A stretch of DNA of 64,000 nucleotides from Amoebophrya sp. A120 (Eukaryota > Protista > Dinoflagellata), in the NCBI GenBank assembly GCA_905178155.1, contig CAJINV010000005.1, positions 6,187,207 through 6,251,206 of the forward strand, in the 5' to 3' direction. This document shows, piece by piece, positions 1 to 64,000 of the stretch. The notes under the pieces are model-generated. The model had not been told where the DNA came from, did no database searches, and saw only the letters and a list, made by a program, of their open reading frames with translations. Made by a program: the position numbers and the translations under genes. Position 1 is the stretch's first letter. Every line of letters begins with the position of its first letter.

Positions 1-3000
1 GCTACTGCTGCTTGACATACCGGCCTGCGGCAGGGAGGACAGGAGAAAGGAACTACTACTGCTACTGCTGCTTACTTGTGGCGCGGGAGGACATTTACTA
101 CTGCTACTGCTGCTGGGGGCGCTTTCGCCGACTGCGATGTCATACCGCGGCGGGGTGGGGAGAAATACAGCGCTACTACTGTTACTGCTGCTACTGCTGC
201 ACAGCGGCGCCGGCGTGGGAGGAAGAGGGCCGGCGGCTGCGACAAGCCCGACGGCCGGCCGGAAGCTCGGGATGTTGTCACTGCTGAGGTGGAGGCTCCA
301 TAGCTGCTGCGCCGCGCCCTTGAAGAACACCATCAACGCGTCCACCAGCATGTAGTCGATGGGGGGGGCGAGGCCGGTAGTGTGGAAAAGGACGGCATTA
401 CTAGTATTCTTCGGGAGGTCGAGGCGTTGCTTGATTTTACTACTGAAGGCCGCGCTGATTTCTTTCTTGGCCGCGAGCGTGAAGAAGGGAAAAGTCACCA
501 CCGAGATGGAGGTGACTGCTGGATAGGCGAAGGCGTTCATCAACATTATCAGCTGCTTTACTCCCCACCCCTTCTCCGTCTGTAGGAAATCGAACTCCTT
601 GCCGACCTTGCGCAGCACCTCCTTCGCGTGAGCCCTGAAATTCATAGTGCCATCATAGATAACCCCGAGGCTCTTGCCTGTGCCTGTTGCTGATGCTGTG
701 CATGGCTTTGTTGCGTCATACATAATTCTGGAATGTTTCGCTGCATCAAAAAATATCTTTTTCTGCAAACCCTTCTCTTTCATGACGCCGGGCACCTTGT
801 CTGCCCCGGGGGATTCGTCTACTACAACTGTAATATCATCCGAATACGCACTGAGTACTTTCACAGCCTCTATCTCTAGCACGTCCAAGATCAATGCAAT
901 TGCATACCCATTCCATACTGACCCTGAGAGTGGCGAGCCTTGCGGCTTGCCCACCCAGAGGCAGTATGCCCGCCCTCCTGGTAACTTTATCTTTCGCATT
1001 TTGAGAAATCCGGCAACCGCAGCAACTTGTTGCTCGGGGCAGAGTCTCAGGCGAAGCTGCCCCAAAGTCTCAACGTGGCACACTATATCGAACCCACTAC
1101 AGCAATCGTTGAGAACTACGGAGCACTTGACATGCCTATAAATTCCATTAATCACAACTGCAGCGCTGAACTCTTTTCCATGCGCTTGCCTGTATGCGTT
1201 TGAAAATGGTGGCTGGACGCTAGGCCCCTTGCCATGGTATTCAGTTCCTGTCCATTTGTGTCCCTCAAGGAACAATGACTGACGTCTGTCCAGTATGTTG
1301 TCCAACAATTTCGAGAAAACGCTACACAAGCTAACTGGCCTCATCAACATCTCCAAAAAACATCCTCCCTCCACCTTCGGAACGGCTGCCATGGATATCA
1401 GTCGGCCTACCTTCGGGTAGCATCCGTATTCGACAAAGGAGGCAAGGCACTGGAAAAGCGCCCACCGCATCATCGGGCCGCAGTTCATGACCAGCTCGTG
1501 GGTCGTCATACAGAAGCCCGGCGCTCTCCCCTTCTCCAGTTTACGTATCGCGGCCTCCAGCTCCTGGAACTTCAGCGGCCAAACAACTCCGCCGTCAGTC
1601 ACGCTTCGTTTGCGGAGGTAGTCCCGTTCCGCGTCGCGCCACGCCGCCCCCACCTCGTCTTTGCTTGCCATCGCCACTCCAAATTCTTCGTAGACTTTGT
1701 AGGGCTTCTCGCGGAAGAAGGAGCGGATGACCCTGCACACTTCCGCGGGTGTGCGTGCCGCTTCGGCCTCCGTCGGGATGTCCTTCACCTTCTTGGCCTT
1801 CAGGAGTTTGTTGGCCTCGGACAGGGAGCGCACTGCTATGCCGGTGGTCCTCTCTAGGTAGGCGATCCGCGTAGCCTCATCGTTCTTGACCATAAGAGTC
1901 GGAAAGCCGGTCGACCACCGCGCTTTGCCTTTCCGCTCCTTCATCGCGGTCCAGTCAATCTCCTTGCGAGCGGCGGTGTCTACGTTGTCGCTTGGCAGTT
2001 CTACTCCTCCTCCAGCAACGGCTATCGGCCCACCTGGAACGGCTCTCGTGTCCGCTCCAGGCTTTTTATTACTCCCTTTCGTGAATTGCTCTGTTGCTAG
2101 TGCTGCCTACTTCTTCGTCTTCTCCCGCTTGAACTTCAGGGTCTCCATCGCGGCAGACCGAATACTATCCCGGATCCTCACGAGCGTGTCGTCAGCCGCG
2201 TCCACGCTAATCACCGCCCCCGGCATCCAGTCGTCAGGCGCAAGAATCTTCTGTGTCCAGTAGTCCTCCTTGGCTCCCGTCGCCCCGCTAAGATCAATCT
2301 TTCGGAATAAACTACTTGCTCTATCCTCGGCCGCCGCTCTGTATCTCATCCAGTCCTCGTCTTTCGCCTCGTCCATCAGGAACTTGATCCGGTTTTCGTC
2401 TTCAAAGGTTAGCGGCGGCTCGCATTCCCAGTCTGCAAGTTCTAGTAGATTCGGCCCTATCTTGAGTTCTGTCAGAAGCAGGTCGTGATCACTAGATGTC
2501 ATGCTTATTGTGTTCGTATTTTCATGCTCAAAGAATCTACTTTCGTAAACTATCATGTCGGGGGTGGAGGAGGATGACGGGCGGGTAGCCAGGCGCCCTC
2601 CATTTGCCTGTACCCAATTTCCTTCATGGTTCACGTTGGGCCCTAGTAGCTCTGCAACAATCTTCCCTGCCTTGTTGGCAGTGAAGTCTCTCCTCGTGCC
2701 ACCTGCGTCCCACTTCGCGTGCCTTGCATTCAGGTCGCCTAGAAGGATGGTGGGCAGCTCCGTCTCCGGGTGGACGGGCAGCAGGGCCTCGGTCAAGTTC
2801 TCGGGTGGCGCGTAGATCCCTGCTACTGTTACTGGGTGGTCGTGGATGCGAACTATTGCTACTTTTCTCTCGCACTTCTGGTCCGCCTTGCAGAGAACGA
2901 CTTCGGGCAGGCCAAGCTCGACCCCGATCAGCAGCATGCTGGAGCACACATTTGTTCCTCGTCCTGATCGTTCGGCAGAGAAGGACGTGGTAGCCGCGTC

Positions 3001-3547
3001 TCGTCATCTTGTCAACCAGCCTGGACTTGTCCGCATCTAGCCAGGCTACATGCGTCTCATCTAGGTTGATTATGTTCAGCTCGACCTTGGTCTTCTTGTC
3101 GTCGAGAAACATGCAAAGTTCGTCCGTAGCAATCGGTGGCTGGTGCGCGGCGAGCACGTCCCGCCGCTGTGAAGTTGAATGCGCCGCCTGCATGTTCCAC
3201 GTCCCGACCGCTATCTTGTCAAACACCGGGCCCCTGGGGCTCTTGAACTTGGACATGATGAAGGTCGTGTCGAGCACCGCATTCTTCTCCGCTTCCAGCA
3301 GGGCCTGATAGTTCTTGTTGTTAGAAGGACGGCTTGCGTGTAGGTTCTGATAGTGTTGGGCCTCGTAGATTACTTCCGCCGAACACTCCACGCACTGCTT
3401 CGGGATTCTCGTGCAGTTCGGACGCGACTGCTTGGTGAGTGTCTGCCGGCAAACCTGTGAGTGGATGTCGATGACGGTGAGATCGTCGTGGTTCGCTATC
3501 CCGCAAATCCCGCACACGAAGTCGCCCAGACACGCCGAATCGAGCAT
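1..3547 (-). mobile_element. Non-LTR (LINE-type) retrotransposon, APE endonuclease + reverse transcriptase, degenerate; runs off the window start
   Basis: Minus strand encodes Cys/His motifs (CGICG..H..C; CVEC..H..H), APE/EEP motifs (TWNMQ, LDETH, ILLGDLNARH, TPDMIV, SSDHD) and an RT (MRPVSLCSVFSKLLD, KPQGSPLSG, YSDD at ~835-847). Frameshift near 2950; in-frame TAG at 2107-2109; frame open from 2106 to the edge with Ser-rich repeats. Confidence 0.92.
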
Positions 3548-5039
3548 CCGCTGCCTGTGAATGCCTGGATGATAATCTTCTCAACAAGTAGGACTGAAAC
3601 TGAAAACTCCTGTTTCAAACAGCACTCATTCCGTTGAGACGGAGAACCCAAAGCTCATCGATCGCGAAGAAAAGAATTCAAATTCAACGCCGTATAGAAT
3701 CATGCAAAGCACTAAGTTAAATGCGGAATGTTGAGCCAATTTGTCGTCCTCGGATTAATATACAACTAGAACTACTAGTAGTGCGAGCTGATTTAGATGA
3801 AGATTTAGTTCCAATAGAAAGTGTAGTTCTAGCTATTTTCATTCTCATCTTCGTGCGGAAAATGAAGGGGCCGGGCTATTAGCATGTGCATGGTCTGCTC
3901 GTCCACGCTTGCGGTGGTGGTGAAAGTCGCCTCCAGCTGCTGCCCCGATTCGTTGTTCCAAGTGGCGATCGTTGAATCTCGAAAATGGTAATGGGAATAG
4001 GAAAAGGCTTTAGTAATGCACCACTCAACTTCATCTTCAAAAAGATCCCGCAGCTCCACTGCGTCGAGACGGTGTGTGAGAAGGGAACATGAAGTAGCAG
4101 CAGCAAAAATGAGGTGGACAAGGATTGAGGAATTTTTCCATTCTTGCCTATCGTTCTTTCATGTCGTACTAGGGGAGTCGCGCCACCAACTCTTCTACTA
4201 CGGTAAATGCGTTGAAGATCTGAGAGCCACCCTTGCTGCTTCCATCGTACTATGGAGCCAAAGACCGCAAAAACTGAAACGAAAATAGACGCGCGGCTAA
4301 AAGTTGGCTGCAGCAACAGAGATGAGTCCAGCTGCTTCGAACAAATTTTGTTGTTCTTGCTGAAACAAAAACGCTACTTGCACGCACGACCACAGTGAAA
4401 ACTACTACCGCTGCCGGTCTCACAACAGTAAAGTGCGCGAATGGAAATTATGTCAAGACCTTTATTCTGGTGGATCCGATTTTCATTTCAGGACGCACGT
4501 GGGAGTCACAACTGTACAGCAGCACCTTAGATGGGTGGTAACGCATTTATTCATTTTCTTCCATTTACGCCTGCTGGTGTGCGTGCGAGACAACGGAACA
4601 CTTTTTCGAAGAAAGCACTGGTGACCTCCAGTGAGATGACGAGCTATCGAATCGTCAACCGTACTGCTGGGCGTAGCGCTAGCAGATTATTTTGAATAGC
4701 TGGGATAATTTGGGGGTGGGTTCCCAATCATCTAAGTAAGTAGCTACAGCACAGTGGCCGGGTAATGTCGAAGTTTTGTTCTCTATCGTATTTCTGGAGC
4801 TCATGTATCGCACGGGGGCGGGGCTCGTCACTAATATCACAGTCTAAGGAGCATCAGCATGCAACTACGTCCAATTTAAATAAAAACTCATCATGAGGAC
4901 AAATCGGCTTCAGCATTCGCTCTGTTCTTTCGTTCTCGTCTTTTAGTCACTTGCCTCACTATTCCTTCTGCATCTGGTCGCGTCTTTCTCCATTGGGAGG
5001 TGTTCGTCTAGCTAGTTTCAAAAGCAAAAGAAAAGTGAA

Positions 5040-8000
5040 CTATAAATATATACCCCCGGCGAGCCCGTGCAGGTTTGCAAACCGCTGGCGGCAGGCCTCG
5101 GTCATTTTCAAATAATCAACAGCAGCATCGTCCGTCGGTGCATTTCCATTTTCCACCTTCGCGATACAGTTTTTGCTCGGCGACTGGACCTGTTTCAAGA
5201 ACGCGATCCCCTTGCAGTCGCTATCCCGCGCGCACCAATCCAGGCAATCCTCGAACGTTTTAAACCCCGCGGGCTGCCCGTCGGCTGCGCTGCCCCCGGC
5301 AGCGTAGTTTTTTCCCACCTGCCGGATGCAAAAATTGTTCACGTCGTCAGTATCCCACGAAAAAACTGTTTCACTGTGATGATTTTGCAAGATCTGCATC
5401 ACAAGTTTGTTACACATGACACTGAAAATTTGTCATGCGCGCTGCCCAAGGGAAAACACGCTTGAAAATCCAATGTCTTGCAGGTCTAGCAAGACAAATA
5501 GTTCTGTGTTCCATTTTTCTGCATCACAAGTTCACAGTGAAACAGTTTTTTCTTGCGATAGTCAGGTTATGAAATGCAATGGTATCGTACAGCCAGTACT
5601 TGGCATTACAAATTTCCTTAGCATGACAAATGGAAGGTGTCATGCTGTTTTAGCTTAAGAAGGCGACTTGTCATGCATAATTGCGATTACTACGAGTGCG
5701 ATGCTTTTGCATTTCATACAGGTGGTGGGTAGAGCTCCTTCCGGACCAACGCGGTTGCAAAGTTGATGTTGTAGCCCGTCGTGACTTGGGGCGGTTTGCA
5801 TATGCATCGCAAAGAGGTCTGGGTCGGGAAGAGTGCAGGAGTTTGTCATGCTCATTTTGCATGACCCATGAGGCCTGTGATGCATGCCCTAGCATCAAAG
5901 ATTCTGCGAGGGTTTGTTTCTCATGGTCATGCCGCATGAGAAATCAATGCCCTCTCCGCGTAGCACAAATTGCACCTCTTTTGAATGCTGTTCATGCACT
6001 ACAAATTTTCTGCAGAATCCAAAGGTAGCATCACAAGTTGCATCCCCCCAGACCCAGACATATTTGCAAGGCATATTGCACCCCTTTACGCAGCAGTTGT
6101 TCGCCTTGTCGCATTCACTGTCTTCGTCCCGGGCGTGTGTACACCAAGGAATCAATATCCCCAGGAAATAAGATTTTCCCCCCGTACTTTTAGAAATACA
6201 AAAACATCAGCATCACATCTTCTGGTTTTTGCATGACAAAACTTTTCTCCAATCCTCCTGCTCAGCCTCTTCTTCTTCCCGAGTGTATGCATATTATGAA
6301 TGATCTCACGACCACTATTGCCAAGAAGTTGTTTGCGATGCATTTTGTCGTTTTTAGTTGTACTTGTGCGCGGCGTGGGGACGAAATACATTTCCATTGC
6401 ATAACCAGGCAGCTCATGTCATTGGTGGTCCAGGCTCCAGTTTCAAAATCCGCGGCCACCCGGCTCTGGTAAAAAGCCCCGTTGTTATGAAAGTGCACAA
6501 CTCCTCCTCCGCCTCGTTTGTATGGCATGAACAGCAATACAAACGCCCGTAGTCTTGAAGCCTGTGCATGACAAGTTCAAGTTCACCGGCCGAAGGTTGT
6601 ACTGTTTGGACTTCTGTTGAAATTTGTCATGCAAACAGTGCCACAGTGCAGCAAATGGATTTGCGGTTCTTTTGCATCACAAATGAGGGGGAGGAGTGGG
6701 AGTTGTGCACGCTCATAATTGTTTGGCTCCTGCCCGTGGCAGTAGTTGACGTGGTCACACTTCGCCCAGCACATTCTTTGTTCGTAGTACTCGTTGTCGA
6801 CACTCCAGTGAAAAGCGTTGGGACTCGCAGCCACATCTTGTGTATTCAGTACCCGGACCCCGAACTGCGCCGAATTTTCGCACGACGCGCAGCGTTCCGC
6901 GTGCGGCGCCGGGCAACCGGTGTCGGTCTTCGTGCCGTGGGCGCAGTCGCAAATTTCCGCGCAGCCCCGGCCTTGTAGCGGTTGTCCCGAACCCGGGCAC
7001 TTCAGCTGCAGAGTCCCCGTGTAGTCCGTGAAGTTTATCACGCAGAAAAAAGCAGGCAGGAGGTCACATTTGTAGTGCAACAGTGAATACTATACGTGTT
7101 GCATATCCCAAACAACATGCAGCCATGAGGCCGCCCATGACAGATTTTTCTGTGTATTTGTTTTGGCACTACAAATATGCCCTGGCTGCTTTTCTCTCTG
7201 GGATAGAGTTGCAGTGGTACAGATTGGTGTTTGCGACCCAGCCGCCGCCTGGGTACAGGCCGGCGCCCGTGTTGTAGTTCTGCCAAGAAATCACGCTGGT
7301 CCAATCCTGAGATGGGACCACATTATACTTGTGCACAAACAATGGATCTTCGGCACCCCCGACCGTGGGTACCACGCAGCCCTGCATACAGCAGGTAGCT
7401 TTATGCACTGCAAAAGTATCGCACTAGCATAAATTGCAATACAAATTTCCTCAGCATGAGGGATAAAATTTGTAATGCTGATTTACCTTAAGAGAAAGAT
7501 TTGTGATGCATGATTGCAATACGAGTACGATACTTTTGCATTGCATAAGCTTGGTCCCCTTGATCATCCCCGTCGCAATGCTGTCCGGCACACCGTAGGT
7601 TCGCGTGGTCTATCATATGCAAATATGTCTGGCTCTCGAAACTTGTGATGCAAATCTCGGAATGGTGGGCGCACTACAATATGCAGCCAAGCATGACAAG
7701 TTTTTGCACTGCCATGTGTTTCGTTTTCCGCATGGCAAACTGCGTTTTTGCATGACCGGCAAGAGGCCCCGTTCCTGCTTGCGCATTACAGATCTAGGAG
7801 TCATGCCAGACAAGCATGACAAGTCCTACATTCTTCCCGACCTAGACATTTTTGCAATTCATATGGTTGGCATTCGGCAGAAGGCCTCCGGGACACCAAT
7901 TTTCGGTTTTGAACCGCGTGCACCTTTCCTGACAACCGGCGAGGTGTATGGCGTTCTCAACTGTTCTTACATTCTCAGCTGTTACTTGGATTTGTGATGC

Positions 8001-11000
8001 AAGAATGGCAAAAGTGAAAGGGGGCACCTTGCGCGTCTTGCATGACAGATCTGGCAAAGATTCTCAGCCTGTTTGGCTCTTCGAGAATTTGTCATGCGAA
8101 GCAGCTTGATCGTGTCGATTCTGATTGTGATTTTGCATTACAAATCATCGTACAAGTTGAGAATGTAACATTTGAGAACGCCATAAGGAGCAGTTTCGTG
8201 TTGGGTGCTCCGCACGTGTAAGTTGCTGCACCCGCATGCGTGGCTGCGCACTGCAAGTGTGTCCACGTTTTCGCTTGATTCAGCTCCGGGTACGCCAAAG
8301 CTCTGCTCTTGAGCAAGTCATCTTCCCAATCTTTCCCGTTTAGTAATTCGTATCCAAAGGTATCCCCCGGCAGCGTGCACCTGTGCACGCAACACGCGCT
8401 CCGATCGGCTGTTCCGCAATGGTTGTCTGCACAGTGCGCGGTATCGTCCTGTACTAGAAAATAGCTAAAATCCGTCCCGCAACTAGCGTCCGGGTCGGTT
8501 TTGCACAGTTCCTGACAGCGGTCGGTCTGAATTTCCAGATCTTGCCCCGACCCCAAACACCTGACCTCGCGACTCAGCCCCTCGGCTTGTACGTGGGTGG
8601 TACTATCGCAGGTGATCCGCGAACTGGCTGTAGCCCAGCTGGCTGTGGCTTTGGGGTAGGCGAGGGCTGGGTCTTGGATCACATCAAGCCAGGTGGTCAC
8701 CGCAACGAAGCCGTATTTATCACTGTCTGCAGGGTTCACCACACACCCTTGGACACAGCAGGCTGCCTCATCCCCGGTGTATGTACTCTCATCCACACAG
8801 TGCTGCCCGGAGCAGGTCAATGCGGCGCGGTTTTCGTGTGGTAAGTAGCCGCTGTTGCACCAGTCTGCAGTTTCGAACTTCGTACAGCGTTCCTTGCAGC
8901 CGGTCAGCTCTAAAGCTGTATTAGCAGCTGCACACTCATACTGCGCAACGCCCGCATGGGAGCTCGAACACTCCAAATGCGCCCAGGATTGAAACTGACC
9001 GGCAGAACCCCCCGGGTAGGTCAGAGTGGAATTTCGCAGCAAATCGGCGACCCAATCTTTCCCGTCTTTCAGTTGGTATCCGACGGGGTCTGTCGGTGGT
9101 AAGCACCGCTGCACGCAGCACTTATTTCTGTCGGTAAGCGCGCAGTGGTTGTCAACGCAGTACATATCGTTATCAGGGGAAAGAAGGAAAAAGTCGCCCG
9201 TGACGCCGCAACTGGCCTCGTGTCCTGTCTTACACTTCTCACGGCAATACGCAGTTTTGATTTGTAATTTCTGCCCGCTCCCGGCACAGAAGGTTTCCGG
9301 GGTGCCGGAACCACTTGTTACGTGCGTCTGCGTATCGCAGGAAAGCAGTGAGCCCGCATCGGCCCAAGCGGCGGCACCAGGGTAGGCACTCGCTGCGCTT
9401 TCTCGCACGGTGAGCCAATCCGGAGTGGCAACGAAACCATACTTATCGTTACTCGTGGGGTCGATGCAGCCTTCGATGCAGCAGGTTGCGTGGTCGGTTG
9501 TCTGGTCGCAGTACTGCCCCGCACAGGTGAGAGACGCGTGATTCGACCTGGGTAAATAGCCGGGGGCAGCACTACTGCACCAGTCTGCATTTTTGAACTT
9601 CGTACAACGCTCCTTGCACCCTTGGAGGTGTAAAGCTGTATTTGGGCTCGCACACTTGTACTCCGCCGCGCCGTCGTGCGTCGCGGCACATTGCAAGTGT
9701 GCCCACGTTTATCGAAGGAAAAAACTGTTTCACTGTAAACTTGTGGTGCAGAAAGTGTATTGCAGAGAGGTGTTTGTCTTGCTACACATGCAACAAGACA
9801 TTGTAATTTCAAACGTGTTTCCCTTAGGAACCTCCCAGTTTCCCTTAGGAACCACGCATGGCACATTTTCTATAGTGGAACAAACTTGTGCTGCAAAACT
9901 TGCAAAGTCCTTACAGTGAAACACTTTTTTCGTAGGATAACGTTTTCACTTGATTCTCCGGGTACGCCAAACCCCGGCTCTTGAGCAGATCTTCCTCCCA
10001 ATCTTTTCCGTTTACCAACTGGTACCCAAAGCTATCCCCCGGCAGCGTGCACCTGTGCACGCAACAGGTGGTGCGGTCGGTGGTGCGGCAGTGGTTGTCT
10101 GCGCAGTAGGCGGTGTCGTTTTGGACAAGGAAATGCAGCGAATCCGTACCGCAACTAGCGCTTGGATCCGTTTTGCAGTACTCCCGGCACCGGTCGGCTT
10201 TCAATTTCAAGGGCTGATGCGATCCCGTGCACCACGTTTCGGGAGGACTGCTCTGTGAAGGCATGATGGCCACATGCGTCGCAGAAGAACAGCCGACGCG
10301 GGAGTCTGCGGTCGCCCAAACAGGGGCTCCGGAGCCGGTTGTCGGGTGTATCACATGTAAAAAGGTCCCCACCCCGTAGTCAAGTTGGGAACTTAGCAAG
10401 ACGAGTCGAGAAGTTTTGGGAGCCACGCATGACAAGTTGCAGTCCGTACTGTAGTGCATGGTAGCAAGGGCACCCGCTTCAGAAATCCATCTGCTTATCC
10501 TGTTTACAGCATTACAAATTCCAAAACGAGATTGGAAATGCCTCTCATGTTGGAGATGCGCGTTACAAATCTTCCTGTAATCGCAAATCTGCATAACAAC
10601 TATGGGGTGGGGGCGTTTTTACTCAGGATAGGGTAGGCCAGCGCCGGGTCCTCGCGGACATCGAGCCAATTTATCCTGTGCGAATGTATCGCACTTCTAA
10701 TCGCAGTCATGCAAGACAAATTTCTTTTTCAAGCTAAATCAGCATGAGAAATTCCATTTGCCATGCTGATCTAAATATGTATTGCAATACCACGAGTGCG
10801 AGTACGATACTTTTGCAATGCATACAATTGGCCACGAAGCCATACCGGTCACTCTCGGAGGGGTCCAGGCAGCCTTCCACGCAGCACTGCGCCTTCTCCT
10901 CCGACGAGGTACCGAATCCTGTGCAAAAGCGTTCCCAACATCCCAGAGTTGTCATGCAAATGCGCAATGATAGGAACATCTGTATTGCGAAGCTCCATGA

Positions 11001-14000
11001 GAGGCATTTCCAGTCGTGTTTTTGCGTTTGTGATGCTGTAAACAGGATGAGAAAGCGGCTTTCCCATGCGGCTTTCCATGCTAGCCAGGACTACACTGCC
11101 GAGGGAAACTTGTCATGCAGAACTTCCAAGACTTGGAGATTTGTGTCGTAGACTTCCCATCTTGAGCTTGACTATGTTGGTGTGGGGACGTTTTTGCATA
11201 GGATATGCCGCAGGTTTCCGTGACACAGGCCAGGCTCGCCGCGTTTGCCTTTTGCAGGTACCCGGGAAAGTGGTCTTTGCACATCACTATGGCGTTCTCA
11301 AACTTTAGACTCTCAACTGTTACACGCATCTGTGATGCAAGAACAGCAAAAGCGAAAGGGACAACGGGAAGTAGATTGCGCGTTTTGCATTACAAATATG
11401 GAACAGATTACTATCATGTTGCTGCTTAACCCTCCGACAGTTTGTCATGCGAAGCACCGTAAAGCAATTTTGCATGACAAATCTATGTAACAGTTGAGAG
11501 TGTAGTAACGTTTGCGCACAACGCCATAGTCAAGTGATTGCACATTTGGTTTTTCTGGCAGCAGCGCTCCTTCTGGTTGCCGCTGCAGTCGTGGTTCGTG
11601 CAGCGCAGGGCGTCCGGATTGGGTTGCAAGTGGTAGTAGTCCTGCCCGGCTACGTCATAGTCACTGCAGGCTATCCAGGAAAAAAGACCTATCTCCAATT
11701 TGTCATGCAAAACATGCATAAAGTCCAGTGTTTGTCATGCCAAAAATGGATGGGGATGGGTGTTCTTTCCTGGATACAGGTCACCCCCGCGCTACACCTC
11801 ATCCGGCAACAGGTCGCTTGTTCGCTACTGACGCAGCGATTTTTGGCACAGGGGTGGTCATCCTGGCGCGGCAGCTGATTCGCGGCGCACACGCCCGTGG
11901 AATGCTTGCACTTCTCCCCGCAACGGGCCAATTTCAGGCCGAGCGGCAGGCCTTCGCCTTTGCACCGCAGCAGCGGATTGCCAACAAGGCTCACGTGGGT
12001 GGGGGCGCACTCCAGCTGGGTGCTTATGAACTGCAAAAGCATCGCACTAGTATGAATCGCATGACAAACTTCCTCAGCATGAGAACTAAAATTTGTAATG
12101 CGGATTTAAGTTGAGAAAGAAATTTGGAATGCATGACTGCGATTACTACGAGTGCGATACTTTTGCACAGGATAGTGCTTGCATCGAACCAATCATTCAA
12201 GCCTAAGTTGTATCAACTGCAAATATGAAGTCTGGGTCTGGATGAGTCCAGATGTCTGTGATGCTGGTTGTGCATGACCGAGAAGGTCTGCCATGCAAGC
12301 GCTAGCATCACAAATTGTGAGAAGCAGAACGCTTCTCAATGCCTATCCCGCAGAACAAATTCCCACTTTCCTTCGGCGACAAGAAGTGCGCAACTTTTGC
12401 TCTCCGTGCACGACAGATTTTTGTGTGATCTAAAACGCGCATCACAAGGTCGCACTCCACTTCCAGACCCAGACGTATTTGCAAAGCATAAGCTGGGATC
12501 TGGGTAGGCCAGTGTACTCGACTCGCGGATTTTCAGCCACGTCCAGCCGTTTCTCAAAGTGAAGCCGTAGGGATCCGCAGGGTCCGCGCAGCCTTCGACG
12601 CAGCAGCGAGACCGCTCGGCCACTGCCGTGCTGGAGGTGTCGCAGGGCTCGCTTTCGCAGCTCAGAGTTGCGGCGTTGCTCCGTTGCAAATACCCATCCC
12701 AAATGCTCCCGCAGGGAACGTGGCTGCACTTTTGGTTGTCTTCGCAGCAGCGGGCTTCGTCATTGGCTAGCGTGCAGACGGCATTCGCGCACGCGGTACT
12801 GGATGCCTGGTCCTTGTGGTGCTTGTATTGCGGACAGACCAGGGAAACAGTGCACACGTCGTTGGACTCGCAACAGGTGCCCTGATCCTGACTCGGCGTG
12901 CAGGTAGCGGCCGCACAATGCTGCTGCGCCGCGTTATCTATCTGGTGGGTGAAGGGTCCACAGGTGAGATTGTCACACGTCTCGTTCTCTTCGCAACACT
13001 CGTCTAGTTGACACTGGCTGCTGGCGCACACAAACGTCGTCGCCTGCACCAAGTGGTGGGTGCCGGGCGGGCAGACGCTGGCCGAACAGTAGTCGTTAAG
13101 ATCGCAGCAACGATCTCGGTGCGCTGTGTTCGTACCGAGATTGCAGCTGTGGGCGCCGCAGGTAAGCATTCCGGTAAGATCGTTCTTTTTATGGTAGTTC
13201 GCCGGACAGTTTCCCGCGTGGCTGCACTTCAAGAAGCAGCACTTGGCGTCGGTGCAAACGCCATGGGTGCAGGAGCGGGTCCCCTGCAACTGATAGCCCA
13301 CGCCACATGTGATGCCCTGGTCCGCATCGTTGCATTTGTGATCGCCTTCGCAACAAATGTCCTGGTTCTCCTCGCTGCTACTGCAACTCGCGGTCTTGCA
13401 AACTGTACTGCCCGCCTGTGGGATCAGGTGCGTGCCAGCATCGCACGTCAGCGTGTCACACTTCGCATTCTGCAGGCAGCACTCGCTTATGGTGCAGACC
13501 TTTGCCGCGCACGTCGTGGCACTTTTGGCAGGGTCAAAGTGGTGCGTGTCCGCGGGGCAGACGCCAGGGTCGCAAGTTGGATTTGCGTTGCAACACTGAC
13601 CCCGCTGCGCGACGGAATTCTGCAGATCGCACTGGTACGCCCCGCAGTTAATCGTGTCTGGGTTGTCTTTTTGGTGGTATCCTGCCGGGTATCAAATGCA
13701 AATTTGTCTGGGTCTGGAAAAGTGCAACGTTTGTCATGCACGTTTTGCATGACGCATGAGGTCTGTGATGCATGCCCTGGCATCACAGATTCTGTGAGAT
13801 CTTTGCCATGCCTTCTCCGCATGAGAAACTGCCTCTCGGCTTGCTCAAAAGTGGACAGCGTTATTGGTAATCACGCAACACAGGTTTTTGCATGATTCAG
13901 ATTTAGCATGACAAACTGTACTCTACCAGACCCAGACATATTTGCAATGCATACCGGGCAAGCGCCCGCCGCGCTGCACTTTTCCCGGCAGCACAGTGCC

Positions 14001-17000
14001 TATCCTGTGCAAAAGTATCGTGCTCGTAGTAATCGCAGTCATGCATTACAAACATCCATCCCAAGGCAAAACAACATGACATCGGTGATCTACGGGCAGC
14101 ATGACAAATTCCCTTTGTCATGCTCAGCTAATTTGTATTGCAATTTTTACTAAGTGCGATGCTTTTGCAATTCGTAGTGCCTCCGACGGATCAGCATGCT
14201 GATCCGAATCTTGACGCTGATAAAAGTTACTGTCGCAAGCGACGCCCTTCGTCGCGTCGTCGCACCTGTGGTCGCTTTCGCAGCACTTCTCTCTCTCCTT
14301 GCTAAGATCGCCATTGCACTCTTTGCTCCGGCACCGAATGGTCGCCGCATCATCCTTTAAGTGGGTTGCGGGACCACAGCTGGTAGAACTATCTGCAGAA
14401 GGCGGACTACTAAAAAAGCTGCAAGTTTTGGTGCAACACATACCTTTATCCCCAGCTTTGCACCTGGAACCTGCGCACTGCGCCCCATCGTTCCGGCCGA
14501 TTTTGCCAGGGTCGCAAAGGGTTATAAACTCGCACCTTTCTTTGCATTTCTGCTCCCCGTATGGCGTACCAGCACCGTCGTGCAGCTGTAAAGCCTCGCC
14601 CGATCCGGTGCACCTTACATGCACCTTTATGGCGTTCTCAAACGTTACATTCTCAACTGTTACATGATTTGTAATGCAAAACGAGCATCAACATTCACAA
14701 GGTGAAGCTACTTCGCATGACAAATTTTGGAAAGGCTAAACAGCACCTAAATCTGTGCGGAATTTGTGATGCTACAGATGCAACCTCCCTGCTTTGACTT
14801 TTGCCATTCTTGCATCACAAATCCATGTAACATTTGAGAATGTAACAGTTGAGAACGCCATAACCTTCCCGTTCGGATTGGTGTTGTGCGTCGCCGAGGC
14901 GCAGGTTACCGGTGGCGATCCGGTGTACACGTTATAAGCGCTGTACTGGTTGCCGGGGTAAGCAGCTACCGGATCCGTCCGCACGATAAGCCAACCGCCC
15001 GCCGGCGGCACAAACCCGTAGGCGCCCGAGGCGGTCGTCGGATCTGTGCAACCTTCGACGCAGCAGTTTGCTCTCTCCTCGTCCGTCGTCGCGCACGCGC
15101 CTTGGAGTGTGGGGCTGGACTTGCAGGTCAGAGAATCGGCATTGCTGCGATTCATCCACCCAGACCACACTCCGCTGCAGTCCAGCGTGTCTCCTGTGCA
15201 AAAGCATCGTACTCGTACTAATTGCGTGTATGCATTACAAATCTTTTTCTTAAGGCAAATCCGCATGACAAATTTAACTTGTAATGCTGGCCCAATTTGT
15301 AATGCAATTTATACTAGTACGATACTTTTGCAGTTCATAGCGTAGAGCACTTCGCATTCGCTTCGCAGCAGGTACTCTGGTCGCCGCTTGTTCCGCAACT
15401 CTCATTATCCTGTGCAAAAGAAGTATCGCACTCGTATTGCAGTCATGCATTACAAATTTTTTTCTGAAAGCAAATCCGCATTACAAATTTCATTTATCAT
15501 TTCTCATCATGCTGAGGAAATTTGTCATGCATTCATACGAATACGATACTTTTGCAATTCGTACTCATTCTCGCAGAACAAGGTCGCCGCATCGTCCTTG
15601 TGATGCGTCCCGGTGCTGCAGGTCAGGGAATCGCAGCTCGCACTCGCTTCGCAACAGGTACTCTGGTCGCCGTCTCCGCAACTCTCAGTCTCGCAGAACG
15701 AGGTCGACGCGTTGTCCTTGTGGTGAGTCCCGGCGTTGCACGTCAAGGAATCGCAGCTCGCACTCGCTTCGCAGCAGGTAACCTGGTCGCCGCTTGTTCC
15801 GCAACTCTCAGTCTCGCAGAACAAGTTTGCCGCATTGTCCTTGCGATGAGTCCCGGCGTCGCAGGTCAGGGTATTGCAGCTCGCACTTTCGTTGCAGCAC
15901 AAGTCGAGGTCTCGGGAATCGCTGCACGCGTTCGCCCAGCAGTGAGCGCTGGCCTGCCCCGTGTTGTAATGCCATCCGGCGCTGTCACATACGCCGTGGT
16001 ATATGTTGCCATGATAGCAATCCGGAGTTTCTTGGCAACACCTCGCTTTGTCGCTGCTATGATCACAGTTCTGATTCGTGCAGACGGTATTTGCCGCGTA
16101 TCCTGTGTAAAAACGTCCCCACCCCAGAGTTGTCATGCAAATCTTTTTTTTTTGATTAGGCCCCATTTTCATGTAGTTTCAGTTTCAGGTGCGCTTTCCG
16201 CTCGTGATTCGGCGGGGGTTAAGCCGTGTAACGAGTTCATCATTTTTTTAAGCTAGGAGCCGGCGCGCGTTACTTAACGTGTGAAATCTGATCTCACGAA
16301 CACCGGCCGGCGACCAAGCAGAACCGGGCCGACACAATATTTCACACAGTTAAGCAGATGGCGCGGGTATCTGAGTGCTGTTTTTTTTTGTACCAAATTT
16401 AAACTTGTCGCCTGCCCCAGCAACTTGCTCTCGCTTCGCAGCCGTTCTCTCCCTCCGCCCCACACGCCTATCCCACTTGGCCAAGTCCTCTTCGTCCTCC
16501 TGTAGCTCGAACGGTACGCGCGGCTCCCCTCATTGGCACTTGTCTTGAGCCCCTGGCCGTTTGTCTTGATTCCCTTGCCGTGTCCTCGCTAGCAGGCCGC
16601 GCCTCTTCCCCCGCTTTGCCGCGTTGTCTCCGATTCCGCGTTCGTTGCTCATGATGTTTTCTTTTTATCTCAGCCCAGCAATACTATACCCAACTGCGAC
16701 CCCTTCTATGTATCAAAGTAGTTCCAGTTTTCTACCTTACCAGCGCGGCTGCTTCGTCTTCACTTAAGTTTATCAATCAGTCTAGTCTTTTGTACTTGCA
16801 TTCACCTACATACTTCCTTATCCTAAATTACGCCCCCGCCAGCCACTTGCTGGAAAAAAAAAAGAACCGCGACACGGATTGCCTGGATGTTTTGGAAAAA
16901 GCACAGCCGGTGGGGGGGGACCACAGGAGTCACCCCCCCGCTAGCTGCGCGGCTGTTGAAGTATCTGCTTCTACTTTTTACATGCTTGTCTACGATTTTA

Positions 17001-20000
17001 TGTCTCACGTCGTTACTTGTTCATATAGTGCTTTCTTTCTTAAACGACGAAGCGCTTTCTTTCTTTCTTCACAACTTTTTCCACCAAGATCGCCATCATT
17101 AAGCTGCTTCGCATGACAAATCTCCGAAGGGGCTAAACAGCATGTAAATCTGTGCCAAATCTGTAATGCAAAAGGCGCAAGCTTCCCCCATTCACTTTTG
17201 CTGTTCTTGCAAATCTGCATGCTGAAAATGTTTCTCATGCGGAGCCCCATGAGAAGCATTCTATAGTCGTGCTTTGCAATTTGTCATGCTCTAATCAGCA
17301 TGGTGAGCTAGATTTGTGATGCTGCTGAGCTAGCTCAAACAGCACTACACAACTACGAATCCAAATTTGTCATGCAAAACAGCCAAAACTTGTGGATTTG
17401 TCTAGCCGATTCCACCCCATGATCTTGACTATGGTGTGGGGACATTTTTACTGAGGATACCGCGGTGCCCTTATTCCTCCACCCGCGGCCCCACTCGTTG
17501 CTGCATATGGAAGTGTCAGGTTTGAAATCGACAAAGTTGAAATAATTTCTCATGCAAAAACTGCAAGGCTTGAAGTGCCTGCCTTGCCGGGATGGCAAGT
17601 GAGGCCGACTGTCAGCCTGTTTACCGTTTCAAATAGAGCTGCTGCAGGAGCATGACAAAAGCAGTCGTCTGTACCCAAACAGCATGACAAATTGGATTCA
17701 GGTGCTCGGAAAATTTGTCATGCATCGCTTGGGAATTGGGCTTCCAACTAGTATCAATTTTATGCATTGCAAGTTATTTCAACTTTGACGATTTCAATCC
17801 TGACGCTTCCATACTGCACCCGTCCGGGTTACTGCCCCCCTTGTCGTGAATGAATTTGCATTTCGGATTCGGGTCGCAGCACCGGTCGCGGTCCTTGTTT
17901 GTGTCGCACTTCCCGGTGAGGCAATGGCAGGTCGCCCCACCATTCTTTCGGTGGTAGAAGGTGGGGCACGTCCCGTATTCGCCCGCCGGATCCTGAACGT
18001 CTTGCCAGAATATAGAGGGCAAATGAGTGATCTTAGGGAGTGCTCCTATCCGTAAGAAAAATCGCAGTCCGTCATGCGGATTTGCTATTACCTCCTGATA
18101 GATTTGTCATGTGAAAAGCACACCAAAAGCCACTCCATTCCATGCGGTCTGGTGTGATTTTTGGTGGGCGTTTTCGTTCGTTCGTGTGGATCGGCTCTGC
18201 CGACCGAGTGACCCATCGCCTCACATACAAATAACCGACATAGGCGAACCCCGTTGCGGGACATACAAATTGGCCGTACGGAACGAAGGGCCCTAAGCGC
18301 TACATACATAGTTCACCCTAGCGCCTACCACTTCGGTCGGGACTGAGTCAGCCTGGTCCTGGGGGTTCACAGCGCACTAGCCCTCTGCTAGCATAAACAG
18401 ACTGGGTTCTGCAAACTGATCTAACTTCTCATAACAGTAAGGCCATCACAGAGGTACGCTGAAACGGGATCGGGGCGCTCCGTACGGAAGGGGGCCTTTC
18501 GACGCGGCGCACACTCTCCTGTAGAGGTTTACGCGGAACACGGATGGGCCGCGCACGCAACTCAGTCGAGGAGGACACGCGCTCCCTCAATAGCAGAGGT
18601 GGTAGTCACTCACGGCGGCTGGCCTGTCTGAAAACGGTAATCCTTCCCCACCTCCCATCTTCCCGGTTCGTCAATGACTCTGGCAAGCCATGTTACTTAG
18701 ACTCCCCGCGCATGCATATATGGGACGGCTGGGGGGTTTTGCAAAGAGCTCTCGCCGCCCCTGATCTACTATAAAAGAAAAAGCCCCATGACTTCGGCGG
18801 AGCTGTTTAACTATTAGCTAGCTGATGGCCTCCTGTTTCATAATAGTCTTCCCTTTCTCCTCCTTTCCCCTTTCTCAATTTAACTCGCCTCCTTTCCCCC
18901 GCCTCACTCGCCTTCCAATTTCACTCGCCTTCCCATTTAACATGCTTCAATCTCCCTCCTCAATTTAACTCGCCCGCCAATTTAACGCGCGGAGCTGGCT
19001 GCTTTGTTTCGGCTTGTGGTGCAAAATCTTCGCTGTTGCTCTTCTCGGCTCCCCGACCTCTGCGCTGCGCCTTGTTTAGTCACCCTTTTTTTTTGGGCGT
19101 TTTGCAACACAAAAAGGGCTCTCCAGGCGAATCCGCATGACAGGCTGTCTTTTTTCTTCGGACTAGGAGCAGCCAGGAAGATCACTCATTTCCCATCCAT
19201 ACAGAAGCATCGCGCGTTCCCGTTGCACTTGTCCTGGCACCGCGATAAACTGCTGCATATGGCGTTCTCAACTGTTACATTCTGAACTGTTACATGATTT
19301 CTCATGCAAAATGGCAATCAGAATCGACATGAACATGATCAAGCTGCTTCGCATGGCAAATTCTCGAAGAGCCGAACAGGCTGAGAATCCGTGCCAAATC
19401 TGTCATGCGCGACGCGTTAGGTCCCCTCTTTTACTGTTGCCGTTCTTGCATGACAAATCCTGGAAAAACAGTTGAGGATGTAACAGTTGAGAACGCCATA
19501 CTGCACCCACCCGACGTATGGTCGTCCGGATCCTGGATCAGTGCGGATCCTGTGCAAAAGTAGTGTCGTACTCGTATTGCAATCATACATTACAAATTTT
19601 TTTCTTGAGGTAAATCAGCATTACAAATTTAATTTCTCACGCTGAGGAAATTATTTGTCATGCATGTATACGAGTCTACGATGCTTTTGCATTGCATAGC
19701 GCGGCGCAGAAAGCGATATCCGCTAGGAGCGCCCGGTCGGTATTGACATTAAAGTCCCTGATATCGTACGAAAGAATTGTTTCACTGTAGGGACAATTTT
19801 GCGGGTTTTGCATAACAAGTTTTCTCCAGCACATGACAGAGAAAGTCAAAATTTGCGGCCATGCGAGGTTCCTATACGGAAAGCACAGCTAAAAAGTCAA
19901 CGGCTTGCATGTGTAGCAAGACAATGGCAAACCCTTCTGGTTCATCTGGGATGCAATTTCTGCATTACAAGTTTACAGTGAAACAGGTTTTTCCTGCGAT

Positions 20001-23000
20001 ACGTGAAGAGGTCGTTCGCGAGACAGCCCGTTGTCGGTGGGATGTTTCTATCCTGTGCAAAAGTATCGTATTCGTAAGTCCTGCATTACAAGTTTTTTTC
20101 TCAAGGTAAGTCCGCATTTTATTTATCACGCTGAGGAAATTTGCAATGCATTTATACGAGTACGATACTTTTGCACTGCATAGTTTCCCGTGTTCGACTT
20201 CTTGACAAGCGAAAAGTGCTGCGAAGGAAGCAATGTTATCCTGTGCAAAAGTATCGTATTCGTATAAATGCATTACAAATTTCCTCAGCATGAGAAATAA
20301 CATTTGTCATGTGGATTTAGCTTAGAAAAAAAATTTGTGATGCATGACTGCAGTTACTACGAGTACGATACTTTTGCACAGGATAAGTGTGTCGCGCTGG
20401 CAATTTATCGGCTTGCTGGCGTCGTTTGCGTGCCACGTGAATTATGAACTGCAAAAGTATCGTACTCGTAGTATTGCAATACAAATTAGCTCAGCATGAC
20501 AAATGGAATTTCTCATGCTGATTTAGCTTGAAAAAGAAATTTGTCTTGCATGACTGCGATTAGTACGAGTACGATACTTTTGCAGAGGATATGAATCCAT
20601 CTTTGGCAACGACCCAGTTCAGAATATCGCCGATTATCAACTGTAAAAATCCCTGGATGTCTGGAAAAATCCAACTTGTCATGCTGATTTTGGATTCTAG
20701 AAAAATCTGTATTGCACGAGCAGCAAAGAGAGTCCAAGTTTTGCTACACGGAAAGAGCATTTGTCATGCGGTATAGGCATCAGGAAGCCCTCACCAAATC
20801 TGTGATGCTAGGGCATGCATCACAGACATCAGATGTCATGCAAAATGTGCATGACAAACCTGGCAATCTTCCAGACCCAGACATTTTTACATTTGATACC
20901 GATTCCGTAGCCAAACATATGGATTGCAAATATGTCTGGGTCTGGAAGATCGCCAGATTTGTCGCGCAGGTTTTCCATGACCCATGAGGTCTGGATGTAG
21001 GACATAGCATGACAGATTCTGCGGGACCTTTCTGATGCCTATCCTGCAGGAGAAACTGCCTCTCAATTAGGTCAAGAGTGCACAACTGTTGGCAATCATG
21101 CAACACAGTTTTTTTATTTTGCCTGATTCAGATTTAGCATGACAAGTTGCAATCATCCAGGTGGCCCAGACGTATTTGCATGTGATAGAACACGGGACAG
21201 AACTCAAAAAGGTGCGGACAGGACGTGTATGGGTTATTGTCGCACGCTATCAGGTGCAAAAGTGTCTGTGTCTGGAAACTTGTTATGCAAATCTACAAAT
21301 TGTGGGCGCACTGCAATACGCAGCCCAGCATGGCACGTTTTTGCGCTGCTCTGTGTTTCGTTTTTCGAATGACAAACTGCGTTTTTGCATGACAGGCAAG
21401 AGGCCCTGTTCCTGCTCATGCATCACAGATTTCTATACATAAGACTCATACCAGACAACATTGATGACAAACTTGCATTCTTCCAGACCCAGACATACTT
21501 ATTTGCATTTCATACACGCTTCGTTGCACTGATAGTCGTAACAGTTTTTGTATCGGAAGGAAAAATCCCCCCTCCCCATATCAAAACGAAATTTCTCATG
21601 CCGGATTTGTGTACACCAATCAGCTTTGTATTGCAGGAAGGTATTGCGGCCAGATCCCCATGCTGTGTAGGAGCGTATCGGTCTAGTTGTTCAGCATGGC
21701 AAACGGCTGCCCTTTAGGCTTAACAGCATGACAAATCGCTTCCATAATGGGGGCGAAGCTTTTGCCCTTGTCTTCTTGCAAGACAAATGTGATTTGTGAC
21801 CTCAAATCAGCAACACAAATTTTCGGAAACATGCCTTTTCGATATGGGGAGGGGGGATTTTTCCTCACAATATTTTGCCGTCCTCCGGCAAGCCTGTGCC
21901 CGCGTAGCCCCCGTCGCACACAACGCCGATATCAAATGTAAAAGTGTCTGGGTCTGGAAGAATGCAACTTGTCATGCTAAATCTGAAGCATGCAAAAATC
22001 TGTGTTGCATGATTACCAAAAGTCGCCCAGTTTTGACCAAGTCGGGAGGCAGTTTCTCATGCAGGATAGGCATGAGAAAGATCGCACAGAATCTGTCATG
22101 CTAGGTCCTGCATTCCAGACCTCATGGGTCATGGAAAAGCTGCATGACAAATCGCGCATTCTTCCAGACCCAGACATTTTTGCATTTGATAGCCGAACCC
22201 GCTGGCCGATTCGGACGGGGCGTCCGCCCGACGCCCACACTCCGAGTTGGCGAGAGTATGGCGCTCTCAAATGTTACGTTCTCAGCTGTTGCATGATTTG
22301 CCATGCAAAATGAGCATCAACGTCCAGGTCCACACGATAAAGCTACTTCGCATGACAAATTTTGGGAGGGCTAGGCTACTTCAACAGCATGGGAATCTGT
22401 GCCAAATTTGTAAGAGTGGGGTAACAAACCTCCCACCAGAAGTTGCAGGCCAACTTCCCATCCACCCGGCCGGGTGGATGGGAAGTTGGCTTGATTGGCC
22501 TGTCCGCGTCGCCCGCCCACCCCTCGCTCGCCCCTTCGCTACGACCAGGCGAAACTCGACCACCCTCGACAGCCGCAGTGTGCTGCCGTCTGTCCCCCCA
22601 TGGTTGTTCTTACGGGGCCCCGTATTTGGACAGAGACAGAAGCGGGCGGTCTACTCCAATAACGAACCCGCTGGATGCCCATCGGCTTCTTCAGAGATAG
22701 AGGCGCCGCGTCTTCTACAGTGGTAGGCTGCGACTTTGCGCAAACTCGCAACCACCCACCCAAGCCGGTGGCTTAGCTCGCAACCCGATGACGTTACGCT
22801 TCTGGGAGATCCGTTTAGTGTCAATCTCACTTCAAGTGAGATTGACTAAGGCAAACTAAACAAAATTTAACAATGTTAAATTTTGTTTAGTTTCTTAGTC
22901 GGCGAGATCGATCGTGGTAAGGCAAACGCCGCCACGAAACGCGCCCGCCCCGCCGAATGGCGGGCGAGAAATCTGCAAGCATGCAGAAGATAGCAAGCGC

Positions 23001-26000
23001 TGACGCTCGAAGAGCGTGCGCTACGTTGCTCGACCGCGGCACCCGCCCGCCCTTGTCTCGGTCGCCTGGGTATGACAGGCGCGCAGATCCTAGCTGCCAG
23101 ACATATGACGTTTCGCAACTGCTCGAACTCGCCAACGCATGCGCCGTCGTTGCGCGCCGTTGTTGTGGCGCCCTCGTGCGGCACTGAATGCGGTTGGTGT
23201 CGGTTTCACCTCAGCCCCTTGTGTGGTGTTGGCTGTGACCCCGCCTGCGGGGAAAATCAGCACTCGCTCCTCGCGGACCTCCACCTCCCTCACACGCGCG
23301 CATAACATCCGCGGCTCGCGGGCCCCGCGCATACGAGCGCGCGTGCAAAGGCTCGCACGAAATCGACGGCATGGGATGCAGCCTGCTGCCGCAGCTGCTT
23401 GCCCATGATCTGCCCTGCGGGAGGGCTCGCGGCTGGCGCCGTCGCGTCCCCATGTGCATATTGGCTTGACGTGTCGCGGACACCAAGCGCAAATGCGAAT
23501 AAAGAGGGCGGCTAGCTGTAGCTAGCGCTTCGCCCATATCAGCCGCTTTCTCGAGTCTCGTCGAGGGTGGAAGTCAACTCGTAACCACCCACCCAAGCCG
23601 ATGGCTTAACTCGCAAGCAACCAGAAGGCGTTACGTTTCTGGGAGATCCGGGATCCGGGGACGAGCGGGGGGTGGGCGGGCGACGCGGACAGGCCAACCA
23701 GGCCAACTTCCCATCCACCCGGCCGGGTGGATGGGAAGTTGGCCTGCAACTTCTGGTGGGAGGTTTGTTACCCCACTCTAATGCAAGAGTTGCAAGATCC
23801 GGCCTCTCCCTGTTGCCATTCTTGCATCACAAATTCATGTGACAGTTGAGCATGTAACAATTGAGAATCCCATAGAGAAAGAATTCGGTGTGCTCCCTCA
23901 GGTGGTCCCACGCCTGACCCGGAGCTTCCTGGTCCCAATACGAATCCGACGTGTTGCACCTATTGTCTAAATCCGTATACGGTATGGAATGCAAAAATGT
24001 CTGGGTCTGGAAGAGTCATGCTGTAGTTTTGGCATGACACAGAAGGTCTGGTATGGGAGCTCTGGCATCACAGTTTTCGAGAAACTTTCGCAATGCCGAA
24101 TCCGCATGACAAATGTCGCCCCATTTTGGTGGCAGAAACTGTAACTGAGCAGCTTTTGCTACCTATGCATGAGAGATTTTTCTGTGTCCTGAAATGCGCA
24201 TCACAAGTTTGTATTCTTCCAGACATCCAGGGACTTTTACATTTGATATACGGCGTCAGGAAACGATGGTACCCAATATCGCACGTAGAATGCTGCTATG
24301 AACTGCAAAAGCATCGTACTAGTATAAATTGCAATACAAATTAGCTCAGCATTACAAATTAAATTTGTAATGCGGATTTGCCTTAAGTAAATACATAAAA
24401 GCACTTAGTACGAGTACGATACTTTTGCACAGGATAGCTGCCCCCGTTTTAGCGGCCTGCATATCAAATGCAAAAGTGTCGGGGTCTGGAATGCTGCCGG
24501 GTTTGTCATGCATATTCTGCATCACCCAGGATGTCTACTGTAATGCACGGCCTAGTACAACGTAGCATCGCAGATTTTTAGAGGGCCTCCTGCTCCTGAT
24601 GCCTACTCCCCATGACAAATGCCCTCCCCGCGTAGCACAAACTCGCCTCCTCTTTCTGGTCATGCAATACAGATTTTTTTAGAGTCCAAAGTTAGCATCA
24701 CAAGTTCCAACCTTCGGCACCCAGACACTTTGGCATTTGATACTGCACGCAAAGGCACCACCGTCGTCGAAGAAGACGCTCGGGCTATCGTAAGGGAAAA
24801 CCCCTCCTCCCCATATCGACAAGGTGCGCCTCAGAAAATTTGCAATGCTGATCATTGACCAAAGATCGTCTCTGTCTTGCAAGAACGCAACTCCACAGAC
24901 AGCCGCCGCATTCTGCAGGCGGTTTGTGATGCTGTTGGCCCTACAGACTAGACATTTGCCATGCTCAGCGCCTAGCCCAAAACCTTCCTACTCAGGCTTA
25001 TTATAGGCCTGCAGGAGTCTTTTCCAGCAATACAAATCTGATTTGTATACGCAAATACAGCATCAGAAACTTCATTTTGATATGGGGAGGGAGGATTTTT
25101 CCTTTTGATACGGGTTCCGCAGTTTCAGCACTTCGTGCTGCAGTCTGAGGAGGCAAGATTGGTCTACCGCGACACTGTATGCATTGCAAATATCCCTGGA
25201 TGTCTGGAAGGTTTCAATTTGTGATGCTGTCTTACGATTCTGAAAAAATCTGTACTTATTGCATGAACAGCAAAAGCGGTCCAGTTTTTGCCACGGCGAG
25301 AGGGCATTTCTCACACCGTCTAAGCATCAGGAAGCCATCTAAAAGTCTGTGATGCTAGGCCATGCATCACGACAGACATCATGGGTCATGGAAAATACGC
25401 ATGACAAACCTGGCACGTTTCCAGACCCAGACATTTTTGCACTTGATACACTGCTAGGTGCTCCGCCTACCGCAGTCGAAGATGTGGCAGAATATCTACT
25501 TCCGCCTGTGTTTTCCAGATGACTTGTTCCGCTGCTGCTGCTGGTGTCGAGTTGTAATTGCGCACTGGTCCTCATTTCCGAAGGTGCTCTCCTCGTCGGA
25601 GAAGCTGCTGCAGCTGCAGTATTGTGAGGAAAAATCACCCCTCCCCATATCGAAAACGCGCGCTTTTCAAAATTTGCGATGCTGATTTGTGGCCACAGGT
25701 CGAGTCTGTCTTGCAAGAGAGCAAAGCCAGACCTTCCGCCGCATTTCGCAGGCGATTTGTAGTGCTGCTGCGCCAATGGGGCAGACATCTGCCATGCTAA
25801 GTGACTACCTCAAGCCACCCCTGTCCAGGCTTTGTATCTACCTGCAGTGCTCTACTGCAAGACAAAGCTGATTTGTGTACGCAAATACAGCATCACGGAC
25901 TTCCCCTTCGATATGGGGAGGGGGGATTTTTCATTTTGATATGCAGCTGCCGGTGTACTACTAGTGGCCCGGACCGGTGGACCGACTACCACCGACGTCA

Positions 26001-29000
26001 TGCCGCCGGCGCCGTATCAAATGCAAAAATGTCTGGGTCTGGAAGAATACAGACCTGTGGTGCGCATTTCAGAACACAGAAAAATCTCCCATGCATAGGC
26101 AGCAAAAGCTGCCCACTTTCTGTCACCAAAATGGGGAATTTGTCATGCGGATTCGGCATTGCGGAACAAGCTTCTGGAAACCTGTGATGCTAGAGCTTCC
26201 ATGCCAGACCTTCTGTGTCATGCAAAAACAGCATGACGCTTCCAGACCCAGACATTTTTACATTTGATACGCCGTCGCCCTGGAATAAATAGCCGGCTTG
26301 TTCCTCGTCGTTTCTCTTCTGGTACGCTGACGGGCCGCTGTTATCCCACAGAAAAAAGCCGACAGGTCACATTTGTAATGCAAAAATAAATACACAATAG
26401 AAATCTGTATTGCGTAGCCTAAACAGCATGCTATGAGGCCGCCCATGACAGATTTTTTTCTGTATTTATTTTTGCATTACAAATATGCCCTGCCAGCTTT
26501 TTTCTGTGGGATAGCTGTAGGCAGATGAAAAGTGGTCCTCCCGGTCGCGGGGGCCATCGTCCCCGTAGAAGTTGTCGTCCAGAAACGTGTATGAACTGCA
26601 AATATGTCTGAGTCTGGGAGATTGCGAGATTTGTCATGCTAGTCTGGCATGACTCTAAACTCTGTATTGCGTGCCCGCGCAGACGAGCTTTTCTTGTCTG
26701 TCATGCAAAAACGCAGTTTCTCATGCGGAGTACGCAACTCTGAACCACGGAAAAACTTGTCATGCTGGGCAGCGCATTCCAGTGCGCTCACTCTTCCCTT
26801 TCTTGCATCACATCGGAGGTCTTGCATCACAAGTTTCCAGACCCAGAAATGTATGAATTGCATAACGTGCTATTGTTGGCATCTTCTTGAGGGAAAAAAT
26901 CTTGGCTCCTGTTGTTCAGTTTCTGCGCCGTGGCCTGCAGCATCTCCTCCAGCTCAGGCGTTATGATGTTCTCAAATGTTACATTCTCAACTGTTACATG
27001 AATTTGTAATGCAAGACTGGCGAAAGTGAAAGGAGGAAGATTGTGCCTCTTGCATATACAAGTTTGGCGTAGATTTAGATGCTGTCTAGCTCTCCCGATT
27101 TTTGTCATGCGAAGCAGCTCGATCATCTGCCGGCTTAAGGTACTTTCATGTAACTAACAGTTGAGAATGTACTTAACGTTTGAGAACGCCATAGCCGTTT
27201 CCGTGTTGTTTCGGATCGCCGCCTGGATTTCGTCCAGCTGCGCCCGCCCTCCTTCGGTTGCCGTATTCTGTGCAACTACAGTATCGCGCTCGTAGTATTA
27301 TAAATCGCAGTCATGCATTGCAAATCTGCATCACAAGGTAAAACAGCATGACAAATTGCAGATGATCTCATGCTGAGCAAATCCAAATTTGTAGTGCCAT
27401 GTATTATATGCGATTTGATATACTAGTACGATACTTCTTCTTTTGCAATGGTTATGCCGCCAGTTGCGACAACAAAGCCCGGTGCCCAAACAGCCCTGCT
27501 GTGTTGTCTGGCTTTCCCTCCCCGCCCGCTGCACGAGGCTGCTCGATGTGCCCCCGTCCTCCTAGAGACGCCGGCGCCTCCTCCTGCCGTGGGCGCGGCT
27601 GAATCTTTATGCCTGGCGTTGCGTGTGGTTGCAGTAGCGAAAGGGCCCGCAGAAACAGCGGCTGCAGGTGCTTGTTCTGCAAAGCTGCGCCCACAAAGTG
27701 CCGCACGGATATGGCATGCTCAGCTGGATGAACAATCTCAACTGAAACTACGAATGCAACTGCAAGTCGTAAATTTGTCTTGCATAAAAGGGCAACAACA
27801 GAGCCAGAGTCTCGTCTGCTTGCAGCTCCAGGTCTTTTACATGACAAATTTTGTACGGATTATAAATCAAAATCATGCCAATGGTGGGCTCGTGTGTAAA
27901 GAAATCAAACAAGATTTTTCATGCTAGACTCTATGTCAGCCACACAGGTCATTTGCATTTTATTTGCATTCGAAAAACAAAAAAAAAGTCTCCATCTGAA
28001 AACTTTCCCTCTGAGCAGGCCATAATGTAGGACCGCGCCTTCTTATGCTGTGCAAAAGTATCGCACTCGTTTAAATGCAAGCCTTGCATTACAAATCTTG
28101 TTCCCAAGGCAAATCTGCATTACAAATTTTATTTCTCATGCTGATGAACTTTGTAATGCATTTATACGAGTACGATACTTTTGCAGTTCATACTTCTGTT
28201 TCCAATACGACGCCATGGATGGGGAGGCTGTACTATGAACTGCAAAAGTATCGCACTCGTATATTTGCATTACAAACTTCCTCAGCATGAGAAATAAAAT
28301 TTGTAATGCGGATTTACCTTAGCGTAATGCATGATTGCCATACGAGTACGATACTTTTGCACGGGATATGTACTGCCGCCCGACGAAACAACTACCGGCG
28401 GCGCGTGGTCGTCGTGCTGGGTCGACTATCCTGTGCAAAAGTATCGCACTCGTATTGCGATCATGCATTACAAATCTTTTTCTTAAGGTCAATCCACATT
28501 ACAAATTTTTTTTCATGCTGAGGAAATTTGTAATGCATTTATACGAGTACGATACTTTTGCAATTCATAGGGTCGACGTTCCATTTGCTTTTTTTGGAGA
28601 AGCTAGTCCTGCCGGAACGACGTTGTCTTTTATTTGTTGGACAGGAGCGGCAACATTTTGTCTTTTTACTTCATCTTATCAAATGTAAAAATGTCTGGGT
28701 CTGGAAACTTGTGATGCTGGGTGGCGTATCATGATGAGGCCACAGGTGCTGGCTCAGCATGACAAGTTTCTGAGCTTCTAGGCGTTGCCTATTTTGCATG
28801 ACAAAATGCGTTTCTGCATGACAGAAAAGTGGAGCTCTTTGGTAACGTGCATGACAGACTCAAGAGTCATGCCAGACAAGCATGACAAACATGCATTCTT
28901 CCAGACCCAGACATTTTTACATTTGATACATCTTGTTCCTGCGCGCCGAAGAAGGACGCAGAGCCTGAACTGCTTGCTCTTCGTGAAAATGCTTCTTTGC

Positions 29001-29769
29001 GAAGCTTGGTCTTGGTCCTCCCCTCCGCGTCATCATCTAGTTTTATTTCCGATTGCTGTAGTTCAACACCAGCATCAACCGAGTGATCACGACGACCATG
29101 TTATCAAAATGAAAAATCCCCCCTCCCCATATCAAAATGAAAATTTCTGACGCTGATTTGCGTACACCAATCCGACTTGTCTCGCAGTAAGGCACTGCGG
29201 CCAAATCCGCACCTAAGGCGGGAGCGCTCAGGTCTAGCTGTTCAGCATTGCAAACGGCTACCCTCTAGGATCAACAGCATGCCAAATCGCTTCCACAATT
29301 GGGCGGAATCCTCTGCAACTTGTCTTCTTGCAAGACAAACCTGCTTTGTGGTCACACATCAGCAACACAATAAATTTTCGAAAACATACCTTTTCAATAT
29401 GGGGAGGGGGGATTTTTCCTCTCAATACATGTTGGAGGACGCGGCCAGGATGTTGTTGGACATCATGATCAACATCATCTACTCCCTCGTCCTCTTCATG
29501 ATTCCTTTCATTTACATTTTCTTCCACCCCGGGATCCAGATCTCCTAGCTGGGCTCGGCGTTTCGTCTTCGCTGAGACCGCCCGCGCCTGGACGCCCAGA
29601 CCGTCGAGAAAGCTGGCTCCTTTGGAATTGGAAGATGATCTGTGGTCCTCGAAACGTCGGTGGTCGCGGTCGCCATGGTAAAAATCGCGACGCTCATGAG
29701 GAAAAAAAATTGATCCCATATCGCCTTCGCGGGGGGTTGCGGTTGAGGAGGTGGACCCGCCACTGAAAA
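5040..29769 (-). CDS. Giant Cys-rich modular repeat protein (about 2,900 aa or more; low-complexity N-terminal part, Cx..CC repeat modules, C-terminal PAN/apple-like domain); likely secreted or surface; about 55 non-canonical introns
   Basis: Hand-splicing the TIR elements joins exons in one frame, e.g. ELYPPP-DDVNNFC, NQVKT-WAHLQC, GFVAN-WLDV, PDGC-SNEW, NEA-CDNNP, VLQH-GRRD. C-terminal CLDWCARDSDCKGIAF...NCIAK is PAN-like. Junctions at ~6150-6710 and the 5' end are unresolved. Confidence 0.88.
5351..5560. mobile_element. Introner, TIR type D
   Basis: tatcccacgaaaaaactgtttcactgtg ... cacagtgaaacagttttttcttgcgata; DR gtcag/gtcag; frame restored. Confidence 0.9.
5568..5718. mobile_element. 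Introner, TIR type A
   Basis: tatgaaatgcaa...ttgcatttcata; DR caggt/caggt; frame restored. Confidence 0.88.
5801..6075. mobile_element. Introner, TIR type B
   Basis: gtctgggtc/gacccagac arms; DR ttgca/ttgca; gives VKGC-KPPQ. Confidence 0.9.
6499..6704. mobile_element. Atypical inverted-repeat intron-like element without TAT/ATA ends
   Basis: aactcctcctccgcctc...gagggggaggagtgggagtt flanked by gtgcac on both sides; carries the tttgtcatgc motif; exact junction unresolved. Confidence 0.55.
7036..7205. mobile_element. Introner, TIR type E
   Basis: tatcacgcagaaaaaagcag...ctgcttttctctctgggata; DR aagtt/gagtt; YHCN-FTDY; homologous to 26342-26513. Confidence 0.9.
7402..7547. mobile_element. Introner, TIR type A
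   Basis: DR agctt/agctt; GDQ-ATCC. Confidence 0.92.
7611..7863. mobile_element. Introner, TIR type B
   Basis: DR tggtc/tggtt; PNAN-HANLRC. Confidence 0.9.
7947..8185. mobile_element. Introner, TIR type C
   Basis: tatggcgttctcaa...ttgagaacgccata; DR aggtg/aggag; frame restored. Confidence 0.92.
9710..9939. mobile_element. Introner, TIR type D
   Basis: DR acgtt/acgtt; empty paralogous site at 8265-8269. Confidence 0.93.
10349..10630. mobile_element. Introner, TIR type F
   Basis: tatcacatgtaaaaaggtccccacccc...ggggtgggggcgtttttactcaggata; DR gggtg/gggta; LAY-PTT. Confidence 0.9.
10672..10824. mobile_element. Introner, TIR type A
   Basis: DR caatt/caatt; FVAN-WLDV. Confidence 0.92.
10915..11205. 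mobile_element. Introner, TIR type F
   Basis: Left end AAT variant; DR taccg/tgccg; ETCG-TSSE. Confidence 0.87.
11288..11528. mobile_element. Introner, TIR type C
   Basis: DR atcac/gtcaa (3/5); frame restored. Confidence 0.85.
11672..11776. mobile_element. Introner, TIR type H (105 bp, shortest clear copy)
   Basis: tatccaggaaa...tttcctggata; DR caggc/caggt; GVT-CSD. Confidence 0.88.
12025..12174. mobile_element. Introner, TIR type A
   Basis: DR gtgct/gtgct; FDAS-TQL. Confidence 0.92.
12211..12490. mobile_element. Introner, TIR type B
   Basis: DR agttg/agctg; frame restored. Confidence 0.88.
13690..13953. mobile_element. Introner, TIR type B
   Basis: DR ccggg/ccggg; GAC-PAGY. Confidence 0.93.
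14001..14176. mobile_element. Introner, TIR type A
   Basis: DR gtgcc/gtgcc; right end GTA variant; SEA-LCCR. Confidence 0.9.
14628..14862. mobile_element. Introner, TIR type C
   Basis: TIR of more than 30 bp; DR acctt/acctt; NGK-VHV. Confidence 0.93.
15190..15339. mobile_element. Introner, TIR type A
   Basis: Left end TCT variant; DR gcgtg/gcgta; KCS-TLDC. Confidence 0.88.
15345..15900 (-). repeat. Coding tandem repeat, ~114-117 bp (38-39 aa, 6 Cys) units
   Basis: CDSLTCxAGTHHKDxAxxxFCExESCGxxDQxTCCEASAS repeated about 3-4 times. Confidence 0.85.
15406..15563. mobile_element. Introner, TIR type A
   Basis: DR ctcat/ctcat; CEN-ESC; neighbouring repeat units carry the empty site. Confidence 0.92.
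16099..17459. mobile_element. Expanded introner, TIR type F, with ~0.95 kb foreign insert
   Basis: F arms at both ends; DR ccgcg/ccgcg; KGT-AANT; foreign sequence starts with a T-run at ~16144. Confidence 0.85.
17506..17813. mobile_element. Introner, TIR type J
   Basis: ~40-bp TIR tatggaagtgtcaggtttgaaatcgacaaagttgaaataa; DR ctgca/ctgca; DGC-SNEW. Confidence 0.92.
18011..19201. mobile_element. Expanded introner, TIR type K, with ~0.9 kb insert
   Basis: ~50-bp TIR (aaatgagtgatctt..tgctccta); DR cagaa/cagaa; ARCF-WQD. Confidence 0.87.
19258..19500. mobile_element. Introner, TIR type C
   Basis: DR ctgca/ctgca; interior reversed relative to 7947-8185. Confidence 0.92.
19546..19698. mobile_element. 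Introner, TIR type A
   Basis: Left end GAT variant; DR gtgcg/gcgcg. Confidence 0.87.
19762..20001. mobile_element. Introner, TIR type D
   Basis: DR cctga/cgtga; frame restored. Confidence 0.88.
20049..20182. mobile_element. Introner, TIR type A
   Basis: DR gtttc/gtttc. Confidence 0.92.
20237..20385. mobile_element. Introner, TIR type A
   Basis: Near-perfect TIR tatcctgtgcaaaagtatcgta; DR aatgt/agtgt. Confidence 0.92.
20443..20591. mobile_element. Introner, TIR type A
   Basis: DR tgaat/tgaat; KDG-FTW. Confidence 0.92.
20635..20898. mobile_element. Introner, TIR type B
   Basis: DR ccgat/ccgat; GYGI-GDI. Confidence 0.92.
20918..21187. mobile_element. Introner, TIR type B
   Basis: DR aaaca/gaaca; CPV-FGY. 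Confidence 0.9.
21248..21514. mobile_element. Introner, TIR type B
   Basis: DR cacgc/cacgc; CNEA-CDN. Confidence 0.92.
21551..21872. mobile_element. Introner, TIR type G
   Basis: ggaaaaatcccccctccccatatc arms; DR ttttg/ttttg; EDG-KNC. Confidence 0.92.
21930..22191. mobile_element. Introner, TIR type B
   Basis: DR gccga/gccga. Confidence 0.92.
22257..23874. mobile_element. Introner, TIR type C, containing a nested MITE
   Basis: C arms at both ends; DR gagag/gagaa; frame restored. Confidence 0.88.
22414..23778. mobile_element. Non-autonomous DNA transposon (PIF/Harbinger-like MITE) nested in an introner
   Basis: ~120-bp TIRs starting gagtggggtaacaaacctcccacc; TAA duplicated at 22411-22413 and 23779-23781; removal restores host motif aaatttgtaatgcaag. 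Confidence 0.88.
23983..24248. mobile_element. Introner, TIR type B
   Basis: DR tacgg/tacgg; reverse-complement homolog of 26015-26269. Confidence 0.92.
24297..24436. mobile_element. Introner, TIR type A
   Basis: DR gctgc/gctgc. Confidence 0.92.
24462..24742. mobile_element. Introner, TIR type B
   Basis: DR ctgca/ctgca; FAC-RPL. Confidence 0.9.
24786..25110. mobile_element. Introner, TIR type G
   Basis: DR cgggc/cgggt; LRN-PSV. Confidence 0.9.
25178..25448. mobile_element. Introner, TIR type B
   Basis: DR cactg/cactg; APS-SVA. Confidence 0.92.
25620..25941. mobile_element. Introner, TIR type G
   Basis: DR tgcag/tgcag. Confidence 0.92.
26015..26269. mobile_element. Introner, TIR type B
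   Basis: Near-perfect ~30-bp TIR; DR cgccg/cgccg. Confidence 0.93.
26342..26513. mobile_element. Introner, TIR type E
   Basis: Perfect 18-bp TIR tatcccacagaaaaaagc; DR gctgt/gctgt. Confidence 0.93.
26590..26864. mobile_element. Introner, TIR type B
   Basis: DR acgtg/acgtg; NNS-TFL. Confidence 0.9.
26962..27193. mobile_element. Introner, TIR type C
   Basis: DR ggcgt/gccgt. Confidence 0.88.
27264..27454. mobile_element. Introner, degenerate TIR type A
   Basis: DR tgccg/tgccg; QLA-ATE. Confidence 0.85.
27710..28024. mobile_element. Introner, TIR type L
   Basis: tatggcatgctcag...ctgagcaggccata; DR acgga/atgta (3/5); frame restored. Confidence 0.72.
28044..28192. mobile_element. Introner, TIR type A
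   Basis: DR cttct/cttct. Confidence 0.92.
28234..28368. mobile_element. Introner, TIR type A
   Basis: DR tgtac/tgtac. Confidence 0.92.
28427..28569. mobile_element. Introner, TIR type A, with 8-bp direct repeat
   Basis: gggtcgac at 28419-28426 and 28570-28577. Confidence 0.9.
28677..28928. mobile_element. Introner, TIR type B
   Basis: Perfect ~30-bp TIR; DR catct/catct. Confidence 0.93.
29102..29427. mobile_element. Introner, TIR type G
   Basis: DR catgt/catgt; VLQ-HGR. Confidence 0.92.
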
Positions 29770-30256
29770 TATGCAATGTAAAAGCATCGATCGTACTAGT
29801 GGTTTTCGATAAATATGTTGACAAGTTGTACAAAAAATTTTTTTCGGAATCCAAACTGAAATTTGTCATGCTCATGCGCAATCTTCAGACCTACGAGATG
29901 TATTTGTCATCTCCATTTGTCATACCAGTAGACAAGCACAAATTATTTCGATGCGGTGGATACAAAAACTGGTCCTGCAACACCAACGCGGTCGAAGCGC
30001 AGGTACAGAAAACACCGGACGCGGTTATGCAGGTTTTTTCAGCTGGAACAAAGACTCAAAAAGTGGAACCATCAATGGAATGCATAAAGTTGTCCTGCAT
30101 AGATACAAAGAGGTGCAGCTTTAGTTCGAGTTTCGTTTGCTCTGCATGACGTCGAATTTGAGTACCGATTTCAATGCGGGGGGGTCGGAGTGTCGCTAGT
30201 TTGTTTATGCTAGACCCGCTTACAGGTACGTCACCTAGTACATTTTGCATCGCAAA

Positions 30257-32460
30257 TCATTCTACCCCTTGAAGAGATGACTGTTCCATCTTCGCAGGCC
30301 ATAACGGTCGCGCAGGTGGAACAGGATGAGGATGAAGGGCTCGGCCCAGCGAGACCCGGTGGTCGTCCCCGACGTGGTGGAAAGGTATATCAAATTAGAA
30401 AAGTCCTCAGCTGTATTTTTCCTCATAGGGCCAAAAAAAAAAAAATTTGCGCGGGTTTTTATGTATCAGAACCAGGCCCACCCTTCAGGAGGTTCTCCGG
30501 GATAGGGTACAGCCTCCATCTATCAGGCTGCATTGCGATGGTGTTTGGGATACGAAAAGCAGACCAATTGAAGCCAATCACGGCGGCAGTGCAAAAAGAA
30601 AAACAGCACACCGTCGCGCTTGAGCAAAAAGTGACCCCGTGTGGCCACCGTAGCATCGGTAATTGAATGCAAAAAAAGCTTCTCCCACTGCTACCGTATT
30701 TGTGCTCACTCTCCTTCCTGACCCTAGGAAAAGCTATGATTTATAGCATCAAAGTGAGCTGCTTTTTGAGAGAGTTCTGATCCAGAGCTCCGTCGTGGAA
30801 GTCATTTGTACTCATAGCAAAAAAAAATGAGTACTCATAGCAAGGTTTCGGACGTCAAAATGCCAAGGATTTTGATCAAAAAAGCAGCTTTTTTTTGCAA
30901 AAAAAGCATCTTTTTTGCCTTCTCCGCATTACAGCCTCGACGGTCCGAGTCACAATTCTGGCCAACTGAGGCACTTCTTGGCCATGCTTTTCAGCGCCAT
31001 ACCGTCGCGATGAGTCCTCTTTTTCAAAGCAATCCCATCACTCACAAATAAGCAGCAGGCGCATAATTTCCGAACTTGCCGTGAATTGCTTTCCGCTTGG
31101 GCGATGCTACACGCCTTGAGTTCTGATCTACAAATATGCTTGAAATTTATTTTTTTTTGCCCTATGAGGAAAAATACAGCTGAGGATGTTTCTCATGTGA
31201 TAAGGTAATATCGGCATTTATTTCTCGGCACAGACTACAACAGTTATGTTGCTGTTGGTGTTTCTTACTCTTCCGCTTGCTGCATTTGAACTTGTTGATG
31301 TTCTTGCGAGGGCAATTTGTTCGTGAAAACGACGCGCCTCCAGCCGGTCGGTTATTTGCGGCAGCTTTTGAAGATTCTGTAGTGGAAGATGTTTGTGGTT
31401 TTCTTGCGCGGAAGACGTAGTTATTCCTGTTCAATAAGTTGTTTTCAGACGAGTCAAAATCAATTTTTCCCGCCGTTGACTCCTCCTCAACATTCTGCTG
31501 CTCCCAGAAGTTGTAGTCCACAGACGACCCCGCGCGACTGCTGGGTCCTCCTCGTTTCAATATTTGTCCCGCAGCAAATCGAACCGGAGGACCAACACGG
31601 GCCGCACAGGTGCAGCAGGATAAAAAAAGCTCCTCCTGGGGAGCTTGTTGCTCTGGCTCGACGAGGGCCACATCTTCACCGTTTACTTCTTCTTCTGGTC
31701 GTTCACCTCGTCGGGGTGCAGCAGGTTGTTGTTCAACATCTACTACATCTTTGGCAGGGGTAGATGAACCGGATGAACCGGATGAATCCACCATCTTGTT
31801 CGTGGTAAAACTCTTTTGCCCGAGATCTTTGTGGTAGTCATTCTTGTCGCCGCGGGGTGGTAGAAGCCGCTCTTCGACGTCATCCTCCTCCCGCGGAATC
31901 GGGGCGGGAACAAGGGCGTCGGTTTTTACATCAACGTCTCCTAGCTTCTCTTGGGATGATGATGATGAAGATGAACCCGATGGTCGTCCCCGACCTGATG
32001 GAAAGGTAATATCGGCATTTATTTCTTGGCACAGACTACAACAGTTATGTTGCTGTTGGTGTTTCTTCTTCTTGTTCTTCTGCTTGCTGCACTTGTTGAT
32101 GTTATTCTTGCGACGGCAATAATTTGTTCGTGAAAATGACCACGCGCCTCCAGCCGGTCGGTTATTTGATGCATCAACGTCTCCTAGCTGCTCTTGGGAT
32201 GATGAAGATGAGCCACCACGTCCTCGCGCCATCATCCTTGTACGAGACAAGATGAGGCTGGTACTGGTACTGGTGTTCGTGTTGGTGCTGCCCCTGCTCC
32301 CGGTCCTCGTCCTCCCGTGGTTTTCGTGATCTACTTCTACCACAACTGATGTTTCTGTTGTGTTGTAAGAAGCACTTCTACTGCAGCAGCTCCGGTGTGC
32401 CTGTGGTTGTTCCCGTGACGATCTTCTATGTCGTGGGACGACTGCCATGTTGATCTTCAC
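30257..32460 (-). CDS. Low-complexity coding exons, probably the 5' part of the giant Cys-rich gene
   Basis: 432-aa ORF 31162-32460 continues in frame (INADIT-FPPRRGRPPG) after removing introner 30388-31202. The link across 29770-30256 is not resolved. Confidence 0.5.
30388..31202. mobile_element. Long introner (815 bp), TIR type M
   Basis: ~60-bp TIR (tcctcagctgtatttttcctcatagggc); DR aggta/aggta; empty paralogous site aaaggtaatatc at ~32002-32013. Confidence 0.88.
31203..32167 (-). repeat. Internal coding duplication (~160 bp; 31203-31358 vs ~32004-32167)
   Basis: NNRPAGGA(W)SFSRTN...KHQQQHNCCSLC(Q/R)EINADITF occurs twice. Confidence 0.85.
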
Positions 32461-32819
32461 GAAGTACAGGAGTGCCCCCGGCCCCGCGGGGTGGTCGCTC
32501 TTACAACTGGGCCAACACCTCCTCGCCGAACTGTTCGGATATTCAACTTGACCTGGTTGTTCTGGAGAAAAAAACTACTGAGTCGCGTCGTGTAGTCAGT
32601 CAGCTAGCTTGACCTCGTTGTCCGAGCTCCTTCTACTTTTTCAGATTTCATGTCACTTCTATCCTTTTCCTTGGTTTTGAGGTCAAGCCCTCGCTAGTCA
32701 AGGGTGTCACTTTTTACTTACTGCTGCAGCTTCAAAAAAATTACTCCGGATCTTTGTCCATCGTGATCTTGGTTCGGCTGCTCGTCCCGCGAGAAAGAAC
32801 TTTGCTTCCCGGGGAGTTT

Positions 32820-33084
32820 TATGCATTGCAAATATGTCTGGGCCTGGAACAGTTGGAGTTTGTCGTGCAGGTTCTATATGGTCCAGAAATTCAAATTCTT
32901 CATTGCGGGGCACAGCATCACAACTGGTTCTGCAAAAGAAATCCCCTCCCAGGGAGGCCAAAAGTGGACAGGCACAGATTTATTTGCTACTCGTGCATTA
33001 CAGATTTTTGAAAAACCTGTAACTGACAGGGAGCGTCACAAGTTCCAATCGTTCCAAAGGCCCCAGACCTATTTGCACTGGATA
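32820..33084. mobile_element. Introner, TIR type B (diverged)
   Basis: tatgcattgcaaatatgtctggg...cccagacctatttgcactggata; DR agttt/cgttt. Confidence 0.82.
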
Positions 33085-33374
33085 CGTTTTGTCACTTCGT
33101 CGTCGAAAAATTCCCGTTTATTTCTTCTGAAAACGAAAAGGTTGCTGCTGCAACGAACGTGACTACACAACGCTTGTGGAAGAAGCCATCTTGTCTTTTT
33201 TGGATAAAATACGCTTACTTAGTGTCTTGGTCTTGCCAAGGTCAAAATCAAATGAAAACATAAACAAAGAGAAAATACATAGATAGAGAAGTATGTAAAG
33301 TCGAATGAATAAAGAGTCGTGAAGAAGTGAGTGCCTCTACATCGTGGTCGCCAATGGGTGGTATTTTTCCAATA

Positions 33375-36048
33375 GGCGTGGGCCTGTAGGCGTTAATTCG
33401 GGGTGGGTGGGTTGGTCGGTTGGTTGGTTATGCAAATTTCCCGTGGAACCAAACCCGCTGCGCTGTATCTTGTGTTTTTCTGAGATTCATCTAACTACTA
33501 TCACCGTTGAAGCTGCCTACCTACCCACCTACCGGCTCTCTCTACGATCGTACTACCGTGATCGCGCCGACCCAACTACCTACCTACCCCTTTCCACCCA
33601 GAGGAGATCGGTGACCACGCCTACCGACCCACCCACCCACCTGCCGGGTGGGTGGGTGGGCCGAGCTTGCGTTGCCTATTGGCCACGCCTACCGACCTAC
33701 CCACCCACCTGCCTGGTGCGGGGGGCAAGGGTGCGCGGCCTATGCATTCATTGGCCACACCTACCGGCCTACCCAACCACTTGCCTGGTGGGCGGGTGGG
33801 GTGAGCGTGCGTTGTCTATTGGCCACGCCCAACGACCTACCCACCCCTCTGCCTGGTGGGGAGGGTGGGGCGCGCGTGCGTTGCCTATTGGCCACGCCTA
33901 CCGACCTACCCACCCACCTGCCGGGTGGGGGGGGGGCAGGCGTGTGCTGCCTATTGGCCACGCCTACCGACCTACCCACCCACCTGCCGGGTGGGGGGGG
34001 GGGCAGGCGTGTGCTGCCTATTGGCCACGCCTACCGACCTACCCACCCACCTGCCTGGTGGGGGGGTGGGGCGAGCGTGCGAGCGTTGCTCAGTGGCCAG
34101 GCCTACCGACCTACCCACCCGCCCACCTGCCTGGTGGGGGGGTGGGGCGAGCGTGCCTTGCCTATTGGCCACGCCTACCGACCTACCCACACACCTGTCT
34201 GGTGGGGGGGGGCAAGCCTGCGCGGCCTATTGACCACGCCTACCGACCTACCCACCCACCTGCCTGGTGGGGGGGTGGGGCGAGCGTGCGTTGTCTATTG
34301 GCCACGCCTACCGACCTACCCACCCCCCTGCCTGCCTGGTGGGAGGGGTGGGGCGCGCGTGCGTTGCCTATTGGCCACGCCCACCGACCTACCCAACCAC
34401 CTGCCGGGTTGGGGGGGGGCAGGCGTGTGCTGCCTATTGGCCACGCCTACCGACCTACCCACCCACCTGCCTGGTGGGGGGGTGGGGCGAGCGTGCGTTG
34501 CCTAGTGGCCAGGCCTACCGACCTACCCACCCACCTGCCTGGTGGGGGGGTGGGGCGAGTGTGCCTTGCCTATTGGCCACGCCTACCGACCTCCCGGCCC
34601 ACCTACCTTGGCACGGGTGAGCATGCGCTGCCTGCTGGCCACGCCTACCGACCTACCGACCCACCTGCCTTGGCACGGGTGAGCAAGCATGCGCTGCCTG
34701 CTGACCACACATGCCGACCCACCCACCCACCTTCCCTGGCAGGGGTGAGGGCGCGCCCTAAAGGTTCAACGCTTCGACCAGACACAGACATACTTGCACC
34801 CAATGCGATCCCAGGCACTTAAGTTTGTTCTTGGTTCTCAAATTGATTCTGATCCTCAGTGACTTTGTTGTGAGTGGCACAATCACAACGAGAAAAGAAA
34901 AACAAATCCTCTGCCTCAGGGTCAGGCCTTCATTGGTGCGCTGGCTTGGTTCGTTTCATTCTCACAAGATGAAGCCGAGCTCCTTCGGCGGGAGGAAGAA
35001 AAATGTCGCAGCTCGTTCTCTCTGGCCCTGGCCTGCGCACGCAGTGCGCTTTGTGGCGAGGGTGGAGAAGCGCCGCGCATAGACGTATCGCCTACCTCAG
35101 TGTATGTAGTTCACTCTATCGCAACTAAAACCCCGACCACTTGCGAGGGGAAATCTAAAAGCTGCCATAGCAGTGGGGTTCTAGACTTCAAGTGGCGCCC
35201 CGCGGATGCGGTCGGCGTTGTGGCCGTGCCGCGCCGATGGGCCCCGGGCAACTAAAAGCGCCACAGGCTGCTAGATCAAAGACCGCCCTTTACGGGCGGG
35301 GCGCTTTTCATCAGGATGGGCATCATTTCACCCATTTCGGTGCCCGCGATAGCAAACCGTTTACGCGGGAGCCTTTGCGGGCCACCACACACGGGCCAGG
35401 CGTCGCCGGCCTGCAGCCAAGACTGTCTCTGAGCAGTTGTAGTTCTTCATCACTTCACTCTAACTGGGCGCTGCCCCAGCTCCCGCATTTTCGTTGTCAC
35501 ACGCATCAAGAAGTAGGTGGGTGGGAAGGTAGGTGTAGACGCGCCTCCGTTGCGCCCCGCAAGTGAAAATCGCCCACACCTGGAGGACACGCGGACGCAT
35601 CATTGTCCAATGACGACCAACCAACCCACCTACCCACTGCTCAGCCACGAAGGAGGGCGTGATCTTTTTTGTTTCGGTTGATTATGAATGGACGAGAGGA
35701 GCGTCAGTATCACGAGGTAGGTAGGTAGGGAGGTAGGTGGGTAGCGTGCATCTCATTCCCGATATCAAAGCACAACTTTCTCCAGCTTCGATTGTGGGAA
35801 GCAGAACGTCGTCGACAGACTCACGTACATCAGGATAAGCGAAATAGCGACACCGCGACGCCGAATATGTCTCCGCCACAATACGTCCACCACCAAACGC
35901 AAACCAGACGCACGTCGACCTCACCACGCACTGCGACTCCGGAAGAATGTTTTTCTATAACCCGCGACGGCCCGCCGTCTTCAGCATTTGCATAACCAAC
36001 CAACCGACCAACCAACCCACCCCGAATTAACGCCTACAGGCACACGCC
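33375..36048. mobile_element. Non-autonomous TIR DNA transposon (2.7 kb), TA-flanked
   Basis: ~63-bp TIR ggcgtg(g/t)gcctgtaggcgttaattcggggtgggt..ggttatgcaaat; TA at 33373-33374 and 36049-36050. Confidence 0.85.
33613..34745. repeat. G/C-rich tandem array, ~60-68 bp unit, about 17-18 copies
   Basis: Unit gcctattggccacgcctaccgacctacccacccacctgcctggtggggggtggggcgagcgtgcgtt. Confidence 0.95.
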
Positions 36049-36401
36049 TACTCTATTTTTCAATCAATGACCATATCGATATCCAGGAGGAAAACGAAAA
36101 GCGTGCGGCTACTTGTCGTTGGTTGCACATGGAGGAAGACACTAATGGTCACAAGTGTCCTCGTTCGTCTTCGTAGTAAATAAAGGACTTTTGTTCAAAC
36201 CGAAAATATTACGGTAATGCAACAACCACAACTGCAACTGCAGCTGAGCCGGTTCTTTGCGTACAACTCCAGCTATTTGTAGACTGCTCTAGTTTGTAGT
36301 CTGCTTTAGAATCTAGCCTGTAGTCGACCTTCTTCCTCGCTGGTGGTTGAGGTTCTTCCTACATGATTGCAATTCCAATTTGTTTCATGATCGTAAATTC
36401 T

Positions 36402-37558
36402 GATGATGTAAATCTATTCGAGGTAGTCCCCTTAGATTATCCTCTTCCGTCCTCTAAGTCTCATGATTGCTTGGATTGGTAGTCTTTCGCTGTTGTTGTT
36501 TGCTTGAAAGGAGAGTGCTGAAGATGTATTGCTGCTGCTTGTTGTTTTCGCTGATCCTGTTGTTGCGCCTGTGGTGATGTCTCGCCATAGATTTCGATCA
36601 AGACAATCTTTTACTGTTGCTCGTTTTCGATTGAGATCCGCGTTGATTTCTGCTATCCAGGTCTTCGTTGCTCCTTGCCCTTTTTTTGTCTTGGCGTTCG
36701 GCACGGTGGCTGACAACATCAGCCGCGCCCAACGTTTCGCCGGATACCTTACCACGTGGCCAAAGTATCGCAGTCTTCGCTCTCTAATTTTCTCAGAAAG
36801 CGCCCGGGCCTCCAGCCTGTTGTAGATGTCTCGCGTTTTGACGTGGTCGCGTTTTGTTACTCCGAGACAGTGGCGGAGCTTCTTTTTCCACCACGTGTCT
36901 AACAAGTTCTCGTCACTTTGTCGCAGACACCACGTCTCACATCCCCATGCGAGCACGGGGTAGACGAAGGCGCAGAGGATTTTAAATTTGAGCCGCGGCG
37001 TGAGTATTTTACTGCTGAAGACGTTGGAAAGCTCCCCGGTTTTCTTTTGTGCTAGCAGGATTCTCGTCTCGATGTCGCGCTTGTCGGTGCCGTCTTCCGA
37101 AATGATGGACCCGAGGTAGGCGAATTCCCGCACGCGCTCGATGCTGTTGCCGTCTACGTCGATTGCTTGCTGTTGCTGCTGTTCTGCGTTGAAGCTCATA
37201 AACTTGGTCTTCGTGAAGTTTACTTGCAAGCCAAACGCTGAGAATTTTGCACATAGGTTTTTTGTGACTGCCGTCAGTTTTTCTAGGCTTTGCGCAAAGA
37301 GTCCCAGGTCGTCGGCGTATAGCAGGTGGTCTAGTGCTACTGTTTGCAATTCTTCTGCTTTGTTTACGAGGCGGCCGCAGATGAATTCTACTCCTTCCCC
37401 TACGTCTATGCGCTCCATCACGTAGTTGATGCAGAGGTTGAAAATGATTGGCGATAACAAGCAGCCCTGTTTTGTTCCTGTCGTTGTTTTTGTTTTGCTG
37501 CTTTGCTCTCCGTCCCGCTTTACTGAAAACTGGTGGTCTTTGTATAGCGCCCAGAACC
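36402..37558 (-). mobile_element. 5'-truncated RTE-like non-LTR retrotransposon (RT C-terminal half)
   Basis: GTKQGCLLSPIIFN, LLYADD, FAYLGS, GCETW, RLRYFGHV motifs; 14-bp TSD tgatcgtaaattct at 36388-36401 and 37559-37572; short catcatc 3' tail. Confidence 0.93.
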
Positions 37559-39127
37559 TGATCGTAAATTCTATTTATAGATTCATCAATTCGGTGCTCG
37601 GCTCTGCACTCTTTGCAGACCGATCTGGTTCTGGGCGCGCCCCTCCTCCTCTCCTCGAATAGTAGTACGATAACTGGACGACGAGACATGTAGGTACTTT
37701 TAGCAATGACAATTACGCATACCGACATGAAACGAAAACTGAGAGGCCCAGGATGGTGGAGATTACGCATCATCACCGAGAAATGAATTGATCAACTGGT
37801 GTTGGTACATCTTTAAGTTGAGTTCCTAATGGTAATTGATGGGCCCTCATCGTTGTAATCGCTCATCACTCATCGTCCGGGCCAGTGCAAAGAAGTTCAA
37901 GTAGTCGCGCGTCTTGATCGTCCTGTTGAAAATTGAAATTCGACTGGCAAGAACACACTCGAGGACAACAGCCGTCACCTGTATCATTGACGCTACACAC
38001 GCTCAACTGCAAATCGCTATGTTTTGATTTATGTCCTCTTTGATGAAATTGAATTTTCATTGATTTTGATTTTGTAAAATGTAATTCTCGACGAGGCAGA
38101 AGCCGTTCGCTACAACTTTTCCGATTTGTCCTTTTTTCAACTAGCATGAACAGGCTGTTTTTCTGAAAGTCTTCTACACGGCTAGCAAATACAAGTGCAA
38201 GAAACACAATCACGCATGTTTCTGTAGCTCAGTTTCTGCCCACCTCTACTACAGTCCTTCCTTGGTGCGATCTTGTCAAAAGCAGTTTCCCTGCTGGTCT
38301 GCCACTGTTAGAAACAAAAACATAAACATAAACAACCCTTGTTCTAATCGTAATCTTCTATGTATAAAGATATAAATTTCCTTATCTATGCTTGTACTTC
38401 CTTAGAAAGTGACACACTTGCACTTCTTTGCCTTGACACAAATCAGACAGGAAGCAAAATGGGGAGTGAGACAAGCGTAAAATACTATCGATCCGCAGTC
38501 AGATGGGGCGAAACATCACCTAACTGCACCTTTGCGAGAATGCAATTTCACTCAGCTCGCGCGCGGAGGTGCCATGCTCTACGCGACGAGCGTAGAACTA
38601 AAATCACTCATCGCAAAGATTAGTAATGAAGAAAAATTTCGCGCCAGCTTCAACCCCGGCAGCACATTCTTGTGCTATTGGGCAGGACAGACGAGAGGGT
38701 TAGTGATGAAGACACAAATTCGCAGCAACCTTCTCCGACAACAAACATGACGCCAAGCAACGAGCCCAACACCACAACGCACGAGGCAGTGAACTGTCGC
38801 TGCCCGCTCACGGCAACTGTAATTTGGCGACAACCACAACAGGCACATGGAGCAGCAACCAACGTGTCCTGGTTTTCCTCATAGGCATTACGAGACGCAG
38901 TAGTGTTTTGGAGGAAGAGAGCCGAAAGCAAATAGGTATCCTGACAAACACTATTATAAATAATATAACGCACTACAGCTGCACTAATAATTCTGCATGT
39001 GGCCCGATAAAAACAAAAAAAAGATAATCGCGGCTACTTAGTCGTCACGGTCGACTCTGCTTGTAAAAGGCGGGCAGCTTCCTTTAGCCTGCCAGGCCTC
39101 TCGAGCACTTTCCTTTTGCCTGTCGAC

Positions 39128-39703
39128 CTACGAAGCCCCTTGTCCGCCAGCTGGTCCGCTCAGTTGATGTGGCGCGGACTCGTAGTCCTCGGGGAACGAA
39201 GAAGTGGGGGGGGCGCCCTCTTCCTTTCCCATTTCATCGAACAGGCGCTTCGCCTGGTTCAAATAATATTGAAGCGACCCAAGCGTGTCCGCGAGTTTCC
39301 GCTTATCCTTCCATGAGCTCTCGGTCAGCTGTCGGAGATTTTCCATGTTTGTGTCGGATGTTCCTCCGAATACGATTGCGTTGTAGTCTTTGACGTCTTT
39401 CGCTAGCTGATTTTCCATTTCCTGGAATTTTCTTGATAGGGGTCCAAGGTCCCCGTCAGCATTCAACACCGCGACGCGAAGGGGTTTCAGTTGTTCTTCC
39501 CATTCCGTGTTTTTGGCCATAATCCTCGCCGTGACATCATTCGAATGCCGGGGGCGCGTTTGCGCTTCGCGGGGCTTTTGCTCTGCGACCGCCCCCACCC
39601 TTGGCCCCTCTGTGGCACGCGCGGCAGCGTGCGCGGTTGGCTGTGCTGTCTCTGTTGCGCGCGTGGCCGGCAGCATGGTCGTTGTATCGGGTACGTAGAC
39701 CAA
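39128..39703 (-). CDS. Hypothetical coiled-coil protein (191 aa) in a GC-rich, introner-free block
   Basis: Uninterrupted ORF with helical charged composition (KFQEMENQLAKDVKDY...LQYYLNQAKRLFDEM); no recognised domain. Confidence 0.4.
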   Translation of the reverse strand: MVYVPDTTTMLPATRATETAQPTAHAAARATEGPRVGAVAEQKPREAQTRPRHSNDVTARIMAKNTEWEEQLKPLRVAVLNADGDLGPLSRKFQEMENQLAKDVKDYNAIVFGGTSDTNMENLRQLTESSWKDKRKLADTLGSLQYYLNQAKRLFDEMGKEEGAPPTSSFPEDYESAPHQLSGPAGGQGAS

Positions 39704-42700
39704 TTTCCCAGCGACCCTTCTGCCCTATGATTGCAACGCAGAGAAAAGAAAATGGCGGCCGCATCTGAAACGAGTGCCGAACCGCCACCCTGCATCGTGG
39801 CGCGCTTCCTCGTCACACAATGGCTGGAACAGCTTCCACGGCTGCAATGCAGAGCCCCGGCTCCCCGTTCACTGGATACGCGTTTACCCCCTAACCCGAC
39901 GACCTCCGCGACCGCCCCGCCTACGGTGCGCAGGCAGGGTCGCAGAGAATCGACCTGAAGATCACTCGCTGCTATGCGTGCTACGTGTGCTATGCGTACT
40001 ATGCATACTATGCGAGGGTGGGGGAGGTAGGATAAAATGAGGGAGGCGGCCCCCGACCTGCCTGGCCCCCGCCTCCGGGCCAGGTGGGTGCAGGAAGCGC
40101 GCGCCCCTGCGCCAGCAACCACGCCGCAGAGGGCCCCACCGCCTCGGCGCTCCGCAGCTAGGGCCGGTCGGTGTGGCTCGGGTTGGCGCCCTGGCTCGTT
40201 GCTTGGATGGGCCGCAAGGCACGGACCGGCCGCTGCGCTGTTTGCGCCCAGATTTCTCATTATTAATAACTCCGTCGGGGCTCCGCCCTGCCGACCGTGC
40301 CCGGCGCGTGGCCGGGTGCTTGCTACCAAGCAAGCCGGCGCCGCGCGAGCGACCGAATGAGAGAAACAAAGAAGGAAACAAACAACGCAAAAAAAGGCGG
40401 CGCGGGCGGCCAATGCATGGCTTGGGCCTGCGCGCCGCGCGCCCGCCGCAGGCTCTTGCAGCGACGTGACGCTGGCGCCCGCGGCTTAGGTCTTTTCGGC
40501 CGCGGACCCCGTACCAGGGCCGCCAATTCCTCTCCCACAATGGACTGCGCCAAACTGGCCCCAGGTATGCATGCACAGGCACCTTAGGCAGCCGCGCACC
40601 CCAAAGGGGCGGGCGCGCTTTCTCACTTTTGCGCACGGATCTGGCCTTTGTTCATTTCTTTTCCGTAAAGCGCCAGGGGGGTGCAGAGCAACAAAACCAC
40701 GAAGGCCCACACGGCGCGGCATATGCCAATTGGCCCTTCGTCTCGCTGACCCGCGTATCCAAACGCCCCTGAATGTTTCGCCGCTCGTGCTTGGCGTTCT
40801 CCCAGTAATTGTCTGTCGTTACCAAGGTGAAAAGCTCACCCAAGAAGGCGGCTGGCCTCATCTACTTTCGGGTGCCGGTGGCACGCGATTCGCCTGCAAA
40901 CCTTCCGCCGACCCCACGCTCGCGTGAGTGGCGACATCACACCCGAGCCACACGGCCGCCCATGCATGTCATAAACATGTATGCCGAAAAAACGAAAGGC
41001 CAAGGCCCCGCTCGCACGCTGCCCCTCCGCCTGGCCAGGGGCCATTGCCGGGCGCGCGGGGCACTGCGGCTCTGGGCCTTGGACCCGCCGCCGAGCCCTA
41101 TTCTTGACGCACCATGGCCCGCGCGATCGCGACGGCCGACAACTTCATTCTCCGCGCCCCGCCACTGGCTCTTTGTTTTTATTTTTGGCGGTGCCGCTGT
41201 CGCCTCTCTCTCTGTCTCTGTGTGCTATAGGTAGCGGGCCGGCCCAGGCAGGGAGCGAGGCCCCGCCGCCGCGGCTGTGGGTACATACGGGGCCAGAACA
41301 TCAGCAGGGCTAAAGAAATCAACCAGGCACAACGAGAGAAACGCCGCGGCAAATTCTGTGGGGCGCCCTTTTCAGCAATTCTCACGCAGGCGAACCCAGC
41401 CGGACGAACCAGCCCCGCGGGGCCGGGGGTGCCCCAGAGGAAAACAACACACGCGCGCGCGTCTAGGTGGGCGAGATACTGTCTTGACATTGTCAAGCCT
41501 CCTGCGACTAAATGTCTGCTTGACAGCTAAGCCCGAAAACATCTCGCGAGGCGGGGCGCCACCCGTTTTAGCGGTGACCGCCCAAAAAAACGCTGGCCCA
41601 GCGGTGACCACCCGTTGTAGCGATGACCCCAGAGGAAAGCAAAAACAAAAAGTGCGCGCCGCTACAAATAATTATGGCAAAGAGGCGCCCCACGCAATAT
41701 TTGTGCGCCTGCGCCTCAAGCAATGCAAAAACCTAGTGGAGCAACCGGGGACGCAGGCTAACGTCGAACGGCTAGCCCGCGCAACGGGTCTCCATTCGCT
41801 CGGCAATCACGAAGAAGATTCCGAACCGGGCCTCGTCCTGCCCCAAACTGCGATCGCTGTTCTCGATCTTTGAGACTGGCTGGCCTTTCGTCTAGTGCAG
41901 GGCGACTAAAAGGTGTAGCCCTGGACACGTCATGGGGCTTTCATATGTAGGAAACGTCAAAGCCCCGACCCGAAGCGCCCGGGCGTAGACCTCTAGCCCC
42001 AAGACCCATCACGCCATCAATTTGCCTGGAATTCTCCAGACCTAAGCCCTCGCGACCCATGCTTCGCAAATTCCCATGCACTGGCAAAATCCGCCATCAC
42101 CTCTAGTATGCGGCCTGAAAGAACCGCATTCGCAAAGCTGTTAAGAACCGCACTCGCAAAGCATGCGGCCCGATAGTTGTTAAAGGCCGACTTCTAACTA
42201 CTCTCTGGCCCTAAAAATCAGTATAGTCAGCCTATCGAGGACCTCTGCCTTGCTCATATTGTTTTTGTTACTATCATTTTGCACGCCCACGCATAAGCAG
42301 AGGCTCCGGCCTGACATTCTCCATCTCGACTCCCCCTTTTATATATTCCTCTCTCCCGTATATCTATACTTCTTTCCTGCCCCACAGGATCCGCCGCGGG
42401 ATCCCCGTTTGCAAAGCCTATGGCAGGCGCCACCCCCACACCCACGCAGGGGGACGCAAGAAACACGCCATGGCGCAACATCCTGCCTGCGCAGGAATAG
42501 GAGCCTGCCTCAGACGGAGAAGCTTGGCCATCACAAGTAACCTTTTCACCTTTTATAAGAGAACGGCTGGCAAATGCCTTGCCCAACGCTGTGGCATGGC
42601 TCTGGATTCTCCGTCCTTGCGCCCCGTCTGACGTCCGACGCCTGGCCTTTGCGACTTGATCCATTGCCGCTTGCGAAAAGCGTGCAGCATTAGTCCGGGC

Positions 42701-45700
42701 TGTGTCGCGCATTCCTCCTTTTTGCTCGCTTTTGGCAAAATAAAACTGCATCTTCGCAGCTGAGTTCGCAGCCACCGGGCTTAATCAGCCACATGAGCGG
42801 GAAAGCATGGCCCTAGGCTTATTCGCTTCTTCCGCGGCCGGTCGGATGTCCGCGGCTCGGAATCGGATGCAAAAAAAACATAAAAAAACGGGACCGATTT
42901 GCGCGCCAAACAAAAAAAAAGGCTCCTTGCTCGGCCCGAGGATCCAGGCGGCCGCACTCGACCTCTCCTGGGAGAGTGGGTGGCCATGGTCTCTTGTCTT
43001 ATTTGCCACTGGTGATTTGGCGGAGTTCTCAACATCCGGCCGCAGACCGGATACGAAGAGAACTCAACAGCGCAGATGCAGTTTAATTTCGTTTCTCGAC
43101 TCATACCACTTTTTTTCCCTGCCCTCGTCCGGATTGCCAGTCGCAGGACTCTCGGTGGTCTCGCCAGCCTTCCTTTCCCCCATGAACGAGCTCGCTGCGC
43201 TGTCTTCGTTCGCCGGCGCCGTGGCATAAAATTGAAAACGATGTCCACTCTCTAGTAAACACTTTACAACCGCACTATTTCTAGTTGCCCGGCGTGGCTT
43301 TTTCGCTTTCACGTTTAAGCGGAAAGCGACGGAGAACAAGTGAGTTCGCAAATTCACTAAGGAGCACAGGGTAGCCGTAGTTTTCCGCACGACCAGACTG
43401 ATGCGTCGTATGTATGTGATGCGTGTAAACATGCTGATCCTGATGCTGCCCATCTGGCGTACTTAGATACACACTCACGTCACCCTCTTCACGCGAAGTA
43501 GATGTTGTTGAAAACAAAAATACACTATATCAACATCATGCTCTGCCTCTGGCTTTTATATACATTAAATATACACCACACAGCTTCGCTGTCTAAGTAG
43601 CTCGCCCATGGCTAACTGCGGGCTACAGCCAACTACAACAGGTGTGCGCCACGAGGACGAGCACTTCTGCTGTGCTGATCTGTAATTTGAAAGCGAAGCA
43701 CCCAGAAAAGCTTCCGGATAAAAATGGTGCGAACCACGCCCCCGCACGTCACTTCCCCACCTTGGGGAAGAGCTTCCCCTCAAGTGGTGACGTACTTCTC
43801 CAGTGCTTGGGAAATGGGGAAGCCAGGCCCCACTTAATGGGGATTCCAGGCCCCACTTCACCACCACCGGCTGCACGCAATGCCCTGCCGCCCGGAGCTG
43901 CGCTCCGCGGGCCTACCGCCCATCTAAGTGGCCACCATGCATCTGGCGGCAGTGTGGCCTAGGAGGGTGGACATAGCATAGCATATAGCATAGCATACCC
44001 TCAGGATTCAGCGCACTTCTGATGGTGCGCGCAGAAAAGCAGAGCGCGTGAACGCACTTCTAGTGGTGACATGAAACGACACACGGGGCGCGGACGCGGA
44101 GTATTATTTAAGTACTAACGAAACACAGCACTGAAAACGCACCGGGGGCACGACAGCCATGGGGGGTCCAAAAGGCGCAAAGGAGACAAGAGAAGAAAGA
44201 GAAGAGCCAAGGCAAGCAGGCAGGGAAGGAAAGGGTAGAGAGGCTGCAACGCGGAAAGCGGGGCATCTATAGTCGAGGCGAGCCGGCGAGCCGGCGCGAC
44301 GCTCGGCGAACCCTAAGCCCTAGGCCCTAAGACTAAAACACCAAGTCCCTCGCCGGCTCTGCCTCACCTCCGGCTCCGCCCGTTGCGGTGATGATGTGGG
44401 GGGAGGCGGGGAGGTGATGCAGGGGCTGTGGGATGGTGATCCGGGTCGGGTGGTGATGCGCGGGGGAGCGAATGACCCAAAGGAGTGGGAAATTGAGTCA
44501 CACTCCTTCTACCAAAACTTCTCATACCAGGAGAAGTTCCAGGAGCAGAGGAGGTCAGCAAACGAAATGGTCGATGTCTTGGGCGACCAGCTGGGAATGC
44601 ACATGCACGTAGTTGTACGTAAGTACTAGGTAGTGTTACTTAGTTTCTTGGCACGGCAGCAAGACAATATTATTTTCCTCAATTGTTTGTGTAACTGCAC
44701 ATCCCTGAACCTGATCAGAACGGAAGGTTCCCGAAGAAAATGCAAGAGAGCTGCCCGACGAGAAGAACACGAAGTAGGTGTAAAGCGGAGGTGGACAAGC
44801 AGAATTTTCCTTCGGATAAGTTGGTGGTCCTTGCTCGGATGATCGCAGGGAAAGCTTACCACCGAATTGCAAGTTATACCCTATCACTCTTTCTACCCAA
44901 TCAGATGCCCTCTTTCTACTACGTGTAAGTGTATGTCAGGTGCACATATTAGAGCATCATGCCTCCAAATCAATATAACACATGATGACTAGCTCGAGCG
45001 GGCCTCGGCGCTACTCCCTCCTCCGACGCGCGGCAGGAATAGCCTGCCCTGATACCCTAGTGGTAACGTCGTTGACTGAGGCTAGGTTTTTTCGTCATTC
45101 AAGTGTGGAAAGACCCTCACTGGATTAAGATCATCCTCGCTAGAAAAAATAAAGCAAGCTATTAACAGTATCCTAAAAACGCAATCACCCTGACCACCCT
45201 AACGACGTGCAGGACGAACTTGCTCGGGCGGGTTGAGAAAAGGAAACAGCAGTGGCGCGGCCTGGCGGACAGCCAAAAATGACCATCAGAAGAAATGTTT
45301 GTCCCTCTCCCTGAGCAATTCAATGCGGCGATCTGGGCCCCGTAGTCCAATTGCTTAAACTGGTTCCCAATGGTGACGTAGAAGAAAATCCTTAGAGGTT
45401 CCTCGTGTTTCTCTTACGACATGGTGACATTAGCGTTACTTTTGAAGTCCACCAGGAAACACGCACAATTTTTCCTGCTTCGATCTAAAGAAGCATGCGT
45501 CTCCTGGACGTCTGACTCCGATCGCAACCTATAAATATGCTTCATGTTTTTTAGGTGATTAAAAAACATCTCGCGACCAGCTGCAATTTCTGCTCGAAAG
45601 ATGTTTTTGCGGGTGCAAACTTGCAACATTGATGTGCTTTCCCCTGGGATAGACCACCTAGTTTCGATTTTTTTTCGTGCAGAGCCTCCAACAACATGGA

Positions 45701-46525
45701 TGACGACCCGAGGTGCGGAGACAGCTGCTTGAGCAGCAGCAAGCTACACGCTCTTGAGGAGAATGGTATGAAGATACTAATACGTCGTCGGATGCAATCT
45801 TAAGATGTTGATGCTGTGCCCAAAGAAGGCCAATAACTATACATAATACAAAGCATGTGCATTACCAGCATTCGCATCGCCGTCTTGAGCCTGGTTTGTC
45901 CCATTCGGAGTTTCTTTCTCCGCAACACCCGCGGTGCCCTCGACCTTTTACTATGCTACAGAAAAAGAGCATGGCGTCTAACAATGACCAGTCAGAACAG
46001 GAAAAAAAATTGTGGCTACGTCTACCTGTTTTAGTTTTTCACCTGCTCCAACATCATTTCTCACTTCCGCATCTAAATTCTTGATGTTGTGATGATGATG
46101 TAAGGAGGCCAAGTTCGTATTATGTTCCGCACCATGCCTCTTTTCGGAGCATACCGAAGGAAATTTCTCTTCCGCTGGCACTGTGTTCTCCGCTTGCTTC
46201 TGTTCCACGACAGCGTCTTCTTTTTCCACCTGAAGTTGTGGCTCGGGAGGACTTTTTTTTTGCGTCATGAAGATGAATATTCACAGTTCTATTGCGTAAA
46301 CGTTCCGAGACGGGCGGCCGTTTCTCCTTGCCCTGCAACGATGATCACAGAGCCGAGGCCGACTCGGGAAGATCAGAAACGAATACTAAAAGTCAAACGG
46401 GGCACCCGAACACATACCAATTTGGTTTTTTCTGGCGCTAGGGAGCGTGACAAGCATCCAACCATCTACTGAATTTACATGTCAGACGTATGAAAGTAAG
46501 ATGAACAAAATACTTTCAAAGTGTT

Positions 46526-48409
46526 CTATACCAGTTTCTCCTTCTCCTTTTCTTGGACAAAGGTCGTCGACGGACTCGCCGGCGGGGCGGGGACGACCGC
46601 GTCCTTTGCTCCCTCTTCGTCCTTGACGCCCTCGTTCACCGGGTGTGAAATGAAACTATGTTGTCTGGGTCTGGAGCATGCGAGATTTTCGTCAGTCCTC
46701 ATGCTTTGCTGAGTGACGGGAGTCAACAATCTGTCATGCAAGCTAAGAACGCGTAGGCGTACGCGGGCCACCTGTTTGTCATGTTGCGCAGATATTGAAT
46801 ACTTACTGTCGTGCAGCTCACGCAAGATGAACACGCAGTTGCTCAAAAACTTGTTATGCGCTGATCCCAAGGGGAGGCTTCTGCAGGTTTCTTCTACTTT
46901 TTCTTTTGCTTCTCATCAGAAGTACACCGGTATCAAAACCTCTTCGTTCCAGAGCGACACTACAGATTTGCATTGCATACCGGCGTCGTGGCGTCGCCTT
47001 GTTTTTCCGCCACCACCTGCTCCGGTTTCTTCTCGTCAACATCGGTAGAGGAAGGAATGGGGTCTCCAGCAGGGGAAGGGGCCGCAGCTCCACCTTCCGG
47101 CTTGGCCGCATCCAGTTTCTTCTCCACGAAAGCAGACGTGGAAGCAGCAGTAGTTTCCGCACCGTTGCCGTCCGCCTGCGGAAGGTCCTCTGTTGCCGAA
47201 TTCTTCTTTTTGTTTTTCCGAGCCGCAGCGCGCCGCTTCCTCCGGTTGGCCCGTTTGTTACTCCCGTCGGCATATCGAATGCAAAAGCATCGTACTAGAA
47301 CTAGTTGTATTACATCAGCTCAGCATGACAAATTAAATTTCTTATGCTGTTTCACCTTCGGAAAGAGATTTGTCATGCATAACAGCAATTACTAGGAATA
47401 GATACGAGACTTTTGCAGTTCATACGGCAGCACGACCAGGCGAGGACTTCTTGGACGAACGGCCGCGACGAGAAGGTCCATCTTCGCCGGGAATTGGCAA
47501 ATATCCTGTGTAAAAACGCCCCCACCTGAGAGTTGTCATGCAGATACGCAATGATAAAAACATTTGTGACCCGCATCAAACTGATACGCATTTGCGGTCG
47601 TGTTTTGGAATTTGTAATGGTGCTGTAAATAGGGTATGCAAACGCTTCTGTCATGCGGCTGTCCTTCTCCTTGCCAATGCCAACCTCCCTGCATTATAAA
47701 CACAGGGGGGAACTTGTGGTTGTGATGCGTGGTTTCCAAGACTTCTGGATTTGTGTTGCAGAGCTCCCAACATCTTGACGTATCATGGGGTGTGGACGTT
47801 TTTACTCAGGATAGCAAACCGGCTTGACGCATCTTCGCACGCTCGTAGGCCAGGGCCTCTGGATATGGATCGCAAATATGTCTGCTGGGGCTGGGTAAAG
47901 TTAAAGGCACGGGATTTGCGTTATTTGCCATGACAAAAGAAAACGGGTCCATCGCATATATGCATCACAAATCATTGTTGTCCTTCACATCTCGCATCAC
48001 AAATCCAGACCCCGACATGCTTGTAATGCATACCGGATCCGGTTCGTCGTCCTCCTCGAGGAACGCGTACTGGTCTTCGGTCGGAGTCTATCGCGAGAAA
48101 AAAGAACATTGCTAGTGTACTGACTTTGTCATGCGCAACATGGAAGAAGATGATTGCGTCTGTCATGCTGGGCATGCATGGTAGGGCCCATTGTTCAGTC
48201 GCGCAGCTTCCAGGTAGACGAGGTAGTACTATCTGCGCATGACAGGTTTTTTCGTTCACGCCACTAATGCTGTTCCCGCAAGTAGAACTACAAAGTTTAC
48301 ACCTACAAACTTCTTTTTCTCCGCATACAGTCGCGTTGACGAGTACGGGCGTGGCCAACAAGGAGGCGGCGGACCCGGTCACCCGCACAAAGCTTCTGGC
48401 GCGCGTCAT
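46526..48409 (-). CDS. Putative secreted acidic/basic low-complexity protein, paralog B; 5 introners; may continue past 46526 via a GT intron
   Basis: Spliced: MTRARSFVRVTGSAASLLATPVLVNATPTEDQYAFLEEDDEPDPEALAYERAKMRQAGLPIPG...SAFVEKK...TTFVQEKEKEKLV. Confidence 0.8.
46644..46979. mobile_element. Degenerate introner (B-like)
   Basis: DR ccggg/ccggc; DATT-PVNE in frame. Confidence 0.7.
47273..47424. mobile_element. Introner, TIR type A
   Basis: DR cggca/cggca. Confidence 0.88.
47502..47813. mobile_element. Introner, TIR type F
   Basis: DR gcaaa/gcaaa; QAGL-PIP. Confidence 0.92.
47864..48032. mobile_element. Introner, B-like (short)
   Basis: DR ctgga/ccgga. Confidence 0.85.
48089..48327. mobile_element. 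Introner, H-like
   Basis: tatcgcgagaaaaaagaa...ttctttttctccgcata; DR gagtc/cagtc; VNA-TPTE. Confidence 0.85.
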
Positions 48410-51400
48410 GGTCTTCGTGCTGGGGTTTGTTTCGCGGTGGAGTTTCTCTTGCGCTTCAGTGTTTGATGTGGCAGAACAAGCTTCAGGTTCTGACTTTCCT
48501 CGTACTAGATCGTTTGCTTCTCTACTTCTAGAGTTTTGCTCCCCTGCTCTTCTGTTTTTGGTGGTATGATCGACGGTAGTTCTTGCAGTGTAGTTTTTTT
48601 CCTTTGTTTCTTGTCTGCTCCTCCTGCACGATGATGTAGACTTGTTGTTGTTCTACACGAAGAGGACAAGCTCCTTTGCAGCCACCTTCTTAAAGTACGT
48701 CTATCTTCCGACGGTGCTGGTAGCAATGAAGTTGCTTTCGTTCTCCTCGAAATTGAAATTTTTGGTACGTGTTCGTTTTCTCCTCGTCAGCGTCTTCTTG
48801 ATGATGTTCTCCTCGAACAAACCTTGCTGTTAAAGACGCCGTTCTCGTTCTCCTCCAATGTTGTTCGTTTTAGTGAAGCTGTTCTTCTCCTCAAAAACTC
48901 TTCTATGATGATACAGCTGTCTCTCCTCCGAAGCTGTTGATGTATGAAAGTGGACAACCAGTACTCCATCTCAGCGCCGCTAATTTGGCATGCAAAAGAA
49001 GAAGATAAACCCCGAATGAGTGTAAGCTACTTTCGAGGACGACAAACGATGTATTTGTACCGAGTTCTTTCTTGCATGACAGTTTTCATCAAGAGCCCAA
49101 ACTGCATGGCAGTCCAGAAGGCTTGCTGGCCGTGGAGCCCTCGCTCTTCATGCAGAGACTTCTACATTTCAACTTTTCGCGCAGATGTGGCTTTTGCTTT
49201 TCATTTTTACGTTAAATTTTTCTCTAGGAAATTTTGACGCGGAGGAAAAGTTCGTTGTCCTCTCTCATAGGTTCTTTACAGTTCTTCTGCCTGTACTAGT
49301 ACTACTCTGATAGTAGTTTGGAAAATGGTAACTCAAATTGAAATTGAAATTCTTTGTTTTAGAGACGGATCTTGTTTTTGCAACCACTACCACTTGGGAT
49401 GGCAATGGATTAGGAAAGAATGTGACTCAGGAAGATTGATAATTCGAAAAATAAAAACTTGTTAATTTAGAAAAGCCACTATCACGGTGATTGGTTGTGA
49501 ATGTGATTCTGATTGATGACAGAGAAACAATGCTTTTTTTTAGTGAAGTCCCGATGATATTTTTGTTGTAAAATTTAATGTAAACAAAAAAGCCACTACC
49601 ACGGGGATGGACAGTGACCTGAGGAGAAAAATTCTTCTTCTTTCGGTTGATAGGAATTGTTCTTCGATCTTTTGATTTGGTGTGAGTGGGTTATCGTTGG
49701 TGAGTTGTAAAGCAAGAAGTAGTAAGTCGGTCAAACAGAAGCAAGTAAATATTTTTTTGAAAAAGAAAATTGAAAAGCACTTGGTAAAAATCTTGAAAGT
49801 TGGTTCTTTTTGTGGGAGTTGGTGGTGGAAAAAAGTTGGTGAGTTTTGCGGTTACGACTTCTGATGCAGAAACGCGAAGGAATCTTGCAAACAAAAGTTG
49901 TAGTTGCTCCTGGTGGTAGTCATGTTGGAATGTGGTCAAGAATAAAAATGACAGTGACAAACTGTCAGAAGATTGTCCAGTGCTTATAATAAAGAGCGCA
50001 TGGAAGATTCTCATCTTCCAGCAGTTCTATTTCATCTTTCTCACCACAACTGTACTACGTTGTTCCGAAACGTGGCGGACGAGGACAGATATGATTATGA
50101 ACGAACGACTCCAGTATGAATGAACGACTCCAGGCTGCACGACGAGCAGTATAACGTGTACGATCACGAGCAACAATGTTGTGCTGCTTCCGTGTACGAA
50201 AAACCACATGTAGAACGTAGAAGAACCGACGAGGATGGCGAACCCCGGGCACACAAAAACCGAGATTGATGACAATGAATTTCTTCACGATGCGCACGAC
50301 AACTAGCAAGCTAGAAAACACCAATAACCGAAGCTCCTGAATAAACAAACCGAAGCTCAAGCCAAGGCCACCAGCTACAATACCAAGAATTTCCATTACG
50401 ATGGTTGACAAAGCAACTACCGACGGACGACGGAATCTATTTTTATTTCCGTCCACGATGAAATGCTATATCGCAAGGTTGCAACTGCATCCTCAACCGA
50501 AAAAGTTCTTCAACAGAAGCGAGGTCCTCGACTAGACATTTTCCACATCGCGGTGAAAGTGAAACCAAAGAGACCGAACGACTCAGACTCACAAGGACTT
50601 GATCACGACATAAAGGGAAAACATCCGGAACTACTCAGAAACAGAAGCTAAGGCCTCCTGCGCACAACGGCCGCGACGCTAGCAGGGTTTGAATTTTTGA
50701 TTTTATCTTTTTTTGTGAAAATAATGTAAGATTAAGAATCCGGAAGTATATGATAACTCTCGTTTTCCTTTTGTTTCGTGCCAAAGGGATGATTGCGTGC
50801 AGCAGTATGCGTTCTACAAAGCAGGAGCCTGTGAGTTCGTCATAGTCAAAACTACCGTCTTTTACAACGACAACTCAGGTTGGACCGACATTAAGATGTC
50901 ACATCTCACGGTCGTGAAAGAGCTGGCTATAGCAATCCTGGTAAACTAGCTTCTGCTTCTCACGAAACTTTGCTACGTATTATAGGCGTTTTTGCTTGCC
51001 TTCGCTGCAACAGCAATATGATCGCAATGGATCTTTTAAACATTCAAGATGAAGTTTAACAATACACATGCAAGGATCAATTCGAAAGCAGTGCTGGGTC
51101 CTTTGCTCGATTGTTAAATCTGTTTACCATTTGAGTAAAAATCATGAGGTACTCAAATTGAGACTCGGTATAGTTGACACTGATTGAAATTCAAATACGA
51201 AGAGCCTTTGACGAATTTTTTTGAGTTGAGATTGATAGATAGTACAAGTATGTAAAATTTGAAATTGAATTTACAGAAGAAAAGTTACAGAAATCTTCGA
51301 TACTAGTCAAGCTGGAAGAAAGTCTATCGTTGGGGGCGACAGACTACTCCTTAAAGTACTGATATTCCTCAAGAAGATGCTCCTGCTTCTGAGACTGCTC

Positions 51401-53418
51401 CTTAGAATGCTTTTAAGCTGTAGTGTACTCCTCAAAGTCTAGTACGTAAAGACTCCGTGGAATACTGCTCCTCAGACCACTACTCCTATAGAGAAATATT
51501 CCTTTAGAATATTGCTTTTCCTTAGCAGAATAGTGTGCATAGTAAAAGAATTCCATTTGGAACTAACTCCTTGATGGAGACTGGTCTTCGGAAAGAACTA
51601 CTCCTCGATAGAATCTGTATCGACAAGAAAAATCCCCCCCTCTCCACACATTGAAAGCGACTTGGACCTGCTGCTCGAATCCTGCAGTCATGCCAGACGC
51701 CAGAACGGGGACTGTTCGTGTCCTGCACCAGAGCGCTTTGCGTGTTCAATACCATCATCATGATTGACTTTGACACTCGTAGTACACAGCGCTAAGGCGA
51801 AGGAGCACGCCCCCTGGTCGTTGTCCTTGTGCAGGCTAGCATGACCAATCACTACTCAATCGTTTAATATGCCTCATGAGTCGTGGTCCTCGCGCCCAGT
51901 AGTTTCTTTGAATGCAAGCGCCTTATTGTGTAAACAAATCGAGCAACTGAAGTGCTATGTGGGGACGAGTAGGGGCGATTTTTCTGCACGATATTAATAC
52001 TCCTCAAACCACTTCTACACAGCTTGGACTTATTGGAAAATCATGCTCATGGAGGAGCGTGTCGCGTTTTATTGGGCGAGTTTATTATATGTAGTGGGGT
52101 TAGAACAAATGCCGATAGGGATTTTATGCCAAAGAAAAGAAAAGTGAATAGTTGTCTGCAATGAATAAAACAAGTTCACTCTGAATTTGGAAGAAATCAA
52201 GATATGGTGAGTCATACGGTCGAGATTGTAAACTGTAAAATCGCAAACAAAATTGAGTAGTTGTAAGAGCCGAAAATAAAAGAACAAAAAACTAACCGCT
52301 GGAGGTGTGCATGGTGTTGTGCGGTTCTCCTCCAGGGTCTTTTTTATTTTTTGCAGCCGACCTATTCTATCTCCATAGCGTTGTAATCGTAAATCTCCTC
52401 CATTACGCTTACGTATACGTGGTCGACTAGGTCCTGCATAAATTGTGCGTCGAGCAAGTCGAGATGACTTGTCTCCGCTGCGTGTCGCCGTCGCGCAAGC
52501 GACTTAATAATTTGTGGTCCTCGAACAAGGACCAACTTGTTCTGCTCGCCTCAGCTTCTGTTTCTGACATACTCTGTTCTTCTACTTAGGGAAACAGAAA
52601 ACACGACAGTTACAGGCGCCTCTTCTTGTAGTTCGTGAGCGAATTACAGTCATGACCTTGGTGGCGAGCGCTCCTGCTCCATAAGAATTTGAATATAGGA
52701 ATAGAGTGACTGCGCTGCTGGTCGTACCTCTGGTGCCTGCAACAACTTACGAAACAAGCTGGAGTGTGCATTCAGAGGACGCGCGCTCCTTACCCTTGTT
52801 ATATGCGCTGACTAAGCACTAAGGCTGTCAGCAGCGACGATCGCTGACGCGGTGCAGACCTCTAGTACATCCTTGTTATTCATCATTTTTGTCCGGTCAT
52901 GATGTAACGCGCAACGAGTTGCCTTCAAATACACAGACTCCACTTACTAGCACCCCGCGGACAGGGTGCAAGAAAGCAAACCTGTCGGGATGCCGATGGA
53001 AGGGGGAGCTGCTGCTCCAATAAATGCCGACTGCTAGCTTGCCCGGCTTTCTTTGGGTTAGTTTAGGTGAAGGTTAAATAGAATTAGAATGTGCAACTGG
53101 AGGGTGGTCGAAAATAAATCTAAATCTCCTCTGATGTTCTATTAATTTTGCAAAAACGTGAAAAGAAAACGGCGTTGCTGCACTGCACCGTCTCTGTTTC
53201 CTTCACTTGGGGCACAGCGTGGAAGAGATTGATACAATGTGGATGATGTCATGACTTCGTAGAAAAAACTTTTCTTTAGAGGACTGGGAGGTAGCCATAC
53301 TGATTCGGATATAAACCACTCGCACCACATGGGCACCGCATCTTTCAATTTCTTGTATATCATGTATAAAGGCACACTCGATTTCTTACTTATGTATCCT
53401 TCGGACTCAAGCACCCGA

Positions 53419-56400
53419 TCATGCATTGATGCCCGCGCCCAATGGCGATGCTGCCCCAGTGCCATCGTTGTGTTCAGCATGATCACCAAAAGCATTGTCG
53501 TCCGGCTCCGGAAGGGGAGCAATAGAATCGCGCAGATGGGCACGCGCACGGGCACCAGTAGCAGCAGGAACAATAGAATTGCTCGCCTTCCGTGCATGAT
53601 TCGTGTCCCCGCCTTGAATACCCATTTTGTCTTCCAAATGTTTGATTGCCATGTTTAAGGCCGTAGTAGCGGATTCAAAGTAGGTTCTAGGGTCCTGCAA
53701 GATTCTGCGGCTTTCCTGTTCGCCTCCCCTGGCCTTTTGCTCATCTTCAACCAAATGCACATGATTGTTGTGGAGTTCAGTAAGCTTGCCCATTAGCATT
53801 GCCTCTTTATCGCGAACAGTGTCGGACACCACAAGGTTACTGCCATCTATCGCACTCTGTACTCTGTGAAACAGGTTTTCGTCGATCTCGAGTTCATCGC
53901 CTTGTTTCTTATTCTCCTTTTGGTGGTTTGGGACCGGAAGTGCGTTGGCATCTTTATCCAACTGACTGCCGACCTGCTTAAGAAAAGCCAAAACGCTCTG
54001 CAAGCTGTCTGTCGCTTTGACGGAAGCTGCCGTTGCCTCGTTGTGTATTTCCTTGTGTTCTGCTGCAATTTTTTCTTCAGTGCGCTGCTCTGCGTCGTCC
54101 AACAGCTTCAACCTCTCTTCCAGCTGTTGCAGCATGGGACGGACGGCACGGTCACCCACGGCTGTCATTCTTTCGTTTGCTTGCTCCTCCGAAGCTTTCT
54201 CGTTTTGTTCCCCGGTGACCTGCGCTTGCATCCTTGCTGTTAACGCCGCAATACTCCCAAGTTCTCTCTCTTTTTGAGTTTGTTGTTGTGCGGCGTTGAG
54301 CTCCGTGTCGACGTTGATGCCCTCCTGCTGAGGCACACCAGTACCGCGACTCATGTCCATGGAACCTTGGGTTACATCAAGCAAGGAGCGGGGAACCGTT
54401 TCCACTGCTTGAGCACTCTCGTTCTCCCCAGTCGCCCCTTCGATTTTCTGCCACCCGCCGGAGCCCCCGGAGGTGACCGGGGGTTTGCCGATCGCCGACA
54501 CGTCAGGGGTTTTCTTGGGCATCATTTTTTCGGCGTCCGCAGTTTCCGGCGTGTCCTTCTTCTCCAAAAACGCAGGCGCAGCAGCGGCCGTGGCCGGAAC
54601 AGCTTCTTTTTCAGCCGTCTTTTCGGCCTCGGTTGGTTTCTGTCCACCATCAGAATTGGCCGATTTCATCTTCGTCGCGTCTTCTTTCGCCGGCGGTGTG
54701 TCCTGCTTTTCCAGGAAGGCGGTCGAGGAAGAAGCCGCTTCCTTCCCCGGCACAGCGTTCGCCGCGGGCGGGTCGGCGGTGGCGGCAGGCACGTCGGCTT
54801 TGGGGGCCGTGGCAGACGGTTCTTCCGCCTTCTTCTCCACAAAAGCAGAAGACGACGAGGCGGGTTCTTGTTGCGCAGCGGGAGCGGGACCAGCAGCTTA
54901 ATATGAAGAAGAGAAGTAGTAGTTCTACTACGAAACAGATGAAATTTCTCACGCATCTATACATCAAAACAGAATCATGCGGGTCGGCAGACGTGCACGT
55001 GAAGGTGGACCTGCAACTGCAAATGCAAGACACTTGTGATGATGTGTTTTTCTGTCCATATTTTCCTGTGTGTGAGAAATGTCCTTTTCGTGGCACTACA
55101 TCGATTTTCTCTCTGTGATACGGCCTGACCAGCACCCACGTCCCCCTCGCCAGCGTCGGTCTTCTTGTTCTTGCGCCCCGACCTGCAATTATGGGTGGAT
55201 CATCATGTGTATCTTCCTCGTACAGGTAATAAGTAATCCAGTCACGCGGCTTAGTTTGTTTTTCCGGTGCAGGAACCACACACATGACATCGGTGAAGTA
55301 CGGCGGTAGTGGTCAGCTCAGCGTACAAAGGGTCGCACACGCATGACAAATTGAAGACTTTTAGACTTACTTTCACAAGATAAATGGTTGACCCGTACGA
55401 AGATGACAGGTGCTTCATTCTAGCAGCCTGGGACATGGCTTTTGGTGCAGTTGCAGTTCTAGAAATACGCATATTCTCTGAAACCTTGCATAGAAATTGA
55501 ATTAGAATTTGCAGTACTTGTTCCTCCGGTTCTTGCGACGATTTTATCCAACACGAAAAGGCTAGCCGTGTGGTATTGGTAGTTTTTGTCATGCAGCAAT
55601 TATTTTCGTCTTCAATGTTAATTTATCACTTTTAGCGTCGTATTGGTCGATAGAAAATAGACCTCTCGTCCTGTATCTACCTCACGAAGATAAAATCCTC
55701 ATGCTTCAGCCTTTCTTGCTCTTTCTCTTTGTCCATCTTTTTCTCCTACACATTACATAATCAATGTTCCGTGCCTAGCCCACCTATTTCACCGCCTGCA
55801 GCGTCTCCTGCGGCTCCCCATGATAGGTCTTTTTTCTATTTGTATTTCTATTCTTGCTGTGCTGCCTCGGGTTCGTCTTTCTTCATGCACGACAAATAAA
55901 CCACACGGCTTGCCAAAGTGCAAGTTGACGATACAATTTTAGTTCCATAACCGTCCGCCCTTGTAGCCTTTCGACCCCGTGCGACCGGTTCCCGTCGCCA
56001 CGCCGGGCACCTTGAAGTATGCATAGGAAAACGGCCATCGCTACTTCGAAGATCTGTGCGGTCTACGCATCTTGCTATCTCTTGCTTCGGTCACCAGCGA
56101 AGCATGACGAATTCAAATTCTTCCGCTATAGTTCTTGTACATTCACAACAAGACGATGATCGAGGTACTTGTGCTTTTTTGTATATTCCTTGCACACAAC
56201 GTCGAGAACCAAGGACTGTACTGCAACTGCCACAAAATCTCAACATGCTCATCGATTCTGCTTCCGTTTTCATGAACTGATCGCGGTTTTTTTTGTCGTA
56301 TTCCCTGCAAGAAGACAGTGATGCTTGTCCGTATTGGTATGCTAGAAAGCCAGAGTAACGCGATAGCCGTTTTCCCTTGGATAGCAAGCCCGCCTGCTTC

Positions 56401-57135
56401 ATCTTGGCGCGTTCGAAGGCCAAGGTAGGTATGGAAGTGCAATAAAACTACTACAACTACATCGAAGAGCACGGCGGCGTCCCAGAACAGGTGGATAGTA
56501 CATGTCTTTTTGTGTTCTATGGCCCGCACAACATGGAGACTCTTCAGAGAGACGCTATGCAAGCTGCTTTATATATAATTCCAGCACACGCTAATATACA
56601 AGCTGCTTTATTCCAGCACATGTTTACCAGTAAGTACATCAACACCTGCTCCTCTCGGGGAAAATGAAAATGTGTAAGTAGTTTTTCATCATTTGCATAG
56701 CATCCTCGTCCACCTCGTCGTGGTACTCCTCCAGGAACGCGTACTTGTCTTTTATGCAACACAAATTAGCTGTCTGGCTCTGGATGATTTAGATTTTCCG
56801 TAATTTCTTGCAATTTCTGATGCGCAGATTAGCTACGAAAAATTACTTTGGCATGCAAAAAGCGATGAAAAAAATCATGCCAAAGCCAACTTCATTTCCC
56901 ACCCATAGCTTCCGTCGGCGTGGCCTCCACGAGCACCGGCGTCGCCAACAGGGACACCGCGGATTATGAAAGTGTAGATCACCTCGTGCCCCTCGTTTCA
57001 TCGCTGATTTGTATTTCTTTTCATGCAGAACAACAATCAAATTCAAAACGCAAGAAATTGAAATTCCACTACAATTCGCCGTGGTCGTTGATCCATATCG
57101 GATCCGATCCCGCTTGGGAATTTTGATTTTCGCAT
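53419..57135 (-). CDS. Putative secreted protein, paralog A (Ala/Pro/Glu-rich repeats followed by coiled coil)
   Basis: Spliced N-terminus MRKSKFPSGIGSAVSLLATPVLVEATPTEDKYAFLEEYHDEVDEDALAFERAKMKQAGL matches paralog B. Large last exon ~54896-53419 follows a pyrimidine tract and AG. Exons at 54900-55950 unresolved, so the join is inferred. Confidence 0.75.
56018..56383. mobile_element. Introner, TIR type N
   Basis: tatgcataggaaaacggccatcgc...gcgatagccgttttcccttggata; DR tgaag/gcaag. Confidence 0.8.
56430..56699. mobile_element. Highly degenerate introner
   Basis: TAT..ATA ends, DR only 2/5; removal gives DEDALAF, matching paralog PEALAY. Confidence 0.6.
56753..56907. mobile_element. Highly degenerate introner
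   Basis: TAT..ATA, DR tcttt/gcttc; removal gives PTEDKY (paralog PTEDQY). Confidence 0.65.
56965..57098. mobile_element. Highly degenerate introner
   Basis: DR cggat/cggat; joins GIGS-AVSLL. Confidence 0.65.
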
Positions 57136-59689
57136 GAGAGCTTCCAAATTATACTGGCTCTGATTCATAGAATGTTTAAAATGCCGTAGTACCAAATGAG
57201 CGAAATCCCGAGGGAGATGAGACGATCTGTAACAATTTCGTAGGGACCCGGCCACACTCACAAAGCTTTTCGGGCGGGGCATGATCGATCGTTGTGGTCG
57301 GTTGTTCTTGAAGTCCCAGAAGTTCTTCAAGATGATTCGCTAGTTGTAGCTAGTTCCTCCAGTCGAAATTGTTTTTGCAGCAGCTTCGTTCCTTCGTTCG
57401 AGTTCGTTTCCGTTTTTTCCTTCTCCTCTTTCGCGCCAGCGGTTTTCGTCTCCCGCTCTGTTGTTTGTTAGTACCTGAAAGTGTGATGAATACTCGTCCG
57501 TTTCTGTTTTTGTTTGATTCATTTATTGGATAATGCAATTCCAATGTCTTTTTATAGATAATGATAAATTTGGTGATGCGAACCAAAGCAGCTTCCGAGA
57601 GTTCTGTACTAGAGGTGCTATTAACTGGTACCTTGTTCTTCGCAGTTTCTCCTCGTGTAGACGTTGAGTCGTGCCAGTTACAGACCTTGTCGGCTTGTTT
57701 TCCGCACTCCTCGCAGTAGTTAATTCCGGTTTTTTGGTTTTTTGTTCTCCTCGTTTGTTGGCTCCTCCGAGAAGATTTTGATTTAGTGTAGTGGTGGTTT
57801 TTTGAGTTTCGCTTTGATGTTTTCGTCTCGATGATACAGTTCCTCACCTCAAGTTGAATGTACCAAAAGTAGCAGATATCGCAAGAAAACACTGCCCCAC
57901 TGCGAGTAGACTATGAAAATGCAGAACCTGCTGCAACACACAGCTGGTGCAACAAAACATACAACTTCTTGACCTCTGACCGGAAATGCAAGTGCTTAAC
58001 AGCACGCATAGCAGAATGTTGTTCCTCTGTCCTCATGCTCAGTATGCACGAAATCGAACTAGTGATGCGGAGATTGCAGTTCTTCCTGCAGAATCAACGT
58101 CACAGTGAAGCAGTTTTCTCATTCCGATAAATACTTAGTTGTGGGTTTGCAACTTGTAATATCCTTTTGGGAAGAAATTACAAGTGCAGCAAGTAGTATA
58201 TGTAAAATTGGGTAAATGAGTAAAAAAGTGGGTACAGGACTACAGCTCCTTCGTAGAACTTGCACCAATTGAGTAAAAGCAAAGTCGTGACTCTACTTTA
58301 AAAAGCTTTCGCTTCTCCTTTGGTTTTGAACAAAAGTTGTGGGTTCTTTAGCCGTTGTGGGGAACGACTTAATTTTTTCTCCGCAGTTTGTTTGAAAATG
58401 CAAATGGTGTTAGTTGTGAGGAACAAAGTTCTTCGCAGTGGTAAGTACTTCTTCTAGCACGTTTTTTTTAGCAGTTGGGGGAAAGTTGGAAGTTAGTGAT
58501 CGTGGTGTTAGCGGTTCGTGAAGCAAAAATTAATTTGCACACAAGTTGCTCCTGATATGGTGGTTGTGGAAGGTAGAGTGGAATAAAAAATGTGCATTTG
58601 CCGAGTTCTTCTTATCCACGTCGCTTTGGCTCACTTACTTCTCTACGAGTACGACGGCGCGCGTGAATTAGAACGTTAGCTGTGGGGAGTACTAACTCCA
58701 TCTAAAAGAACGTCCAAGTGACGAAGGCCGGCGGTCGTCTTTCGTCGGTGGTTGTGGACGAAGCAAATGGGTGGACGAGAAGTACAGATACTTTTCTTCT
58801 TTGCACGAAGTTGTAGACGAGCACAGATAGTTTTCTTGGCAGAACCGAAGACCACTACACGCATCAATTCTTCGAAACACCGAGAAGAAAGTCTTTCCAG
58901 AGAAGAACGAAGAGGTTCAACACCGTTTGTGTTCGCAATCGCAGCACGTCGACGTCTCCACGAATCAGATGGACTGACTGCGACTGGCGCATGCAAATAA
59001 ATCAAAGACCGATGATGATGAAAGAAAGCAGAAGCTGCAGAAGGACTTAAGCCGAGAAGTAAGGTAACGGTTTTGTTTTTCAAAACGATTGGATTACCAG
59101 ATCACACCGAGGATTGTTCCGCTTCACAAACGAGGAAAGTGGACTACTTTCTCTTTCTTCATACTGTCTGGTATTCGCTACCATCTTTGAACCTCACGCA
59201 CAGCAGCCGAAAGTATGTACGAAAAATTTTCATCGTGATGTGCCGAAAGAAGAAAAAGAAAGCTTAAGCTTTATCAAACCGAAGTACTCCTACACATTGT
59301 GTGGAGGTTCTCCACACGAAATAAAACCGAAGCGCTGGCGCAGCCATGAACACTATGGAGATTTTTGTCATTGCACTTCATTTCTGAAAGAAGGAGGAGT
59401 GCGAAGTAGTAAATCAGCTGCGCCTGAGAGGACTGTCCGCGACAACTCGTGTGCCTTGCATGGGATGACCTTGTCTCTACCACCAGGACGAGGGGTGAGC
59501 TTTTGCTTCATTTTAGCAGTTTTTTTACACACTGTTCTTCATCTATTGCTCTGGAAAAGGAAAAAATCGTGCTATTCATATTTTCGCCTTGGAAAGAATA
59601 TCAGCCCTTGCTATTTTCGCATTTGCTGGTCCTGATGCTGAACCAGAATCACCGTGGTGGTGGTCGTGTTGATCATCCTCTTCATCGTC

Positions 59690-62600
59690 ATCCTATGTTC
59701 AGCAAGTGCTTCTCCTCCTGTTGCGCTATCGCACGGAAAAGTCGCGCCACCACGCTTCCTGCCTTAGCAGCTGGCTTGTTCGGACGGGTACACAAATTCA
59801 TGCACGTTTCGTTCTGACCCTCTTCCTCGTCCTTTAATGTCTCTTTCTGCACAACTAGTACATGACAAAAACATACAAAACCATAACCAATACAGGTTGT
59901 GTTGTCGTCCTCGTCAGCATGACAAAACGACTATTTCTTTATATGTGATAGGCAACACGCAGTACCCCACTGACAGATACCAGTTGCTGCAGTTCGCCCC
60001 CTATCCTGTGCAAAAGTATCGCACTCGTATAAATGCAAGTCCTGCATTACAAACTTTTTTCTTAAGGTAAGTCAGCATATACAGATTTTATTTCTCATGC
60101 TGAGGAAATTTGTAATGCATTTATACGAGTGCGATACTTTTGCAGTTCATACCCCCAGCCGCACAAACTTCGCGTCGTGTATCGAATTGAAAACTGTTGT
60201 TCCCAGCACCCTATAATCGCTGTGAACGCCAATTCATTGTGGTCACATGTATCTTTACACTTTCATGCTAGGAGCGAAGATGAAGATGAAAGTTAAATAA
60301 AAGAAGTGAACTTGCAGCTCTTACACTGCGCGGAGTAGCATCAGTGTGGAAAAAACACAGTTTAGTCTACTACTCGTCTTCTTGTTCTTCGCATCCAAGA
60401 CAAAAACTGCATCAAGAAAAGTACGTATGACTTCTTTATCTTTTGCAAAGATTCGTGCTGCAGAGCACTTTTGGAGATGGGAAACATTTTTGTTCATCCT
60501 TTCCATACCGCACAGTTCGTCCTTGGTCACCAGGTCAGCTTCGGTCGTTTTTGTGCAAGGCAAAATGAGACTTTTAACCACAGTACGTACATGTCCACAT
60601 GTTCCACCTCTTCCTGAGATACTAATGCGTCAAATACGGAAAGACAAAGAGATGAACGCGAGGAGTAGTACTTACAAAGAAATCCAACTTACGAATTAAA
60701 CAGCACAGTTTATAGCCCCCTTTTTCCTGGGTTGGGAGAGCCTGGGAGAGGAAAATCAGCAACGCCAACACGTCACAAAAAAAAAAAAACTCGCTGGATT
60801 ATCTAATCCCCCGCGTATGGTGTTGATTATTATACTTTAATAGGGAGAGCCATAGAACCAAAAAAAATTTCGCGCGCGCGCTGCGCGCGCGCATTCACTC
60901 ACCCCATACGCAGCCAATGGCGTTGCATCGATTCGAAGGCAAACGAGCACCGCGCGCCCGCTCATCGAAGGACATTTGAAGTGGCCACTTCAACTTCCCC
61001 CCATCGAAGGAAATTTGAAATGGCCATTTCAACTTTCCCTCATCGAAGGAAAATCGAAGTGCCCACTTCAACGCTCCCTCATCAAAGGAAGCTCGCAGTT
61101 GCCATTTCAACTTTCCCTCATCGAAGCAAGGAAATTTGGGATGGCCGCTTCAACTTTCCCTCTTCGAAGGAAATTTGAAGTGGCCACTTCGCCTTTCCCT
61201 CATCGAAGGAAAATCGACGTTACCGCTTCAACCTTCCCTCATCGAAGGAAATTTGAAATGGCCCCGTCAACTTTCCCTCATCGAAGGAAATTCGAAGTGG
61301 CCACTTCAACTTTCCATCATCGAAGGAAAATTGAAGTGACCACTTCAACCTTCCCTCATCGAAGGAAATTTGAATTGGCCACTTCAGCTTTCCCTCATCG
61401 AAGGAAAATCGAAGTGCCCGCTTCAACTTTCCCTGATGGATAACGACAGCAGCGCCCCAGGGGCCGCCCGCGTGGAGGACACGCATGCAGGAATTTTTCG
61501 CCCCCTAGATGCCACCTGTCGGCGGCATCCGCCATCCCAAAAACTGCGCCGAGTAGTCACAAATAGAAATACGCCACAGGGGCGCCGTCCAAACCGCTTA
61601 CATATATATAAAAAGAACTGCAGTAGAATAGACATCATACCATCGAGCCTGAAGCAAATTTACAAAACGAGTCGCGCTGTTCCTTCTAATTTGCGGAAGC
61701 TCTCCCAGCCTCTCCCAGCCTCTCCCGGGCTCTCCCAGCTTATAAACTTAACTGTTATAGAACCGATAGGATGAAAAAATCGAGATTTGTTGCAATGCCC
61801 ACCATGCAAATCCAAATGCCATGACCATGTGGAGAGACATATTATCTGCGTGCAGTACTGTATTACGGAAAATCTGAATTCCAATTCTTTTTGCATTCGA
61901 TATGAGCTGCAAAGATGGACGCCGAGGAGCCCCCTCCTGGCAGATTCGTGTAATATAGCGAGGAAAATGAGTGACTAGTGTGGGGACTACGTGCTACTAG
62001 ACCTAAAATCTGTCATCCGGTTTTGCTAGTATGTGTCTTTTCATCGTCGTTTATGCAGAAAGCAGACCGAAACGCACTCAACTTCATGCGGAGGTGTAAC
62101 GTGCTCTATTTTGGCGATCATGGTACTTACTCCTGCTGCATCAAGAGAAGGGACAAAAAAAGCTGTATAAGCATGCGAAAAACCCGCATGACATTTTTGA
62201 CAAATTGTATTTATTTTCCCAAAAGCTGCCAGCAGTGTGGGAGCGGCACACTCACTTCCCCTCCATACTGCGCTGTCCGTTGGCTCTTCGCCCACTGTTC
62301 CGAGCATGGAAGACGCGGTCTGATCGCCGTTGCTTGTGGTGCCTTCATATCCTGTGCAAAAGTATCGCACTCGTACTAATTGCGTTCATGCAGTCTTTAT
62401 TTCAAGGCAAATCCGCATTACGAATTTAATTTGTAGTGCTAAAGTCAGTTTGTAATGCATTTATATATACGAGTGCGATGCTTTTGCACTGCATACTTCA
62501 GTTGCTCCTGCCCCCGCACTAGGGGCGCCGACAGCGGAGAGGAAGCTGGGCTTCGAAGGTAAGCGCAACGGCCCCAAGTCCGCTGCGGACCCGAGTCCAG

Positions 62601-64000
62601 AGGAAGAATCGCGCTGTCGCCCCTGGTATCCAAAAAAAGAACTGTGCATAGAGTAACTTTGTAAAGGAAGATGAACAGCATCACACATTCGTTTTGCATT
62701 ATTAAACCTGTCATGCGCAGCTACTACGTGGAAACATCACGTATGAAAGTAGCCTACTTATCACGCAGATCCAGCATGACAAGTGTATATAGTTTTGCAC
62801 CTTCTGCATCACAGAGTTACACATACACTCACATAGTTTTTTTCTTGCATACCTGGTACATCAACAACGGGAGTTCAGAAATTTTCACCTCTTCGACCTG
62901 CTCTACCGCGCCGAACTTGTTGGAAGTGGAAGATTGATGTGGCCGCTGCTGTTGTTTTAGTATCCCGTCCGGGTTTATCTCTTCTGCTGGGTCTTCCACA
63001 GTGCTTTGCAGTTTTTTCCGCAATGATCCCGCAGGCTTGGCGTCCATCGCCTTGATCAGCTATGCAATACCAATTTGCCGCACATATACAAGATGCATCA
63101 CAAATTTCCGCAATTTGGAGTGTTAGAATTGTCATGCTGAACTAACATTGGAGCCAAGTTTTGTCATGCAGCGACCGCATTTGTACGTGTACGGGAACTT
63201 TACTGTGGATATCAGCGGTAAAAGAATCACTTCTGTGTGGACGGAGGATTTCATTTCCAACGTGATGTTCATTTTCAGAAGTATCAACTGCAAAAATGTC
63301 TGGGTCTCCTGGAACTTTGCTCGACTTGTCATGCAGGTTTTCCATGACCCATATGATCTGTAATGGAGGACCTAGCATGACAGATTCCGCGAGATCACTA
63401 TCATGCCTATCCTGCATGAGAAACTGCCTCTCAACTTGATCAAAAGTGGACAGCATTTGGTAATCATGCAACACAGATTTTCATTTTTGCCGCGTGATTC
63501 AGATTTAGCATCACAAGTTCCAACCTTCCAGACCCAGACATTTTTGCATTTGATAAGAAGACCGTATTTACCAAACTCCGCTTTAACCTGCATCGCTTCC
63601 GGACTATCGAATGCAAATATGTCTGGGTCTGGAAACTTGTGATGCTAAAATGTGACTGGTGGGCGGACTGCAATACGCAGCCAAGCATGACAAATTTTTC
63701 AACTACTACTGTGTTTCGTTTTCCGCATGGCAGACTGCGTTTTTGCATGACAGGCAAGAGGCCATTTTCCTGCTCATGCATCACAGATTTATGAGTCATG
63801 CCAGACAAGCATGACAAAGTTGCATTCTTCCAGACCCAGATATATTTGCATTTGATACGGCCGGCTGTAAATCAATTCCAGTATGACCTCGTCCTTTGGC
63901 TTTTCGAAGCCGAGTTTCTCGTAGAAAAACAGTGCTGAAGCGAGCAAATCCGGCGTCAAATCTTTCTTCGTCGCCACCGTCGACCCTGCAGCAGCGGTGT
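59690..64000 (-). CDS. Uncharacterised multi-exon gene entering from the right edge; both ends approximate
   Basis: In-frame joins ELIYSR-PEAMQVKAEFGKYGL-LKMNITLE...LPL-IKAMDAK and GATE-GTTS across introners; candidate canonical CAG|GTATG donor at ~62852. Confidence 0.6.
60002..60151. mobile_element. Introner, TIR type A
   Basis: DR ccccc/ccccc. Confidence 0.9.
60961..61435. repeat. Minisatellite, ~39-41 bp unit, about 12 copies
   Basis: Unit catcgaaggaaatttgaagtggccacttcaactttccct with internal palindrome ttgaagtggccacttcaa. Confidence 0.95.
62348..62495. mobile_element. Introner, TIR type A
   Basis: DR cttca/cttca. Confidence 0.9.
63061..63211. mobile_element. Degenerate introner
   Basis: TAT..ATA; DR tcagc/tcagc; frame restored. 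Confidence 0.8.
63282..63555. mobile_element. Introner, TIR type B
   Basis: DR agaag/agaag. Confidence 0.92.
63605..63857. mobile_element. Introner, TIR type B
   Basis: DR cggac/cggcc. Confidence 0.9.

What the first reader, a model, noticed from the sequence alone, without database searches (positions are those of the whole stretch)
5351..31202. Transposon-like TAT...ATA elements act as non-GT-AG introns: about 55 in one gene
Seen: each element has TIRs and a 5-bp direct repeat, and excising element plus one repeat copy restores a single ~2,900-aa frame across about 50 hand-checked junctions. The ends have no GT/AG. About 64% of 5040-29769 is such sequence. Established: IR/DR-bounded non-canonical introners were reported in Amoebophrya genomes, so the class is not new; to my knowledge its excision machinery and mobilising enzyme remain unidentified. 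Inference: an RNA-level (or DNA-level) precise excision system distinct from standard U2 splice-site recognition.
Basis: partly seen in the sequence, partly recalled or inferred. Interest (0 to 1): 0.92.

Follow-up and report, generated by a model that had tools for sequence, protein, structure and literature searches.

The report
Hairpin-measured transposon introns in Amoebophrya
One gene of the marine parasite Amoebophrya A120 carries 57 small transposon copies of an already published kind that are missing from its transcript sequences although they lack normal splice signals, and all 57 cuts fit one position rule (1 base before and 4 bases after a predicted hairpin), which likely reveals how the still unknown splicing machinery finds them.

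Summary
There are 57 TAT…ATA inverted-repeat elements in 5351-31202. Removing each plus 5 bases gives one 3,405-codon frame on the minus strand. The gene is the deposited Amoebophrya sp. A120 model GSA120T00009912001 (CAD7951556.1), and the elements are the published A120 introner elements, so the class is known. Contigs of a probable RNA run are spliced; DNA-type contigs keep the elements, so removal is at RNA level.

Added here: one cut position, intron = N + TAT…ATA + NNNN, is the only one that fits all 57 junctions of the deposited protein, and probable-RNA contigs agree at six junctions. At the one element with an 8-bp repeat only 5 extra bases go, as predicted beforehand, so the cut is measured from the hairpin and not guided by the repeat. 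Elements work in both orientations, with no AG, branch-point or G+1 signal; U+2/A+3 are invariant. The most likely catalyst is a modified spliceosome with hairpin-defined sites (about 55%); the rival is a Euglena-like non-spliceosomal nuclease/ligase (about 33%). The source paper calls the borders variable or unknown. No transposase was found.

The parts
5040..32448 (-). Host gene: 58 exons, 3,405 aa; low-complexity N-terminal part, Cys-rich repeats in the C-terminal two thirds; = GSA120T00009912001 / CAD7951556.1 (3,399 aa)
   Evidence: 3,296 residues identical to P0002
5568..28569 (.). ~150-nt family, 16 copies: 5568-5718, 7402-7547, 10672-10824, 12025-12174, 14001-14176, 15190-15339, 15406-15563, 19546-19698, 20049-20182, 20237-20385, 20443-20591, 24297-24436, 27264-27454, 28044-28192, 28234-28368, 28427-28569
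   Evidence: BLAST cluster, mean identity 76%; orientations 7:9
5801..28928 (.). ~265-nt family, 14 copies (two BLAST clusters that I merged): 5801-6075, 7611-7863, 12211-12490, 13690-13953, 20635-20898, 20918-21187, 21248-21514, 21930-22191, 23983-24248, 24462-24742, 25178-25448, 26015-26269, 26590-26864, 28677-28928
   Evidence: orientations 7:7
7947..27193 (.). ~240-nt family, 6 copies: 7947-8185, 11288-11528, 14628-14862, 19258-19500, 22257-23874, 26962-27193
   Evidence: orientations 3:3
5351..29427 (.). Smaller families: 10349-10630, 10915-11205, 16099-17459; 21551-21872, 24786-25110, 25620-25941, 29102-29427; 5351-5560, 9710-9939, 19762-20001; 7036-7205, 26342-26513
6156..31202 (.). Elements not placed in a family here: 6156-6403, 6486-6717, 11672-11776, 17506-17813, 18011-19201, 27710-28024, 29770-29962, 30026-30303, 30388-31202
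   Evidence: the two at 29770 and 30026 were not clustered separately
28423..28570 (-). Intron of the element with an 8-bp direct repeat; element + 5 is removed, leaving one extra Thr codon
   Evidence: deposited protein has the extra residue
6152..6404 (-). Partly retained intron; weakest predicted hairpin of 51 (z -0.4)
   Evidence: X3 contig 6122-6432 unspliced at depth 19 against 62-68 for its neighbours
5562..5563 (-). 2-nt exon between two adjacent elements (joint removal of both gives the same product)
   Evidence: contig length 802 reproduced
22414..23778 (.). Younger element nested in 22257-23874: TAA duplication, ~120-nt inverted repeats 97% alike; PIF/Harbinger-like by its duplication (recalled label)

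Best explanation
These are non-coding inverted-repeat transposon copies (the published Amoebophrya A120 introners) that are absent from the transcript sequences, with cuts that fit 1 base before and 4 bases after the element, likely measured from a predicted RNA hairpin, and the catalyst is most likely a modified spliceosome. Shown: anatomy, families, both orientations, the need to remove all 57, spliced contigs beside unspliced DNA-type contigs, and the single 1+4 register. Inferred: a transposase acting in trans inserted them with a 5-bp staggered cut. Because 1+4 equals 5, an ordinary insertion is removed without a scar whatever the target sequence and orientation, which would explain their spread through exons. 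Inferred and untested: the paired ends replace U1 and U2AF/AG in choosing sites, while U6/U2/U5 catalyse, reading N-U-A at the 5' end (canonical G-U-A with G+1 relaxed) and counting 4 bases past the stem at the 3' end.
For: Register: of six registers only 1+4 matches the deposited protein at all 57 junctions; 0+5 fails at 5 and 2+3 at 4; about 2e-4 if registers were random (counts taken). Contigs of run X3 agree: piece ends and a graph simulation give 802, 311 (6122-6432), 923, 1463 and a start at 11530; the simulation excludes 2+3 and beyond, and the piece ends at 6719 and 7031 plus the 11530 start exclude 0+5. The 8-bp-repeat outcome was written down before one search showed it. Second gene, out of sample: 6 of 9 introns are TIR-bounded and fit 1+4, one excluding 0+5 and one lacking any repeat. 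Hairpin: 47 of 51 fold with z below -2; positions 1-3 pair in 54-56 of 57. For the spliceosome: T+2 and A+3 in 57 of 57; all nine commonest A120 non-canonical end pairs are xT-, and A25's are TT- although its repeats begin TTA; spliceosomal proteins present, U1 snRNA not detected (PMC7789003 Tables S4 and S6, sections 10-11).
Against: No catalyst, lariat or circle was observed. T+2/A+3 are also the transposon's own end, so they need not be a splice signal. There is no G+1, AG or branch-point signal (G 20 of 57, p 0.38; AG 3 of 57; YTRAY 17 of 57 against 27 in shuffles), a lot for a spliceosome to lose. Second gene: one 2,641-nt intron has no TAT/ATA ends, and one 1,005-nt intron is annotated one base longer than 1+4. 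The deposited protein is a transcript-guided model, not a sequenced protein; it errs or differs elsewhere (106 aa missing in a tandem repeat that X3 covers; another C-terminus) and may rest on the same RNA data as X3. X3 is only guessed to be RNA. Junctions above 19,300 rest on the deposited protein alone. Table S4 may reflect aligner preference. The source paper describes the sites as variable.
Confidence: 0.55

Rival explanations
1. Same hairpin ruler, but the cut and join are made by a non-spliceosomal structure-specific endonuclease and an RNA ligase, as proposed for euglenid nonconventional introns.
For: No G+1, AG or branch signal; works in both orientations; a 2-nt exon. The geometry resembles Euglena's N3-CDG…CH'G-N5-6, with the 3' spacer 2-3 longer than the 5' one (PMC12501133); here 1 and 4. 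Euglenid introns leave as circles without lariats (review PMC11282704).
Against: U+2 is kept in both A120 and A25 although their repeats start at different offsets. 15% of canonical A120 introns have the same repeat layout. No such enzyme has been identified.
Confidence: 0.33
2. The direct repeat guides removal (microhomology), either in the cell or as reverse-transcriptase skipping across hairpins during library preparation.
For: Strong hairpins flanked by short direct repeats are the known setting for template switching (own knowledge); 35 of 57 repeats are perfect.
Against: At the 8-bp repeat only 5 bases go; an element with no repeat is removed in the second gene; one register fits all; retention of any intron gives a premature stop in 57 of 57; homologues of 2,700-4,100 aa exist, some in transcriptome sets.
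Confidence: 0.04
3. The elements are excised from the DNA (programmed or transposase-driven) in expressing cells.
For: Transposon anatomy; the nature of run X3 is only guessed.
Against: X1 contigs identical to the window run across element borders at depth 37-46, like element-free exon sequence; X3 holds both retained and spliced forms of 6156-6403. The source paper reports RNA-seq-supported introns. Contigs drop rare variants, so rare excision is not excluded.
Confidence: 0.04
4. Self-splicing RNA.
For: Strong predicted structure.
Against: Unrelated interiors of 105-1,618 nt, both orientations, no Rfam match in the window.
Confidence: 0.02

Closest known systems
Amoebophrya A120 introner elements (Farhat et al. 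2021, PMC7789003; 58 families in Gozashti et al. 2025, PMC12130899)
   Same: Same organism and gene; inverted repeats, 5-bp direct repeats, TAT-N7-AAA ends, non-canonical RNA-supported introns; family sizes of 149, ~260, ~320, 811 and 1,191 nt occur among the 19 of 58 rows seen.
   Different: Not different in kind. The paper's Fig. 3 legend calls splice sites variable relative to the hairpin and the borders unknown; here one fixed register fits and is independent of the repeat.
Euglenid nonconventional introns (PMC12501133, PMC11282704)
   Same: MITE-like origin, paired ends, slidable repeats, fixed spacers outside the stem, unknown machinery.
   Different: Motif CDG…CH'G with spacers 3 and 5-6 and a purine after the 3' site, against TAT…ATA with spacers 1 and 4; unrelated lineage.
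MITEs (non-autonomous TIR DNA transposons)
   Same: TIRs, target duplication, no coding capacity, families 68-78% alike, a shared internal motif (166 hits in elements, 5 in exons).
   Different: No cognate transposase known or found; superfamily unassigned; spliced without a scar.
Spliceosomal introners of Micromonas and Aureococcus, and Fritillaria non-canonical introns
   Same: Transposon-derived introns on a genomic scale.
   Different: Aureococcus introners keep canonical motifs and Fritillaria's share an AG-A(N) pattern; here neither end dinucleotide is fixed beyond T+2.

Membership tests
Amoebophrya A120 introner element | 8-20 nt inverted repeats at both ends | tested here: met
   positions 8-14 pair in 46-53 of 57
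Amoebophrya A120 introner element | 3-5 nt direct repeat across the borders | tested here: met
   35 of 57 perfect 5-mers, one 8-mer, the rest with 1-2 mismatches
Amoebophrya A120 introner element | end motif TAT, seven bases, AAA | tested here: met
   76 of 114 ends
Amoebophrya A120 introner element | repeated in families and removed from transcripts in A120 | tested here: met
MITE | TIRs, target duplication, no coding capacity | tested here: met
   no Pfam hit in ORFs of the long elements
MITE | cognate autonomous element with transposase | tested here: inconclusive
   none among 72 sequences scanned (not all 178 ORFs); no genome held
Canonical U2 intron | GT or GC at the 5' end | tested here: not met
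   G+1 in 20 of 57, background level; T+2 in 57 of 57
Canonical U2 intron | AG at the 3' end and a branch-point consensus | tested here: not met
   AG 3 of 57; YTRAY 17 of 57 against 27 in shuffles
Canonical U2 intron | lariat intermediate, snRNP dependence | not testable with these tools
   needs raw reads or experiments
Euglenid nonconventional intron | N3-CDG…CH'G-N5-6|R signature | tested here: not met
   +4 is T in 54 of 57
Euglenid nonconventional intron | terminal hairpin at fixed distance from both cuts | tested here: met
   (folding is predicted)
Euglenid nonconventional intron | released as full-length circle | not testable with these tools
   contigs cannot show it

The most novel reading that the evidence does not exclude
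Amoebophrya A120 has a second, spliceosome-independent splicing system that reads no splice-site sequence at all: it binds a UAU/AUA-capped hairpin and cuts 1 base before and 4 bases after it, exactly undoing the 5-bp duplication of the transposase, convergently with Euglena. Any hairpin-ended cassette inserted in either orientation would then be an instant scarless intron.
Probability: 0.33. Interest if true: 0.85.

Novelty: already known. Interest (0 to 1): 0.5.

Why it matters
The elements and this gene model are published, but how most A120 introns are removed is open. A fixed 1+4 rule turns that into direct tests: it predicts every junction genome-wide, says where a branch point or circle junction must be sought (inside the symmetric terminal repeat), predicts that only duplications of 2, 5 or 8 bp survive in coding exons, and specifies reporter mutations. 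It also explains why the elements are tolerated anywhere in exons. I did not find this rule in the six library searches, but figures of PMC7789003 (3, S19-S23) could not be seen and may show part of it, and Roy et al. 2023 was not held.

Tried and rejected
My first reading of 29770-30256 as one repeat-less element, possibly GA-AG, was wrong: it is two elements around a 58-nt exon. The internal GCAWBACA motif as a branch point or an oriented subterminal site: no polarity (p 0.52). Raw RNA runs X9 and X10 barely touch the gene and were uninformative; no listed holder was on record as RNA. DNA run X1 flooded the joint table, so only 15 of about 2,060 joints were shown. The word-based protein search missed the 3,399-aa protein because of its 2,000-residue limit. 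Pfam found nothing for the host protein; the Atlas gave only weak hits of 0.79 or less; Rfam found nothing. The last 100 residues of the deposited protein were not found in the window. Earlier scan findings: none. A third gene (62260-64000) opens to 221 codons under the rule but has no residue that tells registers apart.

Full report
Observation. A blind scan for terminal inverted repeats flanked by 5-bp direct repeats returned a dense series between 5351 and 31202. Thirty-two pass a strict test against 0.03 in shuffles. With degenerate copies curated by hand, removing 54 elements opens a 2,944-codon minus-strand frame and removes 64.3% of 5040-29769. Other offsets or random phases fail. The final set is 57 elements and a 3,405-aa frame from 32448 to 5040. 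Retention of any one gives a premature stop (57 of 57). Exons are 59% GC and elements 45% (54 elements).

Identity. A search with one exon found a 3,399-aa protein, named by its source as Amoebophrya sp. A120 GSA120T00009912001, CAD7951556.1. It is identical to my model at 3,296 residues, apart from a 106-aa gap in a tandem repeat and a different C-terminus. Farhat et al. describe A120 introner elements with inverted repeats starting TAT, seven bases, AAA, and 3-5 nt direct repeats; 76 of 114 ends here match that motif. The host protein is Cys-rich (10% after residue 520 of the 2,944-aa model), has no Pfam hit, and has homologues of 2,700-4,100 aa, three with F5/8 type C domains. An extracellular or adhesion role is a guess; no membrane segment stood out.

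RNA or DNA. In one search (5000-19300), contigs of X1 match the window without differences and cross element borders at depth 37-46. Contigs of X3, guessed to be RNA, skip the elements: one 5,366-nt record jumps 14622 to 14863 (element + 5), and its other gaps match the model. X3 has no depth inside the long element at 16448-16924. A graph simulation reproduces four record lengths and one record start, which covers the removal of elements 1-10 and 15-22. One element, 6156-6403, is present both spliced and retained (depth 19 against 62-68) and has the weakest predicted hairpin of 51; this is a single case. No reads were laid above 19,300.

The cutting rule. Where the two repeat copies differ, the product shows which copy supplied each base. 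Only the register 1 base before TAT and 4 bases after ATA fits all 57 junctions of the deposited protein; 5 junctions exclude 0+5 and 4 exclude 2+3. X3 gives the same answer at six junctions (6156, 6486, 7036, 11288, 12211, 15190), one of them (11288) indirectly. A ruler predicts that an 8-bp duplication leaves three extra bases; I noted this, and the deposited protein has the extra Thr. In a second gene (P0061; 9 introns) six TIR-bounded introns fit, including one with no repeat that allows only 1+4 or 2+3; one is GT-AG without a clear TIR; one of 2,641 nt has no TAT/ATA ends; one is annotated a base longer than the rule, where 1+4 would give GT-AG and a stop codon. Table S4 of Farhat et al. 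lists only xT- starts among the nine commonest A120 non-canonical pairs, though aligner preference could contribute.

Mechanism. Families occur in both orientations (7:9, 7:7, 3:3), so every signal must lie in the symmetric ends. The ends form a predicted 3-bp stem, a loosely paired stretch at positions 4-7 (23-33 of 57 paired) and a longer stem. G+1, AG and branch-point motifs are at or below background. T+2, A+3 and A-7 are invariant. I favour a spliceosome whose site choice has passed from U1 and U2AF to the hairpin (0.55), because U+2 is shared with A25 at a different repeat offset, the proteins are present and U1 snRNA was not detected. A Euglena-like nuclease and ligase remains a strong rival (0.33). 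Repeat-guided skipping, DNA excision and self-splicing are unlikely. Mobilisation by a transposase in trans is inferred; none was found among 72 sequences scanned, which gave only LINE fragments.

Literature seen. PMC7789003: abstract, sections 10, 11, 16, 25, passages, supplement legends S19-S25 and Tables S4-S6 (in part); figures not seen. PMC12130899: passages and 19 of 58 A120 rows of one supplement; two files not searched. PMC12501133: passages and discussion. PMC11282704, PMC9860276, PMC11453091, PMC12787238, PMC13326754: passages. PMC13149111: term search with no hits. Roy et al. 2023: not held. Reverse-transcriptase skipping and the PIF/Harbinger label are from my own knowledge.

Verdict. 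The feature is real and already described, down to this gene model. The useful addition is a fixed, repeat-independent 1+4 rule that I did not find in print and that makes the unknown machinery testable. Interest 0.5.

Noticed in passing
window 42020-48409 (-): Second gene (P0061, 334 aa, A120) with 9 introns, six of them TIR-bounded introners; its last intron would be GT-AG and create a stop under the 1+4 rule, one base off the deposited model.
   Followed up: yes
window 62260-64000 (-): Third gene fragment: five elements whose removal opens a 221-codon frame to the window's end.
   Followed up: partly
window 22414-23778: Young nested element with TAA duplication and 97% identical ~120-nt inverted repeats inside an introner.
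   Followed up: partly
window 16143-17237: About 1.1 kb inserted in introner 16099-17459, including a fragment of the ~240-nt family at 17089-17211.
   Followed up: partly
window 2110-3003 and 36435-37574 (-): LINE fragments: endonuclease (PF14529) and reverse transcriptase (PF00078).
   Followed up: no
window 5040-5053: The deposited model leaves the frame at a GTAT site just before the stop and adds 100 residues not found in the window, whereas an X3 contig reads through.
   Followed up: partly
window 15576-15893: Tandem Cys-rich repeats (106 aa) missing from the deposited model but covered without gaps by an X3 contig.
   Followed up: yes
window 33400-34540 and 60960-61400: Two tandem repeat arrays with internal inverted symmetry (about 68-nt and 39-nt units).
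   Followed up: no
window 32820-33084, 51618-58129, 60002-60151: Further TAT…ATA elements, several with decayed direct repeats; host genes not worked out.
   Followed up: no
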